This document shows positions 1 through 64,000 of a stretch of DNA of 64,000 bases, in pieces. Below the pieces are notes generated by a model. That model ran no database searches. It was given only the letters and a program-made list of their open reading frames with translations, and was not told the origin of the DNA. Both the position numbers and the translations under genes were made by a program. Position 1 is the first letter of the stretch; each line of letters begins with the position of its first letter. This DNA is from a virus, in the IMG/VR virus record IMGVR_UViG_3300033757_000225, positions 42-64,041 of that record; one strand, written 5' to 3'.

Positions 1-2505
1 GGCCTGCTTGATGGGCAGGGCGTTCATGGTAGGCTCTGGAGCCCGTGCCGGCTGCGGCGTCTCAGGCTGCTTGGGCATGATGACGTTCGCAGTAGGCTCT
101 TGTTGAGGCATATTAGCCGCTTTTACCGCCTCTGGAGTATTTTCCGGCTTAATCTCCGATATCGGCTTAACCGCCTGCGCAGGAGGAGCTCCAGGTGCAT
201 TTTCAAGTAGTTTGGGTAGCCCATCCTTAAAACTTTTCCATTCATCAGGCGATATCGTGTTATCTCTGAGATATACCCCCATAGCATTATTGATCTGTGT
301 AAGGGCATATTCCCAAAATGCCTGTATAGCTCTATCCTTATCTTGAGGAGTCGCTTTCTTATTCTCAATCGCCCTATCCCATCCACGCTTGTAAACTTCA
401 GCTTGCACGGCAAGGTTTTCAAATATACTTTTCGTTTCTGGATATTCCCCAGGCATTGCCGCATAGGATGCAAATGTTTCTGCTCCAGGATATTTTTTTT
501 GCCAATCTTTAAGCGGTATATCACTGAAGAAGCCTTTAATTTGCGACGGGAATGGATTTCCCCATTTTTTTAAGGCCGCATCAACATCTTTTACGCCTTC
601 TGTTTTTTTCCATTCATTTTGAGCAAGATATCGATAAATACCAGGAAGATCATTCACGGTTGTTTTCCCAGTAAATAGGCTACTCAATATGCCGGAATTA
701 CGCAAAGCCAGTTTATCGGCATCAGGCAAGGTTTTGAAATAATCAATAATCGCCATTGCAGCATCAGCATTGTCGTTAATCGTATTCGGGCCTTCCCCGT
801 TTATCCCTTTATCGGTTCCACCGAATACATCTTTCGTCAGGGCTGTTTTAAGTACACCCTCCGCTACACCGACTGCGCCTGCATTTTTCGAAGTGTCACC
901 AGCCTTCGGAGTGTATATCGATTTCAAAGTATCGCCAATTTGATCCTGATATCGCTTTGTCGCCTTGTCTCCAACAAGCGCCCCAAGAATCCCATTGAGC
1001 GTATTCATCACCGCTTCTTTTGCGGGGAGCACCGCCGATCCAGCATTGGCAATTTCAGTTCTAATTTGTTGCAAGCTCGCCTGCAAACGCTGTTCTGCGG
1101 AATCAGTGCTTTTAGGATTCTCCAATACCGCTTTTACCGTCTGGAATTGCCCTTTACTATATGCGGTAACTATATCATTTGCCGCAGTATAGTTGACGCC
1201 AAATGCCATGCGAACGGCTTCCGTCAGATTCGCAACTGATCCGCCAGCGACTTGGGTTTTGAGAATGTTCATTGTCTCATTAAAGATTTCCTGTGTCAGT
1301 CCACCTTCACGAGCTCTTTGAACAGCGAGATATCCTTCGTCGTTGACATTCCCATATTTTTTATACTCAGCCCAATTCCCTGTTTGATTATTCTGAAAAT
1401 TATTGGCAGCGGCCCTTTCGAGTACACGCCTCGTCGCCTGGTATCGGATCACATCGTATTCCGAATCCAGAGTGGCTTGGGTGAATTGCTGATTCATTTG
1501 CTCATATCGGCGAGCTCCTAGTTCGCCTTGCCAAAGTGGAGAGCCCCTGCCTAAAAGAGCAACAAAATTCTGCGTTCTTGATATCTCGTCGAATCCTTTA
1601 ACCACGCCGCGCGATAAGCCTTCTTCGAAAATGCGCAACGTTGCACGCAGGTATTCTTGATATTGCGCTTGTTCGAGCCCCTGTGCCTTTGTTCCGCCCA
1701 GCGTATAGGCCAGTGCATTATTGCCAAGACGATACCGCTGTGCCAACGCTTCAGCTTGCATGAGCATTTCACGATCAGCACCGGTTCCTTTTTCAAACGC
1801 AAAGACTCGTTCTGCTGCACCATAGACATTCTGCGCACGTGTTCCAGCTTTTGCGAGACTGGCGATAAGGCTCATGCCTTCTTCGGCAGAATATCCGAAT
1901 TTATTCGCTGCATTTGCCGCACGGTTGAAACTCTCAAGGAATGCCGCACTATTGCTCTTGTATTCCCCTGTAAGATTTCCCAACAGCGCCGTTAGATTCA
2001 TCGCCTGCGGCGCCATCTTCTCCCATTGTTCAGAGAGCTTGTTTGCCGCCACCCCAAGTCCAACGAATGCCGCACCAACACCAAGGGCGGCCATGGCGCC
2101 CCCGCTCAAACCAAGCATCTCTGCAAGGCCTTGGCCGCCTTTCGCTACCCCTCCCGCCATATTCAATGCAGCACCTGCTGCATCTCCAGCCCCCGCAGAC
2201 GAAATAACAGAAGGAGCCTTGCTTATTACTTTCGTAGCGGTTTCAATAATGCGCATCGGCGCTGGTTCTGCTTTTTGCGGTGTGCTTGCAGGTTTTGCGG
2301 CTGTTTCCGCTTCCCCTATACCGAGAACCTTGGCATATTTTTCCATTGCCGATGCGTAATTAAGCGCAGCCTGGTCATTTCCTGCGACGGTTGCTCTTTG
2401 TATGGCATTTGCGAGCGAAGAATAGGCGCGTTCGGCGGCATTTGCATTTGCAATCGTGTCGCCGACTTCGAGACGCATCCTTAATCCAACATCTTGTAAA
2501 CTCAT
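1..2505 (-). CDS. Tail tape measure protein (3' end beyond window)
   Basis: Manually translated frame open from ATG at 2505 (ATGA overlap with the upstream stop) to the window edge, 835 codons, Ala/Gly-rich helical; follows sheath-tube-chaperone genes. Missing from the ORF track because there is no stop in the window. Confidence 0.85.
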   Translation of the reverse strand, partial: MSLQDVGLRMRLEVGDTIANANAAERAYSSLANAIQRATVAGNDQAALNYASAMEKYAKVLGIGEAETAAKPASTPQKAEPAPMRIIETATKVISKAPSVISSAGAGDAAGAALNMAGGVAKGGQGLAEMLGLSGGAMAALGVGAAFVGLGVAANKLSEQWEKMAPQAMNLTALLGNLTGEYKSNSAAFLESFNRAANAANKFGYSAEEGMSLIASLAKAGTRAQNVYGAAERVFAFEKGTGADREMLMQAEALAQRYRLGNNALAYTLGGTKAQGLEQAQYQEYLRATLRIFEEGLSRGVVKGFDEISRTQNFVALLGRGSPLWQGELGARRYEQMNQQFTQATLDSEYDVIRYQATRRVLERAAANNFQNNQTGNWAEYKKYGNVNDEGYLAVQRAREGGLTQEIFNETMNILKTQVAGGSVANLTEAVRMAFGVNYTAANDIVTAYSKGQFQTVKAVLENPKSTDSAEQRLQASLQQIRTEIANAGSAVLPAKEAVMNTLNGILGALVGDKATKRYQDQIGDTLKSIYTPKAGDTSKNAGAVGVAEGVLKTALTKDVFGGTDKGINGEGPNTINDNADAAMAIIDYFKTLPDADKLALRNSGILSSLFTGKTTVNDLPGIYRYLAQNEWKKTEGVKDVDAALKKWGNPFPSQIKGFFSDIPLKDWQKKYPGAETFASYAAMPGEYPETKSIFENLAVQAEVYKRGWDRAIENKKATPQDKDRAIQAFWEYALTQINNAMGVYLRDNTISPDEWKSFKDGLPKLLENAPGAPPAQAVKPISEIKPENTPEAVKAANMPQQEPTANVIMPKQPETPQPARAPEPTMNALPIKQA

Positions 2506-2825
2506 GTTTCGAAGGACCTCTTTATGGCTTCCGCCTCTTCTGGGCTATAACCAAGCGCCATTATCTCATCAATCTCAAACTTTGGCTTCGATGCACGCTC
2601 TCTCCACGCCCGTCTGATAGCCTCTTCGTCGTACATTACCCAATAATTAAACAGTACCCGTATTTGCTCATCGTGAAGGCTTTTTGCTCGCGGGTCTGTT
2701 GGCAATACCCGAAAATGCTCCATCATCCACAGGCGCATGAGTATCGCTTGATTGAGATTCTCCAGCGATTTTGCCTGTAGAAGATTGTCGAATTTTATCG
2801 CGTATGTTTTGGCGAAAGGAATCAA
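2502..2825 (-). CDS. Tail assembly chaperone, frameshift (T) part
   Basis: RLWMMEHFRVLPTDPR motif typical of SPO1/Twort-like pre-tape-measure genes; lies in the +1 frame relative to 2668..3213. Confidence 0.75.
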   Translation of the reverse strand: MIPFAKTYAIKFDNLLQAKSLENLNQAILMRLWMMEHFRVLPTDPRAKSLHDEQIRVLFNYWVMYDEEAIRRAWRERASKPKFEIDEIMALGYSPEEAEAIKRSFET

Positions 2826-3213
2826 ACTGGCTATAAAGATCAGCGATCAGATCTTCGTCGGGGCAGTCCTCCCATGTCCACCCCTGCTTGCCATTTTTCG
2901 CTTCCCGCCACCAATCTGGCCCATCAAGAACCACCACATCAAGCGTCGAATAAATTTCGTTGTTGTAGAAAGCTGTAAAATCAAACGCATTTGCGGGAAC
3001 ACCGCCTCGGCGCATCGCTTTAAGCTGATCAATTTTGAGGCGGTCATTCCCCAGAGGAAATTTTACCTTGAATTCCCCGCGCGAAGTATTGATGATCTTG
3101 GTGATAGCTTTCCCTGCCAACAGAAGCGCAAACAAGTCGGCATCATCCGCCTGTGCGTCGGCCGTACCAACCTGCTCACGCTTAGGAACATCTTCGATTG
3201 TGAAGTCATTCAT
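2668..3213 (-). CDS. Tail assembly chaperone (G)
   Basis: Position between tube and tape measure; RBS AAGGA upstream; acidic helical protein. Confidence 0.8.
   Translation of the reverse strand: MNDFTIEDVPKREQVGTADAQADDADLFALLLAGKAITKIINTSRGEFKVKFPLGNDRLKIDQLKAMRRGGVPANAFDFTAFYNNEIYSTLDVVVLDGPDWWREAKNGKQGWTWEDCPDEDLIADLYSQFDSFRQNIRDKIRQSSTGKIAGESQSSDTHAPVDDGAFSGIANRPASKKPSR
2812..2820 (-). other. Candidate +1 ribosomal frameshift site TCC TTT CGC
   Basis: In-frame in the G gene; a +1 slip TTT->TTC enters the 2502..2825 frame (F-AKTYAIKF). Confidence 0.65.
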
Positions 3214-3230
3214 GTGCTATTCCTTATATC

Positions 3231-3713
3231 TCATTCCGCGACTCTTTCGAGCGCCCAGAGTTGCACATTTCCACGTGCGTACGCATTCCCCTGGATGCTC
3301 ATTCCAGCTGACGCAACGACCGCACCAGAGAATTGCGCTAGAACCGTATCTTCTTTTGCATTGTAAAAATCTACATATGCAAACTTCGCACCATCTTCCA
3401 ATGCAGTCGCACGGGTCGGAGTGAGCTCATGTATTTCATATTCATAACTATTCACGGGAGTATCATAGGATTCCATTTTCCCCTTCGCGGGAATAAATGA
3501 TCCAATCGTGATTTCGCATGAGTAATCCCCTGGATCAATCGAGACGGGGCCTAGATGTCCAATCACATTTGCCTTTTGCAGCTGGAAATTTTCCGTATAG
3601 GACACATCGGAAGCCAATCCAATAACTATCTCTGGTGATTCGGTATCAATACCAACGCGCATGAGCACGTTCGAGCCAGCCGCAACAATTTGTTTAGTAA
3701 TATTGTTCGTCAT
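3231..3713 (-). CDS. Tail tube protein
   Basis: 160 aa directly after the sheath; VIGHLGPVSIDPGDYSCEITIG pattern typical of SPO1-like tubes. Confidence 0.8.
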   Translation of the reverse strand: MTNNITKQIVAAGSNVLMRVGIDTESPEIVIGLASDVSYTENFQLQKANVIGHLGPVSIDPGDYSCEITIGSFIPAKGKMESYDTPVNSYEYEIHELTPTRATALEDGAKFAYVDFYNAKEDTVLAQFSGAVVASAGMSIQGNAYARGNVQLWALERVAE

Positions 3714-3723
3714 GCTTTACCTC

Positions 3724-5457
3724 CTAGATAGCAACGGATTCAAGCGAACCATAATAGTGCTGATTCGCGGTGATGAAGAAGAAGTTCTGTGGAGCGGTCA
3801 AGTTGGTGTGATACTCGATATATGTTGCGCTCCCCACCTGTTTAACCACCAAACCCCATGCCTTGCGCTTCTGATCATCCATGACGATGAGCCCCTGATT
3901 AAACCATGCATTGACTTTCGCCCAGAAAATAGACGAGATGGTGCCAGTAGCGCCAGTTACACCTGGCTTTCCAACCTGTGTAGCCACCGCATCACGCAGA
4001 TCGCGCGCCATGAAATTCGCTTCGCGCTTCATCGAACGCTCGCAGCGCTGGAGCTCATTCCCTTGGTAGGTGGTGACGGCACGGATCGTTGCCAGCCTGT
4101 TATCCTGGCTCTTGGCACCCGCGATAACGCCAGACTGAATAAGCTTCACCAAGTCACTTTTCTTCAGGTCTACTTCCCATGCAAGTACGTCAACGCTTTT
4201 GTTTGTAAGCGGATTGTTGACCGCAAGCGCGACTTCTTGCCCGATCAATTTTGCGGCGTACATTGCTGGTGAATAAGTGACTACCTTGGTTGGATTCAGC
4301 ACATCATAATGCTTAAATCCAGGATACGCCAACGAGCCAGTATCGGTTGCGAGATTCTTCGCCCTCGTGCACGCCTCATCTACCGTTTCGCCCGCTGCGC
4401 CACCGACAAGGAACATCCTCTCTTTTCTGCCTTCAACGCTCGACATGAGAATGCAGTGATTGCGGATGAGCATGTGTACCGCCTCATCAGTCGATGGGGT
4501 TCCTACAATGCTCACCTCTTCGGTTTCAAGCTTTTCAAGGCTTGCGCTGTATTCGGTAACCGTGCATGCACCATGAGTGGCACCAGAGAAATAAATCCAG
4601 TCCGAATCATTGTCCGGCACATCTCTTGTTGCAGCACCACTGTAATACGTCGCGGTATCAACATATGGAACCGTGTTGAGCGCATCGATGAGAGCCTGAA
4701 GGTTGCTGTAGGCGGTATAGGCCGCTGTCTTGATATCGGCGCTGGTAACGCTGTCGAGATTATCCGAGCGTTCGGACAGGTTCGGAGTGAGCGCCACACA
4801 AGTATACTTCGGGTTATCGTTGATATAATTCACGATATCACCGATTGTATCGAAGCTCGCAAAATCAACAGACAGGTTCTCACCCGTTGCCCCTGTTACG
4901 GTTGTCGTCAGCGCAGTTTTGCTGATTGACATAGTGCAGGCAGAGCCAGTTCCGATATACTGAATCTGGAATGACTTGCGGATGATATTATCGATTGATC
5001 CTTCGTTACCCGCAAAGCTGTAGGCTATCTTCTTCGATCCCGACTGCGTGCCAGCCGTGATTTTCATTTTGAGCTGATTTGCGTGCAATCCATAATCCCA
5101 GCTCTTGATAGTTACCATTGGATTTGCGCCTTTGTTGAGTATCCTCTGTGATTGCGTACCAGGATTTACGCGCATTGCCCCGATATACTGCGGGATAAAA
5201 TCTCCTCCAGGCGAAAACGCATGAAGCACGGCTTCAAGCAGTGGCCCGCCGCGGAGCTTATCGATAGCTTCCGAAGGGCTGAAAAAGAAGTAAAGCGTAT
5301 TTGGCTTCCCGCCGTCCGACTCACCAATGAATACCGCACGGTTTGCCGATGTTCCGCCGCCCTCCCCGTTTACATAATTGATCCTGCTATACGAACCAGG
5401 AATGTAATGCTCGGTTCTTTGTCCAGCCGATTCAAATGCAACACTTGAAACTCCCAT
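3724..5457 (-). CDS. Tail sheath protein
   Basis: 577 aa; N-terminal FIGESDGGKPNT..F.SPSEA..LRGGPLLEAVLHAF matches SPO1/Twort-like sheaths. Confidence 0.92.
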   Translation of the reverse strand: MGVSSVAFESAGQRTEHYIPGSYSRINYVNGEGGGTSANRAVFIGESDGGKPNTLYFFFSPSEAIDKLRGGPLLEAVLHAFSPGGDFIPQYIGAMRVNPGTQSQRILNKGANPMVTIKSWDYGLHANQLKMKITAGTQSGSKKIAYSFAGNEGSIDNIIRKSFQIQYIGTGSACTMSISKTALTTTVTGATGENLSVDFASFDTIGDIVNYINDNPKYTCVALTPNLSERSDNLDSVTSADIKTAAYTAYSNLQALIDALNTVPYVDTATYYSGAATRDVPDNDSDWIYFSGATHGACTVTEYSASLEKLETEEVSIVGTPSTDEAVHMLIRNHCILMSSVEGRKERMFLVGGAAGETVDEACTRAKNLATDTGSLAYPGFKHYDVLNPTKVVTYSPAMYAAKLIGQEVALAVNNPLTNKSVDVLAWEVDLKKSDLVKLIQSGVIAGAKSQDNRLATIRAVTTYQGNELQRCERSMKREANFMARDLRDAVATQVGKPGVTGATGTISSIFWAKVNAWFNQGLIVMDDQKRKAWGLVVKQVGSATYIEYHTNLTAPQNFFFITANQHYYGSLESVAI

Positions 5458-5467
5458 TCCTTACCTC

Positions 5468-5677
5468 CTAAGCCTTCCGACTTATGATCTCTTTTGTGAT
5501 AGAATCCCATTCGGATTCAGTTTTGAGCTTTCCCCCGAACATTGAAAGGAACAAGCCGTTGAGATTGTTAGGATAATCTCTTTTCCCAAGATACCTTCGA
5601 ATATCCATTACCTGCGGCGTTGTCTCTTCCAGGGGAACTGCATCTTGCAGAATTTCATCATTGTCCTGTTTAGCCAT
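5468..5677 (-). CDS. Small virion morphogenesis protein
   Basis: 69 aa, tightly packed upstream of the sheath; W...KT..EW-type small protein. Confidence 0.65.
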   Translation of the reverse strand: MAKQDNDEILQDAVPLEETTPQVMDIRRYLGKRDYPNNLNGLFLSMFGGKLKTESEWDSITKEIISRKA

Positions 5678-6365
5678 TTACTACCTCCGCCCATACGGTT
5701 TTATTCAACTCTATCAATTCCGAGTCGAATACCGTCTGTTCGATCAAATAATCAGCATCAAAGCTGATCTGCCCACCATAGAGATTTTGCCCAAAATCAA
5801 AATTATAGTTTCCGCTTCGTTGTCCCCTTATTGTATCACCAAATATGGTGATTTCGTAAGTGCTCTGCATAGCCTTTCCCATGGGACCATGAAGAAATAA
5901 TTCAATCATTGAATATATTTCATTTTTCGCCTGAATATTTTCAGCCCAAATTTCTATACTCACATGGTCGCGTAGCTGGCCGACACTCTCAATGCCATAT
6001 AATACATTCGCACTTGCAAGATATTCCTGTATCCACGCAATAGCACCAGACGAAATTTGATATCCGCCCTTTTCAATGTCTGCAATATCATCTTTTGTGA
6101 TAGATACAAGCGATGCATTATTCAGTGCTGCAAACTCTGGAACCTTTTCATCAGATGCGGAGACAATGGTAATCGATGGGAAAAGGCTTCGCATATCGCG
6201 CCGCGAATTCTGATCCATGAGCGCCGCGAAGGGGTGCTCAAGCCCGATATGCACCTGTCCAAGTACAGGATATAGTTCATTGAATCTCGCTGCGCTGAAA
6301 TACTTCTTGAGCTCTTCGAGCAATACATCCTCTATTGATAACCCCTTATTCATAACGATAAGCAT
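5670..6365 (-). CDS. Tail completion/terminator-like protein
   Basis: 231 aa; synteny in the neck cluster; TAATG coupling with the upstream gene. Confidence 0.6.
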   Translation of the reverse strand: MLIVMNKGLSIEDVLLEELKKYFSAARFNELYPVLGQVHIGLEHPFAALMDQNSRRDMRSLFPSITIVSASDEKVPEFAALNNASLVSITKDDIADIEKGGYQISSGAIAWIQEYLASANVLYGIESVGQLRDHVSIEIWAENIQAKNEIYSMIELFLHGPMGKAMQSTYEITIFGDTIRGQRSGNYNFDFGQNLYGGQISFDADYLIEQTVFDSELIELNKTVWAEVVNG

Positions 6366-7213
6366 TACTGAACCCCCAAATCAGCTTTTAGTGCTGATTG
6401 TATGATCTCATCAAGGATGTCCCTCGTGTTGTCAGCTACACGCTGCGTTATATGCATGGCTGGCATTGCTGGCTTAATCCACGATCCTTCCGGCGATTCG
6501 GCTGATATCACGCGAAATGTAAAATATGCCGAGCTCTTTTTATTCGGTGTATCTGTTCCCATTGCCGAAAGCCCTTCAATATTGCCACCAATGCCCTTTA
6601 ACCGAGACCCCCAATACTCGGCTCCATTCTCGCCTTCATACTCAGCCCGTTGTATCTGCTCGCCCCAGAAGTTAGGCTCTGTATGGGTTTGGGGAGTCAC
6701 CATTGTTCGCACAAACTCGCCACTCTTGATCATGACGCGAAGCATAGAATAAATTTCTTCTGGGATGATGTTTCGAAAATGCCCTCCAGCTCTTGGTGTA
6801 CCCCACCTGAATGGCACAATCAAATAAGGAACCCAGCGCGGATTTTTCTTCGTGCCATGGTTCGCCACTCTTCCCTTGGTGCCATAAGGGTGCGTTGTTT
6901 TCATATCGAGCTCGCTTGTTCCATCTTCGAGGAATTTTGCTATTTGCGATTCGCTATAAATCGTATAATCAAACGGACCCGATTGTTTGACCTTGATCGA
7001 ACGTGCATATCCCCCTGTAGGATGCTGTATTCTATAGGGTGATCCAGGTATTGGCTCTCCGTTCGCGTATCCCTTCCATGTCGCTTGCAACACCCTTGAA
7101 GCTGTCTTAAATGCTTCTTTTGTTGCAGGCATGCTGCCAGCGCCAATCAGTTTCAGGCGCGCCTGCAAGATGGCAAGTAAATCATTTTCCGGAGTAATTG
7201 ATACCTTAATCAT
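6365..7213 (-). CDS. Neck/tail completion protein
   Basis: 282 aa with EDGT..LDMK and YLIVPFRWGTP motifs seen in SPO1-like neck proteins. Confidence 0.65.
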   Translation of the reverse strand: MIKVSITPENDLLAILQARLKLIGAGSMPATKEAFKTASRVLQATWKGYANGEPIPGSPYRIQHPTGGYARSIKVKQSGPFDYTIYSESQIAKFLEDGTSELDMKTTHPYGTKGRVANHGTKKNPRWVPYLIVPFRWGTPRAGGHFRNIIPEEIYSMLRVMIKSGEFVRTMVTPQTHTEPNFWGEQIQRAEYEGENGAEYWGSRLKGIGGNIEGLSAMGTDTPNKKSSAYFTFRVISAESPEGSWIKPAMPAMHITQRVADNTRDILDEIIQSALKADLGVQ

Positions 7214-8352
7214 ATCAACTTCCTCCCCGCATAGGTCTGCAAAAGTTTCAATGCAACGCGCCTGGGGAACTGCTGATTTTCGCTTGACCGAATATTTGGA
7301 AATTCACGAATCACTCGATAGGTGGGACAATAGCGATACATAACAAAAATCGGAGCTCCGACAGGAGGCATATCGCCGAACCACTTTATTTTGTTTGTAC
7401 CCCATAGGTCGAAATTGATACCAGGATAATATTTCACCGCATTGTATTCGATATAATCAATACTCTGAATGTAATATTCAGGAATCGTGTCAAATTCATC
7501 CGGCAATCGCTCAATAATTCGCTTTCCCACCTGGCTATCGGCGAGTATGGTAATAATGTCACCCTCGCCTACTGCGGCCCAATGCGGGAATGTCATCGAG
7601 GCATCGCCCCCGACCGATTCAAGAAATTTCCAATCTGGTTCGCGCTGCTGTTGACCCACTACCGCAAACAGATACGGTTCAATATATTGCACTCCTGTTG
7701 CTAGTATGGAGTCTGTGCTATCCGGAATGACAAATCCATCCACCATCGAGTCCACGAAAATCATATTACGGCGATAAGAGACAGGTATATACTGAATAGC
7801 TTTCGTGACATTCGTAATGCCTGTGCAGGAAAGAATATCTACCGCAGTATTATTCTCATTTGCTACACCCTTATAACCAGATACAAACAAATTCGCGCGA
7901 AAGCAACCGTTGCCATCATAAGATAGTGAAACAGAATCAAGCGTTTTTATGAGGGATCGCTCAATAATAACTTGCAGCTTTTCTCCCTTGTCAGGTACTC
8001 TGAGGCCTTCTATTTTGCAATAATGTCCATATTGCGCTGCAACCTTATATTCCAAGCCCATGTAATCATAAATTCCAAGGATTTTAGCATTCTCATAGGG
8101 AATTCCGATAGAACCATCGAAATAAGCGATGGACAATGTTTCTTCTGCCGTTTTTTGCGTCTCGTATATCCAACCATCCCCTCCACATCGCGGGCAATTC
8201 ATATCGGGTCTTCCGTTCGTCATCACACAAGTGCACTTTTTTGCATGTCGCCAACGAACCCATTGCCCATGTCGTTCAATGAGCCCATCGTAGTTTTCCC
8301 GATTGAACGATAGGCGAATTGGAGCATTTTTCTGAAGCCCGTAGCCTCTCAT
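7210..8352 (-). CDS. Head closure/neck protein with Cys motif
   Basis: W..AKKCTC...GRPD.NCPRCGG.GW motif typical of SPO1-like head-completion proteins. Confidence 0.7.
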   Translation of the reverse strand: MRGYGLQKNAPIRLSFNRENYDGLIERHGQWVRWRHAKKCTCVMTNGRPDMNCPRCGGDGWIYETQKTAEETLSIAYFDGSIGIPYENAKILGIYDYMGLEYKVAAQYGHYCKIEGLRVPDKGEKLQVIIERSLIKTLDSVSLSYDGNGCFRANLFVSGYKGVANENNTAVDILSCTGITNVTKAIQYIPVSYRRNMIFVDSMVDGFVIPDSTDSILATGVQYIEPYLFAVVGQQQREPDWKFLESVGGDASMTFPHWAAVGEGDIITILADSQVGKRIIERLPDEFDTIPEYYIQSIDYIEYNAVKYYPGINFDLWGTNKIKWFGDMPPVGAPIFVMYRYCPTYRVIREFPNIRSSENQQFPRRVALKLLQTYAGRKLI

Positions 8353-8939
8353 GATAGTCTACACTCCTCATAAAAAATCGGTCTCTTATCATTCCCTATT
8401 TGCACGATTGGAAACCCTCTTCTTGTGAAACCCGCGACCTCCCCTGCTTCACCATTGATAAGTTTTACTTCGGAGCCTTTTTCAATTTTCGCCATAGCGC
8501 GCTTTCGCCTATTCAGCATCTTCACGCTTTTGTCGGTCTTCGTATTATATTCATCCTGATATTGTTCCATCATATCAGGATGTTTTCGAATCAGCTGTAA
8601 ATACCATGCCGCCTCATAATCCATTTCGATATCGATTTCTTTTGTGTCTCTGTCCCATTGATAATTCTTATACTTTGCGCTGATTCGCTTGGCAAGCACT
8701 TCATCGAATGCGGCAAACTTTTCTATCAGTGGTTTGATTTGATAGGTTTCAATGTCTCGATCTAATTGATCGAAATATCCAGTATTTTCTTTTATTTCCT
8801 TGGTATCATCAAGCTCAAATAAGCTATTTTTCTTTCCTATATCGGCTTGTTCTGGGCTAATCCAGTATGTAACTATTCTTCCGTCAGCACGTACAATTTT
8901 TTTTGGTATCAATTTCCCATAGTCTTTCGTGGCGGTCAT
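8349..8939 (-). CDS. Accessory protein with shared N-terminal cargo-like motif and C-terminal KOW/SH3-like domain
   Basis: KLIPKKIVRADGRIVTYWISP at the N-terminus; ATGA overlaps on both sides. Confidence 0.7.
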   Translation of the reverse strand: MTATKDYGKLIPKKIVRADGRIVTYWISPEQADIGKKNSLFELDDTKEIKENTGYFDQLDRDIETYQIKPLIEKFAAFDEVLAKRISAKYKNYQWDRDTKEIDIEMDYEAAWYLQLIRKHPDMMEQYQDEYNTKTDKSVKMLNRRKRAMAKIEKGSEVKLINGEAGEVAGFTRRGFPIVQIGNDKRPIFYEECRLS

Positions 8940-10054
8940 ATGCTGCCCATTACCATGATCCCAAACTTTGAACGATTCTCTTTGAGATAATTCTCTATAT
9001 CTTTCAAATAAACCTGAATGCGCGCTCCAAAATAGGCGTTTGTCGCGCTTTGCGTGGAGCTGAAGGACTCTGAGAGGCCATCCATCGAAAGCGAAGAGGA
9101 AGAAAATCCTGCAATCAAGCCATCGCCAATGATATTGAGTAGTTTGCAGGCTGCTACCTTCCCGATAATATCCCGTAGGTCATCCGGCACTTCGGCGGCG
9201 TTTTCGAATCCAACAGTATAGTCCACCTTATAACCATGAGGATAATCCCCCGCCATCCAGGATGCTCCCAAGGTCAGCGCAGATGGAATGATGCGGAACG
9301 CATTATCGCTTCCTGCTTTTGGATAGAATGAAAGCACCCCTTTACGATGGTCAATTCTGATCCAAGGAAGCAAATTGATTATCTTTTGGTCCGCAATGCC
9401 ATAGAGCTCAAATCGCTCGACGGAGATCACCGGCCTCTTGCGCAGCACCACCCTGCCCGAACGATTCCATTTGTCATGCCGATAAGTATATGGGTCTTCT
9501 GCCTCATCATAGTCAATACCCTTTTTCAGTGTATCGCTTGGCTGGCAGACAATTTTCTTTTTTGGTATCGTGATTTTCAATGCGCGTGCCATTTCATTGA
9601 CGGCGCTGTCGATTTTATATTTAACTTGCGCATCAGTAAATAAATCGCCATTCGATGCCCTAAACTCAATTCCCCAAAGATAGGTGTACCGCAGATCATC
9701 GGTCGTCAGCACATCCCCGAAACGCCCTTCAGGAACGCTATAATTCCCAAACGTCCATCCTACTCGACTAATGCCAACCTTTACCCAATCAGAATAGACG
9801 TAATCCGTAAAATTGCCATTGGCATAGCCTGCTGCACGGTATTGATAAATTCCGTCAGCTACGTCGTAATCGGTAAACCTTGGCGAGCTTAAAAGCTGCG
9901 CCCCATTATTGGAAAAAGAAGCGCCGTCCCAAACTAACCATTCTCCCGCTTCTCGTTTACGTTCAATACGGTAGGTGGGCCAAGTTAACACCTCCGTTGA
10001 CGAAGTCAAAGCCAAGATAATATCTTTATTGGCGGGGACGGCGCTCAATTCCAT
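8936..10054 (-). CDS. Head-tail adaptor/connector
   Basis: 372 aa downstream of the capsid; RPVISVER, KVDYTVGFE..P.DL, GFSSSSLSMDGLSES pattern of SPO1-like adaptors. Confidence 0.7.
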   Translation of the reverse strand: MELSAVPANKDIILALTSSTEVLTWPTYRIERKREAGEWLVWDGASFSNNGAQLLSSPRFTDYDVADGIYQYRAAGYANGNFTDYVYSDWVKVGISRVGWTFGNYSVPEGRFGDVLTTDDLRYTYLWGIEFRASNGDLFTDAQVKYKIDSAVNEMARALKITIPKKKIVCQPSDTLKKGIDYDEAEDPYTYRHDKWNRSGRVVLRKRPVISVERFELYGIADQKIINLLPWIRIDHRKGVLSFYPKAGSDNAFRIIPSALTLGASWMAGDYPHGYKVDYTVGFENAAEVPDDLRDIIGKVAACKLLNIIGDGLIAGFSSSSLSMDGLSESFSSTQSATNAYFGARIQVYLKDIENYLKENRSKFGIMVMGSI

Positions 10055-10270
10055 TTAAAACACCTCATACCCAGGGACTTGCGCAAAATATTCAATTTCC
10101 TCTTCACTTACATCCGATGCAACACCTTCGCTATCGAATACCACCGGTTTCCCGGATATTCCGAATACGACTTGCCCTTTGCGGTCTGGATTCTTAATCT
10201 TCGTAGGGGGAATATCGGGCTTTTCAATCACATCCCCCTCTTCAGATATTGCCTTTTTAGGCCGTGCCAT
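10055..10270 (-). CDS. Small virion-associated hypothetical protein
   Basis: 71 aa, RBS GGGG, in the head operon. Confidence 0.6.
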   Translation of the reverse strand: MARPKKAISEEGDVIEKPDIPPTKIKNPDRKGQVVFGISGKPVVFDSEGVASDVSEEEIEYFAQVPGYEVF

Positions 10271-10281
10271 GTTCTACCCCC

Positions 10282-10578
10282 TTAGAGCGGCTCAACGGAA
10301 CTTGAAGATACAAGATTATCCGTTGTAGAAATGGCCGTTACAGGGCCTTTGGTAAGTACATTCGTAGTATCGGGGTGTGTTGCTGATAGGTGTGCAGCGT
10401 ATTTTGTCGCGAGCTCTTCAGTGCGCGCAATCTCCAAATTCAGCTTCGCCGTAATTGCAGCGCTCTGGGCGTTGTAGTCCGCCTTTAATTCGTTCAAGAG
10501 CGTAATTGCGTCCGCGAGCTGATCGGCCAACTTTCTCAGCGCCGGGCAATTGCGTTCTAGGTCAATTTTCTTTGCCAT
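10282..10578 (-). CDS. Head fibre/decoration-like coiled-coil protein
   Basis: 98 aa right after the capsid gene, heptad pattern, RBS AGGAG. Confidence 0.55.
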   Translation of the reverse strand: MAKKIDLERNCPALRKLADQLADAITLLNELKADYNAQSAAITAKLNLEIARTEELATKYAAHLSATHPDTTNVLTKGPVTAISTTDNLVSSSSVEPL

Positions 10579-10595
10579 TGCATTACTCCTAGTAC

Positions 10596-10619
10596 ATCAG
10601 GGCGCTTTCGCGCCCCGAT
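10596..10619 (-). terminator. GAAA-tetraloop hairpin after major capsid gene
   Basis: GGGCGC-GAAA-GCGCCC stem; no clear U tract, so it may be an RNA stabiliser rather than a terminator. Confidence 0.45.
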
Positions 10620-10636
10620 ATAAATAAAATCACCAC

Positions 10637-12049
10637 TCAATACCAACCAAGGCTGGTATATCCGACATTCTTCACCACACCATGGTACCAGGGCACTTTC
10701 ACGTCAGGCGTTCCGAACAGCACGATCAGGAACGGCGTTACAGCGCTCTTGGTAGGATACAAGTCAAACTTCATAAGCGGCAGGAACTGATCCCACTGGA
10801 TTGACGGCTCAACAGGGTCAATCGACAGATACAGGATTTCGCCAGTGCCCGGCAGGTCTGCGTTCTGATCGAGATAAACCGTTGTAGAACTACCAGAATC
10901 CGCAATCCGCACCATCTCGCGAGTATCACTACCATCGACAGCATCTTTCTTGCTGCGGCAAATGATATAACCAGTCCCCTTGATTGATCCCGGAGTAATG
11001 GTAATCTTTACTTCCTTGCCGCCTGTAACTGCCACTGATGCCGCTGTTGCTGGATCTGAAATGCCATACTCATTGATTGCGTGTACCGTGTAGAAATAGG
11101 TTCCCGCATCATCCGTTACAAAGCCGGGGCTGCCACCACTTGATAGGTTCTGCGCTGTGAGCGCGAATGTGGGCGCAGAGGGTCTCTTGGTAACATCGCC
11201 ATTCGCAACGACATTGCCTTTCAAATGGAACATCTTGTCAGGGCCAGCTTCCTTGCCGGAAATCTTGATTGGATTCGAAAATGGAGTCGGATACTCTTCG
11301 ATGACCATTGCACCAGCGCGGTCAGCCGGATTCAGCCGCAATCTGTCTCTTGCAAGCACCTGGAAATCCTGAGCAATCATAGAAGGCATGAAGGCATGAG
11401 AAAGGTCGCCGCCGTTATCGTGCACCATGCGCGCCATTTCCGTAATCGAATCCTCACCACCCGCGTCAGTGATCTTTTTGCCGCGCAGGTCAACAAGGTT
11501 ACGACGTGAAGTGCTCGCAAGAATCTGTTTGATAACAGAATCAAACTGCACTGGCACCGCAGCGGAATCGCCATGGAACATTGCATATTCAGCGCCCTTG
11601 AGGATAGTAAGGGTTCCTGCCAGCTTCTCAGATGCAATCGCATCCTCGAGCGTTTTCGCAACCTGCATCTGGAGCGTAACCTCCCTGTAGGTCTGCAAAA
11701 ACTTCATCGGTTTTACGACGCGCTCAATGGACTGATCCGTTGCCCCAGATTCGCCGCCCTCGGCTGCAAAAATGTTTTTGTAGTCTCCGGCATCGTTTCT
11801 GCGGGTATACTCATGGATCGTTGACATTACTTTTTGCGTCTTGAGAAGATTCATGAGCTTGAAATCCTGCTTCTTTGCATCAAGAGCGGTCACAAGAGAA
11901 TTCTCAATATCCTGGGGGATCAGTGCACGCCCACCAGTCATATTCGCAGAATCGGTTCCTGCACCAGCGCTGAGTGCTTTAAGAAGGGCACCCTCGGAAA
12001 CCGATCCAAATCCAGTTTCACCAACAGCAGTCGGTTCAAAAAGGTTCAT
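10637..12049 (-). CDS. Major capsid protein
   Basis: LLKA-LSAG...GG.AL..QDIE N-terminus, STIHEY and KPMKFL motifs of SPO1/Twort-like capsids; start at 12049 fits GGAGG spacing. Confidence 0.92.
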   Translation of the reverse strand: MNLFEPTAVGETGFGSVSEGALLKALSAGAGTDSANMTGGRALIPQDIENSLVTALDAKKQDFKLMNLLKTQKVMSTIHEYTRRNDAGDYKNIFAAEGGESGATDQSIERVVKPMKFLQTYREVTLQMQVAKTLEDAIASEKLAGTLTILKGAEYAMFHGDSAAVPVQFDSVIKQILASTSRRNLVDLRGKKITDAGGEDSITEMARMVHDNGGDLSHAFMPSMIAQDFQVLARDRLRLNPADRAGAMVIEEYPTPFSNPIKISGKEAGPDKMFHLKGNVVANGDVTKRPSAPTFALTAQNLSSGGSPGFVTDDAGTYFYTVHAINEYGISDPATAASVAVTGGKEVKITITPGSIKGTGYIICRSKKDAVDGSDTREMVRIADSGSSTTVYLDQNADLPGTGEILYLSIDPVEPSIQWDQFLPLMKFDLYPTKSAVTPFLIVLFGTPDVKVPWYHGVVKNVGYTSLGWY

Positions 12050-12063
12050 TTGCATTACCTCCG

Positions 12064-13563
12064 TTACAGTGATTTCAGCATCCGCATATCCGCGTCACTG
12101 ATAGGCAGCCCTTTATTGAGCCGCTCTTCCATTACTCCCATTTCAAGCAGGGATATTTTCCCCTGCTGAACTGCTTCTCTTGCTTTTGCCATGATTTCGT
12201 CGCGCGTCATGCTTACATGCTCGCCATTGGCACCATTAAAGAAGCGCTCTTGGCGATTCAAAACCGCCTTGCGCGGGGACGGCTCTTCGGAGAGTGATTT
12301 CAGGAAAAGCCCAGTCGCGTGAACTGAGCTTCCAATCGCCTTTTGCAGCGATTCAACTCGACTGATCCTTGCAGAGAGCTCACCAATCCGATCTGAAATA
12401 GACTTGGTAAGGTCTCGCAAGAATGGAGTAACCTCAAGAAGGTCTCCATCCTCAACTTCAATTTCCTCATAGATCGACTTCTTGAGAGGCTTGGTGTTGC
12501 ATTTTTCCATGTACTCTTCATCCTCTCCCACACCCTCTTCCGACTCGAAGGGAACAGTTTTTTTCTTCTTTTTCAGCTGATCCTCTTCGCCCTCCTGTGC
12601 TTCATCTCCAGCATCTTCATCGTTTACAGGGGGGAATTCTTCATCGAATGAAGGCTGGGCCTCTTCCATCTCCTCATCTTCCGCCTTTGCTTTTTTCCCT
12701 TTGAGCCTTTTTTCGAGAGTATCAAGAGATTTCTGAAAGGCTTCCAGCAGCTTATTGTCTGCCATTTTGCTTACCTCCGTTTCCATGTGCTTGTCGTTCA
12801 AAATAGAACGCAATATTTTTTCAGCCTCAGCAGCGCTGTATCCTCGATTCATTAAAAACTCTTTTGCCTCATCGACGTCTTGTAGTTCTCCAGCAGCAAG
12901 AGCCATGACAACCGCTATTTTGTGCGGTTTGTCCTTTTTCTCATCACCTTCCAAATCTTGTGCAACCATCGCCTGGCCGCCCGTCATTCCCGCAGAGTTT
13001 GTTGCAAAGCCGGATGTCAGTGACTTCACGAACGCCGCACCAGAAAGCGCAATCGGCTCAAGCGTCTGATTGACGGGCTTGAAGGTGATTGCCAGCTCGT
13101 CCCACAATACCTTGGTGACCTTTTCTACAATCCGCCCTAATTTTTGATCCCATTCTGATACAACTTGTGGCCGGCGCCCGCCTACCGATGTTTTGAGCCT
13201 TGTCGAGCCATCTTTTAGCTTTTTAACAATGTCTTGCACGAGCGGGTTTGATTTATACAGCTTTGCTTTTACAAATGTTCCCTTCCCTACTTTATAGACG
13301 TCAATAGGCTCGCCAATGATATATTTCTCCGGAGTCCAATGCGGGTCTTCGGGATCAGCCCGTAAATGACGATGATCATAGCTGATAACGCCATTCTTGA
13401 GGAAATAGTCTTTAGAATCCAAGAGCGCTCTCTGTAAAACAATTTGACCATCGTAATCTAGGTTTTCGTTGGATGCTTCACATTCGATGATATAATTCCC
13501 ATTATCATCGGTTTCGATAGATTTTGAGAGTCGTAATTGTAGATATATTCTATCCTCGTACAT
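12064..13563 (-). CDS. Prohead protease fused to scaffold
   Basis: DYDGQIV, ISYDH (His) and TSVGG (Ser) protease motifs followed by an acidic coiled-coil scaffold; likely start MYEDRIY at 13563. Confidence 0.88.
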   Translation of the reverse strand: MYEDRIYLQLRLSKSIETDDNGNYIIECEASNENLDYDGQIVLQRALLDSKDYFLKNGVISYDHRHLRADPEDPHWTPEKYIIGEPIDVYKVGKGTFVKAKLYKSNPLVQDIVKKLKDGSTRLKTSVGGRRPQVVSEWDQKLGRIVEKVTKVLWDELAITFKPVNQTLEPIALSGAAFVKSLTSGFATNSAGMTGGQAMVAQDLEGDEKKDKPHKIAVVMALAAGELQDVDEAKEFLMNRGYSAAEAEKILRSILNDKHMETEVSKMADNKLLEAFQKSLDTLEKRLKGKKAKAEDEEMEEAQPSFDEEFPPVNDEDAGDEAQEGEEDQLKKKKKTVPFESEEGVGEDEEYMEKCNTKPLKKSIYEEIEVEDGDLLEVTPFLRDLTKSISDRIGELSARISRVESLQKAIGSSVHATGLFLKSLSEEPSPRKAVLNRQERFFNGANGEHVSMTRDEIMAKAREAVQQGKISLLEMGVMEERLNKGLPISDADMRMLKSL

Positions 13564-13577
13564 ATTCCCCCATGCAT

Positions 13578-13631
13578 AAAAAAGGCCGAATACCCCTTTT
13601 GTGGGATATCCGGCCCTCGTCTCCACTCGGC
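13578..13631 (-). terminator. Conserved leader plus intrinsic terminator, copy 1
   Basis: GCCGAGTGGAGACGAG, then a 13-bp stem GGCCGGATATCCC/GGGGTATTCGGCC, then T6; 53/54 identical to 56793..56846. Confidence 0.8.
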
Positions 13632-13658
13632 GCTCTATGTCTCTATTTCATATTTCCT

Positions 13659-13687
13659 ATTATATTGCATTAAAATCTTAAATGCAA
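13659..13687 (-). promoter_or_regulatory. sigma70 promoter for capsid operon with overlapping inverted repeat
   Basis: TTGCAT-17 bp-TATAAT; TTGCATT...AATGCAA inverted repeat spans the -35 and spacer. Confidence 0.75.
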
Positions 13688-13707
13688 GTGTTCATACAAC
13701 TTGCCGA

Positions 13708-14829
13708 TCAATCAGAAAAACGCTCATGATTCAAAATTGCCCGCATCCGATCTGGATGCATCCCTCGTTGAGCCTCGATATAAGGTCTCCATTTCCTTAT
13801 TGCCGCCCATGCCTCCTCATTCTCATCCTCCCATGCTGCATTCTCGTTGCCGTGATAATAATTATATACCCGAATTGCGTATTCTGGAATCTTGGTTTCA
13901 AGCAATTCCTTTCTTCGGGCATCTTGTTTAGCTTGTGCTTCTCTTTCGGCTTCTCGCTTCTTTACCTTGATATCCTCAAGTTTATCTTTGGGAATCGACG
14001 CAATAATCTCTGATGCAAAAGGAGCCATCGCCCCTGGGCGCGTAGCCTGTGCTCTGCCATGAATTGTAACGTCGCGCCACGATAACTCTACTCCGTCTGC
14101 CTCATATTTATAGATTGGGTCGCCATCCATATCACCTGTCTGCGTAACGGTGACGGGCACATTGCCGCGTGGAATCTGCTTACGGAGCTTATCCGCCTCA
14201 GCGCGCATTTTGTCAAGCAGTAATTTTTCTTGTGCTGCCTCTTCTCCGCGTTTACCTCCCCGTTCTATTGCTTGTTTTAAGTTATTCTCCAGTGTGGCCA
14301 TTTCATACCTCTTAACAAGTGCCTGTAAATCTGGACGTGAATCTATTTTTAATGTTGGGACAACCATTGCCCCATTCACTTTTTCAGGCTTGAATCGAAC
14401 TACCTTCACGCCTCCATAATAATCCGGTACTCCGCCTTTAAGAGTCTTTCCATCGAGGGGGTTCCCTGGCGCTGATACCTGATAGGTAATGCCTTCAGCC
14501 AATAGCTTCCTATCTTCTTCACTATTCTGAGAAGACGGCTTCGCAGTAGTAGCTTGATTGCTATCAATCCCTCCCTCTTCACCTTGAGTGTCTTTTTTAA
14601 CCTCAACAACGAGCTTCGGCTTATCGGAATTTATCTTTTCTTCCAATTCCGATGTTTCAAATATATCCGGCTGCACTACCGAGGGCTTTTCATGCTGCGC
14701 CTCTTCCGGCAATACCCAAACTGTCGTCTGATATACCTTGCCATCGCGCGTAACCAGCATTTTCTTAGGTATAAGGCGTGGCGTTTTTTTCGCTTTCTCA
14801 AGAGACTCCATAAGGATATAGCTAATCAT
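13708..14829 (-). CDS. Accessory protein with shared N-terminal motif
   Basis: EKAKKTPRLIPKKMLVTRDGKVYQTTVWVLP...QPDIF; remainder unrecognised. Confidence 0.8.
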   Translation of the reverse strand: MISYILMESLEKAKKTPRLIPKKMLVTRDGKVYQTTVWVLPEEAQHEKPSVVQPDIFETSELEEKINSDKPKLVVEVKKDTQGEEGGIDSNQATTAKPSSQNSEEDRKLLAEGITYQVSAPGNPLDGKTLKGGVPDYYGGVKVVRFKPEKVNGAMVVPTLKIDSRPDLQALVKRYEMATLENNLKQAIERGGKRGEEAAQEKLLLDKMRAEADKLRKQIPRGNVPVTVTQTGDMDGDPIYKYEADGVELSWRDVTIHGRAQATRPGAMAPFASEIIASIPKDKLEDIKVKKREAEREAQAKQDARRKELLETKIPEYAIRVYNYYHGNENAAWEDENEEAWAAIRKWRPYIEAQRGMHPDRMRAILNHERFSD

Positions 14830-15044
14830 TCAAGCGTCCTCCTGCCGCGTAATAGAGCCATATATGCAGCTTGCGCTTTTGCATCGCCCCTAGCGGCGCG
14901 CACCCGTAAACGTTCGATATTACTTTGATGCTCTGGGAAAATCTCATCCTTTTTGTAGTGTATTTCCTCAGCGGATTCCATACCCTGTTTTTTGAGAGAC
15001 CGGATTCTCGCAATAACTTTCAACAATTCATTTTGCGCATTCAT
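14826..15044 (-). CDS. Small hypothetical protein
   Basis: 72 aa, ATGA-coupled to both neighbours. Confidence 0.65.
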   Translation of the reverse strand: MNAQNELLKVIARIRSLKKQGMESAEEIHYKKDEIFPEHQSNIERLRVRAARGDAKAQAAYMALLRGRRTLE

Positions 15045-18000
15045 GCAGCCACCCCTTTTACTTCCAGCCCTTTATTATACCGCTCTTGTCGTACATTCGC
15101 AATTCTTGATGCAAGTCCAGTATCATCCAAGATACCAGGGTCCTCTTCAAATATGCTTCCAAGCGCTTTTTTCCTCTGAATCCTATCCCACTTCGCCTGT
15201 TCATGCGGAGTCTTTGTCACTAGGTCAAAATAATCAATTTCACTATGGGCCTGGCCTGGCCTATCTATTCTACCCTCTCTCTGCTGTTTTACCCATGCAG
15301 TCTGTGGGAGATCGTAATTCACCAAATACGCGGCATTTTGTAAATTCAGCCCCGTTGCCCCAGCATCTGAACAAATTATTACGTCATACACTCTATCTTT
15401 CGGATTGGGCGGGTTGAATCCAACCTTCACCTCTTCTTTTTGGGCACCATTCATCGAGCCTTGAATAACGCCCACTCGCACGCCTTTCTTTTCTAGCGAT
15501 TGCCGAAGCATTGCAAGCGTGGCGAGGTTATGCGTAAAGATCACCCCAGGCTTCCTGTCTCCAGCATGTGCGTTTGTCTTTGGGTTGTCGGCCTGATATA
15601 CATTGGAGCTCACAATATCCATCAATCTCTGAACCTTCGCATTCTTGTCCCCGTCAAATTGATTCACCACGCGGTTCAGCGCCTCTTCTTTGATCACACC
15701 TGCCGATTCCTGCAAACGCTTGGCAATATCCTCATGCTTCTCTTCAGGAACGTTCCTGAAAGAATTCGGCGATAAATATTTCATGGCCTCTACATCAACA
15801 CGGCCTTCCTTCGAAGCCTTGGACGCTTGCTTGAACATCTGGAGCACCTTGTCATATTCGCTTTTCTGCTCAGGCGTCAGATCGATTTCCTCTTTATGGT
15901 CATTGCGCACGGTTCCTGTAACTGTTTTGCTGGCATAATTATAACGATCAATAAGACGCTGCAAAGAACGCTGCGAAAATTCAGGGTCTACCCCATATTT
16001 TTTCATAAATTCGTCTCGATTATTGAACTTCTTGGGATCGACTTTGTGTAGCATATCATAGGCTTCCGAAATATCATTCTTTACCGGCGTCGCCGATTGA
16101 TTCATAAAATATTCAACGTTTTGATTCAGCGCATCTACGACGTTTGCGAGTGTCGCATCTTCTTTACCTTTCCGATTCATAGTATAGTGCGATTCGTCCA
16201 CTGTCAGCATGTCAAATGATATCCCCTCTTTTTTCATGGCATCGCCCAGTGTTTTTACACGCTCGTCCGGTCTCATGGCATTGAATTTTGCTTTCATTGC
16301 ATTGTCATCAAGCCCATTGTTCCTTGCCATGATATGTATGAGATCATCCCGCAAGCTTTGATGCGTCATAACTACCATATCGAGATTTCCGTCTTTTAAT
16401 GCCTGTATGCGTTCTTCTCTCGATAGCCCAGGATCGGATTTCACACGATATTTCCCTGGCTTGCAGAATACATTGACCTCATTCCCAAATTGCGCTTGTA
16501 CAACCGATGGAACCGCAAATATGGCTCGTTTCGCTTTTCCTTTATCTTTGAGTGTCGTAAAGCTCGCTATGGAAATGATTGTTTTCCCCTTTCCGGTACC
16601 AAAGGTAAGATTCATGCGCTTGGCAACCTCGAACATTTTGATTGCGCGTTGCCGCTCTCCCTTGGTATTCATACTTGCAACTGCATATTTTTGCCCGCGT
16701 CTTTGATTGACGGCAATCTGTGGCACGATGGAGGCAAGCTGCTGCTCAGCTCGTTGGCCAATGGAGATTTTCTCGCTCCCATCATTCTGCTTTAACTCTT
16801 CACCGCCAAACATTTCAAGCTGTGCTGCGTCTTCTTTCCGCTTTTGCTCCAAATATTCAATAGCCTTTTCTTTCCACGAACCAGCTGCAAATTTACCGCG
16901 TTCACGATTCGCAACCGTTGCTCCCGCACTTGCAAGCTCTGCCTGAACTTTATCAATAAAAGAATCGCGCACATCCTTATGGAGCATGCCCAGCACATGA
17001 TCTTTCCAGTTCCGGATTTTCTCAACTTTAGTATGTAAATGTTTTTTTGTAACACGCCCATAATTCTTGACAAACTTCTCTATAAATTCGCCTTTCGCAA
17101 TATCAAGCACGGCAGCATGTGCACGCTCGACATCGCCATGCATGCGCACATATTCACCCCATGGGCTTTTCTCTTTCCGTTCCGCTCCGGCCTCGAATTG
17201 TACCTCGGTATAACCCGACATGAATTTCAAATAATGATCGCGCATCTGGGTTTCGTACAGTTCAGTCAGTTTTTCCGGCAATTCCTTTTCGAGCTTTTCA
17301 GCCTCGCGGCTCGCTGCATCCGCATCAATAACAAGATCAGGATCACGTAAATCATCAATCTGTTGAAAAAGTTCTTCCGCACCATCGACATTCCCTCTGT
17401 ATGTTTCCCATTGCCCTGGTACAACTTTCGTTAATGGCGGAATATCCTTTTCTCCGAACATATCTTCGAAGGAATGATTTTCAATTAAATCATTACGAAT
17501 GAGCTCTAATGCAATATTCTTATCTCCAGCACACTTCCCCCTGAGAAACTGCATCCACGCGCCCTGTCGCGATATCGCTTCTCCGCCTATATTTTGCATA
17601 TCCTGCGTGGCGGTTTGCTCGGCCATAGAACCCTTGTAGATATTCTTCTCCCAATACCGACGCAAATCAGCCTGATCCTCTGGTGTCAAATCTTCAACAG
17701 CCTTGAAAACAAATCTGCCTTCAGGCATTTCACCAAGCGTCCGGTGCACTGCCTCTTCGGTCTTCGCGATTTCGTCGGCATTATCGGCCAATGACTGATT
17801 TTCGATACTATCGGCTGCATATTCGGCATCTGGCCCAGGGTCGGTAAAGCTGTCCGTCTCTCTGCGCACCAAACCAGGCGGCATCCAACCGTCCTCGTCC
17901 TCAAGCCCCGCTTTGATCTGGGAAACCCTGTTTTCGATAGCAATATCCTCTTTGCTTTTGGTAGGAAGTAATTTTTGCGGCGTATGTATTGTGGCGATTT

Positions 18001-19957
18001 TGCTGCCATTTATCGTATCAATATCGTAATCATCTTTTGCTAAACCAAGCGCGCGCATCCGGATAATGGCATCCTCGTTGGAAATCTGACCAAGCGATAC
18101 TTCGATGGAATCCTTATCAGTTTTGCGTTTCAGTTCCAGCACCATCGCCGCACTCGCTTCAAGATTCCCCAACGCCTGCCCTGCGATCCTGTTTGCCGCG
18201 TCCAAGTATTCAAGTCGTGTCTCGTTAAGTTCAGCGACCATTGCCAAATCAGTAGGATTCGCATCAATTTCAGCCTGGAGGCTTTCTGCGCGAGCGATAA
18301 GCTCTTTCGCTCGCTCCGTTGCATCTTTTGCAATCGCTTCATTGATCTCTTTATGATACTTCTCCATTCCCACAGAGAAATCCTCATATTCCTCTTTCGA
18401 AAGATCGCGTCGAGCCATCATTGCAAGCAATTTCGCACTTGCTCCCACACCGAGAATATCAACTACATCGCGGTCCAACCCCTCATTCTTCAATGCAGCA
18501 AGTGCAATCGAGTTCAGGCCAGCATAATTGCCGTTGGCAATCCATTTGCCTGATCCACCAGTATTATTTTTAATCGTCTCCAAGAGCGAGGAATGTATTT
18601 CAGCTTGGCGCTCAATCGCCATCGCTTCCGCTTCGCTTTCGAGCTCGGCATCAAGCGCCTCTGAAAAGTCCAGCGATACGCCCCTGCCATACACAATATC
18701 TTCGGCACTCTCGTCGGCATCATCGACCGTTCCATCAAGGTTTATTTCCGTCGCCTTCTCTTTATTGCCTTCAATATTGTCAAGAGTTTGCTTCATTTCT
18801 AGGTATTTTTTGAGCAATTCGGCTTTGGTGTCAATTTCCGAGATCGGCTTTATATCTGGGTCCTCCGGCTCATAAAATGTCGATTTCGCATCTGCAATCG
18901 CCCTGCTCGTTCCAACCCCCGCGGCTATCATGGCTGCAGCGCCAGGATTCTCCATTGCAATTTCCTGAAGCCGGTCCTGGAACATTTTTTCTTTTTCTTC
19001 TGCAAGCTCTTCTTGGGTTAGTCCGTGTTCACTAGCGCTTTCTCGATATTCTTTTTGAAATCCCAGGCCTTTATTTTTATTTTCTGTTTTAATCTCTTCT
19101 TCAGCATGTGCTTGTTGTTGTATCATGGATTCAATCTGTTCGCGTAAGGATGGGTCAAAAATCATCTCTCGCCTGATATTCCTTATTACTTCTCTTGCAT
19201 GCGAGAGCAAGTTCTTTCTTTGAGCTTTCTTCGCCCGTTCTATCGCCTTGCCCGCAACCATTAAAGCTTTACGCGCATTTTTTATTTCCGCTTCGTCTCC
19301 CTTTTCCTCGGCATCAGCCAGCCGTGCTTGCAATTCTGCAATGATATGTTCTTTTTCCTCGTCGTAGTCTCTCTTTATTTCCCAGCCCATTTTATTGGCA
19401 ACGTGCTGGATAAATTCTTCTTGCACTTGCTCTGCTTGCTTTTTTTTCTCCTCTTCAAGCCTTCTCGCGAGCTCTTTTTCAGCTTTCTTTTGCTCTTTGT
19501 ATGCTTTGCGCTCTTCGTGAGTCATTTCCTCTAACCGCTTTTGCTCTGCGAGCCTCTCTTCCATGCGCTCGCGCTTTTTGGCTTCTTTACGGCGTTCAAA
19601 TTCCTCGGCATATTCCTCTTTTGATTTAATCTTATTTAGCTTTAATCCATTGAGCTTGCCACCAGCCCCAGCAATGACATGCGCAGTGCCGTTCCCTGTA
19701 TCCTGTATAAGTATGGGCTGCCCCTCTGATTCATCGCCATTCGGGTGGACAGTGATCCATCGCGCCCCAGCTGGAATTTTTGAAACTTTTGCTTTGCGAA
19801 GATAGGCGTTTACCACTTGAAGCGATTTTCGCATCGCAAGATATTCATGCGCAGTGAGCTCAATATAGTGCGAGACCTCTACATCAAGCGTTCCAGATTT
19901 TTCGAGTTTTCTCAATGCATCGTCGTCATAGCTGTATGATTGAATTTTGAAAAACAT
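15041..19957 (-). CDS. Large SNF2/SF2 helicase-domain polyvalent protein
   Basis: 1638 aa; GTGKGKT Walker A, DESH Walker B, SDAGATGLNLQ and QREGRIDRPGQ helicase-C motifs; long coiled-coil N-terminus. Confidence 0.88.
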   Translation of the reverse strand: MFFKIQSYSYDDDALRKLEKSGTLDVEVSHYIELTAHEYLAMRKSLQVVNAYLRKAKVSKIPAGARWITVHPNGDESEGQPILIQDTGNGTAHVIAGAGGKLNGLKLNKIKSKEEYAEEFERRKEAKKRERMEERLAEQKRLEEMTHEERKAYKEQKKAEKELARRLEEEKKKQAEQVQEEFIQHVANKMGWEIKRDYDEEKEHIIAELQARLADAEEKGDEAEIKNARKALMVAGKAIERAKKAQRKNLLSHAREVIRNIRREMIFDPSLREQIESMIQQQAHAEEEIKTENKNKGLGFQKEYRESASEHGLTQEELAEEKEKMFQDRLQEIAMENPGAAAMIAAGVGTSRAIADAKSTFYEPEDPDIKPISEIDTKAELLKKYLEMKQTLDNIEGNKEKATEINLDGTVDDADESAEDIVYGRGVSLDFSEALDAELESEAEAMAIERQAEIHSSLLETIKNNTGGSGKWIANGNYAGLNSIALAALKNEGLDRDVVDILGVGASAKLLAMMARRDLSKEEYEDFSVGMEKYHKEINEAIAKDATERAKELIARAESLQAEIDANPTDLAMVAELNETRLEYLDAANRIAGQALGNLEASAAMVLELKRKTDKDSIEVSLGQISNEDAIIRMRALGLAKDDYDIDTINGSKIATIHTPQKLLPTKSKEDIAIENRVSQIKAGLEDEDGWMPPGLVRRETDSFTDPGPDAEYAADSIENQSLADNADEIAKTEEAVHRTLGEMPEGRFVFKAVEDLTPEDQADLRRYWEKNIYKGSMAEQTATQDMQNIGGEAISRQGAWMQFLRGKCAGDKNIALELIRNDLIENHSFEDMFGEKDIPPLTKVVPGQWETYRGNVDGAEELFQQIDDLRDPDLVIDADAASREAEKLEKELPEKLTELYETQMRDHYLKFMSGYTEVQFEAGAERKEKSPWGEYVRMHGDVERAHAAVLDIAKGEFIEKFVKNYGRVTKKHLHTKVEKIRNWKDHVLGMLHKDVRDSFIDKVQAELASAGATVANRERGKFAAGSWKEKAIEYLEQKRKEDAAQLEMFGGEELKQNDGSEKISIGQRAEQQLASIVPQIAVNQRRGQKYAVASMNTKGERQRAIKMFEVAKRMNLTFGTGKGKTIISIASFTTLKDKGKAKRAIFAVPSVVQAQFGNEVNVFCKPGKYRVKSDPGLSREERIQALKDGNLDMVVMTHQSLRDDLIHIMARNNGLDDNAMKAKFNAMRPDERVKTLGDAMKKEGISFDMLTVDESHYTMNRKGKEDATLANVVDALNQNVEYFMNQSATPVKNDISEAYDMLHKVDPKKFNNRDEFMKKYGVDPEFSQRSLQRLIDRYNYASKTVTGTVRNDHKEEIDLTPEQKSEYDKVLQMFKQASKASKEGRVDVEAMKYLSPNSFRNVPEEKHEDIAKRLQESAGVIKEEALNRVVNQFDGDKNAKVQRLMDIVSSNVYQADNPKTNAHAGDRKPGVIFTHNLATLAMLRQSLEKKGVRVGVIQGSMNGAQKEEVKVGFNPPNPKDRVYDVIICSDAGATGLNLQNAAYLVNYDLPQTAWVKQQREGRIDRPGQAHSEIDYFDLVTKTPHEQAKWDRIQRKKALGSIFEEDPGILDDTGLASRIANVRQERYNKGLEVKGVAA

Positions 19958-19971
19958 TCTCGCCTCCGCTA

Positions 19972-22900
19972 TCAGTCATCCAATAATCTAAAGGACTTCA
20001 AGAGCTCTTCATTCTCTGCAAAAAACCGCTCTACCAATGGAAGTATCTTAGACTTGTAAGTCTCTTCTTGTACATAAATTGACTTGTTTTTATCAAAAAG
20101 CAAATTCAACTTGCCATTTTTCAGCATATAATATTCCTCAAGAGCTCGCGCAAAACATTCGCAAGTACGATTGATATAGATCGATGTTTGCGGTCGCATC
20201 ATTTTCTCTCGGAATGTGCGCGCAATCTGCCCAGGCAGCGAAGACCAGTTATCAGATGCAAATTGGTACCTTCCCGTCTGCAATGCAAGATAGTGATCCA
20301 TGAAGTGCGCCCACTCGTGTGCAAGCGTCATTCCGCCTAAATCCCTGCCAGCCTTAAACGTAACTCCAATAGCATGATAATTGGGTATAAAGATTCCAGA
20401 TGCGTTACGAGCATGCATGAGCACCTGCCCAGAATGGCTGATTTTCAGTCCGAATTTCCGCGCCATTGATGCACGATTGCCAAATACGGCATAGACATCA
20501 TCAAGCGCTTTCCGAATATCGTCAATTTCTTTCTGAGTAATCGCGTCGCCATTCTGTCGTTTTACCAACACCCCATATTGATCAAGCAAATCGGGCTTCG
20601 TTCCTTTATCTCCATAGGCAGTCTCCCTCCCCTTCGAAAATACAGAATAGTTCTCTTCCAACTGAATATTCATATCGTCGAGCTTTTGTTTCAAGTCTTT
20701 GATCGCATCAGTAACGGGCTTAAAGCGTTCATTCCCGCGAAGATTCAAGAATGTTTCAGCTAATAGGATATTTCTTGTTGTTACGCGCTTATCGCTGATA
20801 ACGGTAAGGCGAGGCATTTTGAGCCTACTAGCATATTCTTTGAATTCTTTTATTTTCTCCTCATACCATTGTCTATGCAATGCCTTTGCTCGTTTCAAGT
20901 AATAATCTTGGGTGGCCGCAAGGACATCAAGGTTGACTACCGCATATCCATTACTGGTATTTATGGCATAGGAATTATCATCCAGTTTTATTGCCTCTAC
21001 TCGATATTGTTGGACCCTAAAAGCATAATCCTGAATTTCTGGTATCCATGAAGGACGCTTTTTATCAAGAATATTTTTTTCAGTCACCAGGCTAATCCTT
21101 GAAGGAATAACATCCCGATAATCAAGGCCGGTTTTACCTTTTATTAGTTCCACCACCTTCGGCGTAAATTCATATTCCGGCATTGACGCCTGGCCGAAAT
21201 TTACCCCCATAAGCGATGCAGTAATTGCGGCGCGATTTTCAGGCCCCGCGCTGCTTATGAGCCTATGGATCGCTTCGGCTGCTTCGACAGGAAAAATCTC
21301 ATCAATCGACTCAAGTGGCGCATGCTCCCCATTTTCCAAATCAACAACGCCATCAGAGACTTTGAGAATCTTGGAAGTTTTATATCCGTTTTCGCTTTTG
21401 TATCGAATTGCAGTACCCGCTGTAAGATTCTTTACGATATTTGTTATTCCCGATTGACTATAATCATCATCAGTAAAAAGCTCCCCCTGCTGTTTGTTTT
21501 CTTCATCTTGCCGAACCCATACGCGCATTGAAAACACAGATCCGCCCCTGTGTACCGTCTGCTGAATAGGCACAAGTCCAGGCGTTATTTTTGCCTTTTC
21601 AAAGTGATCTCCCGTCATCGCTTTTACAACATATTTTTGCCCTTTGACAAACTTATCCTTTTCAGCAATTTCGATATGGTATTTTTTTGCGGCACGCATA
21701 ATCCTGTTCCAGATAGCGCGGCGCTGATCGGGATCATACTTGCTATAATTGCGCGGCATTGAGAAATATGCCATAGCTGCCAGTACATGCTCCTCTGTAT
21801 CGAGCGGATATTTGTAATTATTCGGATCGGCGTATTCTTTTTTCTCTTCAGGATAGCCTTTTGGGGGAGTTTTGTGAGAATATTCTGTATCTCCGGCTTC
21901 GGGAAGCGCCTTTCTCGTTCTATTCGCCTGCTCGGTTAGATTATAGCTTTCAATAGCATCTTTTCTTCCTGGCATCATAACAGCGCCATTTGGTGTAATA
22001 ATCCAATCTGGACCTCCATCCTCATTATAGAACTTGAGTAATGCCCACCAATCTGGATTATCATAGGCACCAGCCGTATCAACAATATCCCTGGGAGCAA
22101 ATGCCTGCCGAACTTCACGCTCAAAAGTATCAAATGAGACCTCATCTTCATCTGTTGCGGCGCTTATATCATTGTATATTGTTTCAATCAGGTCTCTGTC
22201 TTCCTGATTCAGCTCGTCTTTTTTATATAATTCCCAAATCCCATGCAATTTTTCGATAAACCGATTCATGTCTTCGCTGTGCTCGTTAAAAAAATCGGCA
22301 ACGGTGGCATGCGCCGAAGGTTTTGCCAGCCACACACTTCCACCATTCCCCGCATAGGACTTTGCTGTATCAATATTCGTGCTGAACAGAGTGGGCCATT
22401 CATCATTCCCATACTCTTTCCCTGGCCTTCTCCCGTGCACATACATTCCATCCGGCAAAGGCACTTCTCCATCCAACAGTTTCTCAGCAAATTCTTTACT
22501 CTTAAAATTGTTTTTTGTCTTTACTGGCTTATTATCTTTATCTGGACGCACCCATTTCTCGGCTCTATATACCTTCCCCATGCGAGTGACCAGAATGGGC
22601 TTTTTCACTAATTTTGCACGATTGATCGCTTTGCTGATAAAGCCGCGCTTCTCTTTTGCATGTTGCATGTCAGCATGATCTACGATATACTTATCTGATA
22701 TGGAGGACTTAGCAATGGATTCTCCCGACTTTGATTCATTGAGATTTTTCGAGCTTGACGATACACCATTTGCGAGAGACCCAAAATCTTGGAACCTCTT
22801 TAGAGTTCGCTCTGAAAGCCAGCTTGAACCGTGCGACTCCAAAATATTTGCTGACATTTTCCAGAATGGCAGAGAAATATCCAAGAAGGAAGCGCTCAAA

Positions 22901-23715
22901 TTGGCCGCATCCCGATGGCCCGAAGAAACCTCCCAGGCGAATTGATAGATTCTTTTCTGCGCCAGGATCGCATAATGATATGGCGCAGGCGGTGGTGGTG
23001 GCGGAATCTGCCCTTCCGCTTCCCGTGTTATTTCATAGAATAGGTGTCCATATTTTTCTTTCGCTTCAATCATTGCCTTCGTATTCAGCTGTATTTCTGA
23101 AATCATCCCGTTTGGCAGTTTGACATTGATATTTACTCCCCGATACCCCGCCAGTGTCGGTGTCGCATAGTAATTCTTTATTCTGATTACGCGAGGGTCT
23201 TTCATGAAATAGTCAAGCGCCTTACCAATCCCCTCCAGATTATCAAACACAAGGGTGTGCCCATCGATATCATAGATCATGCTGGCATCGGTCGCGCCAT
23301 CTTCGGCCATTTTTTCTTTGACCCGTTCACGATTTTTTAGAGTGGGCCTCGACAATAATTCGCTTGCTCCGAGCTCGTCCTTGAGCTTCTCCATCACCGC
23401 GCGAAAATCGCCCCGAACCGCTTCGGCCATCTTATAAAGCTCATCAATATCACCCGTCGGCTGTACCATATCCTTTCTGGGACAATCCTTTTTATTGTTA
23501 GGGTCAAACAGCCGCTTAACCACATCATTTTCTGGAGCATTATTCCTCTCGTTTTTCGGATATTCCCCAGTGAGGATTTTCATATTCGTTGGCTTTGGCT
23601 CATCGATTCCTGGGCGCACCCATCTATGCTGCTGAAATGTTTTGCCGTCGCGCGTAATTGTGACAGGTTTTTTTACAAGTCTGCTCGTGTCAAGCGCCTT
23701 CACTACCAGCATCAA
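19972..23715 (-). CDS. Polyvalent protein: RelA/SpoT-like nucleotidyltransferase + ART-like + DUF6582-like + zincin peptidase/LPD
   Basis: LK, D..G, GYRGVN, EIQLNT, H.FYE (RelA/SpoT); HG...FST....A.SYA (ART); YADP.NYKYPLDTEEHV (DUF6582-like); HEWAH and CFARALE (metallopeptidase/LPD1-like). Confidence 0.85.
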   Translation of the reverse strand: MMLVVKALDTSRLVKKPVTITRDGKTFQQHRWVRPGIDEPKPTNMKILTGEYPKNERNNAPENDVVKRLFDPNNKKDCPRKDMVQPTGDIDELYKMAEAVRGDFRAVMEKLKDELGASELLSRPTLKNRERVKEKMAEDGATDASMIYDIDGHTLVFDNLEGIGKALDYFMKDPRVIRIKNYYATPTLAGYRGVNINVKLPNGMISEIQLNTKAMIEAKEKYGHLFYEITREAEGQIPPPPPPAPYHYAILAQKRIYQFAWEVSSGHRDAANLSASFLDISLPFWKMSANILESHGSSWLSERTLKRFQDFGSLANGVSSSSKNLNESKSGESIAKSSISDKYIVDHADMQHAKEKRGFISKAINRAKLVKKPILVTRMGKVYRAEKWVRPDKDNKPVKTKNNFKSKEFAEKLLDGEVPLPDGMYVHGRRPGKEYGNDEWPTLFSTNIDTAKSYAGNGGSVWLAKPSAHATVADFFNEHSEDMNRFIEKLHGIWELYKKDELNQEDRDLIETIYNDISAATDEDEVSFDTFEREVRQAFAPRDIVDTAGAYDNPDWWALLKFYNEDGGPDWIITPNGAVMMPGRKDAIESYNLTEQANRTRKALPEAGDTEYSHKTPPKGYPEEKKEYADPNNYKYPLDTEEHVLAAMAYFSMPRNYSKYDPDQRRAIWNRIMRAAKKYHIEIAEKDKFVKGQKYVVKAMTGDHFEKAKITPGLVPIQQTVHRGGSVFSMRVWVRQDEENKQQGELFTDDDYSQSGITNIVKNLTAGTAIRYKSENGYKTSKILKVSDGVVDLENGEHAPLESIDEIFPVEAAEAIHRLISSAGPENRAAITASLMGVNFGQASMPEYEFTPKVVELIKGKTGLDYRDVIPSRISLVTEKNILDKKRPSWIPEIQDYAFRVQQYRVEAIKLDDNSYAINTSNGYAVVNLDVLAATQDYYLKRAKALHRQWYEEKIKEFKEYASRLKMPRLTVISDKRVTTRNILLAETFLNLRGNERFKPVTDAIKDLKQKLDDMNIQLEENYSVFSKGRETAYGDKGTKPDLLDQYGVLVKRQNGDAITQKEIDDIRKALDDVYAVFGNRASMARKFGLKISHSGQVLMHARNASGIFIPNYHAIGVTFKAGRDLGGMTLAHEWAHFMDHYLALQTGRYQFASDNWSSLPGQIARTFREKMMRPQTSIYINRTCECFARALEEYYMLKNGKLNLLFDKNKSIYVQEETYKSKILPLVERFFAENEELLKSFRLLDD
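22663..22691 (+). promoter_or_regulatory. Internal antisense sigma70 promoter
   Basis: TTGCAT (22663-68), 17 bp, TATACT (22686-91), followed by GGAGG (22702-06) and ATG (22715). Confidence 0.7.
22715..22945 (+). CDS. Embedded antisense small protein, candidate immunity/antitoxin for the RelA/SpoT domain
   Basis: 76 aa MDSPDFDSLRFFELDDTPFARDPKSWNLFRV...GREISKKEALKLAASR with own promoter and RBS; the host frame here is Ser-rich low complexity, as expected for a shadow. Confidence 0.65.
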   Translation: MDSPDFDSLRFFELDDTPFARDPKSWNLFRVRSESQLEPCDSKIFADIFQNGREISKKEALKLAASRWPEETSQAN

Positions 23716-23729
23716 CCACCCCCAGCTTT

Positions 23730-24113
23730 TCAGAATCCCGCATCAGGATCGAAAAGCGAATAATCATGCTCTACACCATATTTGTCTGTCCATTGGTGAT
23801 CGGATGTATAGAGCAACTGCCCAGAATGATAGTACGCCGCAGCGAGGATGGTTCGAAATTCATCACCATGCCAAGCGCGCGTCTTCATTACAATGTCGTC
23901 GCTTTTACCCATGAACCACGCATCAGGAATTCCACCATATTTCTTGAGTGCATCTTTCATCGCCCACCAGTATACCCCGAATGTTTTGTATACTTCCGGC
24001 TTTTGCACCAGTATTGGCGCAAGTGCTTCGGCGGTATGCTGCACATAACTTTCACCACCTGGGATTTTTAACTCTTTGACGAGAGAATCAACGAAAATGT
24101 CATCATAATACAT
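23730..24113 (-). CDS. Hypothetical protein between polyvalent genes
   Basis: 127 aa, RBS AAGGAG, globular aromatic-rich; lacks the shared motif. Confidence 0.75.
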   Translation of the reverse strand: MYYDDIFVDSLVKELKIPGGESYVQHTAEALAPILVQKPEVYKTFGVYWWAMKDALKKYGGIPDAWFMGKSDDIVMKTRAWHGDEFRTILAAAYYHSGQLLYTSDHQWTDKYGVEHDYSLFDPDAGF

Positions 24114-27100
24114 GGCGAACTCCTTTTATGCGCGTTCGTGAACCTTTATATCGTATCACTAAACGGTATCCATTGAAAGATTTAGCCATCTCCGCGTTTT
24201 GTTTTTCTCTAAAATATAGTTCAGCCCAATCATTGGGGCGCAAGTCTTTAGCAAATTCATATTTTTGTGCATATTTCAATAAAACTGGAATTGTTCTGGA
24301 TGCTCGCCAATCCAGGTATCCTGCTCTTTCTTTTTCAGTCACAAAATCATCAAGCCTGACCCATTCGCCATTTGCATTTTTAACAGCCTGCTCTATCAAT
24401 GGCTTTTCTTTACTGTGATCATATACCTCTTTTGCCGTCTTCTTCAGCTCTTCTCCCATGGCATCGAGATATACCGGATTATCAAGAATGTTTGCCGCCG
24501 TATCATCCATATTATCCACGTCTTTCATGCTTGATAATATAGTCTCTTGATCCTCTTTCTTATAAGGATTCAAAAGACTGCCATACAACTCATTGCCGCG
24601 TACAATACCTTTAAGCGAATTGGAATAACTTTCTGTAACAAAATATGGAACGCGCGCTGAATCTGAATATTGACTCTTGCTGGGCAAAGTGTAGAACAAA
24701 GTATCAAAATTCTGTTCTTTGAATTCTTTATCCTGTTTGATGAATTCATTTATATTTCCAAGGCTTTGAAACTTAGCAATATCTGTTTCACTTGGCCGTG
24801 CAAAATGATTTCTATGCATCTCCTCGCCCGATGCATAATATCTTCTTGATGCATCTTCTGAATCTAGTTTAATACTTGCGGTGTCTGGACCGTCTATGCC
24901 CTGGAGTAACTGCTGTAATTGAAGCGTATTTGTTTTGTGATCAATCCCGACAACCTTAAATGCGCCACCAAGCCGTTTGAAGGTAAGCATATCGCCCATC
25001 CGATACACAGTTTTGGTGTCTTTTTGGTACACAAAATCAGGTGCATCATCGTCAAGCAAATCCAAATGCTTGAATTCTGGATTCGAGCGCAGCGTGTCCT
25101 CTATTTCTCGGAGTTTGCGCATACGATTCTGGAAAGCTATAGACCCTTTGTCTCCATTGAATGTTCGAACTGCATAGCGAAGTGTTGAATAAGCACCAAG
25201 TAAAGAGTGCACCTTTTCCAGATTCGCCTTTTGAAGTGCTTCCGTTTTCTGCTTCTGGATTTCTTCCCGCTTCTGCCTTACTGCCTCCTCTCCACCAAAT
25301 TCTTGTGTCAATGCCAATAAGAGCTCGTCAGCGTCGATATAAGAGCCGTCATTCGGATTAAAGAAAATATTCGATTTTGTCTTCAATAACTGATCTATCC
25401 AATTCGCTTTGCCCTGCACGAGTGCAATCGAATAGCTATCGATAGTTCCTGCTGCCATATAGGTATGCAGCGCGACTTTATCCTGCTTATTTCCCTGTCG
25501 GTCCACGCGCCCGTTCCGCTGTGTAAAATCAGAGGGACGGAAAGGAATATCCAAATGATGCAAAGCAGCCGAATTTTTCTGGAGATTCACGCCCTCGCCC
25601 AATGTCTGTGTCGTACCAATAATAACCTTGTATTTCCCGCTATTATATCCGTCAATCGCCTGAGAAACCTCTCGTTCGAGCGCTTGATCTGATTGCATTG
25701 TGCCTGATTTTGTCAGGCCATTCACAATGACAATTTCTGAATCGGTGAATCCCTGCGCAATTAGCCGCTGTTTGATTTTCTCATGCATATTGAAACTGCC
25801 ATCTCCCGACAGCACGCGGTCGCAGAATATTACTTGCCCCCCGCCTGTGCTCTTATAGCTTTCGTAGGCGTTTTGCGCAAGCGTTTCTAGCTTTGGATTT
25901 ACCCAGCCCTTGTATTTGTGCGGATTATAAAGCTCAAGATCAAGCGAGGCGGTTCGAAGCTTGGCATAGAATGTAAGGAAGTTTTGACCAGGGAACGATT
26001 TTTCGCGTTGCTCTGAATCCATGTTTCGGTAGTTCTCTACTTCTTTTGCCAATCCCTTAATAACGTCCGCTTGTTGCTCTTCTTTCGGCAGTATGTGTGG
26101 CACATTATTGGCGCTTGGCTTTTTGAGGCCGATCGCATCAGGATCGTTTTGTAGGTCGGTATATTTGAAGAAAATATTCTGAAGCGCCTGCAAATTGCGG
26201 AAGCCTTTCAGGATTTTGCCTTCTTTCACCTCTCCCGACGCCCACTCATATTTCGGGCCGACGGTGATATCAGCAAAATTGGAGATAAAATCATCGATAG
26301 TCTTCAATCCGAGTCGCTTTAGCTCTTCGGGTGCAATATGCATGAGCATGTTATAGTATTCGAGCGGTGAATTCGTGAGTGGCGTTGCTGTCAGCATGAA
26401 CACATTCTTTCCGTCTTTTTGTTTCTGCAAGTACATGCTCTTTTTGAACAGCGACATTGCCCTGTCTGATCTTCGCCCATCATTCATTCCTACTTCGCGC
26501 GATAGGCTGGACACAAAAAGATTTTTATAATTATGAGCTTCGTCCACCACCAACGCATCAGCGCCAAAGTCCTCGAATGTGATTGTCTTGTTCTTTTTGC
26601 CACCATGGAGTGAGCTCCTTGCTTTCTCTTTGGCAATTTCCTTTTTCCTTGCGCTCATTTTGGCGGTTTCAACCACCTGATCCTGAACAAATTCTTCGGT
26701 CAATTCATCATCATGCTCAGGGCTGAGCTGAATTTCACTTGCAGCCGATTCTGGCAGGATAATCACGTCGCTGTCACTGTTTGCGATATCTTGGTACATG
26801 GCATAGCGCTTAACCTGGTCGCCATATCCTTTTGTCTCAGGATCGACCGCCCGCACCTTTAATTTCGGCATCGCTTTACCAAACGCCTTCACCCAGTCTT
26901 TGACTTTATTATTGGGAACCTGAATCATGACGCGGCGCGCCTTACCTTCTTGTCGCAGAATGCCAACCAAGCCTATTGCGGCGAGTGTTTTCCCGAATCC
27001 TGTCCCTAACGCCGAGATGCCTTTTCCTTGCCGATACAGGTGGTGGATCGTCTGCCATTGGTGCTTGCCGAGCGTAATGTTCGGATTCCAACCGTCAATC

Positions 27101-29643
27101 TTAACTTCATAGGTTTTCGTAGGAGCGGCAATATAGTTATTGAATGTTTTATTGTAAAGCAATTCTATTTGATCTCGGACATTTTCGTGGTTTGCAACCC
27201 ACTGAAGGAAGTTGTCCAGCGTCTTTCTATTGTACGCTTCCGTATCATTGTATTTCGAGCGCTGCTTTTGATTATTCAAGAAGTAGATAACGGGGTCTGC
27301 GAGCTCTAACCATGACCCTTCAGGTGTAACCTCTGTTTCTCCGGTTTCTCTGTTATAATTGTAATAGTTTCTTTCTGCAATAGCCCCCCATTTCCCAGTC
27401 TCTTTATTCCGCGCTACCTGTTTAATTTCACGCCCATATATGCCGCGATTAAGTGTGTTCAGCCCATCTTCTGCATGTATCCAGTCATTGATAATACTTT
27501 CCGGTATCCAGGAGGACTGTGGACTGAATTGCGCATCTTCGATTGGCGTCCATTTAATCGCCTTCTGTATTTCTTGAATACCATACTCCCATTTTTTGCG
27601 TTCCTTCTCCCACTTCTCATCAGGGTGGCTATCAATGGCATCTTTGAGGGCTTGTATCTTCTCCCATACCTCCCCTGAGATAAAATCTTCGCGCAATTCG
27701 TAAGAGCCTTCCGGTGTAAGGAATACATCTTTGTGCTCCATCATTTGCGTAATCAGTGATTCCGCTTCATTCGGAAAATAATGGCGGACATTATCAACCG
27801 TTGCCTCCACCATGTTTTTCTGTAGCGTCAGCAATGCGTCAATAACCGGATCATTCCCGTTGAAGACTTCGATATTTTTTTCGTAGATATTCGGCTTTGT
27901 GAGGACGTCAGCATCAATATTCAAGAGCCCCTCGTATACCCCCGCAACCGCTGCATGTTCACGGAGCACTCTTCGAATGTCCTTATCTTCAGCCGGAGTG
28001 GTGTTATATTTCTTCTCATATTCTTGTATCAGCGAGCGTGCGTTCATTTGCAGCTCATCAACCGGTTTGCCTGCCTGCATGTTTTCGCGTATGGTTTGTA
28101 CAATACTGGCAATCGCAGTGACTTTCTGCATCTTCTCGGCAGCGATTTCACTCGCGGAGGGTACAAGCTCCCATCTGTGATTCTCATTCAGTCGGTACAA
28201 TCTTCCATTCTCGCTCTTCGTCATGCCGACGGTTAATGTTTTTGCGGCGATAGCATCTGCTTCGCTTTCCGTCACCCGCATAATGCGTGGCACTTCCGTT
28301 GGTACTTCGCCTGCATCACTTTCTTGCATAGCAATATTTGCAAGCCGAGACGCATCATCGGTTGTTTTTTCGGGCTCGATCTTTATATCTTTGACAAGCT
28401 CATCCAGCACTTCGGGCGTGAGATCGCCCTGTACAACATCGCTTCCCCAGTTTCCCTTACCTTCTAGCACATCGCCAATAACGTTTTGCTCATATGTCCC
28501 ATTCACCCATGCATCATGCCAAAATCCCGATTTCTGCATTTCCTCATCCGAAATGGCCGCAAGCTGTTTTGCGATTGCGTCTGGATATTTTCGGAAAAGC
28601 AAAATAATTGGCTGCACGGCTGTTTGTGTGTGCTTGAATGACTTATTGGGCAGCTTCACCGCTCCCATGAATTGCGCTTGACGAATTATCTGAGCTCTCC
28701 AGTCGCGTGAGAGATTATTCTCAAGTACACCAGGATGCACAATCATTGCCAATACGCCGCCCTGTGCAAGGTTATCGATTGACCGCGAAACGAAATACCG
28801 ATCCAGGCTCTTTTCCTCTGGCATATCAATAAAACTCGTCTCAACGGATCGATCCCCAAATGGCGCATTGCCAATCACATATTCGAATTTATCTTGATTG
28901 TATAGGTTGAATACTTCATAGCTTGTTGGTTTTATTGCCACGTCCGGCTGAAGAATGGCCGCCACCGCAGCCGATCGCGCATCTAGTTCAACGCCCGTGC
29001 ATTTTACCTCTTTCGGCGCCACATCAAAGAATACCCCCGTTCCACATGAGGGCTCCAACACTTTATCTTCAGGCTGAATCTTGCGAATCTTGTTCATAAT
29101 CTGCCACATGGCGCGCGCGAGTGGCGGAGATGTGTAAAAATCATAGAGCACGCCGCGCTCGTCTGCCTGAATACCACCAAAACCAGAATATCGGCGTATT
29201 TTCTCTTTATCTTCTTCGGTGATAGTGTCCCTTCGCTTGGTCACCAGGTCGGCCACTTCCGCATTGATCTTTTCTCGTTCCTTGACACCGAGATGCTTGC
29301 CGTTCGAGCTCCATGAACCATAATCTCGGAATTGAGTGTCTTTTATTGGCTTTGCCAGTGGTACTATAGAGCTCGTTTCGCGCGCAGTCTGCCGTTCCTG
29401 TTCTTTATCCTTGATATCCCCTGCCTCTGGCTGCTCGGTTTCATCCTCATCTTGAAACAAATCGGGTTGCACCATGGAATAAGATTCTTTTTTTATCTCG
29501 GAAGGTAGAACCCATACGCGCTTTTGGAATATCGTTCCATCGTCATTGCGCACAGTAATGATTTTCGGCACCAAGCGCGGACTACGCCGTGCTTTCTCAA
29601 TCTGTGCTTTCGCGTTTTGTAGTATTTTGCGCATAAACAACAT
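24103..29643 (-). CDS. DarB-like N6-adenine methyltransferase + SNF2 helicase
   Basis: 1846 aa; VLEPSCGTGVF (motif I), VIGNAPF (motif IV variant), GTGFGKT, DEAHNYKN, GEGVNLQ, QRNGRVDRQG. Confidence 0.9.
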   Translation of the reverse strand: MLFMRKILQNAKAQIEKARRSPRLVPKIITVRNDDGTIFQKRVWVLPSEIKKESYSMVQPDLFQDEDETEQPEAGDIKDKEQERQTARETSSIVPLAKPIKDTQFRDYGSWSSNGKHLGVKEREKINAEVADLVTKRRDTITEEDKEKIRRYSGFGGIQADERGVLYDFYTSPPLARAMWQIMNKIRKIQPEDKVLEPSCGTGVFFDVAPKEVKCTGVELDARSAAVAAILQPDVAIKPTSYEVFNLYNQDKFEYVIGNAPFGDRSVETSFIDMPEEKSLDRYFVSRSIDNLAQGGVLAMIVHPGVLENNLSRDWRAQIIRQAQFMGAVKLPNKSFKHTQTAVQPIILLFRKYPDAIAKQLAAISDEEMQKSGFWHDAWVNGTYEQNVIGDVLEGKGNWGSDVVQGDLTPEVLDELVKDIKIEPEKTTDDASRLANIAMQESDAGEVPTEVPRIMRVTESEADAIAAKTLTVGMTKSENGRLYRLNENHRWELVPSASEIAAEKMQKVTAIASIVQTIRENMQAGKPVDELQMNARSLIQEYEKKYNTTPAEDKDIRRVLREHAAVAGVYEGLLNIDADVLTKPNIYEKNIEVFNGNDPVIDALLTLQKNMVEATVDNVRHYFPNEAESLITQMMEHKDVFLTPEGSYELREDFISGEVWEKIQALKDAIDSHPDEKWEKERKKWEYGIQEIQKAIKWTPIEDAQFSPQSSWIPESIINDWIHAEDGLNTLNRGIYGREIKQVARNKETGKWGAIAERNYYNYNRETGETEVTPEGSWLELADPVIYFLNNQKQRSKYNDTEAYNRKTLDNFLQWVANHENVRDQIELLYNKTFNNYIAAPTKTYEVKIDGWNPNITLGKHQWQTIHHLYRQGKGISALGTGFGKTLAAIGLVGILRQEGKARRVMIQVPNNKVKDWVKAFGKAMPKLKVRAVDPETKGYGDQVKRYAMYQDIANSDSDVIILPESAASEIQLSPEHDDELTEEFVQDQVVETAKMSARKKEIAKEKARSSLHGGKKNKTITFEDFGADALVVDEAHNYKNLFVSSLSREVGMNDGRRSDRAMSLFKKSMYLQKQKDGKNVFMLTATPLTNSPLEYYNMLMHIAPEELKRLGLKTIDDFISNFADITVGPKYEWASGEVKEGKILKGFRNLQALQNIFFKYTDLQNDPDAIGLKKPSANNVPHILPKEEQQADVIKGLAKEVENYRNMDSEQREKSFPGQNFLTFYAKLRTASLDLELYNPHKYKGWVNPKLETLAQNAYESYKSTGGGQVIFCDRVLSGDGSFNMHEKIKQRLIAQGFTDSEIVIVNGLTKSGTMQSDQALEREVSQAIDGYNSGKYKVIIGTTQTLGEGVNLQKNSAALHHLDIPFRPSDFTQRNGRVDRQGNKQDKVALHTYMAAGTIDSYSIALVQGKANWIDQLLKTKSNIFFNPNDGSYIDADELLLALTQEFGGEEAVRQKREEIQKQKTEALQKANLEKVHSLLGAYSTLRYAVRTFNGDKGSIAFQNRMRKLREIEDTLRSNPEFKHLDLLDDDAPDFVYQKDTKTVYRMGDMLTFKRLGGAFKVVGIDHKTNTLQLQQLLQGIDGPDTASIKLDSEDASRRYYASGEEMHRNHFARPSETDIAKFQSLGNINEFIKQDKEFKEQNFDTLFYTLPSKSQYSDSARVPYFVTESYSNSLKGIVRGNELYGSLLNPYKKEDQETILSSMKDVDNMDDTAANILDNPVYLDAMGEELKKTAKEVYDHSKEKPLIEQAVKNANGEWVRLDDFVTEKERAGYLDWRASRTIPVLLKYAQKYEFAKDLRPNDWAELYFREKQNAEMAKSFNGYRLVIRYKGSRTRIKGVRHVL

Positions 29644-29654
29644 CGTGCACCTTC

Positions 29655-30941
29655 CTAGCTATTGTATAGCTCGTTGATTCTTTCTATATATCCTGGCGTT
29701 GCGTCGGTAGGATTCTTAATTCCCTTCTCCGCAAATTCAGCCTTTGCTTTATCCACAGCATCAGCCCACTTGTTTTGTCGCCCCCTCAACTTTGCCATAG
29801 CTGCATCAAAGCTCAGCCCTTTATTTTTTTTATTCGATGATGGAGGCTCCCATCGTGCCCATGAACCGCGACAAAAAGGATGCTGGGGGCCTGCGGCAAC
29901 CCATGAGTCGCTCGTCTTGTGTCCCACCCGTGTTTTCCCTTCCCATATTGCAATCTTCGCATAGGGATCATCGATTTTCTCATCATTCAATGGCACATCG
30001 GACCACAGCGCGACAATTCCGTTTATCCTGCGACAGTGCGGGCAGGTTACTTTGTCTCTTACTTCAATTCGCTGAAAATAGACTTTTCCCCCTTGTTCGG
30101 CCTGGCTACGTTCACCGAGTAGGAAAGCGCTGTCCAGATTATCCGCTGTTTCGTATTCAACTATGCGCGTCCAGTCTCGATTTAGGCTTCCTAGCGAATC
30201 GAAAAGGCTTTGTGCGACTTCCGATTTTGTTTTTTTATCTTTTACACCATTTATAAGCGCCTGCCGGATCGTTGAGCGTGCTCTGTCATCGATTGCGCGT
30301 ACATACTGCGCAGCGCTCTCTTGTGCAATCTGTATGCGACCAAGCTCATAATCACTCAGATCGAAGATCTTCTTCAAGTTCTTGATATCATCAGTCACCC
30401 AGTCAAAACTTCGATTCTTATACTTGACATCTTTTAGTCCGAGCTTGCTCACTGCTTCCCATGTATTGTACTTCAGCATACGATTCAGTATTCGGCCAGC
30501 GGCCACGGCGTCAAGAACAATCTTCTCGCCTGCTTTGCTCAACTTGCTGTTAAGATATCGTTCAATCGCAGAGAGGAACGCCTCCCATTGCCGTTTTGTG
30601 ATAGGCAACCCAGTTTCTGGAGAATACAGAATCTTGCCCTTCCATATCAGCCAATCATCCTCAAGCGCTTTCGAAAAGGTAGTTACCATTGGTAAATCGA
30701 GAACGGCACATATTTTTTTGTAAAGTGTGTCCATAATATCCGCAAAGTATTTCGTCCACTTTTCAACTAGCTCATCATGGAGCTTATATGGCGAACGCTC
30801 GGCCTTTTCGTCGTCGTCCTTGCGCTTGACCGTAATAGGAATATCGAGCGCCTTTGCAAGTGCCCGTGTTGCAGCGAGATATTTTTGTCGTTTATTCCCT
30901 TCGCTTATATCGCGAACGGAAAGCTGGATGTTTCTCATCAA
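29655..30941 (-). CDS. MuF/gp7-like head morphogenesis protein
   Basis: After the portal; RDWTRIVEYE, CPHC and HPFCRG motifs of the MuF family. Confidence 0.8.
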   Translation of the reverse strand: MMRNIQLSVRDISEGNKRQKYLAATRALAKALDIPITVKRKDDDEKAERSPYKLHDELVEKWTKYFADIMDTLYKKICAVLDLPMVTTFSKALEDDWLIWKGKILYSPETGLPITKRQWEAFLSAIERYLNSKLSKAGEKIVLDAVAAGRILNRMLKYNTWEAVSKLGLKDVKYKNRSFDWVTDDIKNLKKIFDLSDYELGRIQIAQESAAQYVRAIDDRARSTIRQALINGVKDKKTKSEVAQSLFDSLGSLNRDWTRIVEYETADNLDSAFLLGERSQAEQGGKVYFQRIEVRDKVTCPHCRRINGIVALWSDVPLNDEKIDDPYAKIAIWEGKTRVGHKTSDSWVAAGPQHPFCRGSWARWEPPSSNKKNKGLSFDAAMAKLRGRQNKWADAVDKAKAEFAEKGIKNPTDATPGYIERINELYNS

Positions 30942-30945
30942 ACAC

Positions 30946-32628
30946 CTACATTACATATCTGCCCAACCTTGCCAGGTAGGATTTCCAATTCTTTCCTTCA
31001 GGGGCAGTAAGATAGTCGAGAATGATATGGTCCGGATTACCATTTGCTTTATTCTTATCCGCCCATGCAGAGGCATCCTCTTTCAACCGCTTAACTATAT
31101 CCTCATGCTCCGCAATGTTGTCTGCAAATCTATCCGGCGGCACAATATCAAAAAAATCACGCACGCTCATTTTTCTAATACCGTCACCACCAACCGAGGT
31201 GGACTCAGTAGAGCTCTCGCGAGCTGATTGGTTCTTCTTATTCATGGCCGCAACATATTCCTTTACGACCTCATCCGACCTTCCCACTTTATCATTCTCA
31301 TATGCCCATTTCGCTGCGGCAAGCCGGAACTTGTCGATATCATCATATTTTCTGCTTCCAGCGTAATTCGACATACGGGCGCTATCCATATCCAAGATAT
31401 CGCGTACTGTCTCATCAGTATTCTTTGGTGGCCCTATCGTCTTCCTTCCTTCAAAAGTCGTGTCCTCAAAGGGCAACTTCTTGCCATTAGCATCTAAGTG
31501 CCTCGCATCCGTTTTTTGCGTCCGCACACCGCCTTCTTTTCTTGTATACTTTTCAATCCGATATGGGCCAAACGAAATGCTATCTATATTCGGCGTGTTT
31601 TCCAGCTCTTCCATTGCATCGAGTATCTTTGTGGCGTCTGTTTCACTCACATCCATTCCGTGCACATCACTTGCGTCAAGTTTGTCATTTTCATCACTGT
31701 AATCATATCCAATCTTCATTGGCTTGTCGTTTATGTAAACACGAAAAGACTGCATTATAAAATCTTTTGCGTGTTTAGGTTTAGCATCTCCCGCATTCGT
31801 ATCTTTGCTATAAGCCTTTTCGTAGAATGATTTATCCGCCAAAATATCATTTTCGACCTTTTCTTGCTCTTCTTTTGCGGTTGAACTGTATTGTGGAAAA
31901 TTGATTTTAGCAAAGGCATAATGCGTATCACCGGCAATACGCAATTTATAATCCGGCTCTCCAAATCGCACAAGTTCCGCATTACCGCGCCCTACCTGCC
32001 TCAGCAAATCTTTATATTCAGCGTCGGTAATAACTTCTTTGTTTTCCGAATTGATTATCTTTTTCTGCGCCGGATCAAAAACATATTGAATTTTAGCCGA
32101 CTTCCGTTCGCCAGGAATCTGGATCATGATTTTTTTATTAGGCATTTTTTTCGGGAATTCATCCAAATATTGCAAAAAATCTCTTATATTGCTACCATAT
32201 CTTTTGCTATAATTATCAACTTCAATTTTCTGTCTCAGCTTTCTCCCGCGTTCACTCTTTGGACCACCAGGTAACGTAAACAATTCCCCATTTATTTTTG
32301 TTAATCCAGCCTCTCGCAATTCCTCATTATCAGCTTCTTGCCTGGGCTGCTTTGCGCCTGTTTCTTTTGCTGTCGTAGTATGGACAGACTCATTGCTATA
32401 AGGATCACCATCAAATAAGTCACCTTGTGCAATCGTTATTTTTTGACTGTTCGCCTCTTCTGGCAAAACCCATGCCCAGCGCTGATACGGCTTCGTTTCC
32501 CCATGAACGGTAATCAATTTGCGCACAAGTTTCGGATTGTGCCTGGCTTTGAGAAATGCAACGTCAAGCGCACCAAGTTGCACAAATAGCCGTGGTATAG
32601 CTCGGAATATTATTTTACTCATACACAT
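30946..32628 (-). CDS. Accessory protein with shared N-terminal motif
   Basis: FLKARHNPKLVRKLITVHGETKPYQRWAWVLP...QGDLF; remainder unrecognised; start may be 32622. Confidence 0.8.
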   Translation of the reverse strand: MCMSKIIFRAIPRLFVQLGALDVAFLKARHNPKLVRKLITVHGETKPYQRWAWVLPEEANSQKITIAQGDLFDGDPYSNESVHTTTAKETGAKQPRQEADNEELREAGLTKINGELFTLPGGPKSERGRKLRQKIEVDNYSKRYGSNIRDFLQYLDEFPKKMPNKKIMIQIPGERKSAKIQYVFDPAQKKIINSENKEVITDAEYKDLLRQVGRGNAELVRFGEPDYKLRIAGDTHYAFAKINFPQYSSTAKEEQEKVENDILADKSFYEKAYSKDTNAGDAKPKHAKDFIMQSFRVYINDKPMKIGYDYSDENDKLDASDVHGMDVSETDATKILDAMEELENTPNIDSISFGPYRIEKYTRKEGGVRTQKTDARHLDANGKKLPFEDTTFEGRKTIGPPKNTDETVRDILDMDSARMSNYAGSRKYDDIDKFRLAAAKWAYENDKVGRSDEVVKEYVAAMNKKNQSARESSTESTSVGGDGIRKMSVRDFFDIVPPDRFADNIAEHEDIVKRLKEDASAWADKNKANGNPDHIILDYLTAPEGKNWKSYLARLGRYVM

Positions 32629-32631
32629 CTC

Positions 32632-34272
32632 CTACACGATGATCTGGATCGTGTCATCATCATCTATTGCTTTCCCTACCCTCTCTTTAGGCTGGGCTTT
32701 CTCTTGACCAATGGAATCAAAGACGCTGTGCGCATGAACTTCCGCTTCTTGACCCTTTTCACCTTCTCCATTTCCACTATCGCTTTCTTCGCTTTCATCT
32801 CCCATCATGAGCTTCTTGTACGCATCCCACCCGCTCGAATCTTCTCCGGATTCTTCCGGCACCTCCTGCTGCCCACTGTCTGGTTGTCCCCCACCCCCGC
32901 CCATTGCGGCTTGCTGATAAAGCTGCACGATGTAGGGATTGAGCGGTATGGAGCTCCAAGGCTGATTGAATGGCTTATCACCGTCTTCTTTTCGAAGCTC
33001 GTCAAGCGTTTTAGTAGTGCGTAATTGCCTCTCACGCATATCATATTTTTGAATAGGATCGTCGCGCTCGTATCCGACAAATTCAAAATCGTATTTCGGA
33101 TCAACCATGTCAAGGATTTTTTGCAAATGACTCTCAATGAACCCCAGCATTGAACCAAGACCACGAGACTTCGATGCTTCAAGCCGCGGCTGCACGTTCT
33201 GCCCTAGGAGCGTTGTACTTTTACTTGTCCGAATACCCAGCTCTTCAAGATCGACGCCAAATAATGCCGCAATACTAGACCACAAGAATTCAGTCCATTG
33301 TGAGAATTCCATGTCCTTGTTGGAGCCCTGGAGTGATACCCATTCGAATTTCCGGTTCCCCTCTGAAGCATTCCCCTCAATTCCTCTGCCTGCCGGAATA
33401 ATGGGCACATGCCATTTACTGAGCGGGCCGCCCGACATGATATTGACCAGGTAGTCCTCAATCATCTCCACTTCTTCCATGTCGGCATCTCCCTGTAACA
33501 GAAGCATACCACGCGGAAGTCGATCCTCAGTAAAAAAGCCCATATTGTACATAAATGAATTGATAAGCCCAGTTACCAAATCCACGGCCTGTTCAACCAT
33601 TGAATAGCCGTATCCAGCATGCTCAACATCAGTGCGGGGATTCATGTAGTCAAAAATTAAATCATTGCGCGTATAGTAAGCGACCGGCGATAGGTCAATC
33701 TCTTGAATGTATCGTATTGCATCCTCTGAATTGTTTTCTTCGTCCAACACCTTGATTATTGTCGCGGCATCAATCGCCCAAAACGCAATAGGTTTCTTTG
33801 CTCTATTGCGCTGTATCTCTGTAGCAACTTGATCGAGCGTCAATACGTCGCGTGTTATTTTTGCACTATAGTTCCGCAAATCATCTTCTCGCTCAACATC
33901 AGGCACAAATCCAGTCTGCACAAAAAACTGCATGAGCTCAGTCGCTCGTTTATTCGCTTTACTATTGCCTTCTGCTTGATCTTTGGGCCGAATAGTAAAT
34001 CCACGCACATTTTTATCAGTGGACGGCTTCATGTATGGCGTAATATTTCGGATATAGTGCGCGACAATCGCATTGATAATCCATGCGCGTTCCGCCACCC
34101 TACGCAGTAGGCGATAGGATATTCCACGGTTCGGTTCAATGACATTCTTGTTGCCCCGAAACATAAGCCGGTTAAAAGGATTGATCAATGTGCTTTTAAT
34201 TGGCTTCCCGCCTGCCCCGCCTGTAATTATATTATTTTGCTTTAGAATATGCATAACATCAGCATTTTTCAA
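32632..34272 (-). CDS. Portal protein
   Basis: DQVATEIQRN, GYGYS..EQA, YNMGFF...LPRGML motifs of SPO1-like portals; follows the terminase. Confidence 0.92.
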   Translation of the reverse strand: MKNADVMHILKQNNIITGGAGGKPIKSTLINPFNRLMFRGNKNVIEPNRGISYRLLRRVAERAWIINAIVAHYIRNITPYMKPSTDKNVRGFTIRPKDQAEGNSKANKRATELMQFFVQTGFVPDVEREDDLRNYSAKITRDVLTLDQVATEIQRNRAKKPIAFWAIDAATIIKVLDEENNSEDAIRYIQEIDLSPVAYYTRNDLIFDYMNPRTDVEHAGYGYSMVEQAVDLVTGLINSFMYNMGFFTEDRLPRGMLLLQGDADMEEVEMIEDYLVNIMSGGPLSKWHVPIIPAGRGIEGNASEGNRKFEWVSLQGSNKDMEFSQWTEFLWSSIAALFGVDLEELGIRTSKSTTLLGQNVQPRLEASKSRGLGSMLGFIESHLQKILDMVDPKYDFEFVGYERDDPIQKYDMRERQLRTTKTLDELRKEDGDKPFNQPWSSIPLNPYIVQLYQQAAMGGGGGQPDSGQQEVPEESGEDSSGWDAYKKLMMGDESEESDSGNGEGEKGQEAEVHAHSVFDSIGQEKAQPKERVGKAIDDDDTIQIIV

Positions 34273-35870
34273 AGGACCCTCCTGGTAGCGGCGATAATCG
34301 TTGCTACATCTTTCGGGATTTTAGGTATTATATCATGTTTGCCTTTCCGTTGGGAATATTGCTGATAGAACCCGCCGCTTGCGACACCGTTACCAATCGC
34401 ATGATTCGCGAGCGCGAGCGACCAGTATTTATCGGCATGGTGGTGCTCGTTCGCATCGCAATCAAATCGGGCATATTTTGCGGTTGTCGAAGTTTTCTTG
34501 ATTGAGTGTATTTGCTGCTGCAATTCACGATCTGGTGGAAGTGCAATCCGTTGTTTGTCAAATATGAGCCATAATGCCTCGGACATTTCGGCTTTAATCT
34601 GGTTGTTGAATTGGACGCTCTCTGCTTTTCGCGGGAATCTTTTCACAAGCGTTTCTCCAAGCTGCATCCCCAGCCCCGTACCATCAATACAGAGTCTGTA
34701 AATTGGCAAAGAGCTCATCAAACGCATTAAATTTCTTTCTTGCTCTTCAAACCCCGTCTTTTTGTAGGAAATCGACGCCCATACAGTGCGCAGGCCTGTA
34801 TCCGGATTATATCCTAAAACAGTAAGCTCGCTTGCATCATTCGTGCGGCCAACATCATAGCCAGCGTATAGGTATTTATGGATATCGGGCCGATAACCCA
34901 AGATCAGATCGTCGATAGAGTGGAATGGTACAATCTCTCGCGTATCTTCGGGATTTTCTTCGTCACCCCCAAGCGGCGTGCACCGCTGAATCATCTCCAA
35001 CGTAATAAAGGCAGCCAATTCATCACGGAAAGAACACTCATATTCCTGCTGGAACTCTTCGAGCGACATATTGTTGAAGATCGTCTTTATAATTTCAGTA
35101 CCATATTTTTCAACGAGCTGCTCTGTTGTAAATTCACGGGCACGCTCTTGAGCCTCTTCTACATCCACACATAGTGCTGGAGAGTAATACCAGGGAATAT
35201 TATTACGCACAAATTCCGGATATTGCGCGGTATTCGCGAGAATGTCATAGAATTTGCCCTTATTACCAAACGGCGTCGATCCTATTTCAAGATTTCCACC
35301 ACGAGAAATAATCGGTAGCGCGGCAGTATAAATCTGCGTATCGTTTGCATGGAACGCAAATTCGTCCAAGCTAATATCGCCACCCTTGCCTCTCGGCGCC
35401 TTACATGGCCAGGATATTAACCTTGAAGTTGTTTTTCCCCCTACATCCTCCCATTCCAGCACAGTCTTTGAATCCGACACTAATTTTTTAGGACGAAGCG
35501 TTTCCGGAATGGATAAAAAAAAGGTTCTGGCAATCGAAATCTTCTCTTTCGCATCTTCTAGGCTATATGATACAAACTGCTTGGTATAATTGCTCTTTGC
35601 CGGATCAATGGCATTCAAGAGCCCCTTGAGTGCCGTAGAAAACGACCACCCCACCCGCCTGCTTTTATTCACCACAAGAAAGCGATAGTTATTTATGATA
35701 TAGGCTTTTTGCCACCAATCGAGAAGTAACGCGCCATCCGACTTGTCGTATTCCATAAACGTTGACGCAACGACCAGCTTGTCTCTCCCATTCCAGTTTC
35801 CCCGTTTTAGCACCGTGACAGGATAACCGGTGTCAGGCGTGAGGCTTGTTGCTATCTTCTTCCTCGCCAT
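34269..35870 (-). CDS. Terminase large subunit
   Basis: VNKSRRVGWS Walker A, DEFAFH Walker B, GYDVGRTND and HADKYWSLALA nuclease motifs. Confidence 0.93.
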   Translation of the reverse strand: MARKKIATSLTPDTGYPVTVLKRGNWNGRDKLVVASTFMEYDKSDGALLLDWWQKAYIINNYRFLVVNKSRRVGWSFSTALKGLLNAIDPAKSNYTKQFVSYSLEDAKEKISIARTFFLSIPETLRPKKLVSDSKTVLEWEDVGGKTTSRLISWPCKAPRGKGGDISLDEFAFHANDTQIYTAALPIISRGGNLEIGSTPFGNKGKFYDILANTAQYPEFVRNNIPWYYSPALCVDVEEAQERAREFTTEQLVEKYGTEIIKTIFNNMSLEEFQQEYECSFRDELAAFITLEMIQRCTPLGGDEENPEDTREIVPFHSIDDLILGYRPDIHKYLYAGYDVGRTNDASELTVLGYNPDTGLRTVWASISYKKTGFEEQERNLMRLMSSLPIYRLCIDGTGLGMQLGETLVKRFPRKAESVQFNNQIKAEMSEALWLIFDKQRIALPPDRELQQQIHSIKKTSTTAKYARFDCDANEHHHADKYWSLALANHAIGNGVASGGFYQQYSQRKGKHDIIPKIPKDVATIIAATRRVL

Positions 35871-36411
35871 TTTCCTGATCCTCCACTATCCGCCACCCGC
35901 TATTGGCAATAAGTCGTTCGTCACTATCGCTTCGCTTCTTTGCAAGTATTGTCCGCCGCTCTATCATGGCAACGATTTCATCAAAGCTGTTAGTATTCTG
36001 GAGCCCTTTTTTCAATTCATACTCTTGCATTTTCAGACGGAGCTGTTCCAGGTTCGCCAAATCTTCCGCCGCATTTCGTAGCGCCTCGTTGATCACCCTG
36101 CCATCGCCATTATAGTTGCCATTCTTGTCTACCTTCGCACGCTCCATCTCTATATTCTTCCAATACTCTTCTAGCCGCTTTTCCGGCATTGCAAGCGGCT
36201 GTGTCGCGTAAGCGCTTTCGAGTAATTTATCAATGGAGGCCTTTATTTTATCACGGTATTTGAGTCGGTAAGATCGCACCGCTTCATAGGATAAACTTAA
36301 ATTAAATTCTTTTTGTACTTGGTCCATGATCTCAGAAGATGTAAAGCCTTCAATCGATTTTTCGATAATAAAGCGCTTTACATTGGCATTTATCCATGGC
36401 TTTGTACTCAT
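35833..36411 (-). CDS. Probable terminase small subunit
   Basis: N-terminal HTH-like region plus coiled coil, immediately upstream of the large terminase. Confidence 0.65.
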   Translation of the reverse strand: MSTKPWINANVKRFIIEKSIEGFTSSEIMDQVQKEFNLSLSYEAVRSYRLKYRDKIKASIDKLLESAYATQPLAMPEKRLEEYWKNIEMERAKVDKNGNYNGDGRVINEALRNAAEDLANLEQLRLKMQEYELKKGLQNTNSFDEIVAMIERRTILAKKRSDSDERLIANSGWRIVEDQENGEEEDSNKPHA

Positions 36412-36623
36412 AATACTTTCCTTGCAAGTATCGCCTGTGACAAATCAGGCCATATTTGTTTGCATGCACATAAACGGCCTATAAGCCTTCTTTTTGGCCT
36501 CTGCCGATAATAACTTTGACCAAGCCTTATAAAACGCTTTCTAGGCCATCTATGCGCAATCTGAGGCAAATCTCGCGCGCGCGTAGAGCTGCACATATAT
36601 GCATAAAGCTTTCTATTTATCAT
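36408..36623 (-). CDS. Small basic hypothetical protein
   Basis: MINRKLYAY..., RBS GAGGTG, ATGA overlap with the next gene. Confidence 0.45.
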   Translation of the reverse strand: MINRKLYAYMCSSTRARDLPQIAHRWPRKRFIRLGQSYYRQRPKRRLIGRLCACKQIWPDLSQAILARKVL

Positions 36624-36864
36624 TTCCCACCTCTTGCGTCGTAGAGGATTGCTTTTCAACAACTCTTTTTATTACAATGATTTTTTTAATTCCTTCGCTT
36701 TCATCATTCCGGTAGGCGTCCATTACCTGTTTGTCGTAAAATTCTAGCTGATTTTTAACTAAAGTGATATTTCCCTTGACAAAATGGATCATTATTGACC
36801 CATAAACGCCGTTCTCGCACAAGTCATCAAGCATTTTATGATATTGAATTGGCGCCTTTGGCAT
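36613..36864 (-). CDS. Hypothetical protein
   Basis: 83 aa, RBS AGGAG. Confidence 0.6.
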   Translation of the reverse strand: MPKAPIQYHKMLDDLCENGVYGSIMIHFVKGNITLVKNQLEFYDKQVMDAYRNDESEGIKKIIVIKRVVEKQSSTTQEVGNDK

Positions 36865-36875
36865 GTATCACACTC

Positions 36876-37061
36876 CTAGCATATATGCTTCCTATAGCCG
36901 GATATTTTCGTTCCACGTGACGTATAGATTGTGGTGAGCTCGGTCTCCACCATGATTGGACCGTCTACCGATGTAATCCAAATGATACGCTTTTTACATT
37001 TCGGACATACTGCATCCATACCTCCGTTCGGAGACTCTACCCGATCCTTGTCCTCATCCAT
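36876..37061 (-). CDS. Small Zn-ribbon-like protein
   Basis: CPKCKKRIIW...HIC. Confidence 0.6.
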   Translation of the reverse strand: MDEDKDRVESPNGGMDAVCPKCKKRIIWITSVDGPIMVETELTTIYTSRGTKISGYRKHIC

Positions 37062-37362
37062 TTATGACCTCCTGATTCGCAGGAACGCGCATAAACGTAT
37101 AGCCTTCATGGCTGCTGATAAACTCCAATACCTTCTTCACTCGCTTGAACTGCTTGGTGGTATAACGACTCTCCGCGTCCGGCTTTTCCCCTATAGCGCG
37201 AAGTAACTCATCGAGTCGAAACTCCACTTTATTGCTTTGTGTTTGCCTCATGGCGATCAGCAAAACTAAGAGAACATTGAGACCAAATAGACCAAATTTT
37301 TCTTTTACATCTTTCACTATATCATGTTCATTGATATTGACACTCGCCTCTAATTCTTTCAT
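37054..37362 (-). CDS. Winged-helix-like hypothetical protein
   Basis: 102 aa, RBS GGAGG, basic helical pattern. Confidence 0.55.
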   Translation of the reverse strand: MKELEASVNINEHDIVKDVKEKFGLFGLNVLLVLLIAMRQTQSNKVEFRLDELLRAIGEKPDAESRYTTKQFKRVKKVLEFISSHEGYTFMRVPANQEVING

Positions 37363-37550
37363 TTCACCTCCCTGTGCAGATATTCTGCCATCTGATACTC
37401 AGCTGCCATGCGCCGCTGATTTGCAGCGTGCAGCCTATCGTCTAAGCACCATGGGCAGCCGCCATGCGGTCGACAGGTACGGTCAAAACGCCCTGACTGA
37501 TAGTATGGTTTTCGCCTCTCCTTGCCATGCATTATTGCTTTGTCCAGCAT
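37359..37550 (-). CDS. Conserved small phage protein (Cys/His-rich)
   Basis: KAIMHGKERRKPY....FDRTCRPHGGCPWC motif recurrent in phage hypotheticals; start at 37550 with GAGG. Confidence 0.65.
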   Translation of the reverse strand: MLDKAIMHGKERRKPYYQSGRFDRTCRPHGGCPWCLDDRLHAANQRRMAAEYQMAEYLHREVK

Positions 37551-37569
37551 ATCAGCCTCTAATAATAAT

Positions 37570-37735
37570 GGCCGTCTTTCCGGCCTGCCAGCACTTGGTT
37601 CGTCGCCAGGCATCCGTGCCAGACGGCTTGCGTTACTGTTGACGGACAGCAAGCGAATCCCCCACCGTTTTCGTCAAAACGAAGGCCGTGGTCGCCTGGG
37701 GAATCCTACACCGTGCAGAGGCACGGATCGGATTC
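37570..37735 (-). ncRNA. Candidate structured RNA A
   Basis: Five nested or adjacent stems (GAATCC/GGATTC, CCGTGC/GCACGG, CCAGGC/GCCTGG, CGTTTT/AAAACG, GCTTGC/GCAAGC) in intergenic DNA. Confidence 0.45.
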
Positions 37736-37769
37736 TTTATACCGCTTGCATCTATTTTACAACTATCTT

Positions 37770-38117
37770 TCACGTTTGTCCAATAATTATTCTCAAAAAT
37801 TCTTTAATATCACTTAATTGCTTTTCCCAGTCGTCCGGCCTCACCACTAAATAGACTCCACCAGCATCGCGAACCATCTGCCCAAAATTCTTTTGATCCT
37901 CAGACAGCTTTCCTTTTTCACTTTTGCACTCTATTGCAAGGAACCTTCCGCCAGGCAGGATACCGATAATATCCGCAATTCCATTTATTGAATTATTTTT
38001 TCGATAGCGCTGTTGTACAGGATCATATATGCCGACGGTATTGCTCCGCCATGCGACTATGTGAAAGCTCTTGAGCCATGTCAGGACTGCTTGAACAACA
38101 ACACCTTCGGGCGTCAT
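37770..38117 (-). CDS. VRR-NUC domain nuclease
   Basis: GIADIIGILPGGRFLAIECKSEKGKLSEDQ PD-(D/E)xK motif. Confidence 0.88.
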   Translation of the reverse strand: MTPEGVVVQAVLTWLKSFHIVAWRSNTVGIYDPVQQRYRKNNSINGIADIIGILPGGRFLAIECKSEKGKLSEDQKNFGQMVRDAGGVYLVVRPDDWEKQLSDIKEFLRIIIGQT

Positions 38118-38146
38118 TAAACATACCCCTTAAATGTAATTATAAC

Positions 38147-38224
38147 TTAAAGACCACTTGGGGCCCTTTTCACTAATGCTACTAACTCATCCACAAATTC
38201 TTGTTCTGCTTTATTGAATGCCAT
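38147..38224 (-). CDS. 25-aa peptide
   Basis: MAFNKAEQEFVDELVALVKRAPSGL with GGAGG RBS. Confidence 0.45.
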   Translation of the reverse strand: MAFNKAEQEFVDELVALVKRAPSGL

Positions 38225-38397
38225 TTTATTTACCTCCATTATAATAATTGCTCAACCATTAACAATATTCTTTGTATGAGCTTCCGAACACGTCATCGTC
38301 ACTAAAGCCTGATATTGTCAAAATCATGACGGACATCATATCCTTCCTGCGAATAAATGTATATTCGTTCCATTTTTAACACCCCACCGGTAATATT

Positions 38398-39051
38398 TTA
38401 TTTCCACAAAAATTCAAAAAATTGAATAAACAATTCCATCCCTTTTTTATAATAATTTTCCAATGGTTCTTGAATAAAATCATATACAGGCAAATTATCA
38501 GAATTTGAAAATAAAGTAATGTAATCAGATCGTGAAATAGTTGTTTGAGTCGGCAAATGAATATATTTATTTTTTTCTTTATTATAAATATATTCAAATA
38601 TCGAATCAGGCATAAGATAATTAAAATAAGAATCTGTTAAAAAATCTTTTACATACCAATATTTTTTTCTAATATATTTTTTATAATATTCCTTATCTTT
38701 AGAAGAAAACGGAATATAAAAAATAAAATCATTTAAAATAAATAAATAATAAAAAAATGCAAAACGTATTTGACGTATAATATTATGCCATTTATTCAAT
38801 AATTGAGAATCATATTGTTCATTATAAATTAAACCAACAGGAATATTCTTTGTGTTACGAAACCACCATAATCCTTTCAAAATAAAAATGGCGGTTTCAG
38901 AATCTACATTCATTGTAGCAGTATATGTAATACGATATTTTATATACCAACTAACATTATAAACCCATTCTTTAATTTTAAAGAAAATTGCATGAATAGA
39001 TTTAGGAATATTTCTCCAAATATATTGCATTAACCAAAAAATATATTCCAT
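38398..39051 (-). CDS. AT-rich hypothetical phage protein
   Basis: 217 aa; IPVGL...W..I..QIRFAF...KGMELF..FFEFLW resembles a common phage hypothetical family. Confidence 0.7.
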   Translation of the reverse strand: MEYIFWLMQYIWRNIPKSIHAIFFKIKEWVYNVSWYIKYRITYTATMNVDSETAIFILKGLWWFRNTKNIPVGLIYNEQYDSQLLNKWHNIIRQIRFAFFYYLFILNDFIFYIPFSSKDKEYYKKYIRKKYWYVKDFLTDSYFNYLMPDSIFEYIYNKEKNKYIHLPTQTTISRSDYITLFSNSDNLPVYDFIQEPLENYYKKGMELFIQFFEFLWK

Positions 39052-39060
39052 AATTTTCCC

Positions 39061-39381
39061 CTAATGAGGAAACATAATAATATTGTTCTTTTTATATGAA
39101 TGCCATATTTGAGCAAACATTTTTTGCTCATTTTTTATTACCAAAATTTCTCCAATAACAATATTTCCTGCCCCTCCCATAATTATAGCATATTCTTCAT
39201 TTTCAGAAGAATGCCCCCCAACCGCGACAATATTTGCAGATTGTACTTTACTATAAGCCTGAATATATCTCCATATAGGGGCATTCCCAATTAAAATTAC
39301 AATGTCTTTTGCACTTATTTTGGGGGGAATAAGCATATCATTGTCAAAAATTTCCCAATAAATAATTTTTCCACTATCCAT
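39061..39381 (-). CDS. Csx3/Crn3-like small protein (divergent)
   Basis: IYWEI...IPPKISAKDIVILIGNAPIWRY...IVAV...AIIM...IGEIL resembles the Csx3 pattern as recalled; the YDPR loop is absent. Confidence 0.45.
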   Translation of the reverse strand: MDSGKIIYWEIFDNDMLIPPKISAKDIVILIGNAPIWRYIQAYSKVQSANIVAVGGHSSENEEYAIIMGGAGNIVIGEILVIKNEQKMFAQIWHSYKKNNIIMFPH

Positions 39382-39511
39382 TCGAATTAAACTCCCTCAA
39401 TATTGTGTAATATCCGACACATTATCAATATTTTGAGCGCTATTTAAAGCATTAGTAATATCCATTCCCCCTGCTTTGTATAACGGTTCATATGCAGCAA
39501 TTCCAAATTGC

Positions 39512-39520
39512 ATTATATCA
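39512..39520 (-). promoter_or_regulatory. Extended -10 promoter driving the AT-rich cassette
   Basis: TGATATAAT at the island's right boundary. Confidence 0.5.
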
Positions 39521-39524
39521 TATA

Positions 39525-39680
39525 TTAAATGACGAAATGTTCCCCCATAAGGATTATGAGCTTCTTCCACGCGTCAGCCGTTGCTGGGGTGTAGACACCT
39601 GCATGCGCGCCGCGAATACAGGCTTTAACTCTCGGCTGTGCTTTAGGCAAACCGGTTACGAAAAATTGTTGCTTAATCAT
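39525..39680 (-). pseudogene. Truncated RusA-like resolvase N-terminus
   Basis: MIKQQFFVTGLPKAQPRVK...GVYTPATADAWKK, then a stop at the island edge after 51 aa. Confidence 0.6.
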
Positions 39681-39760
39681 TTTCGTCTTTTTCTCCAATC
39701 CTCACCGGTGAATCTAAGCAGTACACCGTTTTCGGCCAAGCGGCTCATCAATGTTTCATA
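39677..39760 (-). pseudogene. DnaC/IstB-like C-terminal remnant
   Basis: TLMSRLAENGVLLRFTGEDWRK matches loader C-termini; no upstream ATPase domain. Confidence 0.4.
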
Positions 39761-39956
39761 TAGTCTCCATCTTGCGTTTGAAGCACTCGCAATCCTTGGC
39801 ACACTTAAGGCGAGATGCGGGATAAAGAGACAAAATACCCAAACCATACTCAGATGCGGCACTATCTATTTGCCACCACACTATTTCGGGCACAGGCGCT
39901 GTGCATCTCTCACACTTGTAAAACTTGCACTCAAGACACGTCCTCTCTTTACTCAT
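39756..39956 (-). CDS. Small Cys-rich protein
   Basis: CLECKFYKCERC...CAKDCECF; RBS GGAGG. Confidence 0.65.
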   Translation of the reverse strand: MSKERTCLECKFYKCERCTAPVPEIVWWQIDSAASEYGLGILSLYPASRLKCAKDCECFKRKMETI

Positions 39957-40003
39957 TGTTTTACCCTCCTTCTTGTATTCCTGGTGATCTTATGTTCACC
40001 TCT

Positions 40004-40225
40004 TTATTTGGCTCTCTTATAATGCATACATCTTTTTGCAATTTTCTGACGTTCTTCATCAGATTCGGGTAGTTTTCGCATTGTGGTAGACATCGTGCTA
40101 AAAAAAGTCGCATTCCCAGATGGCGATATTTTTTCAAGATTATATGCGACTATCTCAGGCTCTTCTCGCATACAGACAGTGTACGCCCCACCTCCGCTGT
40201 ATGCGCAATTATTGCAGCTTTTCAT
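40004..40225 (-). CDS. Small Cys-containing hypothetical protein
   Basis: MKSCNNCAY..., RBS AAGGAG. Confidence 0.55.
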   Translation of the reverse strand: MKSCNNCAYSGGGAYTVCMREEPEIVAYNLEKISPSGNATFFSTMSTTMRKLPESDEERQKIAKRCMHYKRAK

Positions 40226-40469
40226 CTTCCTCTCCTTCAAGCACATACTCCCGCACATATCGTTTTCCGTGCTTAAAAAACCACTTCGTCACGTATATCG
40301 TATCAGGACAGCGACGGGCAATTTTCGTCGCTTGTTTTTTTGTTTTTGCATGTGCCACAGAAGTTGCCCCAAGACTGAAGTCAATCACGTCATCGTGTAC
40401 CCACTTTCCCCGCTGCCACCAATACTGTCGTGCTGATAGCCAGTATCCGACCCTATGTTTCAACCTCAT
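40209..40469 (-). CDS. Hypothetical protein
   Basis: 86 aa in the tightly overlapping early-gene string. Confidence 0.55.
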   Translation of the reverse strand: MRLKHRVGYWLSARQYWWQRGKWVHDDVIDFSLGATSVAHAKTKKQATKIARRCPDTIYVTKWFFKHGKRYVREYVLEGEEDEKLQ

Positions 40470-40683
40470 CCGATTCCTCCTCCTCGCTTTCCCGCCCAGA
40501 GATTATAAAAGAATATTCATCCTCGTCCCAAACCTTATGACCCGGTTTGCAATCAGGGTTGATTGCCCCGCATGGTGCAATGTCATCAAGAAAACAACCA
40601 CAGCCCTCAGCACCGTTATTATCCCATAGACCGTCATACCCATGAAGAAGCAAATAATCTGTGATAATTCTAAGCACCGTCAT
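40453..40683 (-). CDS. Conserved small phage protein
   Basis: YLLLHGYDGL....GCGCFLDDIAPC motif. Confidence 0.65.
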   Translation of the reverse strand: MTVLRIITDYLLLHGYDGLWDNNGAEGCGCFLDDIAPCGAINPDCKPGHKVWDEDEYSFIISGRESEEEESDEVET

Positions 40684-40892
40684 TGCAGTACCCCCTTTGC
40701 CTTTTTAGCCTCTTTCTTGCGCCGAAGTTCTTCGGCTATTTCCGCTTTCCTCTGCCAATCCTCCTCTCGCTCGCTTTCACGTCCAGACACCGAAAAGATG
40801 CTTGCCAGTGCAAAGCCGAGCCAGAATGACGCAAGCGCTATACCGATAACCCATCCTGTTGTCATATCCCTGCCTCCTTTCGCAATTTCCAC
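40680..40892 (-). CDS. Small membrane protein
   Basis: One hydrophobic helix followed by a charged tail. Confidence 0.55.
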   Translation of the reverse strand: MEIAKGGRDMTTGWVIGIALASFWLGFALASIFSVSGRESEREEDWQRKAEIAEELRRKKEAKKAKGVLQ

Positions 40893-41062
40893 TGCCCAAG
40901 CGATGCGACCTGTCCTTCAAGTCGCTCAATTCGCTTCTCATACTCGTCCATAATCTCGACAAGTGTTTCACTTTTTGCGATGGCATACTCTTCTAGTAGT
41001 TCTTCAGCTTCTTTGATGCTTTCTGCCGCTTGAATTTTCTTAATCGCTTCTTCAGATGTCAT
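40862..41062 (-). CDS. Small coiled-coil protein
   Basis: 66 aa, ATGA overlap. Confidence 0.55.
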   Translation of the reverse strand: MTSEEAIKKIQAAESIKEAEELLEEYAIAKSETLVEIMDEYEKRIERLEGQVASLGQWKLRKEAGI

Positions 41063-41268
41063 TCCTCATCTCCTATTTGAAATCCAAACCTCTGTGCGAT
41101 TCGGTTCGCACGTTCAAGTGCATCACGGTCAGTGCAGAATGTGTATTCCCAATCTATCCACGCTTCGCCAGTTGACTCAATCACTGTCGCTGGTTCAATG
41201 GAATTTCGGAGCGCAACAACTATTTGCATGACCATCAAATATGGTAGTGTGATTTTTGATTCTGACAT
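41059..41268 (-). CDS. Hypothetical protein
   Basis: 69 aa, RBS AAGGAGG. Confidence 0.55.
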   Translation of the reverse strand: MSESKITLPYLMVMQIVVALRNSIEPATVIESTGEAWIDWEYTFCTDRDALERANRIAQRFGFQIGDEE

Positions 41269-41498
41269 TCTTCTGCCTCCTTCTCGCAGGCTTCGTCAAA
41301 CTTGGCTTTCTCGTACGCCTCCCATTCCTCGCGCGTCATCCGAGCCATTCGGTAGCGCGTCTCCGCGTGCGACTCATCAAGCTCTGGTGGTGGCGAGCGA
41401 AACAGTTTCGCCAAGGCCACCAGATTGTCCACCAGATAGCCCACCAACTTCCGCGCGCCAAGTTTGGCGCGGTTTATCTGCCACGCGATCCGTGTCAT
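41235..41498 (-). CDS. Hypothetical protein
   Basis: 87 aa, RBS GGGGAAG. Confidence 0.5.
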   Translation of the reverse strand: MTRIAWQINRAKLGARKLVGYLVDNLVALAKLFRSPPPELDESHAETRYRMARMTREEWEAYEKAKFDEACEKEAEECQNQKSHYHI

Positions 41499-41507
41499 AT
41501 CTTCCCC

Positions 41508-41696
41508 CTATTTCAAATCATTCGGAGTAAAACATTTTATACATCTCCATTTTTGGGTTTTTATTGAATACCAAGCAGGAGCACAGCTCATTTTTTTACA
41601 TATTTCACATACTGGCATTGAATCTTTTCCAAAATGCTGATTTAAGAATGATCGCACTTTTACCCATTCTCCATCATGGACTGTTTTCCATTGCAT
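41508..41696 (-). CDS. Small Zn-finger-like protein
   Basis: CEIC...C...WRCIKC; RBS GGAGG. Confidence 0.6.
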   Translation of the reverse strand: MQWKTVHDGEWVKVRSFLNQHFGKDSMPVCEICKKMSCAPAWYSIKTQKWRCIKCFTPNDLK

Positions 41697-41764
41697 TATC
41701 CCCTCCTATCGCAGCGCCACTAGCGCCACGGCAATGATACAGACAATCAGCAAAATGCACCAAA

Positions 41765-41914
41765 TCATTTCCCCGCTCCAAGCTCTTTATCGAGCCGCTG
41801 CCCTTCCCAGTATTCTTCTTTATCGAGCTCACGCTGATTTAGTTCTTCCTCATCAACCGCCTCATCAAAATAATGCGGCGGAAACGGCGGATCAGGTAAA
41901 TCTTGCCCTCTCAT
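41765..41914 (-). CDS. 49-aa acidic peptide
   Basis: Manual translation MRGQDLPDPPFPPHYFDE...; ATGA overlaps on both ends. Confidence 0.45.
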   Translation of the reverse strand: MRGQDLPDPPFPPHYFDEAVDEEELNQRELDKEEYWEGQRLDKELGAGK

Positions 41915-42207
41915 TTCTTTGCCTCCTTTGTCAGGCTTTGGAATTGATATATCCCCCGCTCTAATATGAGCGAACCTCTCTTCATCGCCCGCGCCAATGC
42001 CCTTGTGCTAATCGCATAATGCTGGCAAATATCACTGTAGTCGTTAAAATACTCTGTGTGGCCATCCGGCTCGATGATGGCATATTGGTAATTCTTTTTC
42101 GGCTTCATTGGATAGACGGGCAGGTTTCTTGGATCAGTAAGCCGCATCCAAAACGGCATTGGATTATCAAGCCGCCACGGTGCAATTGCGTGATTTTCCA
42201 TTTTCAA
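41911..42207 (-). CDS. Hypothetical HTH-like protein
   Basis: YFNDYSDICQHYAISTRALARAM HTH-like segment. Confidence 0.55.
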   Translation of the reverse strand: MKMENHAIAPWRLDNPMPFWMRLTDPRNLPVYPMKPKKNYQYAIIEPDGHTEYFNDYSDICQHYAISTRALARAMKRGSLILERGIYQFQSLTKEAKK

Positions 42208-42301
42208 ACTCCCATTTTGCCATTAGCAAAAAGCACCATTGCTGATTTTTCTAAGCACTGGATATCAAGCACCCTTTTACCATAGGCCAACAAAATCCCG
42301 C

Positions 42302-42658
42302 TCATTTCCAAGCCTCCTTTGTATTTACAATCCTGCTAAAAGCCTCGAAGAACTTCTTCGCTTCATCGGGAGAAATAATCTCCCCTTCTGGTTCTGGCAA
42401 ATATTGGCGGTACATTATCGAATTTTCGGCAGAATCCCTGCATTCTTCGAATATGGCAATGTCAGGCGGTCTTCCCCATTTGCACGAATAGTTTATAAGC
42501 AAGGCAGCCTTTAATGCGTCGAGATAATCCTTTGAACATTTTATAAGATATTCCCAAATATCTTTTTTCTGGCCTTGTGGATAAATGCCATAATATCCTT
42601 CCGCCCATTTTACAAACTCCATTGCTGTCATGGTGCTACCCCCATAATCTCTGCCCAC
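42302..42658 (-). CDS. Replication accessory protein (loader-inhibitor-like)
   Basis: Directly after the initiator; PPDIAIF motif; likely start MTAMEF. Confidence 0.5.
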   Translation of the reverse strand: MGRDYGGSTMTAMEFVKWAEGYYGIYPQGQKKDIWEYLIKCSKDYLDALKAALLINYSCKWGRPPDIAIFEECRDSAENSIMYRQYLPEPEGEIISPDEAKKFFEAFSRIVNTKEAWK

Positions 42659-43695
42659 GAATTTTCGCTTTCAACCTGCTTTTGCGCTTCAACTTTCACG
42701 CGATCCCAAACAGCAACCAGGGCACTAGGAGTAAACGGCTGGCTTTGCCAAAAGCTATTATTGCTGCGTATCAATCCCAGGTAATTCTCAAGCATGACTT
42801 TTATTACCTGCTCGTCCCCCTTGGATAGCTTGATGATTCGTTTAATCGCTGTGCCCTCTTTGGCATAATTCGCAAATTGGCCAAACACAGCCTCAAAGGA
42901 TTGCAATATTTTATGATAGAGCTGGGTTTCAGGATTATCGATCTTTGGCACCAGCGCCTTTGTTTTTCTCTTCTTGTGTTCCTCGATGTATGCATCAGGA
43001 TCAGCAAGCGGTGCGTCAGCATCCGCCGCCGAAGGCGTCTCTTGTTCATCTGGCAAATTTTCGGAGGGCGTTAATAATAATTTATTATTATTATATCTAC
43101 TCTTCTTTGCTTTACTTTGCGGATTTTTGTTAGCAGAAATCCCGTTCAAGTGGGGTTTCTGTATACATAAACTCCCTTCATGGGGATTATTGTTAGCAGA
43201 AACCTCTATATTCTCCGATTTTAAGGCAGTGGTCTGAGCGTCTACTTCGTTTTTGCCTATTTCAGTCTCAGAGTTATTGTTGACATTTATCCCGTTCATT
43301 TTGCGTTTCTGTATACATAAATCCCGTACAGCGCTGTTATTGATGACATTTACCTCGCGTCTTTTATAGAGTGCAGCAAGGTTTTCAATAAAATGAGCTG
43401 ACCGAATGATTTTATATTGCCACAAATCACGATCAATCGCATCCAATTTTGCCAGCATAGTAAGGATATCGTTTGCAGTTTCCGCGCCTAGACGGGTTTT
43501 TGCTAACAGAAACTCCCATTCGGCAGTGTCTTCGCAATCAATGTAATGCTGCTCGGATGCACCAAGCATTTCCAAAAGCTTAAACCAAAAAGCATACCCG
43601 TCATTCCCCCATCTCGATTCTAGGGTAAACATCGTCTTGCCGCTCGCTACAAAGTGAGGAAAATAATCTACGGTTGCTTTTTTAGGTCTTGGCAT
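42628..43695 (-). CDS. Phage replication initiator (Lin1244/DUF4373-like)
   Basis: DYFPH...LESRWGNDGYAFWFKLLE N-terminus; internal iterons. Confidence 0.82.
   Translation of the reverse strand: MPRPKKATVDYFPHFVASGKTMFTLESRWGNDGYAFWFKLLEMLGASEQHYIDCEDTAEWEFLLAKTRLGAETANDILTMLAKLDAIDRDLWQYKIIRSAHFIENLAALYKRREVNVINNSAVRDLCIQKRKMNGINVNNNSETEIGKNEVDAQTTALKSENIEVSANNNPHEGSLCIQKPHLNGISANKNPQSKAKKSRYNNNKLLLTPSENLPDEQETPSAADADAPLADPDAYIEEHKKRKTKALVPKIDNPETQLYHKILQSFEAVFGQFANYAKEGTAIKRIIKLSKGDEQVIKVMLENYLGLIRSNNSFWQSQPFTPSALVAVWDRVKVEAQKQVESENSWAEIMGVAP
43123..43357. repeat. Six iteron-like repeats, candidate replication origin
   Basis: About 21-bp repeats start at 43123, 43155, 43186, 43273, 43305 and 43336, beside an AT-rich tract. 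Confidence 0.7.
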
Positions 43696-43708
43696 ATATC
43701 ATCCCCCA

Positions 43709-43951
43709 TCAATAAAGTCCAATTCTCCGGTTCCATAAAGTTTCAGAGAGAGAACCAAAACAGCCATAATTCCATTTTCGAATCACGTCTATTGGATTAG
43801 CATATCCAAGTATGCCAATGCGTTCGACAAGCCTTGCATAATCGGCGCTATATGTACTATGTCGAACAATTTGTCCTATATCTTTTTGTAGCATCCGAAC
43901 GTTCGGATAATTATCGGTATCCATCCTTCTCTCCCCCGATTCCAAATACAA
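43709..43951 (-). CDS. Hypothetical protein
   Basis: 80 aa upstream of the initiator. Confidence 0.45.
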   Translation of the reverse strand: MYLESGERRMDTDNYPNVRMLQKDIGQIVRHSTYSADYARLVERIGILGYANPIDVIRKWNYGCFGSLSETLWNRRIGLY

Positions 43952-44103
43952 GACACTCCTTTAGCAATTCACCAGTACCATATTTGCCAGGCACCTCATC
44001 AAATCATGCTTCAGCTATCAGATTTAATTTCGCCTTTCTTTTAGGATTATCAAAAAAGAAATACTTGTATTTCCTCTTACCTATTTGTATGCGCATTATC
44101 ATG

Positions 44104-44895
44104 TTATTTCTCCATCTCGGCTGCCAATTTTCTTGCCCGTTCAACGCGCCCTCTCAGGTGAGGATATTGTGCAAGGAATTCTCCCCAGCCATGTTGGTGC
44201 TGCAAACGATGCTCCTCTGGTGTAAGCGCAAGCCAATTCCATGGTTTATCAATCGCGGCAACATTCGCGCCACGAGAGACAATATGCGCTTTTTCAATAA
44301 CCCCTCCAACCCCCGATGCATCAGAGATTTTATGCTTTTCCCGCCACTCTCTTTCAGCTATTTCTCTGTCATTGTCGGCACAATCAAGCGGATCGAAATC
44401 TTGTTTCCCACGCCAATCATGCCAAGCATAGAAGAGCTTTCGTACATCGGCTTGGAGGTCCACGGTTAAATCACAGTAATCGACAATTATGTCAAAACAC
44501 GCTTGGATAAGCTGCGCTGCATGTCTTGTGTCGCTTTCTGATATATGGATAGGGCGAAGAGCACCCGAAAACCGCGAAGGCACTCGCTCCGCGTATTCTG
44601 CAAGAATATCTAAGTATAGTTCGTAGGCTTCGTCTTTCGTTGGTTTTCGCCCATTCATGGATTCGAAAATTATTCTGATAAGCGCCTAAAGGGTATTGTT
44701 TTGTTTGTAGGTTCGTTCTCTCGCAGGGACGTCAAGCGTCACGATAGGATAAATCGTTTCTTCGCTCTTTTCTTGCCGTTTTGCAAGGTAAAAAAAGAAC
44801 TTTTCAAATGCAATGCTGTCTTCAGGATTCGGGCGCATCCATACAACGCCCTTATCCTGAATCCACATTAGCTTGCACGGCCCCGCGACTTTCAT
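44104..44895 (-). pseudogene. NinB-like/HNH-like gene split by an in-frame TAG
   Basis: 44686..44895 and 44104..44658 share a frame: ...KQNNTL*ALIRII...; C-terminal AHIVSRG...EEHRLQH. Confidence 0.65.
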
Positions 44896-45812
44896 TAGAA
44901 AATGTCCATCTCTTCTGGTATATCATTCCGCGAAGGCTGTACAACCGTTGGTTTACTCTCCGGAATCTTTTGCAGCTGTTGTAGTTTCTGCGTTTCATTC
45001 GATTGCGCCTGCGGAGCAGGCTCATCAAAATTGACATTAGCATCAATCGAAATGGAATCTGGTATATCGGGATTGTCGCGCTGCTCTTCGCGCTGTACAG
45101 CTTTAAGTGCCTCGACCGAGATCGGACACAGCTTGAGCGTTTTTATGATCACTGTCTTTAATGCCATGGCGTCAAAATACTTATCCCATACCGAGAGCTC
45201 ATTTTCTTTTTTCTGCTTATGGGCTTTCGAGAACTTATCTCGGTGATTTTCTACATCCTTTTTTGACATGACACCAAACTGCACACCGCCATTCGTGAGC
45301 TCTACGATACAGTAGTAGCCAATAGGTTCTCCACGCTCCTTTCGAATATCGATTTTATGGGTGATTTTCCGAACCAGCCCGAGCTCAACCTCAAAAACAT
45401 CATTATCGTAGACCACCTCTGCGCTAATCGTCTTGATCGTATTGGAGCGACGAGCCAGCATAATAAGCCCACGATAGCCAAGCTGAAAATGGGCTGTCAT
45501 TACTTTCTGCCACTGCCCATCAACAAATCGGTTTTCGTTATAGGGGATCAGATATCCCTGTGCAAGCGGACCGCCAACTTCAATACCAAGTCGGGCAGAT
45601 TCATCGATTGCGCGTATTTTGCTTGCGGTATCGCATTGTGCAAGCGTTGGATTCGCAATAATTTCAAAATGCACTGCTTGAAGGAATCGGTCAATCGCAA
45701 TGGTGTTTTGCGGTAACATTCCCTCCCATCGTGATTTATACTTCTCCAGGAATTGCTTCAGTGTACCCTGTGTTACCTGTGGTACATTTGCATTTTCGCC
45801 ATTTGTTCTCAT
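44895..45812 (-). CDS. recT: RecT single-strand annealing recombinase
   Basis: LAQGYLIPY, FQLGYRGLI.LARRS, AMALKTVI motifs. Confidence 0.92.
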   Translation of the reverse strand: MRTNGENANVPQVTQGTLKQFLEKYKSRWEGMLPQNTIAIDRFLQAVHFEIIANPTLAQCDTASKIRAIDESARLGIEVGGPLAQGYLIPYNENRFVDGQWQKVMTAHFQLGYRGLIMLARRSNTIKTISAEVVYDNDVFEVELGLVRKITHKIDIRKERGEPIGYYCIVELTNGGVQFGVMSKKDVENHRDKFSKAHKQKKENELSVWDKYFDAMALKTVIIKTLKLCPISVEALKAVQREEQRDNPDIPDSISIDANVNFDEPAPQAQSNETQKLQQLQKIPESKPTVVQPSRNDIPEEMDIF

Positions 45813-46426
45813 CTCTCCACTCCTTTTCCGAGTTTCGCTCGGATAATTTCCGCGATCTGCCGAGTAGCCTCGATATCCGAGGCAGCATCATGCGCGGTAA
45901 GCGAAATTCCATATAACCGTGCCAATGATTCTAGTTTTCTGTTGAGCGGTTTTTCTGCCAAGCCAGCCCACTCAAGTAGTAGATGAGTCTGATAAATATC
46001 GAGCGGCACATGCTCAAACCAAGAGTAAAAGTATCGATCATTCGCATCTTCCCAGAGGGATGTCAAAAAATCCATGTCGAATTTCACATTGTATCCAGCA
46101 GCGATAAATTTGTCATTTTTATCGTATTTTTGCACAAAATTCGCAAAATATTCCTCAATTATTGGCTTTTGACTCAAATATGGTGGATATGATTCAAGCA
46201 TGGATTTTGTGAATCCATTCATCCCCAGAGCTTCTTCGGTGACTTCTTTCCCGACAGGATTCATATAAAATTCTTTTCTTGAAACTACCTGGTGATCAAT
46301 TTCGACAATTATTGCCAACTGAACGATTCCATTTTTTCGGGCATCAAGCCCTGTTGTCTCACAATCAATCCATGCTACTTTCATGGAACCACCTTTGGGG
46401 GAACTATTTCCCCCTCTTCGATCCAC
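45809..46426 (-). CDS. DEDDh 3'-5' exonuclease (DnaQ-like)
   Basis: IDCETTG, GYNVKFD, HDAASDI. Confidence 0.9.
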   Translation of the reverse strand: MDRRGGNSSPKGGSMKVAWIDCETTGLDARKNGIVQLAIIVEIDHQVVSRKEFYMNPVGKEVTEEALGMNGFTKSMLESYPPYLSQKPIIEEYFANFVQKYDKNDKFIAAGYNVKFDMDFLTSLWEDANDRYFYSWFEHVPLDIYQTHLLLEWAGLAEKPLNRKLESLARLYGISLTAHDAASDIEATRQIAEIIRAKLGKGVER

Positions 46427-47640
46427 ACAATGCCCGCCTCATCTTTGTTGTATCCACCATCAACGACCTCCATAATGACTTGGATATTGCGTTTCTCGGC
46501 GAAGTTTTTAATTGTGGCAAGAGATTCTGCATCAAAAGATTCACCGCGCTTGATATAAATAGTCTTTAGCTCGCCCGCATAGGCTGTCGCGAGCATAAGG
46601 CCGATTTTTAGCGATTCGCTTGTTGACCAGTTATCGCAGGATATACCGTTATGCTCTAGTCCATTCTCGGTTAATGTAAGTCCCTTGACGGGTATTTTCG
46701 CATTGAGCAGCATATCTGATTTTTCTTTTCGCAAGGAGTCTAGCTTGGTCTGCGCCGCGTTGTATTCAGCTTCTTTTGCCTCAATTTTTTTCATCGCAGC
46801 AAGGTAAAGGGTGTATTGCTCTGCTCTCCTATTTGTTTCCTCGGCCTCGGCAATCTCCTTGTCGATCTCGTCATAGCCTTTCAGAGGTAAGGGTGCCGGA
46901 GGTATTGCCGGTTCATTGAGAGCCTGATCTAATGTATCCGATGCGCGCACGAGTGCATCTTTGAGACCCTGTACTCCTTCTCGCGCAGCATTTACAAAAT
47001 CATTGGCAATTTTCCGAGCGATATTCGTGCAATACTCGTCAAGCTTGTGTTTTGCTTCAATTTGTAGAGTATTGTAATTCTCAATGTATTTCCTGCGCTC
47101 GAGTAATTCAGATACATTGACTGCCATACAAGGCTGCACCGGAGACGGCTTGCCAAGTGCTCGGAGCTCTCGGCCAACAAAGAGCCTCTCTTGTTCTGCC
47201 TCGGCGATCTTTTTGTCGATTTCGGTAAAATCTATGCCAGAATAGCGCATAATGGCTTCGCGCTTCTCGGCAGGCGAAAGCGACATGAATTGCTCAGGGT
47301 CAAAGAATTGCCCTGATATAGCGTCAAGGAATTCCTGTGGACGCGCAATCTTTCCCCCCTCGCGCTCGATTGCCAGCACAGACTTACCATCAGGCTTTAT
47401 GATCCGTTTGACGATGTAATCATCAATAGTGCCGATGATCACCGCCTCGGATTGTCCTGTGGTAACTACATTCGCAGGGATGTCTCTCGTCCCCTTGAGC
47501 AAGAATTTAATCGCATCAATGACGGTTGATTTTCCTGCGCCATTCCTTCCCCGCACCTGCACAAGGTTCTGGCCGTCAAAATCCAGTTTTGCAGCCCGAA
47601 TTTTGCGCAAGTCCTCGATGGACAACGCAATAAGTTTCAC
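46381..47640 (-). CDS. SMC/Rad50-like AAA ATPase
   Basis: GRNGAGKS Walker A, long coiled coil. Confidence 0.82.
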   Translation of the reverse strand: MKLIALSIEDLRKIRAAKLDFDGQNLVQVRGRNGAGKSTVIDAIKFLLKGTRDIPANVVTTGQSEAVIIGTIDDYIVKRIIKPDGKSVLAIEREGGKIARPQEFLDAISGQFFDPEQFMSLSPAEKREAIMRYSGIDFTEIDKKIAEAEQERLFVGRELRALGKPSPVQPCMAVNVSELLERRKYIENYNTLQIEAKHKLDEYCTNIARKIANDFVNAAREGVQGLKDALVRASDTLDQALNEPAIPPAPLPLKGYDEIDKEIAEAEETNRRAEQYTLYLAAMKKIEAKEAEYNAAQTKLDSLRKEKSDMLLNAKIPVKGLTLTENGLEHNGISCDNWSTSESLKIGLMLATAYAGELKTIYIKRGESFDAESLATIKNFAEKRNIQVIMEVVDGGYNKDEAGIVWIEEGEIVPPKVVP

Positions 47641-48650
47641 ATAATCCTCCTTATTCGGATTGATTCTTGCATGACTGGCTCAACATACTGATCGTAGATT
47701 CCTGGATAATCTTTTTCGAATTTTTCTTTCTGGAATTGCTTTTTGGCATATCTACTGATAGTTGCCTGTATATTTCCTGCGCACCCCGCCTGTGATAATC
47801 CAATGGCAACTTTGAATTGATTTTTTATTTTCTGCTTTTCATCTTCGAGTTCTTTCAGTTGCTCATTGATATCAAGGTATCGATTTCCCAGCTGCTCCAT
47901 TTCAGCAGGTAGAGGAGCAATGTCGGGGTTCGCATTCTGAGCTGGATAGAGCGCATCGATATACTCCGATTCTCCATCAATGCCTATAGGATCAGGGAGG
48001 GCTTTTTTCTCAACATAAGTGTGCCAGAAATAATCTTCTTTTTCGATGAGTTTCGCGATGAATTGCTCGTTCCTGGGGATAACTCGATATTCGATCCGAT
48101 TCTTAATAAGAACTGCCAGAATCGCACATTCGAGCCCCAGAACAGCCATGTAGTGCTGCACTTGGCAGTAATAGCTATCAGGCAGCTCATTGTTCCTCCA
48201 GGCACGATCATCGGAGACCGCCTTGCATTCCAATAGAACAGTCCCCTCTAAGTTAATTCCATCTAGTGTTGCAAGCTCTGCAAATTCGATAAGCCCGTCG
48301 ATGTTGGCGAGCATGAAGGGATGCTCTTTACTTTGATACATAAATGGAGACTCGAAAGCCTGGCATTTAATTCCTTCATCTGCCAAGATTTTCACAATCT
48401 CCTCACGGAGGATTGGCTCCATCCGCTTGCCGTGCCGCATTGCATCAGTCTCTTTCTTTTGTGGCGCCATGCCTAATTTTTCCAGCGCCACCATAAAAGC
48501 TGAGGAATACTGATTCATCCCCATAATTGCACCAGCATCGCTGCCGCCAATTCCGAGGGTGCGATATGCGCGCCACTCGTCTTCATTTATCGAAGTATTA
48601 TCGACCAGCACAGAGGCAAATCCGCTTTCAAGTTTCTTTACCATATCCAA
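47637..48650 (-). CDS. YqaJ-like viral recombinase exonuclease
   Basis: GIGGSDAGAIMG, ANIDG, LECK, QVQHYMAV. Confidence 0.92.
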   Translation of the reverse strand: MDMVKKLESGFASVLVDNTSINEDEWRAYRTLGIGGSDAGAIMGMNQYSSAFMVALEKLGMAPQKKETDAMRHGKRMEPILREEIVKILADEGIKCQAFESPFMYQSKEHPFMLANIDGLIEFAELATLDGINLEGTVLLECKAVSDDRAWRNNELPDSYYCQVQHYMAVLGLECAILAVLIKNRIEYRVIPRNEQFIAKLIEKEDYFWHTYVEKKALPDPIGIDGESEYIDALYPAQNANPDIAPLPAEMEQLGNRYLDINEQLKELEDEKQKIKNQFKVAIGLSQAGCAGNIQATISRYAKKQFQKEKFEKDYPGIYDQYVEPVMQESIRIRRIM

Positions 48651-48787
48651 TTCCTTATCGAGATCACGAATGCGGAAAGATATTCTTTAATCATCGGAAA
48701 ACTCGTAGCTATGGCGATAAGAGAAAATACAAGCGCACCGACGAACATCACCGCTACGACATTTTCGATAAGTTCCCTAGCCTTCAT
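48638..48787 (-). CDS. Small membrane peptide
   Basis: MKARELIENVVAVMFVGALVFSLIAIA...; RBS GGGGAAG. Confidence 0.5.
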   Translation of the reverse strand: MKARELIENVVAVMFVGALVFSLIAIATSFPMIKEYLSAFVISIRNWIW

Positions 48788-49088
48788 TACTTCCCCTTTT
48801 CCGCTCAATGGCACGGCGGTCATTGGGCGAGAGCTCTGCCCATGATTTCGCATGCTCCGAGAGCGGCACAGAGACCCAGCGCATGAAGGTCTCTTTCGAG
48901 AAAGCTTTATGTGCTGGATCATCAAAGATTCCGAAATTCGGCAGCAGGTGTTTGCGCCGATAGAAGTAAGAACGCTCGAATCCCCATGCATCGGCGCAGT
49001 CCTCGATAGAGAACCAAAACTTTTGCCGATGCATGGAGAGCGCGTCGAGCAAGGCCGTGAGGGATTCGGCCTCAATCTCGACTTTCAT
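48777..49088 (-). CDS. HTH DNA-binding protein (excisionase/MerR-like)
   Basis: FSIEDCADAWGFERSYFYR HTH; RBS GAGG. Confidence 0.6.
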   Translation of the reverse strand: MKVEIEAESLTALLDALSMHRQKFWFSIEDCADAWGFERSYFYRRKHLLPNFGIFDDPAHKAFSKETFMRWVSVPLSEHAKSWAELSPNDRRAIERKRGSNEG

Positions 49089-49236
49089 TTTTTACCTCGA
49101 ATTCTTCTAGACCGAGCTCGATCAGGATTTCGAGCTGGCTCTTGACCGTTCGCCGATTGCGATCCGCAATTTCGGCGACCCTCTTTTTCAGCATTTTGGG
49201 AATCCTCACGGATTCGGTTTCTGGTTTTTGTTCCAT
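49072..49236 (-). CDS. Arc-like ribbon-helix-helix regulator
   Basis: SVRIPKMLKKRVAEIADRNRRTVKSQLEILI. Confidence 0.8.
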   Translation of the reverse strand: MEQKPETESVRIPKMLKKRVAEIADRNRRTVKSQLEILIELGLEEFEVKNESRD

Positions 49237-49243
49237 GTTTTTT

Positions 49244-49272
49244 AGTATAAGACCACACTTGTGTTCCGTCAA
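49244..49272 (-). promoter_or_regulatory. Early sigma70 promoter with palindromic operator
   Basis: TTGACG-17-TATACT, A/T-tract UP element, near-palindrome GAACACAAGTGTGGTC in the spacer. Confidence 0.75.
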
Positions 49273-49344
49273 GAGAAAAAAAGAAAAATTTTTGCGATTT
49301 TTTTTGAGGAAAACTACTATACAAAATGGGGTAAATTACTTAAC

Positions 49345-49580
49345 AAAAAGGCCCCGACAAGCAGTTACGCCTATCAGAGCCAGGGGAATCATACCCCGTG
49401 CATTGGCACGGATCAGATAAAGAAGAGCTGCGGAGGTAACCTTTCGGTGTTTGCGTCAAACCCCCGCAGCTCAAGGATAACCCGCCCTGGTGAGCGTGCT
49501 CTCGTAGAGGCTTGGCGGGTCACCACCGGAGGCCATCCCGATGGTGGGTGTCAATTCACCCCATTAAATAAAAACCCATC
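49345..49580 (-). ncRNA. Candidate structured RNA B
   Basis: Stems ACCCGCC/GGCGGGT, GAGCTGCGG/CCGCAGCTC, CCGTGC/GCACGG, GGGG/CCCC, ending in a T tract. Confidence 0.45.
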
Positions 49581-49591
49581 AACAGGAAAAG

Positions 49592-49861
49592 TCAACTGTG
49601 GGGTCCATACTCTCGGTACCATCGACGGGCAACACCCTCCGAGACTCCGAGTGCACGGGCAACGTCGGTCTTTCGACACCGAGGCCACAGGTCAAGGAGT
49701 ATCCGCTTCTGCTGCTCGGTGGGGCGCAGCAGTGTTGAGCCGGAATGGACCCGCTCCGTCTGCGCATAGAGCCGCGCGACGAGGTCCTCGTCAATCGAGA
49801 CGTCTACATACTCTCGACTTTCGCCGCCGCAAAGCGTGGAATTAATCTGTGTAGTTTCCAT
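49592..49861 (-). CDS. Small HTH protein
   Basis: KTDVARALGVSEGVARRWY HTH; start uncertain. Confidence 0.55.
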   Translation of the reverse strand: METTQINSTLCGGESREYVDVSIDEDLVARLYAQTERVHSGSTLLRPTEQQKRILLDLWPRCRKTDVARALGVSEGVARRWYREYGPHS

Positions 49862-50625
49862 GTAAATTCCCCCTTGTCAGAGATCCACCACTCGAGAAAT
49901 CCATACGAGATTGTTTTGCTCATACGGGTTCCACCGTATCGCGTCCATCCCTGTAGTGCAGGCGTTACAAATGCAATGAAATTATCTTCTATGACTGAAA
50001 AAAATGTATGAAGATGCGAGCGAAAAAATACGTTCGCTTTTGGTTGCAGTTCATGTTCTGACCATAACAGATTCCACACTGCCTCGCGGGGAAGTGCAGG
50101 CGGTATCGATCTAGGCACTGATGAACTGCCAAGATGATGCTTAAAGTCAATCACACATCCGGCATGTTCGAGCCATGCATGTTCTTGGAGGCGAGTTCCA
50201 AGCTCTTTTGCGATAGGTGCTTCGAATTGCTCCGCATCGCCTGTATGATAATTTGTGCCCTCTATAACTGTAGCCCGATCGAAATCAAATTGATGGATGC
50301 AATAAAGCGCCATTTCAGCTTGTTTTATTCGATCTGTTTCGCATAGCTCCGTCCCGCCACTTCGTATTCCATTTCCCTCAACCGCATCGCCATTGATAAC
50401 AATACGGTCAAGATGGCCGAGCGATTGCGCGGTCGCTTGATACCAGTCCCATGTCTTCATTTGCCATAATCGAATCTTTTCTCGGAGGGGATCATCGCTT
50501 TCTTGCTCCCACATATATGGCGGGCAGAGGCCAAATTTATGTCCGCAATGTAAATCAGATATTGTTACACCATGCTTCGCCATAATTTCTCCTGGCATGT
50601 CTGAGGGGCATGTTCCTATATTCAA
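49804..50625 (-). CDS. Metallophosphoesterase-like protein
   Basis: ISDLHCG, NGDAVEG, GTNYH, KHH, SHLH motifs. Confidence 0.8.
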   Translation of the reverse strand: MNIGTCPSDMPGEIMAKHGVTISDLHCGHKFGLCPPYMWEQESDDPLREKIRLWQMKTWDWYQATAQSLGHLDRIVINGDAVEGNGIRSGGTELCETDRIKQAEMALYCIHQFDFDRATVIEGTNYHTGDAEQFEAPIAKELGTRLQEHAWLEHAGCVIDFKHHLGSSSVPRSIPPALPREAVWNLLWSEHELQPKANVFFRSHLHTFFSVIEDNFIAFVTPALQGWTRYGGTRMSKTISYGFLEWWISDKGEFTWKLHRLIPRFAAAKVESM

Positions 50626-51281
50626 TAAACACCTAGTTCGTCCAACCCCCAGCCAAGCGCAAGCAATGCAATGATTACTTCGAGTACAATCTTATTACTT
50701 TTGAGTGCCTGCACCGATTTTTCGTAGCCCTTCAAGGATTCCAGTGCCTTCTTGTATGAGCTCTGTTGTGCCTGATAATCCTCCAAGAGCTGATTGTATT
50801 TTCCCTTCCAGCTGGCTAAATCCGCTTCCAAGTTCGCTGATTTTTGCTCCAAGTCCGTTACTTGTTGACTCAAGGTTTGTAATTGTTCCTGCAATTTCTG
50901 ATTGTCGGCTGTCAATGCTTCCAATTGTTGTTTTAATTGATTGTACATCTCTTGTAATGCTTTGTACTGTGCTTGCAAAGTCGCTATTTGATTTTTTAAG
51001 TCCTGATATTGTTGACTCAATTCCCCGTACATCGCTCTCGATTGTGCTAAAGCGCTCTGCGAGTCCGCTAAGGCTTGCCCCGTATCTGCCAATTTTTTCC
51101 CCAAGGTCTGAAAAATCTCGATCAAACGCTGCCTGTCGTTCTCGGATAATTGATAATTCTCGGTTAGTGGTGCAGGTAGTGATTCCTGCGAATACAACCG
51201 TAGCAATGACGGCCCCAGCGAAAAAATAACGAACAGAAATAGGAATTTTAGAGAGCCATAAGGAAATTTTTTCCGCCACAT
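50622..51281 (-). CDS. Secreted coiled-coil protein with C-terminal TM (spanin-like, overlapping)
   Basis: Signal peptide, long Gln-rich heptads, C-terminal hydrophobic helix. Confidence 0.6.
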   Translation of the reverse strand: MWRKKFPYGSLKFLFLFVIFSLGPSLLRLYSQESLPAPLTENYQLSENDRQRLIEIFQTLGKKLADTGQALADSQSALAQSRAMYGELSQQYQDLKNQIATLQAQYKALQEMYNQLKQQLEALTADNQKLQEQLQTLSQQVTDLEQKSANLEADLASWKGKYNQLLEDYQAQQSSYKKALESLKGYEKSVQALKSNKIVLEVIIALLALGWGLDELGVY

Positions 51282-51303
51282 TCTTACCCTCCATTTTCAT
51301 CAT
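50695..51303 (-). CDS. i-spanin-like membrane coiled-coil protein
   Basis: N-terminal TM followed by heptad repeats; last genes of the lysis cassette. Confidence 0.6.
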   Translation of the reverse strand: MMKMEGKNVAEKISLWLSKIPISVRYFFAGAVIATVVFAGITTCTTNRELSIIRERQAAFDRDFSDLGEKIGRYGASLSGLAERFSTIESDVRGIESTISGLKKSNSDFASTVQSITRDVQSIKTTIGSIDSRQSEIAGTITNLESTSNGLGAKISELGSGFSQLEGKIQSALGGLSGTTELIQEGTGILEGLRKIGAGTQK

Positions 51304-51547
51304 CCCCCGCCTTTGGGATTTTCTTGGTTGCTATATCCCGATCTAATTCTGGTCGATAATGCGCTGATTTTTGCCATGCATCTCCCACTTGAGCAGCCTG
51401 GTAGCCGAATCCTGCAAACGCGAGCGCACCAATAATCGTTGGACCAACGACTGCAATCGCCGAAGGAAGGGTAAAAACAGTAAAAACATATACCGCCAAA
51501 AGCGCCCAGAATGTAGCCCAAAATGCTGTTGCTTTTCGCGTTTTCAT
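51284..51547 (-). CDS. Holin (two TM helices)
   Basis: 87 aa, two hydrophobic segments, charged C-terminus, adjacent to the endolysin. Confidence 0.7.
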   Translation of the reverse strand: MKTRKATAFWATFWALLAVYVFTVFTLPSAIAVVGPTIIGALAFAGFGYQAAQVGDAWQKSAHYRPELDRDIATKKIPKAGDDENGG

Positions 51548-52140
51548 GCAATCACCGCATGCATATAAGCGTTCTGGAGCTTTTTGGAATATTGCTCCAC
51601 AGCCCCTGCGCCATTATAACGTCGCGCCATAGTTTCGAAATCATGCTGCAAGAGTGCATTATGCAGCGCTGAATCCGACATAATAAAATGACAAAACGCA
51701 TCCAGATGATCGGCTTCAGCGTGATTTTTTACGCTATACATCTGATTGATAAAATCCTGCAACGATTCGGCGCCAGCACGCTCCCAATTCGCGCCCATTA
51801 TCTGAAAGCGCCCCCAGGAAGCTGACTGTAAACCCGCGACACGATTCAGGGAGCACGCTTCGTCAAGCCGTTCATATTCACGCTTCCCGTAAAGATAGAG
51901 CGTTCGGTCATAGACTCGCGAAGATATTTGTGGGTGGGAATCATCGTAAATATGGTTCGTCAACCGAGAAAAGTAATGCGCTTCAAACAAAATGACGGGC
52001 CTCCAGTCATCAGCACCAAATTGCCAAAACCCAAACCCAGATGATTCAACCTCTGCAAAGGCTTGAATTACAGCGCTATCACACCCCAAAATTGCAGCTG
52101 CGTTGTCATAATCATCTTTCGATAGGGCCCGTGGTATCAT
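51544..52140 (-). CDS. Endolysin, N-acetylmuramidase (DUF3380-like)
   Basis: AEVESSG, ILFEAHYFSRLT, ASWGRFQIMGANW. Confidence 0.9.
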   Translation of the reverse strand: MIPRALSKDDYDNAAAILGCDSAVIQAFAEVESSGFGFWQFGADDWRPVILFEAHYFSRLTNHIYDDSHPQISSRVYDRTLYLYGKREYERLDEACSLNRVAGLQSASWGRFQIMGANWERAGAESLQDFINQMYSVKNHAEADHLDAFCHFIMSDSALHNALLQHDFETMARRYNGAGAVEQYSKKLQNAYMHAVIA

Positions 52141-52150
52141 TCTCTTTCCC

Positions 52151-52522
52151 CTAACGCCTAAATGCGAGACCTATTAAAACACCGACAATGCCGGAGATAA
52201 TCGCCGATATTAAGGCATATTTTATTCTTTCCCATGTCTTACCCGGTTTACTCTTCAGACTTTCAACATCGCGCGATAGCAAAGAAAAAATATTTTTCAT
52301 ATCGGCTATTGTTTTATCATTATTCTTCTTCATTTCATCCATCGACGACGTTAGTAACTGTTTTATTTCACCGAGAGTCACGAACATCTGTTTTTGTTTT
52401 TCGTCTTGCCTCGCAAATGCCTCTTCGAGAGCTTTGAGTCGCCGTTCGTGATCTTTTTGTGTCTCTTTTATTTCAGAGAAGCGCCATTCTTGATCTTTAT
52501 GCATGTCCTCGGAACCTGACAT
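52151..52522 (-). CDS. XhlA-like/holin-associated coiled-coil membrane protein
   Basis: Coiled coil plus C-terminal TM; AGGAG RBS before ATG 52522. Confidence 0.6.
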   Translation of the reverse strand: MSGSEDMHKDQEWRFSEIKETQKDHERRLKALEEAFARQDEKQKQMFVTLGEIKQLLTSSMDEMKKNNDKTIADMKNIFSLLSRDVESLKSKPGKTWERIKYALISAIISGIVGVLIGLAFRR

Positions 52523-52549
52523 CAACGCTCCTGAAGATGCCATAAAAAG

Positions 52550-52596
52550 AAAAAAGGCCGGCTCCTCATAGGAACCGGCCCAATTCTCCAATCGGC
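52550..52596 (-). terminator. Conserved leader plus terminator, divergent copy 3
   Basis: GCCGATTGGAGAATTG, then GGCCGGTTCC/GGAGCCGGCC stem, then T6, upstream of the lysis genes. Confidence 0.7.
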
Positions 52597-52612
52597 ACCG
52601 TCAAAAAGAATT

Positions 52613-53662
52613 TTACTTCATCCTGTCCCTAAAGTCAACATTCGAGGCCCTAAAAACAATACTATCTAACGTTGATCTTGTCGTATTATAACATTGACAA
52701 TGCTTTGTATAACCCAGAAACGACATAATGCTCTGGTGGGCTTTTGATAAAATTTCAGGATTATCTTGATATATTTTTGAATATTTTCTGAGACGCCTTC
52801 TGGCTTTCTTTACTGTTGCTTTCCTTGGCTTGATATGGGTCGGCCATATTCTATAGCCACAAAAATCAATGCCTTGGGTCCAGTGAAAAATTTTCGACTT
52901 CGGATTCAGCTGAAGATCGAGATATTCGTTGAGATATGTTTCAATTTTGCCCCACAAGCATTTCAGGTGCTGCTTCGAAGGGTGAATGATTATCATATCA
53001 TCCATGTAACGAACATAATATCGTTCTGCACATATATCTTTTATATAGTGATCCAAAGGATTTAAATACATATTCGCCGATAGTTGAGATGTCAATGCCC
53101 CGATAGGAAGACCACGTCCGTTCGGCTCGAAGCTGTCTATTGTTCTATCATAGAGCTCTTGTATCTTTTTATCTGATATTATTCGCTTGAATTCTCTTTT
53201 TAGAATATCATGATTTATTGAAGGGAAAAACTTTCGCACATCAAGCTTCAATACATAAAAGTCCCCATAATTCCGATACGCAATCCTTTCAAAATGCTGT
53301 ACACGCGCAACTGCAGAATGTGTTCCCTTCCCTCTTCTACAGGCAAAGGAATCGGAAATAAATTTTCGCTCGAAAATAGGTTCAACGATCCGAATAAGGG
53401 CATGATGCACGACCCTGTCGCGGAACGCAGGCGCGGAAATGAGCCTCTTTTTGGGATCATACACCCAAAATTGCCTGTATGATAACGGTTTATACATGTT
53501 CCAGATCAATTCATTTTGAATTTCTATTAGATTCTGCTCCAGGTTTTCCTTAAACCGAAGCGCTTGAATACGATATCGTTTACCCCTCTTGGCTTTATCA
53601 TATGCTTTATATAAATTTTCAAAATCAACAACCATATTGAAAAGGTTATTATATGTCTTCAC
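52613..53662 (-). CDS. DGR reverse transcriptase
   Basis: SFACRRGKG, GLPIGALTSQ (DGR SQ motif), YMDD; likely GTG start at 53662. Confidence 0.95.
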   Translation of the reverse strand: MKTYNNLFNMVVDFENLYKAYDKAKRGKRYRIQALRFKENLEQNLIEIQNELIWNMYKPLSYRQFWVYDPKKRLISAPAFRDRVVHHALIRIVEPIFERKFISDSFACRRGKGTHSAVARVQHFERIAYRNYGDFYVLKLDVRKFFPSINHDILKREFKRIISDKKIQELYDRTIDSFEPNGRGLPIGALTSQLSANMYLNPLDHYIKDICAERYYVRYMDDMIIIHPSKQHLKCLWGKIETYLNEYLDLQLNPKSKIFHWTQGIDFCGYRIWPTHIKPRKATVKKARRRLRKYSKIYQDNPEILSKAHQSIMSFLGYTKHCQCYNTTRSTLDSIVFRASNVDFRDRMK

Positions 53663-53834
53663 GGTTGCCGCCTTGATAAAAAATAGCGCAGGCCGCATTC
53701 GGGCCACATGCCCCTACTAGTCGTCCGCACCTATATATATTCTCCCTCACGTCCACCTGGGAAGGAGCAAGACTCCTTTTTCTCTATGCACTGTCCAAGA
53801 GCCCGTAGGCTCACGGCTTCCAGCACCGAGAGAG

Positions 53835-53949
53835 AGCGGGACGAAACCCGATGTTGTTGTTCGAGTTCGCACGGCGATTATTCAGATTCAGATACGCCAA
53901 GCCAGCATTCGCGCCATTGTTCCAGTTGCCACCGCGGAGCGGGAAACGC
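53835..53949 (-). repeat. DGR template repeat (TR)
   Basis: 115 bp, 11 AAY codons, 24 adenines; matches the VR except at 9 adenines. Confidence 0.95.
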
Positions 53950-53971
53950 CACAAGATCGCAGCCTTGCCCC

Positions 53972-54316
53972 TTAAATGCCGGAAGAGCGTAGCCACCCTC
54001 CCAGCATCTTTCCTATTTCTACCATCTGCCCCGAAAGGATCCCATACTTCTTCATATCCATGAATTTCAACAGCATGCCCATTCTCACAAGCACTTTAAG
54101 CCTTGAAAGTTCCATATCGGCATCTTCAATCAATCGGTGGCGCTCAGCCGCAGACCGTACAAAATTCGCCCTGGTAATATATGTTCCAATATTCCAGAGG
54201 GCATTTGTTGTATCTGCGGCAAGCGTATGGCGTTCTGATTTTGGATATTGACGCAGCGCAGTGTAGAGATACAGCGCCATGTCTTCCCATTTCTGGGTTA
54301 TTTTCATAACTTCCAA
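53972..54316 (-). CDS. avd: DGR accessory variability determinant
   Basis: YPKSERHTL, LKVLVR, VEIGKMLGGW four-helix Avd pattern; lies between VR and TR. Confidence 0.9.
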   Translation of the reverse strand: MEVMKITQKWEDMALYLYTALRQYPKSERHTLAADTTNALWNIGTYITRANFVRSAAERHRLIEDADMELSRLKVLVRMGMLLKFMDMKKYGILSGQMVEIGKMLGGWLRSSGI

Positions 54317-54370
54317 GGCAACGCCTCCAATAGACAGAAGAAATCAGAACCCAGAGAGACAGAAACCAGA

Positions 54371-55504
54371 TTACAATATAAAAGCGGGACGAAACCCGAT
54401 GGCGTTGTACGAGTACGCACGGCGATTATTCAGAGTCAGAAACGCCAAGCCAGCATCCGCGCCATTGTACCAGATGCCACCGCGGAGCGGGAAACGCTCG
54501 CCATAGTTGCGAACCCAGATAGCGCCCTTCGCTTCGTATCCAGAGGTGCCAAAGATCAAGGAGCCGGCTGCACTGACTTTTGGGGCAATCATGAGCGCCG
54601 CGAGTTTCTGCCTGAGTGCCAATTCCATCGAATCATACGTACCTGCATACGTCATGCTTCTCCAGCCAGCTTCTCCGCTAATATAGGCATAGTCAAAATC
54701 ACCGGGATCAGTGCCTCCGGCCGGAGTCGGCGTTTCAGTGAAATGTGTTGGGGCAATATTCGATAGTACAGGATCACCACTATCCACAGCCCCGCTCCGG
54801 TCTCCAGGACCCACGGTTGCATCGAAATACGCCTCGCGAGATGGCCATGATGCTTCATCAAGCGAAAAGTTGTTGTCATCCGGGAAATACATTTTCCCAT
54901 CAATAATTTTGAAACCATCATTCCATTCAGATATATTCCCGACAAGGTCTGCAATGCCCACGAAGGTGTTGTTGTGCCGCCATGACGCTGGCCCGGAACC
55001 TGTCCTAGTGCGAGGCAATCCGCTCGTAGAACCTGGGATTCCCCCATCAACGCGTACCCCCGTTTCCCACGGTGCCGACGTTGACCTGCCATAGTTTGTG
55101 TTACCGCGTGGCTGAAAACTGTTTTTCAAACACCACAGCGCAACAGCGGCCCATTCCCACGCGGTCATCAAATGCCAGCCAGCACCTTTTGCGGTGCAAT
55201 AGCTTTTTGCCTGATCAAAAGTAACGCTCGTTGTCGGGTCTTGACCGGGGAGAGAATACGCTCGCCCGTCGATTACTTTTGCCTGATACATGCCGATCCA
55301 GATTTCGCTTTTTGCGACACCATTCACAAGGAATGCGGGATGTAACCCCGATCCCAAATCCGAGCTGATATCTTCAAGGTTAAACGCCGGAATACGTACC
55401 ATATATGACGGATTGCCCAAATCGTCATAGAGCACGTTTACATTCCCGCCCGACGCGGCCAATACCGCGGCACTCATTGAATCTTTTGTAAAAACCGATC
55501 CCAT
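54371..55504 (-). CDS. DGR target, Mtd-like C-type lectin (FGE-like) receptor-binding protein
   Basis: GWHLMTAWEW, DLVGNISEW, C-terminal VR ending IGFRPAF. Confidence 0.92.
   Translation of the reverse strand: MGSVFTKDSMSAAVLAASGGNVNVLYDDLGNPSYMVRIPAFNLEDISSDLGSGLHPAFLVNGVAKSEIWIGMYQAKVIDGRAYSLPGQDPTTSVTFDQAKSYCTAKGAGWHLMTAWEWAAVALWCLKNSFQPRGNTNYGRSTSAPWETGVRVDGGIPGSTSGLPRTRTGSGPASWRHNNTFVGIADLVGNISEWNDGFKIIDGKMYFPDDNNFSLDEASWPSREAYFDATVGPGDRSGAVDSGDPVLSNIAPTHFTETPTPAGGTDPGDFDYAYISGEAGWRSMTYAGTYDSMELALRQKLAALMIAPKVSAAGSLIFGTSGYEAKGAIWVRNYGERFPLRGGIWYNGADAGLAFLTLNNRRAYSYNAIGFRPAFIL
54383..54497 (-). repeat. DGR variable repeat (VR)
   Basis: 115 bp; 9 substitutions versus TR, all A->N. Confidence 0.95.
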
Positions 55505-55836
55505 TATGCTACCTCCCTAAAATTAGGCCAAAGCCTCAATGTAATTCTCTCCATATCTAGCGGAAGCGCAACGGCTTTCGTCTGTACTTCTTCTTTCTCA
55601 TCGACATATTCAACATTCTCGTACCGCCGCGGGGGAATTATGATATCCGCAATAAATCCGCCCGTTCCATCGCGGTCCAATACAGGGCCTTCATCGCTCA
55701 TCGATATCGATACAATATGCTCGGAGTCCTGCTCTTCGGCCTCGCAATAGACAACCACGCCTGCAACAGTAATTGTTTTTGCGTCTATATCGATCGCATA
55801 GTCTGCGACAGGCGATCCCAACACTTCAATTTGCAT
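55504..55836 (-). CDS. Tail fibre adaptor-like protein upstream of DGR target
   Basis: 110 aa; IIIPPRRY...PLDM..ITLRLW pattern common next to phage DGR targets. Confidence 0.7.
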   Translation of the reverse strand: MQIEVLGSPVADYAIDIDAKTITVAGVVVYCEAEEQDSEHIVSISMSDEGPVLDRDGTGGFIADIIIPPRRYENVEYVDEKEEVQTKAVALPLDMERITLRLWPNFREVA

Positions 55837-55845
55837 GATTACCTC

Positions 55846-56769
55846 CTACAAATTCGGACTATATGTTCGCCAATTAACCACAATAGAATCACCGATGCCG
55901 TTGTAGTTAATGTTGAAGCCGTTCACGCTCCGCGAGCTAATAAATAGGTCGCCGCCCGCCAAGGCGCCAGCCCCTTGGATTGATACGATATCAAGGCTGA
56001 TAAGGTAGTTCGCATCAAGCATCGGGTATGGCAGAGCAACCGCCGCATAACTTGCGCTTGCAAACCAATTTGGATAATTCGGCTCCATGCGCCGCAGATC
56101 GGTAAGTGTAACGTTTGTCAGATACGGGTCTGTTTGGTCGGTATCCCCAGCAGGGACAGTTATCCGATAAAGCGTAAGCCCATTACTTGGTACACTCTCG
56201 CCGAAAGACGTGGTAATAAGCTGCGGCATACCATTTGAGTCAATCGCGATATAAGCATAGCACGTTGCAGACGCAGACCCGCTGTTAGAGGGAACTGATG
56301 CCGCTCCTGTTTGTGCAACAACCGGGAAAATTCTTCCGCCGATAAAGATTGCTCCAGCGGCAATATCAAGGTTGCGCGTCGCTGAAGAGGATTTTGAAAT
56401 CGCACAACCAGAAATAACACCCCTGTTCTTGATAGTAATTTGACCTGACTGTATACGCTGTTTTTGCAATTTCAGAATTTCCCTGTTTGCAAGCCCAGCC
56501 TCGGATAACGCCTGCATTGCAACAGCCAAAATGGAGTTTGTCGTATCAAAGGCGAGCGGCTGAAGCAAATCCAGCCGCGCCCCCAGGTTTGAATAGGTTC
56601 CGCGCGCCGCAACGACTTCATCAGTGATTGTTTTGAGATATTTGGTGCGGGCAGCTAACTGCTTATGCGGCAAATTATCAATGCCACTTTCTCCACCACT
56701 GACAGGATCGGTTGTTTCAATTCGATAAATACCATCCTGCCATGTCGTATCTTCCGTTATGTATGCCAT
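55846..56769 (-). CDS. Tail fibre protein
   Basis: WQDGIYRIETTDPVSGG...N.PHKQLAARTKYLK N-terminus. Confidence 0.85.
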   Translation of the reverse strand: MAYITEDTTWQDGIYRIETTDPVSGGESGIDNLPHKQLAARTKYLKTITDEVVAARGTYSNLGARLDLLQPLAFDTTNSILAVAMQALSEAGLANREILKLQKQRIQSGQITIKNRGVISGCAISKSSSATRNLDIAAGAIFIGGRIFPVVAQTGAASVPSNSGSASATCYAYIAIDSNGMPQLITTSFGESVPSNGLTLYRITVPAGDTDQTDPYLTNVTLTDLRRMEPNYPNWFASASYAAVALPYPMLDANYLISLDIVSIQGAGALAGGDLFISSRSVNGFNINYNGIGDSIVVNWRTYSPNL

Positions 56770-56792
56770 CTTTTCCCTCCCTGCATGCAAAT

Positions 56793-56846
56793 AAAAAAGG
56801 CCGAATACCCCTTTTGTGGGATATCCGGCCCTCGTCTCTACTCGGC
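56793..56846 (-). terminator. Conserved leader plus terminator, copy 2
   Basis: 53/54 identical to 13578..13631; upstream of the tail fibre/DGR operon. Confidence 0.8.
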
Positions 56847-56895
56847 ACCTTATATTACTTCTTTATGCTCCTTTTGAGCTTTTCTTAACTCATGC

Positions 56896-57240
56896 TTAGA
56901 ATAACACTGTAATACTTCCCGACAGAGAAGTGTCTGAATCTTTTTCTATCAGATTCCTCACCTCTCGCGCTACCAACACTCCGCTTGTTGTAAAAAGACC
57001 AACCTCGCGAATATTCTTGCCATTAGCCTCGTTGAAACCCAGTGAATAGTCAAAGCGAACGGATGACCCATTGATGACCGTTGCCGCATCAATGCTCTTG
57101 ATATAGGCATTGGTCAGCGCTGTATCGTTCGGCGTTGGTGTCGCGCTACCCTCTCCAAACCCAACCCTGGTAATCGCATCTTGGCTACTCGGACTTGCTA
57201 ATTGTTGAGCGAGGATCGTCTTTAGCGCATTTGTCTGCAT
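56896..57240 (-). CDS. Baseplate/tail-fibre attachment protein
   Basis: GFGEGSATPTPNDTAL, IREVGLF motifs. Confidence 0.7.
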   Translation of the reverse strand: MQTNALKTILAQQLASPSSQDAITRVGFGEGSATPTPNDTALTNAYIKSIDAATVINGSSVRFDYSLGFNEANGKNIREVGLFTTSGVLVAREVRNLIEKDSDTSLSGSITVLF

Positions 57241-57248
57241 ATATCCTC

Positions 57249-58679
57249 CTATAGCGCAGTAGCAACCAGTTGCCTAGTCGTTACACTTACCACACCGTCG
57301 TGCAAAATAGATTCATCATGTAATGCGCTATTATTATACACGATTTGAGTATGTGAAACAATATTCTGCCATTTCGAAGCCGTAAGCTGCGAATATCCTA
57401 TATTGATGCCATAGATGATTCCGGCATGACTGAATCGCGTATCATAGCCAATTCGAGAATTATGATAGATCGGCTGCGTGCCACGGCAGGAATAATTTTT
57501 CTGGATAGATCGAGTATCGGCTTCGATCAGCGCGCCAGTCGCATTGTGCAATTTGAGATTGTTATGCACAATTTTGCTTGTATAATTCAGCACCGAAAGA
57601 TCAATGCTATAGCCTTCCGAGATGGTCACACGGTCCCATGGATAGTTCATCCTATCCGAAAGAAGATAATACTCACCCCGTACACCAGCGGCATGGGTGG
57701 TATCCATGATCATCCCAATGCCATCAAGAATATAGAATTTGTAAAATCCGTTGTGCGTGACCTTATTGTCATGCTGAATTGTCTGATTGTAGAAAACTTC
57801 CGGATCGGTCACAAGAATTGCTCGAACATTCGGCCATTCGATAGGTCCAATGGCAACAGCATCCAATAAGAACCCCGCAGCTGATATGGTAGAGAATTGC
57901 AGTTGCACGTTTCCACTTGTCAATGGCAGAAATAAATGTACCATCGTATAAGCACCAGGCGTACCATCATTGACACTGTACTGTTTGCTTACTTTTGTTG
58001 TTGACCAGGTGCCAGTATCGATGTTGTAGTATTTCTTTGTGCCAGTATGGTAAATGGTCAATCCGAGCGAGCCAGCCCCCTTCTTGGTGCTGGAGAAGAA
58101 GAAGGCGAAGGAATAGGTGGCCATCTTTGGAATCGTGACGGTCTGCGAGACCGAACAAACGCTGCCAGCAATGGCCGGTAACAATTTCAATGCTGTTCCA
58201 TCGAAGGATTTTGAATAGGCAAGCGCAACATCCTGCCCCGAATATGCCCAGTCCGACGACATGGTATCAAATGACCCGTTCTTCAGCAGGTTCGTGGTGG
58301 GGTAGTTTTCAAGAATATAAATTTTGTCTTCATCAAAAAAATAGCTATATGCTTGCTTAAAAGCCTCTTTTATTGCTCTCGGCCCATATCCGTGTCGGGT
58401 AACAAGCGATTTATATCTGAGCCTGAAATATGCATCATCCTCGTCGAAATTGCGAGTGAGCCCAGCAAAGAGCTCCGCGATATTATCAAGCAATATGCCT
58501 TCAGCTTCGTCTACGGAGATTGTTTTTGTATAATAATCTCTAAAATTAGCCAGAGTTTGCAATTCAGTCGCGATAGCACCGCCATTATTCTCAGCATCAG
58601 AGATGAGCTTTTTGTATGAGTCTTTTTCCAGATTAAATGCTTGCGGCATCAGCCGATCAAGTATTTCTTGCTGTGTCAT
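57249..58679 (-). CDS. Baseplate wedge protein with carbohydrate-binding-like insert
   Basis: Follows baseplate J; NLLKNGSFD CBM-like start; H(N/D)G repeats. Confidence 0.65.
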   Translation of the reverse strand: MTQQEILDRLMPQAFNLEKDSYKKLISDAENNGGAIATELQTLANFRDYYTKTISVDEAEGILLDNIAELFAGLTRNFDEDDAYFRLRYKSLVTRHGYGPRAIKEAFKQAYSYFFDEDKIYILENYPTTNLLKNGSFDTMSSDWAYSGQDVALAYSKSFDGTALKLLPAIAGSVCSVSQTVTIPKMATYSFAFFFSSTKKGAGSLGLTIYHTGTKKYYNIDTGTWSTTKVSKQYSVNDGTPGAYTMVHLFLPLTSGNVQLQFSTISAAGFLLDAVAIGPIEWPNVRAILVTDPEVFYNQTIQHDNKVTHNGFYKFYILDGIGMIMDTTHAAGVRGEYYLLSDRMNYPWDRVTISEGYSIDLSVLNYTSKIVHNNLKLHNATGALIEADTRSIQKNYSCRGTQPIYHNSRIGYDTRFSHAGIIYGINIGYSQLTASKWQNIVSHTQIVYNNSALHDESILHDGVVSVTTRQLVATAL

Positions 58680-59749
58680 ACATACTCCGTGATCACATTC
58701 GCAAGCCGTACTATCTTGCTACCATCCATCGTTTCAGGGAGCCCTGAAATATTAAGATTGGATAGCTGCAATATACCATATTGCCCTCGCACAATATCAT
58801 ACAATATCGCGGTATCAGGTGAATCCCCTATTCCCAATACATTAAAGTAATTTTGTAGTTTCGCTTCGATCTCTTCATCGATATAGGCACGCGGTATACT
58901 CCAATCGATGCTCGCTGATATCGTGATTGTGATTGGATATAAGTCAGGCGCCAATACTCTTGCCCTGACTCCCGCAGCCTTATAGCCAGGGTTATCATCA
59001 TCGCCAAGAATGAGTGTTTCAACCTCTGATTTCAGGTCATTGGGCAATACCCCCGCACCGTTTTCCGCATAAATCGTAAAATTATAATCATCAACGGGTG
59101 GGAAATGTTCAACGACGCTACAAGATTTTATACCATCTACCCCAAGGACAGCAGCCTTGATCCCTGGTACTGTCGATCTACCAAGGCCAAGAATGTACTC
59201 TCTGAATCGTGCCGCAAACTCAGCGTCAGTTTCCGCATCGGTTCCTCCAGCACATGCCCCTGTATTGGTGACCGAGGCAATACCAACAATGACTGATTTC
59301 AGTGTAGTAATCATATTGGCAGCTACATTCCCTATCAGCCCTATGGTACTACATTGCACCGGAACGGGATCACTCGTGAGCGATGATCCGGCAACGAAAA
59401 TATAATCGGCCACCGTATTGAATTGTGTACCGTCATCAGTCTCAAGTAGAGTGCCTTTAGGTATATATATGTCATTACTAAATGCAGGATTTCTTGTAAA
59501 GGTAACAAATCCGCTTGCCGCCTGACCTGATTTTCTCTGAAATTCAAACTGTGCATAGGCGATATTTTTCTGGTATGTATCAACATTGGTCATGATTGCG
59601 ATGTATTCCGAGGCTATCACCCTTGCTAGTGCCTCAAAAATAGAAGCAATGACCGAACCTTGGTTCAGATCGGTTACAATATTCTGATTCGCCACGAAAT
59701 AATTCTTCATGTCATCATAGATTTCTTGATATGTCTTCATTGTGGGCAT
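58676..59749 (-). CDS. Baseplate J-like protein
   Basis: GGTDAETDAEFAARFREYILGLGRST motif. Confidence 0.9.
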   Translation of the reverse strand: MPTMKTYQEIYDDMKNYFVANQNIVTDLNQGSVIASIFEALARVIASEYIAIMTNVDTYQKNIAYAQFEFQRKSGQAASGFVTFTRNPAFSNDIYIPKGTLLETDDGTQFNTVADYIFVAGSSLTSDPVPVQCSTIGLIGNVAANMITTLKSVIVGIASVTNTGACAGGTDAETDAEFAARFREYILGLGRSTVPGIKAAVLGVDGIKSCSVVEHFPPVDDYNFTIYAENGAGVLPNDLKSEVETLILGDDDNPGYKAAGVRARVLAPDLYPITITISASIDWSIPRAYIDEEIEAKLQNYFNVLGIGDSPDTAILYDIVRGQYGILQLSNLNISGLPETMDGSKIVRLANVITEYV

Positions 59750-61863
59750 TATTGTACCCCCTCATAGGCATGGCGCTTTTTATCAATGGTGATATATTCA
59801 AACTTGACGTAAAGCCTATCACCAACCCCCTGAAAAGTAAAATTCTCAATGCGGTTAATCCTTGGATCGGCAATCACGGTATCTTTTATGGACGTGGAAA
59901 TATATGGCACAGCCGCAGTAAGGGGTTGTCCGGCACCCGATTTAATGCCGTATACCGTCAGCCGAATGCGATTTCCGATGGATTCACTCAACCGTGACTG
60001 AATTGCCTGGCCGACATTCGCATCTCCCGATATAACCGAAACATCACCAGCAGCGCTCAGCGTGATTCCCCCATCATCAGCGAGTGCAATATCTTTCCCA
60101 AAATTATCATCTCGCGAATAGACTTCATTTCCGGTTGCGACTACATTGGGGTCCTTGCTAGGAATTTTAATATCCATTCCAGGGGTGATCTGAGAATCGT
60201 CCGTAATGCCGTTTACCACCGCAATGAGCATTGCATCATCTGGATTCCCAAGATAATCAGCGGCGAGTTTTTCAAGCGTTGTTGTCTCAGTAGCTGCGAC
60301 ATGATCATATCCATTTATGACGGCCACCTGTATGTCTGCTCCTTGTGTGCCCGCTTCTTGCGCGCCCGTACTTGGTTGATTGATATTCTTTGTACCCTGT
60401 GCGGCAGGTACGACAACAATGTCGGGTGTCATGGATATCTTTTTAGAGTTTGCGGCCACTGTATTCACTACACTTTCGCCATCATGGATAACTGACTCTA
60501 TTTCATTGTTGAACATATTCGCGACTTTTTGATATCGGCTTCCGATAAAGGTCGGCATATTTTTTGTTTCACGTACCAAAGATTCGGTATTCTTCCGTAG
60601 GGATCGAAAGCCACCAAGAATATCAAGCGCAATATCCGCAGGTGCTGTAACGAGCCCCACGCCAAGCGATTCAATATCACGCGCCATTCCGATAGCCTGC
60701 ATTGGCAATGAGAAAAGAGTGTCTTTGATTGTTCCGGAAATCAAATTACGATAGGTATTGATCTGCGAACGTAGATTTGTAATTGACCGACGTAATTTCT
60801 TCACGGGAGCAGAAATCTGCGTACTCCACCGATATGAATTTTGTAAGAAAATTCCAGCTTTCTGAAAAATTGATTTTGAGTCTGCGCGAGCATTTGCTAC
60901 TTTTGTCAATTTGCCATTAACCTTTGTAGCTGTTTCTCCCAAAGTCCGAATTTCCCGCAAATCAATCTGATTACCGGCAAGCTGCACACTTTCCATGTCT
61001 GATGCGATCACATCCATCTTATAGCCGTCATTCAGCTCGGCGACTGCCAATTTGACACGTTCTTCTGGGGGGAGATTGGGATAGTAGTTTGCCGGCAAGC
61101 TATCTGCTGCATCATATACCGACGTAAGCGAACTTTCATCAATAGCCCCCGAACCTACCATGATCGTGTCTTCAGGATTTTCTAGGATGGCAAGCTTTTT
61201 ATCTGTGTTTGCTAATGATGCATCTGCTTGCTTGTAGTATACCGCCTGCTGAGCCACGGCTGTTGTATTGTTTTTAGGCTTTGTACCAAGAATGCGGAGC
61301 CCTGTAAATTCTACAGAGTAGCTATACCAAAACGGTCTTTCTTTTGATTGTGTAATGCGAAAATCTTTAAGTACAACCTCCCAAGAATCCGTATTCGCTT
61401 TGTAATTATTATTTTTAATATCTTCTTCATTCACAGCTGACAAATTATAGAGATATAAATGCGTGTTGCCATAATCTGAATTATTCTCTTTATAGCGAAT
61501 AATATGGTCGCGAATATAGAATATCTCATCTTTTCCGGAAAGCTTCAAATCCCCCAAATTTGCTCGATAGATTGTTCTTGCTTCCTGGTTGCCCGTAATT
61601 CCAGAGAGGACGATCTTTGCCACCTCTGCACCATAGTCGTCAACAAAGAGCCCCCCGAATGTTTTTGTTTCGCTCACTCTTTGTGGATATGTAATTTCCA
61701 CATTTTCAGGTGGTAGTGAGAAGGTAAATATCTCTTGCGTTTGCCCATTCAGCACAATTTCTAGTAAAAACGCTTTCTTCCATGTTTCCGGAAAGCGAGA
61801 TTGTGTAGTTTTTTTGGTTTGCATGCCAGTATTTTGACTTGTTGCATACGCCATCTCAATCAC
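59749..61863 (-). CDS. Tube initiator + LysM-like + gp25-like baseplate fusion protein
   Basis: N-terminal FSLPPE..TKTFGG..DDYG; TLEKLAADYLGNPD..LIAVVNGI LysM-like; C-terminal GDANVGQAIQSRL..YG..DPRI. Confidence 0.65.
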   Translation of the reverse strand: MIEMAYATSQNTGMQTKKTTQSRFPETWKKAFLLEIVLNGQTQEIFTFSLPPENVEITYPQRVSETKTFGGLFVDDYGAEVAKIVLSGITGNQEARTIYRANLGDLKLSGKDEIFYIRDHIIRYKENNSDYGNTHLYLYNLSAVNEEDIKNNNYKANTDSWEVVLKDFRITQSKERPFWYSYSVEFTGLRILGTKPKNNTTAVAQQAVYYKQADASLANTDKKLAILENPEDTIMVGSGAIDESSLTSVYDAADSLPANYYPNLPPEERVKLAVAELNDGYKMDVIASDMESVQLAGNQIDLREIRTLGETATKVNGKLTKVANARADSKSIFQKAGIFLQNSYRWSTQISAPVKKLRRSITNLRSQINTYRNLISGTIKDTLFSLPMQAIGMARDIESLGVGLVTAPADIALDILGGFRSLRKNTESLVRETKNMPTFIGSRYQKVANMFNNEIESVIHDGESVVNTVAANSKKISMTPDIVVVPAAQGTKNINQPSTGAQEAGTQGADIQVAVINGYDHVAATETTTLEKLAADYLGNPDDAMLIAVVNGITDDSQITPGMDIKIPSKDPNVVATGNEVYSRDDNFGKDIALADDGGITLSAAGDVSVISGDANVGQAIQSRLSESIGNRIRLTVYGIKSGAGQPLTAAVPYISTSIKDTVIADPRINRIENFTFQGVGDRLYVKFEYITIDKKRHAYEGVQ

Positions 61864-61865
61864 CT

Positions 61866-62120
61866 CTAGGGAGTACCGTCAATAACTCCCGTTCCGCTTC
61901 CCGTGCCAGTACATACCCCACCAACCGCCGTTCCCGTAACATTTACCGTAACCTGCACTTGTGCGTTCTCTTTGATATGTTTAATCACCTCATCGGCAAC
62001 AGCAGTCCAGAACTCAGCCATTTGCGATTGGGTTGCACTTGGAACCACCACACCCAAAGGCACCATGCTGAGCATTCGATCTTTCAGAGCTGCACCTAAT
62101 ACATCCTTATTCATTGCCAT
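61866..62120 (-). CDS. Small baseplate-associated protein
   Basis: 84 aa directly after the spike. Confidence 0.6.
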   Translation of the reverse strand: MAMNKDVLGAALKDRMLSMVPLGVVVPSATQSQMAEFWTAVADEVIKHIKENAQVQVTVNVTGTAVGGVCTGTGSGTGVIDGTP

Positions 62121-62121
62121 A

Positions 62122-62910
62122 TCACGTCCCCACTACGGTATCACCGGCATGCGGCAACCCAAGAATCGGGCAGAACGGCAGCGCACAAAATGGACCCGAT
62201 CCTTTTGGCGGAACCGTCCCAGATACCCCCAACATGCCGCCGGTAATCTTGCCGTTGACAGTCTTTATTGTAGCACCACTTGGCGTTAATTGCACCTCGT
62301 TCCCATTCTTGTCTTTTACCAAGATTCCTGATGCATCCATGGTAATGGAATTGCTATTTTTATCAGTAATCTTAATTCCATTACTATCAATAACGACTTC
62401 GTTGTTCTGCCAATCTTTTAGATCGATTTTTTTATCGCTCTTTTTGACCGTCAAGGAGAATTGATCATCATCTTCAATCAGGAAATCACCCTTTGATTTA
62501 TCGTAGGTTTTCTTCCATCCACCTTCAATTTTTGTGAGCTGCTCCTCTTCTTTTCCCTTAACTAGGAACTCATTCTTGAAATTCTTGGAAGATTTAGGAA
62601 AACCGGATGCTATCACAAAAGCCCTCTCGACATAGCCGTCCGGCATAATCAAAAAAACATATGTGTCTTTCGGTGGTAAGTCCCTTCCGCCAAGCGGTAT
62701 ATCTTTATCAAGAGCCCAGGTGCTCGATGCAACAGGAATTCTGCTAATGGTCATCCCTCGATCGGTCAATACATCAACAGTGTGATCCTCGGAATGCCGA
62801 TCCACAACCTTCGCCCACATTCCATATACTACATCAACCGGCGCTGAAGACTGCTCAATGGAGGATTGCTTGGCGCCTCCAGGAGCTCGCGCAATGGTAA
62901 TCATTCTCAT
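62122..62910 (-). CDS. Baseplate spike (gpV/gp45-like)
   Basis: OB-like N-terminus, D.N.N.I..D..GI beta-helix repeats, Cys/His tip CALPFCP..GLPH. Confidence 0.8.
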   Translation of the reverse strand: MRMITIARAPGGAKQSSIEQSSAPVDVVYGMWAKVVDRHSEDHTVDVLTDRGMTISRIPVASSTWALDKDIPLGGRDLPPKDTYVFLIMPDGYVERAFVIASGFPKSSKNFKNEFLVKGKEEEQLTKIEGGWKKTYDKSKGDFLIEDDDQFSLTVKKSDKKIDLKDWQNNEVVIDSNGIKITDKNSNSITMDASGILVKDKNGNEVQLTPSGATIKTVNGKITGGMLGVSGTVPPKGSGPFCALPFCPILGLPHAGDTVVGT

Positions 62911-64000
62911 GTGCGTACTCCCTCCGCTTTTTGCACTTTATTGCCAAGTCCGGTTATGGGGCCGCTCATTGATCCATTGTTGTAGACATATCCCCTTGTC
63001 ACTGAAAGCATAGTTCGAGGGCTCTTGCCCATTGCCCATGTATGTTCGGTTCGCTCGATGTAAAATTCGCCACCAAGAAATGAGAGGCGTTCTCCAATTC
63101 TAGGAACTTGCATGACATCATCGTTATAGATAGTTATAATGGATATTTGACCATTCAATAGCTCATCATTCTTGCCATACCAATTATATAATGTTTCTGA
63201 TGCTTTGCGGATAATTTCTTCTTCGCTTTTCTGGCCCGCATCTGGATCACGGTTAAAGAATCGCAAACTCAATTCCATGGGGCGATAGCCATACATCGGC
63301 CATTTTGATTCATTGATTTTTCTTGTTTTGCTATATTCTTCCAATGTAAGAATCTCATTACGATCCAGGCTGCCGCCATAGAGCACCGCAAAAAAGAATG
63401 TATAGACCTGCGAGTCATCCCTGCCAACCGAATAATCAAGCAACACCACATCATTCATTTCAGTGATTGGCAGCGCATTCCAATCGGCAGCATCAAAGGG
63501 AGCTTGTCGAGCAAATATCAAATATTTATTTGAATCATAATCCCAGCGCCCGAAGAGCTCATAAAGCGGAGCAGGCAAAATCGCCTTCCAGATTGACCAG
63601 ATATCGTTTTGCCCTTCCTGGTAGAGCCCGACAGCCATTTTATAAAGTAGTTTGAGCTTATTCGATAACTGCGAATCGGCATCAATATAGCGCTCGATGA
63701 TTTTTTTTATTCCAGCAGGTGCAGCTCCCGCATCGCTGGTGGTACAGAGCTTCATGAAATTGTCATAAATGGCTTTCAGTATCGATTTTGCATCATCTCC
63801 GGCATTTGCCAAGTCAGTGATCAGTTGAGTGCTTGCGCTCTTTGACGATGGCCCCTTTGTCCATAAATGATAATCCATAACCAGCTTGAAAACAGATAAA
63901 AGGTATCCAAAGCCGTGCCCCGTGACCATGATTGTCCTTGATGCACCACCTTCTCCCATTTGTGCGACATATCGAACCTGGGACACTACCCCCGCAAATC
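62907..64000 (-). CDS. Baseplate hub protein (5' end beyond window)
   Basis: Frame open to the window edge; C-terminal PRIGERL..LGGEFYIE..EHTW pattern of hub proteins. Confidence 0.75.
   Translation of the reverse strand, partial: FAGVVSQVRYVAQMGEGGASRTIMVTGHGFGYLLSVFKLVMDYHLWTKGPSSKSASTQLITDLANAGDDAKSILKAIYDNFMKLCTTSDAGAAPAGIKKIIERYIDADSQLSNKLKLLYKMAVGLYQEGQNDIWSIWKAILPAPLYELFGRWDYDSNKYLIFARQAPFDAADWNALPITEMNDVVLLDYSVGRDDSQVYTFFFAVLYGGSLDRNEILTLEEYSKTRKINESKWPMYGYRPMELSLRFFNRDPDAGQKSEEEIIRKASETLYNWYGKNDELLNGQISIITIYNDDVMQVPRIGERLSFLGGEFYIERTEHTWAMGKSPRTMLSVTRGYVYNNGSMSGPITGLGNKVQKAEGVRT

Follow-up and report, generated by a model that had tools for sequence, protein, structure and literature searches.

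The window, a 64-kb stretch of DNA from the IMG/VR virus record IMGVR_UViG_3300033757_000225, carries seven copies of a short protein module in five accessory genes, all on the minus strand and all at the positions where the first-pass annotation had placed a recurrent motif. The copies, the cleavage-type sites that adjoin them and a sub-motif of the form Q-x-D-[LIM]-F are given below (an arrow marks the putative cut), together with E values from a profile built from other phages' sequences and containing zero window sequence (the external-only HMM).

32446..32559, minus strand: module copy at the N-terminus (residues 24-61) of the 560-aa protein 30946..32628; external-only HMM E value 1.2e-11
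32539-32556, minus strand: FLK↓A site of the 30946..32628 module
32413-32427, minus strand: QGDLF sub-motif, equivalent to that of 13708..14829
29488..29604, minus strand: module copy at the N-terminus (residues 14-52) of the DarB-like methyltransferase/SNF2 protein 24103..29643; E value 7.2e-12
29584-29601, minus strand: IEK↓A site of the 24103..29643 module
29455-29469, minus strand: QPDLF sub-motif, equivalent to that of 13708..14829
23599..23712, minus strand: module copy 1 of the polyvalent protein 19972..23715, N-terminal, with a VVK↓A site; E value 1.1e-17
22528..22641, minus strand: module copy 2 of 19972..23715, internal (residues ~359-396), with an ISK↓A site; E value 1.1e-12
21493..21609, minus strand: module copy 3 of 19972..23715, internal (residues ~703-741), with an FEK↓A site; E value 2.6e-12
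14692..14805, minus strand: module copy at the N-terminus (residues 9-46) of the 373-aa protein 13708..14829; E value 3.6e-19
14785-14802, minus strand: LEK↓A site of the 13708..14829 module
14659..14673, minus strand: QPDIF sub-motif of 13708..14829
8841..8939, minus strand: degenerate copy, without leader and without KA, at the N-terminus of the 196-aa protein 8349..8939; E value 0.52, non-significant alone

The external-only HMM recovered six of these copies, located in four head-module genes, with E values of 3.6e-19 to 1.2e-11; these include the two additional internal copies that had been proposed within 19972..23715. The call of a degenerate copy in 8349..8939 is upheld through orthologues only: we accept it because the corresponding proteins of the related phages L015-L017 possess a complete leader, K[AS], hairpin and QADLF. 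No further copies were detected when the six-frame translation of the window was searched with a profile of the seven copies (next-best E value 0.23). The window copies display 51-74 % identity to the nearest copy from another phage, compared with at most 41 % to any paralogue within the window, indicating long-term purifying selection. Searches by DNA and by the 373-aa protein revealed no close relative in the phage collection or IMG/VR, and relatives of the window phage were obtained via its capsid protein. In a scan of Pfam, PHROGs and NCBIfam, no model covered the motif except for an internal stretch of phrog_1917; the module, absent from Pfam, NCBIfam and the literature searched, appears to be undescribed.

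The carrier proteins had been described as otherwise unrelated, with which the Pfam and PHROG results agree, and as lying for the most part between portal/MuF and the prohead protease, which is true of four of the five genes. The polyvalent protein 19972..23715, whose gene context spans TerL and portal to the major capsid protein (MCP), combines three domains: copy 1 precedes a RelA/SpoT domain (Pfam RelA_SpoT, residues 126-221), a Ser-rich linker is positioned upstream of copy 2, and copy 3 separates DUF6582 (Pfam, residues 625-686) from a C-terminal HExxH domain (phrog_22901 at 758-1241). In the relative L008, a RelA_SpoT gene is followed by a separate InPase gene and each has its own copy of the module; in the window the two are fused and the headers are retained.

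One further N-terminal stretch within this gene cluster was considered and set aside.

19583..19801, minus strand: L-R-K↓A site and RWITVHPNG...GTAHVIAGAGG domain of the SNF2 helicase 15041..19957; not a module copy

The start of 15041..19957 ('KA..IPAGARWITVHPNG') had been read as a distinct variant of the motif, a reading that did not survive: the RWITVHPNG stretch was missed by every HMM and is strongly conserved, in helicase orthologues only, as a separate domain. This N-terminal domain comes after an L-R-K-A site.

We read the motif as a portable 'cargo header', some 45 residues long, that stands ahead of each independently evolved effector unit among the head genes, in this phage lineage and in many others. 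It opens with a variable short hydrophobic leader (or a preceding domain), followed by h-x-K↓[AS] and five or six further residues. Next comes a basic beta-hairpin of two strands (L-V-P-K-K-V-T-V-x-R-G-G-K-T-F-Q-x-T-x-W-V-x-P-x-E), and after it an acidic linker, often with Q-x-D-L-F. AlphaFold2 returned a confident prediction of a two-stranded beta-hairpin (pLDDT 85-92), rich in Lys and Arg; the acidic linker after it is apparently disordered. The hairpin, not the cleavage-type site, is the most conserved part of the module, and in some N-terminal copies the leader is just 2-6 residues long. The sub-motif Q-x-D-[LIM]-F is present in 37/190 copies at a fixed offset, 11-12 residues past the hairpin; it occurs 45 times in 96,763 residues, 37 of these at the module's fixed offset, and many instances read QLDLF, QFDLF or QLDMF. 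Nothing meaningful was returned when the module profile was searched against PDB sequences or when the AlphaFold2 model was submitted to Foldseek, and querying the ESM Atlas by features of the module yielded no usable match.

A wide search returned 209 matches among 1.84 billion protein representatives, and the module is present in hundreds of other phages. In 119 of 154 carrier proteins the copy lies inside the first 60 residues, while long polyvalent proteins possess two to four copies, positioned at domain junctions. More than 30 families of effector domain occur downstream of the module, and the cargo domains of the carriers are those typical of phage-type polyvalent proteins (InPase, ARTs, Zeta toxin, RelA/SpoT, SAM lyase and others), with ART-PolyVal, LPD1 and MuF_C among the carriers elsewhere. 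The first-pass annotation had proposed a profile search for the module's location in phage genomes, and all informative contexts proved to be phage head or cargo-gene regions. A near-consensus copy returned zero matches against 72,556 plasmids; the identical query matched 13 phage records. Phages L012 and L014 both carry the module yet differ in their capsid and portal families, and a portal-fused polyprotein (P0105) also contains it. Among cultured phages, carriers include an SPO1-like phage of Bacillus, the Lalka phages of Thermus (in a DarB-like protein) and staphylococcal Kayviruses. A scan of genome contigs for host assignment yielded two MAG contigs only. Ulx-like or MuF-like proteins were considered as a universal receptor and rejected, since the module-bearing L012, L014, L028 and Herelleviridae have no detectable Ulx-like gene.

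The family phrog_1917 ('virion structural protein', Herelleviridae) contains the hairpin at profile positions ~77-115, and its gene sits just after the large terminase gene. The module HMM recognises gp74 of Bacillus phage YungSlug (E value 1e-11), and P0085 aligns to positions 77-167 of the phrog_1917 profile, with only the hairpin region in common; no phrog_1917 match was found among the window proteins. One member of the family, ORF059 of Staphylococcus phage A3R, was located on the phage head by immunogold electron microscopy and termed 'exposed', which need not mean internal (PMC8236893). The Staphylococcus and Enterococcus members match the hairpin profile weakly (5-6 bits, degenerate hairpin), so the immunogold link to the module runs through family membership. 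The phrog_1917 proteins are head-associated, as the module carriers would be, with a hairpin preceded by K-G-G; they differ in that one conserved gene encodes them, its product having a GNAT-like C-terminal part, whereas the module heads many different cargos as a portable element.

The pattern h-x-K-[AS] is found upstream of 142/190 module copies and recurs in two head proteins of the window.

11972..11986, minus strand: LLK↓AL, MCP residues 24-28; the only h-x-K-[AS] in that protein, conserved in relatives, and a putative maturation site
13018..13032, minus strand: FVK↓SL, at the protease/scaffold junction of 12064..13626 (phrog_1028, head maturation protease)

The protease-scaffold protein 12064..13626 contains 11 occurrences of h-x-K-[AS] where 2.4 are expected (about fivefold enriched, P 4e-5), and its relatives contain 10-12; P0002 and P0006 have a single occurrence each, within the module. 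The segments after the MCP K↓A and scaffold FVK↓SL sites are near-identical, and L028, another phage with the same type of MCP and protease, displays the same h-x-K-[AS] pattern. That h-x-K↓[AS] is enriched in the protease-scaffold protein and occurs a single time in the MCP, close to the N-terminus, suggests that the prohead protease cuts the module at K↓A, so the earlier proposal that KA marks maturation sites is probably correct, with the prohead protease as the probable enzyme. The putative site is upstream of the hairpin, and hence only the leader would be removed. In HK97, gp5 is cut after Lys103; for capsid proteins of the SPO1 or Twort type, the literature searched yielded no published N-terminal processing site against which to check K↓A. 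An alternative processing enzyme is the zincin domain of polyvalent proteins, which is proposed to process them by Iyer et al. 2017 (PMC5512222).

Judged from sequence, the module most likely marks capsid-carried proteins, and we infer loading into the capsid as a plausible role. Header-bearing proteins would enter the prohead, where the protease 12064..13626 would cut at K↓A, freeing the proteins of their leaders and dividing polyvalent proteins into their units; the hairpin at the start of each mature unit would then hold that unit on a common partner in the head, and the headed unit would leave the capsid together with the DNA. We give this scheme as a whole, comprising the cargo header, K↓A cutting and hairpin-held residence in the capsid, an even chance of being right. 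The first-pass annotation had proposed an address label for effectors, of which the portable header on unrelated cargo, in head-module genes only, is retained; the hairpin itself is a candidate for the loading signal. Arguing against loading, the module is common to phages with unrelated capsid and portal families, which would be unusual for a capsid address label, and such a label would be redundant in the portal-fused polyprotein. Conservation across unrelated heads fits a generic partner, such as DNA or some protein of the host, no less well, and, together with the clamp-binding-like QxDLF, would also allow the module to act on DNA or in the host.

Such a role is the core of an explanation that we consider unlikely, though by no means negligible, in which the hairpin (with Q-x-D-L-F) acts after delivery or on DNA and not in loading: the hairpin would bind the packaged or entering genome and Q-phi-x-[LM]-F would dock on the host beta sliding clamp, placing the enzymes at the DNA or the replisome. 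A universal partner is suggested by the strong conservation among phages whose capsid and portal families are unrelated, and a Lys/Arg-rich hairpin followed by an acidic, apparently disordered linker is consistent with this idea. Many of the 37 fixed-offset instances also fit the canonical clamp-binding motif Q-phi-x-[L/M]-[F/L], for which QLDLF is the tightest-binding consensus (PMC11139829), and the head-internal DarA/Hdf pair of P1 touches DNA (PMC12810830). However, only about a fifth of copies have Q-x-D-L-F, and the QPDIF, QPDLF and QGDLF of the window have Pro or Gly at position 2 instead of an aliphatic residue. It is not obvious why many of the cargo domains (ARTs, Zeta toxin, kinases, pyrophosphatase) should have to bind DNA or the clamp, and no kinship to known DNA-binding domains was detectable by Pfam, PDB sequence search or Foldseek. 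Confinement to head modules and the protease-type site, though compatible, would be left unexplained.

A related proposal, which we regard as decidedly unlikely, keeps the header in the head and makes it universal. It would recognise something common to unrelated heads, either the packaged DNA or, via Q-L-D-L-F, the host sliding clamp; effectors would be kept with the genome and placed at the DNA or replisome on arrival, the protease having freed one headed unit per effector domain.

It also seems improbable that the module is mainly a processing cassette, in which the hairpin docks or spaces a protease (the prohead protease or a zincin) and capsid entry is provided by MuF, an Ulx-like protein or portal fusion. 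Retention of h-x-K-[AS] by most copies, and the presence of copies at polyvalent junctions and in a polyprotein fused to the portal, for which an address label is unnecessary, would fit this idea, as would the zincin-mediated processing proposed by Iyer et al. (PMC5512222) and the contribution of Ulx to DarB localisation in P1 (PMC9024508), given that an Ulx-like gene follows the DarB-like gene here. Yet the sites of the same type in the scaffold and capsid protein lack a hairpin, implying that the protease does not need one; little would be gained by cutting off leaders of 2-6 residues, and the hairpin is more conserved than the site that it would serve. Lastly, anchoring of the proteins by the hairpin on the capsid exterior, in the manner of decoration proteins, is very improbable, as the carriers include DarB-like and polyvalent effectors of 1200-2200 residues, the P1 counterparts are head-internal and exert their action once a cell is infected (PMC9024508, PMC12810830), the adjoining protease-type site implies exposure to the prohead interior, and intact and damaged particles are indistinguishable by immunogold labelling.

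If the header marks head cargo, as we favour, a module recognisable from sequence would flag head-carried proteins in hundreds of uncultured phages, delimit the functional units of giant polyvalent proteins and predict the specificity of the prohead protease (a cut after Lys and before Ala or Ser). Enzymes for anti-defence and host takeover travel in phage heads; to our knowledge, the selection of such cargo for loading has been described for T4 and P1 DarB only, and the signals are short and phage-specific. Should the hairpin be sufficient for loading, it would provide a practical tag for phage-mediated protein delivery; should it bind DNA or the sliding clamp, many effectors would share a post-injection targeting step. 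A header recognised universally would amount to a transferable tag with which many phages could load and deliver arbitrary proteins.

The capsid-targeting peptides known to us are phage-specific and cut off. The T4 capsid-targeting sequence (CTS), present on the internal proteins IPI-III and Alt and removed by the gp21 prohead protease (summarised in PMC9024508), is reminiscent of the module in being an N-terminal portable peptide on unrelated head-internal proteins, adjoining a prohead-protease site, with cargo that is delivered with the DNA. However, comparing by description, with no sequence similarity known, the T4 CTS is ~10 residues long, restricted to T4-like phages, positioned upstream of its cut (after Glu) and removed, whereas the conserved element of the module is a 30-residue beta-hairpin downstream of a putative cut after Lys; the mature protein would keep it, and it also recurs internally and spans unrelated head types. 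The analogy with the T4 CTS drawn by the first-pass annotation holds for an N-terminal peptide common to unrelated proteins, found in those 119/154 carriers and in four window genes with unrelated domains, but probably not for its fate, as a K↓A cut would retain the hairpin.

[quoted passage not shown] The window resembles P1 in encoding, near its portal gene, a methyltransferase-SNF2 protein (24103..29643) that PHROG and Pfam identify as DarB-like, with an Ulx-like gene (23730..24113) after it, and in carrying the module at the N-terminus of the DarB-like protein (residues 14-52), trimming by the prohead protease being reported for P1 DarA; no DarA or Hdf homologue was detected in the window. 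The suggested analogy with DarB stands as regards the place of the signal but not its sequence: neither HMM matches P1 DarB, whose N-terminus was considered and rejected as a homologue of the module, and tblastn alignments of the DarB-like protein against P1 begin at residue 123. Moreover, the P1 authors report no shared consensus among the Dar N-termini (PMC9024508, PMC12810830), whereas at least four cargo genes share one here.

A further parallel is with the polyvalent proteins of Iyer, Burroughs, Anand, de Souza and Aravind (2017; PMC5512222). The protein 19972..23715 combines several unrelated effector domains among the head and late genes of a portal-terminase phage, and the domains described for such proteins (InPase, ART-PolyVal, RelA/SpoT, LPD1, MuF_C, Zeta toxin and the DarB-type methyltransferase-helicase) recur among the module carriers. 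No Pfam LPD model matches the module, and a description of it is absent from the main text of that paper. The head-gene context and the proposed processing into units are likewise the same, but in that study the zincin domain is held responsible for processing, whereas the evidence presented here points to the prohead protease.

The window covers nearly the whole of the 64,688-bp IMG/VR record, which carries direct terminal repeats. Its late genes are all on the minus strand, ordered from the large terminase to the neck and tail genes.

Late genes of the window
34269-35870, minus: large terminase
32632-34272, minus: portal
30946-32628, minus: 560-aa protein
29655-30941, minus: MuF-like protein
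24103-29643, minus: DarB-like N6-methyltransferase/SNF2 protein, 1846 aa
23730-24113, minus: Ulx-like protein
19972-23715, minus: polyvalent protein, 1247 aa, with RelA/SpoT, DUF6582 and a C-terminal HExxH domain
15041-19957, minus: SNF2 helicase, 1638 aa
13708-14829, minus: 373-aa protein
12064-13626, minus: prohead protease (phrog_1028) fused to an acidic C-terminal part, which we read as putatively scaffold-like
10637-12055, minus: major capsid protein, SPO1/SU10-type
minus: neck and tail genes, among them a 196-aa protein at 8349-8939

A diversity-generating retroelement was noted at 52613-55504 in an earlier reading of the window sequence; in the related phage locus L009, one (Mtd_N, bAvd and reverse transcriptase; 14287-17868) lies directly downstream of the cargo cassette.

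The first-pass annotation had proposed that a motif of KA plus 35 residues, shared by five accessory proteins, is a candidate capsid-loading signal for injected effectors. The module is real, and all seven listed copies were recovered in place by regular expression and alignment, with pairwise identities of 38-46 % and invariant Leu and Trp residues. A six-frame search of the window with the seven-copy profile returned no further copies (next best E value 0.23). To avoid circularity, we also used an external profile of 181 copies from other phages, leaving out all window proteins, which recovered six window copies at E values of 3.6e-19 to 1.2e-11. The seventh, at the start of 8349-8939, scored an E value of 0.52 by itself and had rightly been called degenerate, as the module is complete (full leader, K[AS], hairpin and QADLF) in the orthologues from three related phages.

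The helicase start, 'KA..IPAGARWITVHPNG', listed as a variant of the motif, was found by no profile and is instead a separate, strongly conserved N-terminal domain of ~50 residues (RWITVHPNG...PVLIQ...GTAHVIAGAGG...LKLNKIKS; 19583-19801, minus strand), which is conserved in orthologues of that helicase only, is likewise preceded by an L-R-K-A site and is covered by no Pfam or PHROG model. An N-terminal stretch of the MuF-like protein (...RALAK|ALDIPITVKRKDDDEK..., 30780-30860, minus strand; SLAK|AMGVPLTVRQRERERGEKFVY in relatives, with | marking the inferred cut) looks like a very degenerate header, and is significant with no profile.

The extended consensus comprises a hydrophobic stretch, [LIM]-[EQL]-K-[AS], five or six residues, the hairpin (L-[VI]-[PK]-K-K-[VI]-T-V-x-R-G-G-K-T-[FY]-Q-x-T-x-W-V-x-P) and acidic residues. 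Using an alignment of 145 module copies, AlphaFold2 modelled the leader as a low-confidence helix, followed by a confidently predicted two-stranded beta-hairpin (strands 25-32 and 38-45, pLDDT 85-92) and a short helix; structure and sequence comparison revealed no solved structure or family similar to the model. Each window copy is 51-74 % identical to a copy in another phage, as against at most 41 % to any window paralogue, so the copies are old, were inherited together with their cargo and have been retained by selection. Internal copies score no worse than those at N-termini. RelA/SpoT and InPase are encoded by separate genes with one header each in the relative L008; the window has its RelA/SpoT domain in a fusion with other units, each header being preserved.

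The module is widespread. In a search of 1.84 billion protein representatives, the seven-copy profile had 209 hits at E<=1e-3, of which 25 reached E<=1e-10. Among the best 150 of the 209 hits together with the window proteins, the anchor Leu of a copy lies within residues 1-60 in 119 of 154 proteins, and carriers 1000-2250 residues long contain between two and four copies each, some of them internal. The domains that follow the module form the repertoire of phage-type 'polyvalent proteins' (among them InPase, several ADP-ribosyltransferase families, Zeta toxin, RelA/SpoT, LPD1/LPD3, NUDIX, topoisomerase I, SAM lyase, PI3/4- and HipA-like kinases, M90/ATLF-like peptidases, 2H phosphoesterases, ParB_N, RadC and MuF_C); the carriers are bona fide members of this class and their single-domain relatives. 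With a near-consensus copy as query, 13 cultured-phage records and none of 72,556 plasmids were matched. All informative genomic contexts retrieved were phage head or cargo-gene regions, and, given these contexts and the unmatched plasmids, the hits are not mostly non-virion proteins. Close relatives preserve the synteny of the window, and there the module starts every cassette protein except the MuF-like and Ulx-like ones, with diverged copies in the DarB-like proteins. Locus L014, whose capsid and portal family differs from that of the window, has copies in six genes. In L012, whose capsid protein resisted classification, a 1512-residue polyprotein (P0105, 4108-8646) combines a lambda-type portal with a 2H phosphoesterase or ligase-like unit and has two copies, both at the junctions.

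The hairpin is also present in cultured phages, making the module directly testable there. The Thermus Lalka phages have it in their DarB-like protein (residues ~83-113 in Lalka27a, L019 8749-9100, after a Pro/Ala/Lys-rich leader with a tandem repeat, ...PKPKPQ..PTLWEAA.. twice), and it is part of phrog_1917, a core Herelleviridae 'virion structural protein' encoded directly after the large terminase. Gp74 of Bacillus phage YungSlug, a phrog_1917 protein, matches the module at an E value of 1e-11, and tblastn with a Brochothrix member detected relatives in 522 phage records. Hairpins of the Staphylococcus and Enterococcus members are degenerate (5-6 bits). Immunogold EM placed one member, ORF059 of Staphylococcus phage A3R, on the head (GenBank note; PMC8236893), where the paper calls it exposed.

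The suggestion that KA marks a protease site gained support from comparison of the scaffold, capsid and cargo sequences. The capsid protein reads ...GALLK|ALSAGAGTDSANMTGGRALIPQD, while the protease-scaffold protein reads ...AAFVK|SLTSGFATNSAGMTGGQAMVAQD where its two parts meet, and the two segments are near-identical in relatives. In the window, a near-duplicate of ~28 residues (K|[AS]-L-x-[AS]-G-x-[AG]-T-[DN]-S-A-x-M-T-G-G-x-A-[LM]-[IV]-x-Q-D) runs from residue 26 of the capsid protein (11900-11986) and residue 201 of the protease-scaffold protein (12950-13032), both on the minus strand, so that the scaffold part opens with a mimic of the capsid segment after K26. The protease-scaffold protein, 520 residues long, has 11 matches to the pattern [LIVMF]-x-K-[AS], where the late genes taken together would predict 2.4 (P 4e-5), and eight of these sites fall within the scaffold part; in four relatives this protein has 10-12, mainly L-E-K-[AS], identical to the form in the module. 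The pattern occurs once only in the capsid protein (residues 24-27) and once each in the 373-aa and 560-aa cargo proteins, both times within the module. Across 190 module copies, 142 have h-x-K-[AS] (h, hydrophobic) 4-14 residues upstream of the anchor Leu. Locus L028, which shares the capsid and protease type of the window, reads VIHK|ALEAG (capsid protein), ELNK|AIN (scaffold) and LLK|AK (cargo N-termini); one cargo protein there (3349-4248) starts MAILYSAIELLK|AKAASQGEVRVRKDGISWKKVGKTWVPEKK with shifted Trp positions, which looks like a strongly diverged header. The sole h-x-K-[AS] of the window portal (RVGK|AIDDDD, 32674-32685, minus strand, residues ~530-533, 14 residues before the C-terminus) may be a C-terminal trimming site.

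No N-terminal sequencing of a capsid protein of this type turned up in our literature search. Judged by sequence, K|[AS] is distributed as one would expect if a prohead protease degraded the scaffold, trimmed the capsid protein and cut cargo precursors. If this is right, the cargo would have to be inside the prohead while the protease is active, and the hairpin would remain at the new N-terminus.

Our best reading, at about even odds, is that the module is a header of capsid-carried cargo units, combining a probable prohead-protease site with a beta-hairpin adaptor. Its place on cargo encoded among head genes agrees with the proposed capsid address label. Three features, however, speak against a simple label and make it a serious alternative, or a further role, that the hairpin binds a generic partner such as DNA or a host protein that it meets once injected. 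First, the hairpin is near-identical across phages with different capsid and portal families. Second, it is present in the portal-fused polyprotein, where targeting is unneeded. Third, a mini-motif, Q-x-D-[LIM]-F, follows the hairpin at a fixed distance in 37 of 190 copies, which account for most of its 45 occurrences in all proteins examined. It lies in the acidic linker, 11-12 residues past the hairpin, in the window and in many external copies. Frequently QLDLF, QFDLF or QLDMF (the first two often in relatives), it would fit the canonical motif for beta-clamp binding, Q-phi-x-[L/M]-[F/L] (tightest-binding consensus QLDLF; PMC11139829), but the window examples QPDIF, QPDLF and QGDLF fit less well. 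The window sites are at 14659-14673, 29455-29469 and 32413-32427 (minus strand).

The module is apparently undescribed so far: it is absent from the main text of the 2017 polyvalent-protein survey (PMC5512222), no Pfam LPD model covers it and NCBIfam has no model for it. [quoted passage not shown] Seeing no density for residues 1-69, and drawing on earlier biochemistry, the authors of a P1 structure by cryo-EM proposed that the prohead protease removes the DarA N-terminus; they placed DarA and Hdf on the inner capsid surface, touching DNA (PMC12810830). In its presumed function the module comes closest to the T4 capsid-targeting sequence (CTS) and the capsid-targeting signal of P1 DarB, in line with the analogy drawn earlier; its sequence places it in neither family, and by profile comparison the P1 DarB N-terminus is unrelated to it. 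A hairpin left at the mature N-terminus, if the cleavage reading is right, would be the opposite of the T4 CTS arrangement.

Follow-up and report, generated by a model that had tools for sequence, protein, structure and literature searches.

The 1247-aa protein encoded in the head module of this phage, here called P0001, is a polyvalent protein that shows the hallmarks of the class described in 2017 by Iyer, Burroughs, Anand, de Souza, and Aravind. Its modules are separated by a probable head-protease signal, and therefore the protein is likely to be loaded into the capsid, cut at the junctions by the prohead protease, and injected in pieces with the DNA. Processing by this protease appears well supported on comparative grounds, because the same motif is found in the capsid protein, in the scaffold, and at junctions without a tag, because the junctions are conserved, and because relatives carry the modules as split, tagged ORFs. 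The first-pass annotation of the window (the whole stretch analyzed, 64,000 nucleotides of IMG/VR virus record IMGVR_UViG_3300033757_000225) had read P0001 as a protease-processed effector polyprotein; the tags, the conserved sites, the split ORFs, and the motif in capsid and scaffold speak for that reading, and cleavage and packaging are what we infer from them.

The P0001 ORF is uninterrupted and gives 1247 aa from a TTG codon or 1246 aa from an ATG one codon on. The ATG (at 23712), which is the start used in the public gene call P0002, is likely the true start. From the N-terminus onward, the protein carries a first tag and RelA/SpoT, a linker, a second tag with a divergent, putative ART-fold domain and DUF6582, and a third tag with a small beta-barrel and the HExxH zincin. 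Profile searches and AF2 models recovered every element of the module list in the first-pass annotation, in the order given there. As is characteristic of polyvalent proteins, P0001 joins unrelated effector domains (RelA_SpoT, a putative ART-fold domain, DUF6582, and zincin), and its homologues contain InPase, ART-PolyVal, LPD1, LPD3, DUF5661, and RadC, all hallmark domains of such proteins, in varied orders.

Table 1. Coordinates in the window of the modules, tags, and predicted cleavage sites of P0001 and of related features. Predicted scissile bonds are marked by arrows.
Feature	Coordinates	Strand	Details
P0001, polyvalent protein, 1247 aa	19972..23715	(-)	
Tag copy 1, aa 1-38	23602..23715	(-)	tag HMM iE 1e-19; predicted site VVK6↓A7 at 23695-23700
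RelA/SpoT module, aa ~60-336	22708..23538	(-)	Pfam core aa 126-221 = 23053-23340
Tag copy 2, aa 357-394	22534..22647	(-)	predicted site ISK362↓A363 at 22627-22632
Divergent, putative ART-superfamily domain with helical insert, aa ~406-600	21916..22500	(-)	
Junction without tag ahead of DUF6582, K602↓A603 (RTRK↓ALP)	21907..21912	(-)	
DUF6582 (PF20223), aa 625-686	21658..21843	(-)	E 3.6e-18
Junction YVVK698↓A699 and tag copy 3, aa 702-739 (FEK707↓A708)	21499..21624	(-)	
Small beta-barrel, aa ~769-808	21292..21411	(-)	AF2 strands, pLDDT 67-82
Zincin-like metallopeptidase module, aa ~850-1240	19996..21168	(-)	phrog_22901 E 8e-81
HEWAH of zincin	20305-20319	(-)	
ECFARALE of zincin	20137-20160	(-)	
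Conserved zincin-module end ELLK1240↓S1241	19993-19998	(-)	
Capsid protein N-terminal site ALLK26↓A27, then LSAGAGTDSANMTGGRALIP	11975..11986	(-)	
Prohead protease-scaffold fusion, 520 aa	12064..13626	(-)	phrog_1028 'head maturation protease' E 1.2e-24
373-aa protein, N-terminal tag (SLEK↓A)	14698..14811	(-)	
1638-aa SNF2 helicase, N-terminus	19703..19801	(-)	YLRK↓A, then different hairpin motif (RWITVHPNG...PILI)
1846-aa DarB-like methyltransferase-helicase, N-terminal tag (QIEK↓A)	29491..29610	(-)	
560-aa protein, N-terminal tag (AFLK↓A)	32449..32565	(-)	

The RelA_SpoT model (PF04607) matched aa 126-221 of P0001 with an E value of 4.6e-8 and 33.8 bits against a gathering cut-off of 27, and the synthetase motifs DxxG, GYR, and EIQ could be read by eye. 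A helical extension of this module is kept in homologues, and the weak candidate site at its end, IAK336↓S, is not conserved in them. The AF2 model of the small barrel contained 4-5 strands; it occupies the region earlier described as a KOW-like domain, in which no Pfam match was found.

The domain at aa 406-600 was modeled by AF2 with a pLDDT of 94.7. ART-fold proteins, including AcrIF11, diphtheria toxin, PARPs, RES, ParT, and MbcT, made up most of its top ~35 structural neighbours out of 48,161 chains, at Z values of only 3.4-5.3, and the Atlas neighbours were DUF3990, Arr, RES, and ART-PolyVal at TM 0.3-0.44. Among 50 relatives, a His and a Gly are invariant and an Arg, a Tyr, and an Asp are kept in at least 90%, and no conserved Glu of the ART triad (H-Y-E or R-S-E) was identified. 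The Pfam model of ART-PolyVal (PF18760) gave no match within aa 380-620 at E values up to 10; pairwise BLAST against ART-PolyVal domains was not significant. The domain represents a sizeable family of 95 representative clusters for which Pfam has no model; many of these clusters belong to giant phage proteins.

The zincin residues H1133, E1134, H1137, and E1193 are invariant in 28 homologues. Foldseek placed the module close to PPEP-1/2/3 and anthrax lethal factor, with probabilities of 0.75-0.96 and E values of 0.08-0.15. The LPD1 model of Pfam (PF18796) did not match P0001; it matched two homologues below the cut-off (P0010, E 2.6e-4, and a 536-aa protein of phage L002, E 8e-4). The match to P0015, at 2.5e-18, concerns the HExxH region of a much longer and differently built C-terminal stretch.

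The tag, for which there is no Pfam model, is ~35 aa long and has the consensus phi-x-K-A, five residues, and then LVKK..V.R.GK.Y....WV.P. Searching the complete 64.7-kb phage record with a tag HMM yielded exactly six copies, all in head-module proteins: three inside P0001 and three at the N-termini of the DarB-like, 373-aa, and 560-aa proteins, which are otherwise unrelated to one another. Across 35 distinct copies the Lys of the 'KA' is invariant, the next residue is Ala or Ser in 33, and the spacing between K-A and the L-V anchor is fixed at five residues. In the AF2 model, tag copy 3 forms a short helix that leads into a beta-hairpin (pLDDT 45-73).

The P0001 gene lies between the terminase/portal/MuF genes and the protease/capsid genes and is flanked by DarB-like (phrog_10089, E 8.6e-118) and Ulx-like (phrog_1629, E 1.2e-10) genes. 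No DarA/Hdf homologue was recognized in the window, where the 373-aa and 560-aa proteins matched neither PHROG nor Pfam models. The host of the phage is probably a spirochaete; a RelA/SpoT domain has been explicitly noted for Spirochaetes prophages (PMC5512222).

The phi-x-K-[AS] motif of the junctions is also found in the structural proteins of the head. The capsid protein reads ALLK↓ALSAGAGTDSANMTGGRALIP at its N-terminal site, and we take the segment after ALLK to resemble the start of the mature HK97 capsid protein. The cleavage site of the latter is K103/S104 (PMC10275583). The capsid site is kept even in distant capsid proteins (ALVK↓ALE in L019; EIRK↓AFE in Leptospira L024). The protease-scaffold protein contains 11 phi-x-K-[AS] sites, including AAFVK201↓S202 at 13021-13032, and in five related phages the corresponding proteins contain 10-14 against ~2 expected (5-7-fold). 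The observed scaffold count was reached in none of 2000 shuffles, and six control motifs were flat. Within the first 60 aa, the motif was present in 8 of 10 head-module proteins versus 5 of 28 others (Fisher p 8.6e-4, with the head set picked post hoc).

In the polyvalent proteins themselves the motif is less strikingly frequent: 13 homologues have 113 sites versus 55.7 expected, and P0001 has 8 versus 3.8, a ~2-fold excess that was reached in 35 of 1000 shuffles. P0001 shows no excess of K[AS] dipeptides (18 seen versus 15 expected); their signal is one of position and conservation, not of number. Modules without a tag are flanked by phi-x-K-[AS] as well. In 12 of 16 instances K-S-L stands directly ahead of InPase, also where this module opens the protein behind a short hydrophobic leader; K[AS]LP precedes DUF6582 in all five homologues that have the module, the K602 site of P0001 having Thr at P3 without a hydrophobic residue; and LLK[AS] closes the zincin module in at least 90% of homologues.

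The protease domain of the 520-aa protein looks S78/HK97-like. Its His and Ser are invariant, and the nearest named clusters among its language-model neighbours are Peptidase_S78, at 0.95; there was no match to the domain in Pfam and no sequence match in PDB. The 520-aa protein is similar to the P2 gpO-type fusions, in which protease and scaffold form one chain and the scaffold is degraded in turn.

Conservation of the KA sites, which the polyprotein reading presupposes, was borne out at the junctions. Of 15 aligned homologues, 12 have phi-x-K[AS] at the position of K707↓A, and K1240↓S is retained by 21 of 27, whereas six intradomain K[AS] sites of P0001 that were tested are kept in only 0-1 homologues. 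The earlier suggestion that separately tagged genes had been fused is likewise matched by relatives (L001, L002, L009, L013, and L018) in which modules stand as separate tagged ORFs: RelA_SpoT in L018 (457 aa), Zeta toxin in L001 and L009, ART-PolyVal plus InPase in L013 (408 aa), and tag, barrel, and zincin in P0006, P0009, L002, and L013. The gene boundary in L002 falls exactly at the 698/707 sites of P0001.

We propose that P0001 would be made as one chain and recruited into the procapsid by its tags, each a short helix plus a basic beta-hairpin, with the DarB-like, 373-aa, and 560-aa neighbours as putative fellow cargo bearing the common tag. During head maturation the serine prohead protease, the N-terminal domain of the protease-scaffold protein, would cut P0001 after the Lys of phi-x-K↓[A/S] in exposed junctions. 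Of the predicted sites we are most confident in K6↓A7, K362↓A363, K707↓A708, and K1240↓S1241; K698↓A699 is probable, and K602↓A603 and K336↓S337 are weaker candidates. The predicted fragments are a tag with the RelA/SpoT nucleotide pyrophosphokinase (~330-356 aa), a tag with the ART-fold enzyme (~240 aa), DUF6582 (~96 aa), and a tag with barrel and zincin (~533 aa). They would remain in the head until ejected along with the DNA and would then act on the host. With K↓A at the N-terminal edge of the tag and the hairpin downstream, the hairpin would remain on the released fragment; since some N-terminal leaders have ~5 residues, their trimming would serve little apparent purpose.

The invariant K-A could instead have a structural or binding function within the tag and not be a scissile bond; AF2 places that of tag 3 in the short helix, with low confidence. 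P0001 would then be packaged and ejected near full-length, trimmed, if at all, at its extreme N-terminus. K-A and hairpin would be remnants of gene fusions that serve as multivalent anchors to capsid, scaffold, or DNA, and the enzymes would act joined. A very large cargo protein, N4 vRNAP, is packaged uncut (as cited in PMC5512222), and both the fixed distance of K-A within a conserved element and the just ~2-fold enrichment in P0001 fit such an arrangement. We nevertheless consider it unlikely: the motif is also present at the hairpin-less InPase and DUF6582 modules and at the zincin C-terminus, and its occurrence at the capsid N-terminus and 5-7-fold enrichment in the scaffold are hard to explain by a mere anchor.

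The same capsid and scaffold sites speak against autoproteolysis by the C-terminal zincin, in the head or after injection, with the prohead protease uninvolved: the capsid site lies in a segment like the start of the mature HK97 capsid protein, and the protease-scaffold protein, strongly enriched in the motif, is the usual substrate of a prohead protease. Self-release has been proposed for polyvalent proteins by Iyer et al. (PMC5512222), the HExxH and downstream Glu are invariant, and the fold resembles M34 endopeptidases; as every related phage examined has the zincin module, co-occurrence is no argument against this possibility. However, tagged proteins that lack a zincin (the DarB-like protein, Zeta toxin, and RelA_SpoT ORFs) retain the site, and the zincin module is itself tagged like other cargo, which makes self-release quite improbable. 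It is very improbable that P0001 is a late intracellular multi-enzyme outside the virion, with the repeats as linkers that have no role in targeting or cleavage: its packaging is itself inferred, but the gene belongs to the head module, with DarB-like and Ulx-like genes next to it, the tag is common to head-module proteins only, and the motif statistics are also contrary.

Polyvalent proteins, their analogy to polyproteins (Iyer 2017), and protease-trimmed capsid cargo (T4, P1, phiKZ) are already known. P0001 resembles the proteins of Iyer et al. in being a multi-effector chain among late/head genes with RelA/SpoT, ART, zincin MPTase, and LPD-type modules. In their polyprotein analogy release is by embedded peptidases (PMC5512222), whereas the junction code of P0001 matches the capsid/scaffold cleavage motif and thus points to the prohead protease. 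Neither packaging signals nor N-terminal or junction motifs turned up in a term search of the main text of PMC5512222.

In T4, a short N-terminal peptide targets IPI-III and Alt to the prohead, and gp21 trims them at a motif common to capsid and scaffold (PMC9026906, PMC9024508). This phage similarly has a candidate targeting element on unrelated putative cargo and a simple motif common to capsid and scaffold. The T4 layout, with a targeting peptide that lies upstream of the L/I-x-E↓ site and is removed, is contradicted here, as phi-x-K↓A/S lies upstream of the hairpin, which would be retained; moreover, T4 cargo consists of single proteins, whereas P0001 is a multi-enzyme chain with internal tags. 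In P1, DarB is targeted to the capsid by its first 30 aa (PMC9024508), and DarA and the capsid protein alike are substrates of the prohead protease (PMC12810830). The DarB-like and Ulx-like genes adjoining P0001 recall the Dar system; unlike the P1 Dar N-termini, for which the authors found no common consensus (PMC9024508), the N-termini here have an obvious one, and P1 is not known to have an internally tagged polyprotein.

The predicted cleavage after Lys and before Ser/Ala at the start of the capsid N-arm is reminiscent of HK97 gp4 (Peptidase S78)/gp5, but here the motif reaches putative accessory cargo and the S78 assignment is tentative. In phiKZ and SPN3US, the prohead protease acts on many internal head proteins, ejection proteins among them, through a short motif, [A/S/G]-x-E↓, with multiple cuts in long propeptides; in SPN3US the propeptides that head proteins lose in this way, those of ejection proteins included, are N-terminal (PMC10052503). 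Propeptides are removed in these phages, whereas the cuts in P0001 would separate enzymatic modules.

Polyvalent proteins are widespread in phages, and the published proposal for their release is self-cleavage by embedded peptidases. Here a single motif, phi-x-K↓[A/S], ties together capsid maturation, scaffold degradation, and cargo module junctions, and each cargo unit is marked by a defined tag, so that the processing model predicts fragment ends and explains how the same modules can form one chain in one phage and be encoded separately in another. The tag also hints at a signal that could be transferred to other proteins to bring them into phage heads. Tentatively, the ~35-aa element (phi-x-K↓A plus basic beta-hairpin) might be a portable load-and-release code, with either the protease-scaffold fusion or the capsid's inner surface as the receptor for any tagged protein and the prohead protease freeing each tagged module; other lineages may use analogous tags (HPRxxxGKF, WITVNG) on the same effector domains. 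If this is true, it would make no difference to selection whether genes are fused or split at tags, and phages could freely shuffle injected effectors; polyvalent proteins would generally be polyproteins of the prohead protease, and the tag would be usable for the delivery of chosen proteins.

The gene encoding P0001, a 1247-aa polyvalent protein, is uninterrupted and lies within the head module, on the minus strand that carries nearly all genes of the window. The virus record is a 64,688 bp IMG/VR sequence with direct terminal repeats, almost all of which the window covers. The public gene call (P0002) was identical to P0001 from an ATG one codon downstream. When the gene was searched against 50,697 phage records, megablast gave no match, and the only tblastn matches were to a Bordetella phage in the RelA/SpoT part and to LE1-like Leptospira phages, at 38%, in the C-terminal module. 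No Pfam or NCBIfam model matched either the 373-aa or the 560-aa protein of the head module.

Head-module genes in minus-strand order, followed by other located features
Feature	Position	Strand	PHROGs or other match
Terminase	34269-35870	-	
Portal	32632-34272	-	
560-aa protein		-	
MuF/SPP1 gp7-like protein		-	
1846-aa DarB-like methyltransferase-helicase		-	phrog_10089, E 8.6e-118
127-aa Ulx-like protein		-	
P0001 gene	19972..23715	-	
1638-aa SNF2 helicase		-	
72-aa ORF		-	
373-aa protein		-	
520-aa 'head maturation protease'		-	phrog_1028, E 1.2e-24
Capsid protein		-	weak SU10_MCP match
RelA/SpoT extension, aa ~242-330 of P0001	most of 22663-22990		
MuF/SPP1 gp7-like site, aa 28-31	30849-30860		
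SNF2 helicase N-terminus	19703-19801		
Capsid segment alike in scaffold	11900-11986		
Protease-scaffold mid-segment alike in capsid	12940-13032		
Corresponding segments of relative L019	L019:11028-11100 and L019:11923-12060		
P0005, polyvalent homologue with intein	L010:9257-14410		

The domains that the first-pass annotation had listed for P0001 were all present when examined with Pfam, PHROGs, the tag alignment and AlphaFold2 models; the small beta-barrel was seen, its identity as KOW aside. RelA_SpoT was matched at aa 126-221 (E 4.6e-8) and DUF6582 at aa 625-686 (E 3.6e-18), and aa 758-1241 matched phrog_22901. The helical extension of the RelA/SpoT domain was conserved at the protein level in four homologues (P0003, P0007, P0030 and P0031); the minus frame of that part is therefore under selection. 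A model of the C-terminal 548 aa, built with 28 homologues (pLDDT 80.6), showed the third tag as a short helix and beta-hairpin of low confidence, the barrel at aa ~769-808 and then a well-modelled zincin-like domain, whose HExxH and downstream Glu are invariant in the 28 homologues. Its nearest solved folds were Pro-Pro endopeptidases and the catalytic domain of anthrax lethal factor (prob 0.75-0.96, E 0.08-0.15).

Residues ~406-600 matched no Pfam or NCBIfam model. An exhaustive HMMER search gave 95 representative relatives, the shortest being solo proteins of 200 aa and the longest reaching 3000-5000 aa. All of 50 aligned relatives share the H and G of 'VHGR'; its R, like one Tyr and one Asp, is retained in at least 90% of them. 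The AlphaFold2 model made from this alignment (pLDDT 94.7) matched mostly ART-superfamily folds (Foldseek and a Foldseek-independent search of 48,161 chains), namely AcrIF11, diphtheria toxin, PARPs, RES, ParT, MbcT, exotoxin A, Tpt1 and Arr, with scores (Z 2.9-5.3) that were low yet one-sided. The ESM-Atlas neighbours were DUF3990, Arr, RES and ART-PolyVal. We read this region as a predicted divergent ART-fold domain with a helical insert. Membership of Pfam ART-PolyVal was rejected, as there was no Pfam model match and pairwise BLAST against ART-PolyVal domains gave nothing significant. A match to the cyanophage A4 pre-ejectosome (Z 5.1, E 3e-3) was too weak to use; the paper on that structure does not mention an ART domain.

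The 373-aa, 560-aa and 1846-aa proteins have the tag at their N-termini, where it aligned over ~38 residues with the three copies inside P0001, and a tag HMM found exactly these six copies genome-wide. Comparison of 35 distinct copies, drawn from this phage and its homologues, showed the Lys of 'K-A' in all of them, followed by A (28), S (5) or else P or G; the spacing from K-A to the L-V anchor is fixed except for a one-residue deletion in 3 of the 35. No Pfam or NCBIfam model describes the tag. A complex prediction of capsid protein, scaffold part and tag scored 0.00 with the partner fold uncertain, giving no verdict on binding either way.

In syntenic relatives, P0001-type modules occur as separate ORFs, each starting with the tag. 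Loci L001/L017 carry tagged ORFs for a DarB-like protein, a Zeta toxin (558 aa) and a tag-barrel-zincin-InPase protein (P0006, 722 aa); L009 has four tagged ORFs, and L013 has five, including ART-PolyVal + InPase (408 aa) and a DUF5661-tag-Zeta toxin fusion. L018 has a 457-aa tagged RelA_SpoT ORF. In L002, P0007 stops directly behind DUF6582 and is followed by a 536-aa ORF that begins with the tag and the zincin module, a gene boundary that coincides exactly with the 698/707 sites of P0001. The check proposed in the first-pass annotation, a search for relatives with the modules as separate tagged ORFs, was thus positive for RelA/SpoT and zincin; of aa 406-600, no solo tagged copy was found in this lineage. 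A further homologue, P0005 (1695 aa), contains an intein (Intein_splicing + LAGLIDADG_3) inside its InPase domain.

The bare dipeptide K[AS] was rejected as evidence for cleavage, since P0001 contains 18 against 15 expected. The longer motif phi-x-K-[A/S] was found at the start of the capsid protein (…ALLK↓ALSAGAGTDSANMTGGRALIPQDIE; arrows mark predicted cut sites) and past the protease domain of the protease-scaffold protein (…AAFVK↓SLTSGFATNSAGMTGGQAMVAQDLE). The capsid segment resembles the start of the mature HK97 capsid protein. Phi-x-K↓A is still found at the capsid N-terminus where the flanks have diverged, as ALVK↓ALE in L019 and EIRK↓AFE in Leptospira jelokensis (L024). The HK97 maturation site is K103/S104 (PMC10275583).

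In five phages with the scaffold part down to 23% identity, the protease-scaffold protein contained 10-14 copies of phi-x-K-[AS] against ~2 expected; none of 2000 shuffles reached the observed count in any of the five, and the control motifs (reversed, R, E, G/T and D/E variants) were flat. This excess fits a prohead protease, since such an enzyme yields multiple scaffold cuts. The motif was within the first 60 residues of 8/10 portal-to-capsid proteins, a set chosen after seeing the data, versus 5/28 elsewhere (Fisher p 8.6e-4). Over 13 polyvalent homologues it totalled 113 against 55.7 expected. K-S-L precedes InPase in 12 of 16 polyvalent-family cases, among them the protein starts MDSILVVK↓SL and MPKIVPMEK↓SL, and K[AS]LP precedes DUF6582 in 5/5, both modules being without a hairpin. 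F-x-K↓S follows DUF6582 in three homologues, and LLK[AS] closes at least 90% of the zincin modules. Within P0001, junction sites were conserved: the full motif is kept at K707↓A in 12/15 and at K1240↓S in 21/27 aligned homologues, and six intradomain K[AS] in only 0-1. A T4-like cut site downstream of the tag (WVLP-x-E↓A) was also considered; it is absent from type-i tags (WVRPG/D/N) and disfavoured because the capsid and scaffold statistics pick K-[AS], phi-x-E-[AS] being flat.

The MuF/SPP1 gp7-like protein has ALAK↓A[LM] ~30 residues from its N-terminus, conserved in the window, L001 and L002; this suggests that it is also trimmed. The ~30 residues past K↓[AS] are alike in the capsid and protease-scaffold proteins and co-vary between phages, with TDS..MTGG.A..xxD.E in both window proteins and ..DPG.MGTGGNTLQ in both L019 proteins. 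The first scaffold segment may mimic the capsid N-arm and take the same site.

Hairpin-like elements were also seen elsewhere. Six distant homologues (P0017-P0019, P0034-P0036) have a short C-terminal peptide (..KK.FIKKKNP.TGK.EYRKV) after the zincin LLK↓A; since it resembles the hairpin tag, tags may be used at the C-terminus too. The SNF2 helicase starts with phi-x-K-A and a second hairpin-type motif (K↓A, ~8 residues, RWITVHPNG....G.PILI), conserved in L001 and L002. In other phage lineages, short N-terminal motifs of other kinds precede the ART-fold domain: 'HPRxxxGKF' in at least nine proteins (P0039, P0045, P0066, P0070, P0090, P0105, P0120, P0122 and P0129) and 'WITVNG' in three. Unrelated phage proteins with the ART-like domain open with 'WITVNG' (P0076, P0085). 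P0048 has 'VSGYTRKDGTYVAEH' in place of 'HPRxxxGKF'. Like the tag of this phage, 'HPRxxxGKF' and the P0048 motif may act as address tags, each specific to its lineage.

The N-terminal protease domain (aa 1-201) of the 520-aa protein (12064..13626), which PHROGs matches as a head maturation protease, has an invariant His and Ser, and its nearest named language-model clusters were Peptidase_S78 and then S77. No Pfam or NCBIfam model matched it, and searches of all PDB sequences with the single sequence and an 8-sequence profile gave no meaningful match. Iyer et al. (PMC5512222) likened polyvalent proteins to viral polyproteins and proposed that embedded zincin peptidases free their domains. The zincin module was present in every relative examined, so co-occurrence cannot separate it from the prohead protease as the cutter of P0001; the motif's presence in both the capsid protein and the scaffold speaks for the prohead protease.

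Building on the observed architecture, tags, motif statistics, conservation and split and fused forms, we consider a processing model, as a whole, moderately likely. The P0001 chain would enter the procapsid through its tags. As the head matures, exposed phi-x-K↓[A/S] junctions would be cleaved on the C-terminal side of Lys, and the resulting fragments (tag-RelA/SpoT, tag-ART-fold, DUF6582 and tag-barrel-zincin) would be ejected with the DNA. Because the tag has the site at its N-terminal edge, the hairpin would stay on each product, whereas in T4 the capsid-targeting sequence is removed.

The protein class, the polyprotein analogy, N-terminal capsid targeting and prohead-protease trimming of head and cargo proteins are already known. 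RelA/SpoT-bearing polyvalent proteins of spirochaete prophages are described in PMC5512222, P1 DarB is targeted to the capsid via its N-terminus (PMC9024508), P1 DarA is trimmed by the prohead protease (PMC12810830), and so are SPN3US head proteins, ejection proteins among them (PMC10052503). A word-based full-text search found no paper describing the tag or the motif. In P1, the authors saw no consensus among Dar N-termini (PMC9024508), whereas this phage has a defined shared tag. Relative to the literature searched, what is new is this tag, a junction motif identical to that of the capsid and scaffold proteins, and the placement of relatives' gene boundaries at the K-[AS]/tag junctions.
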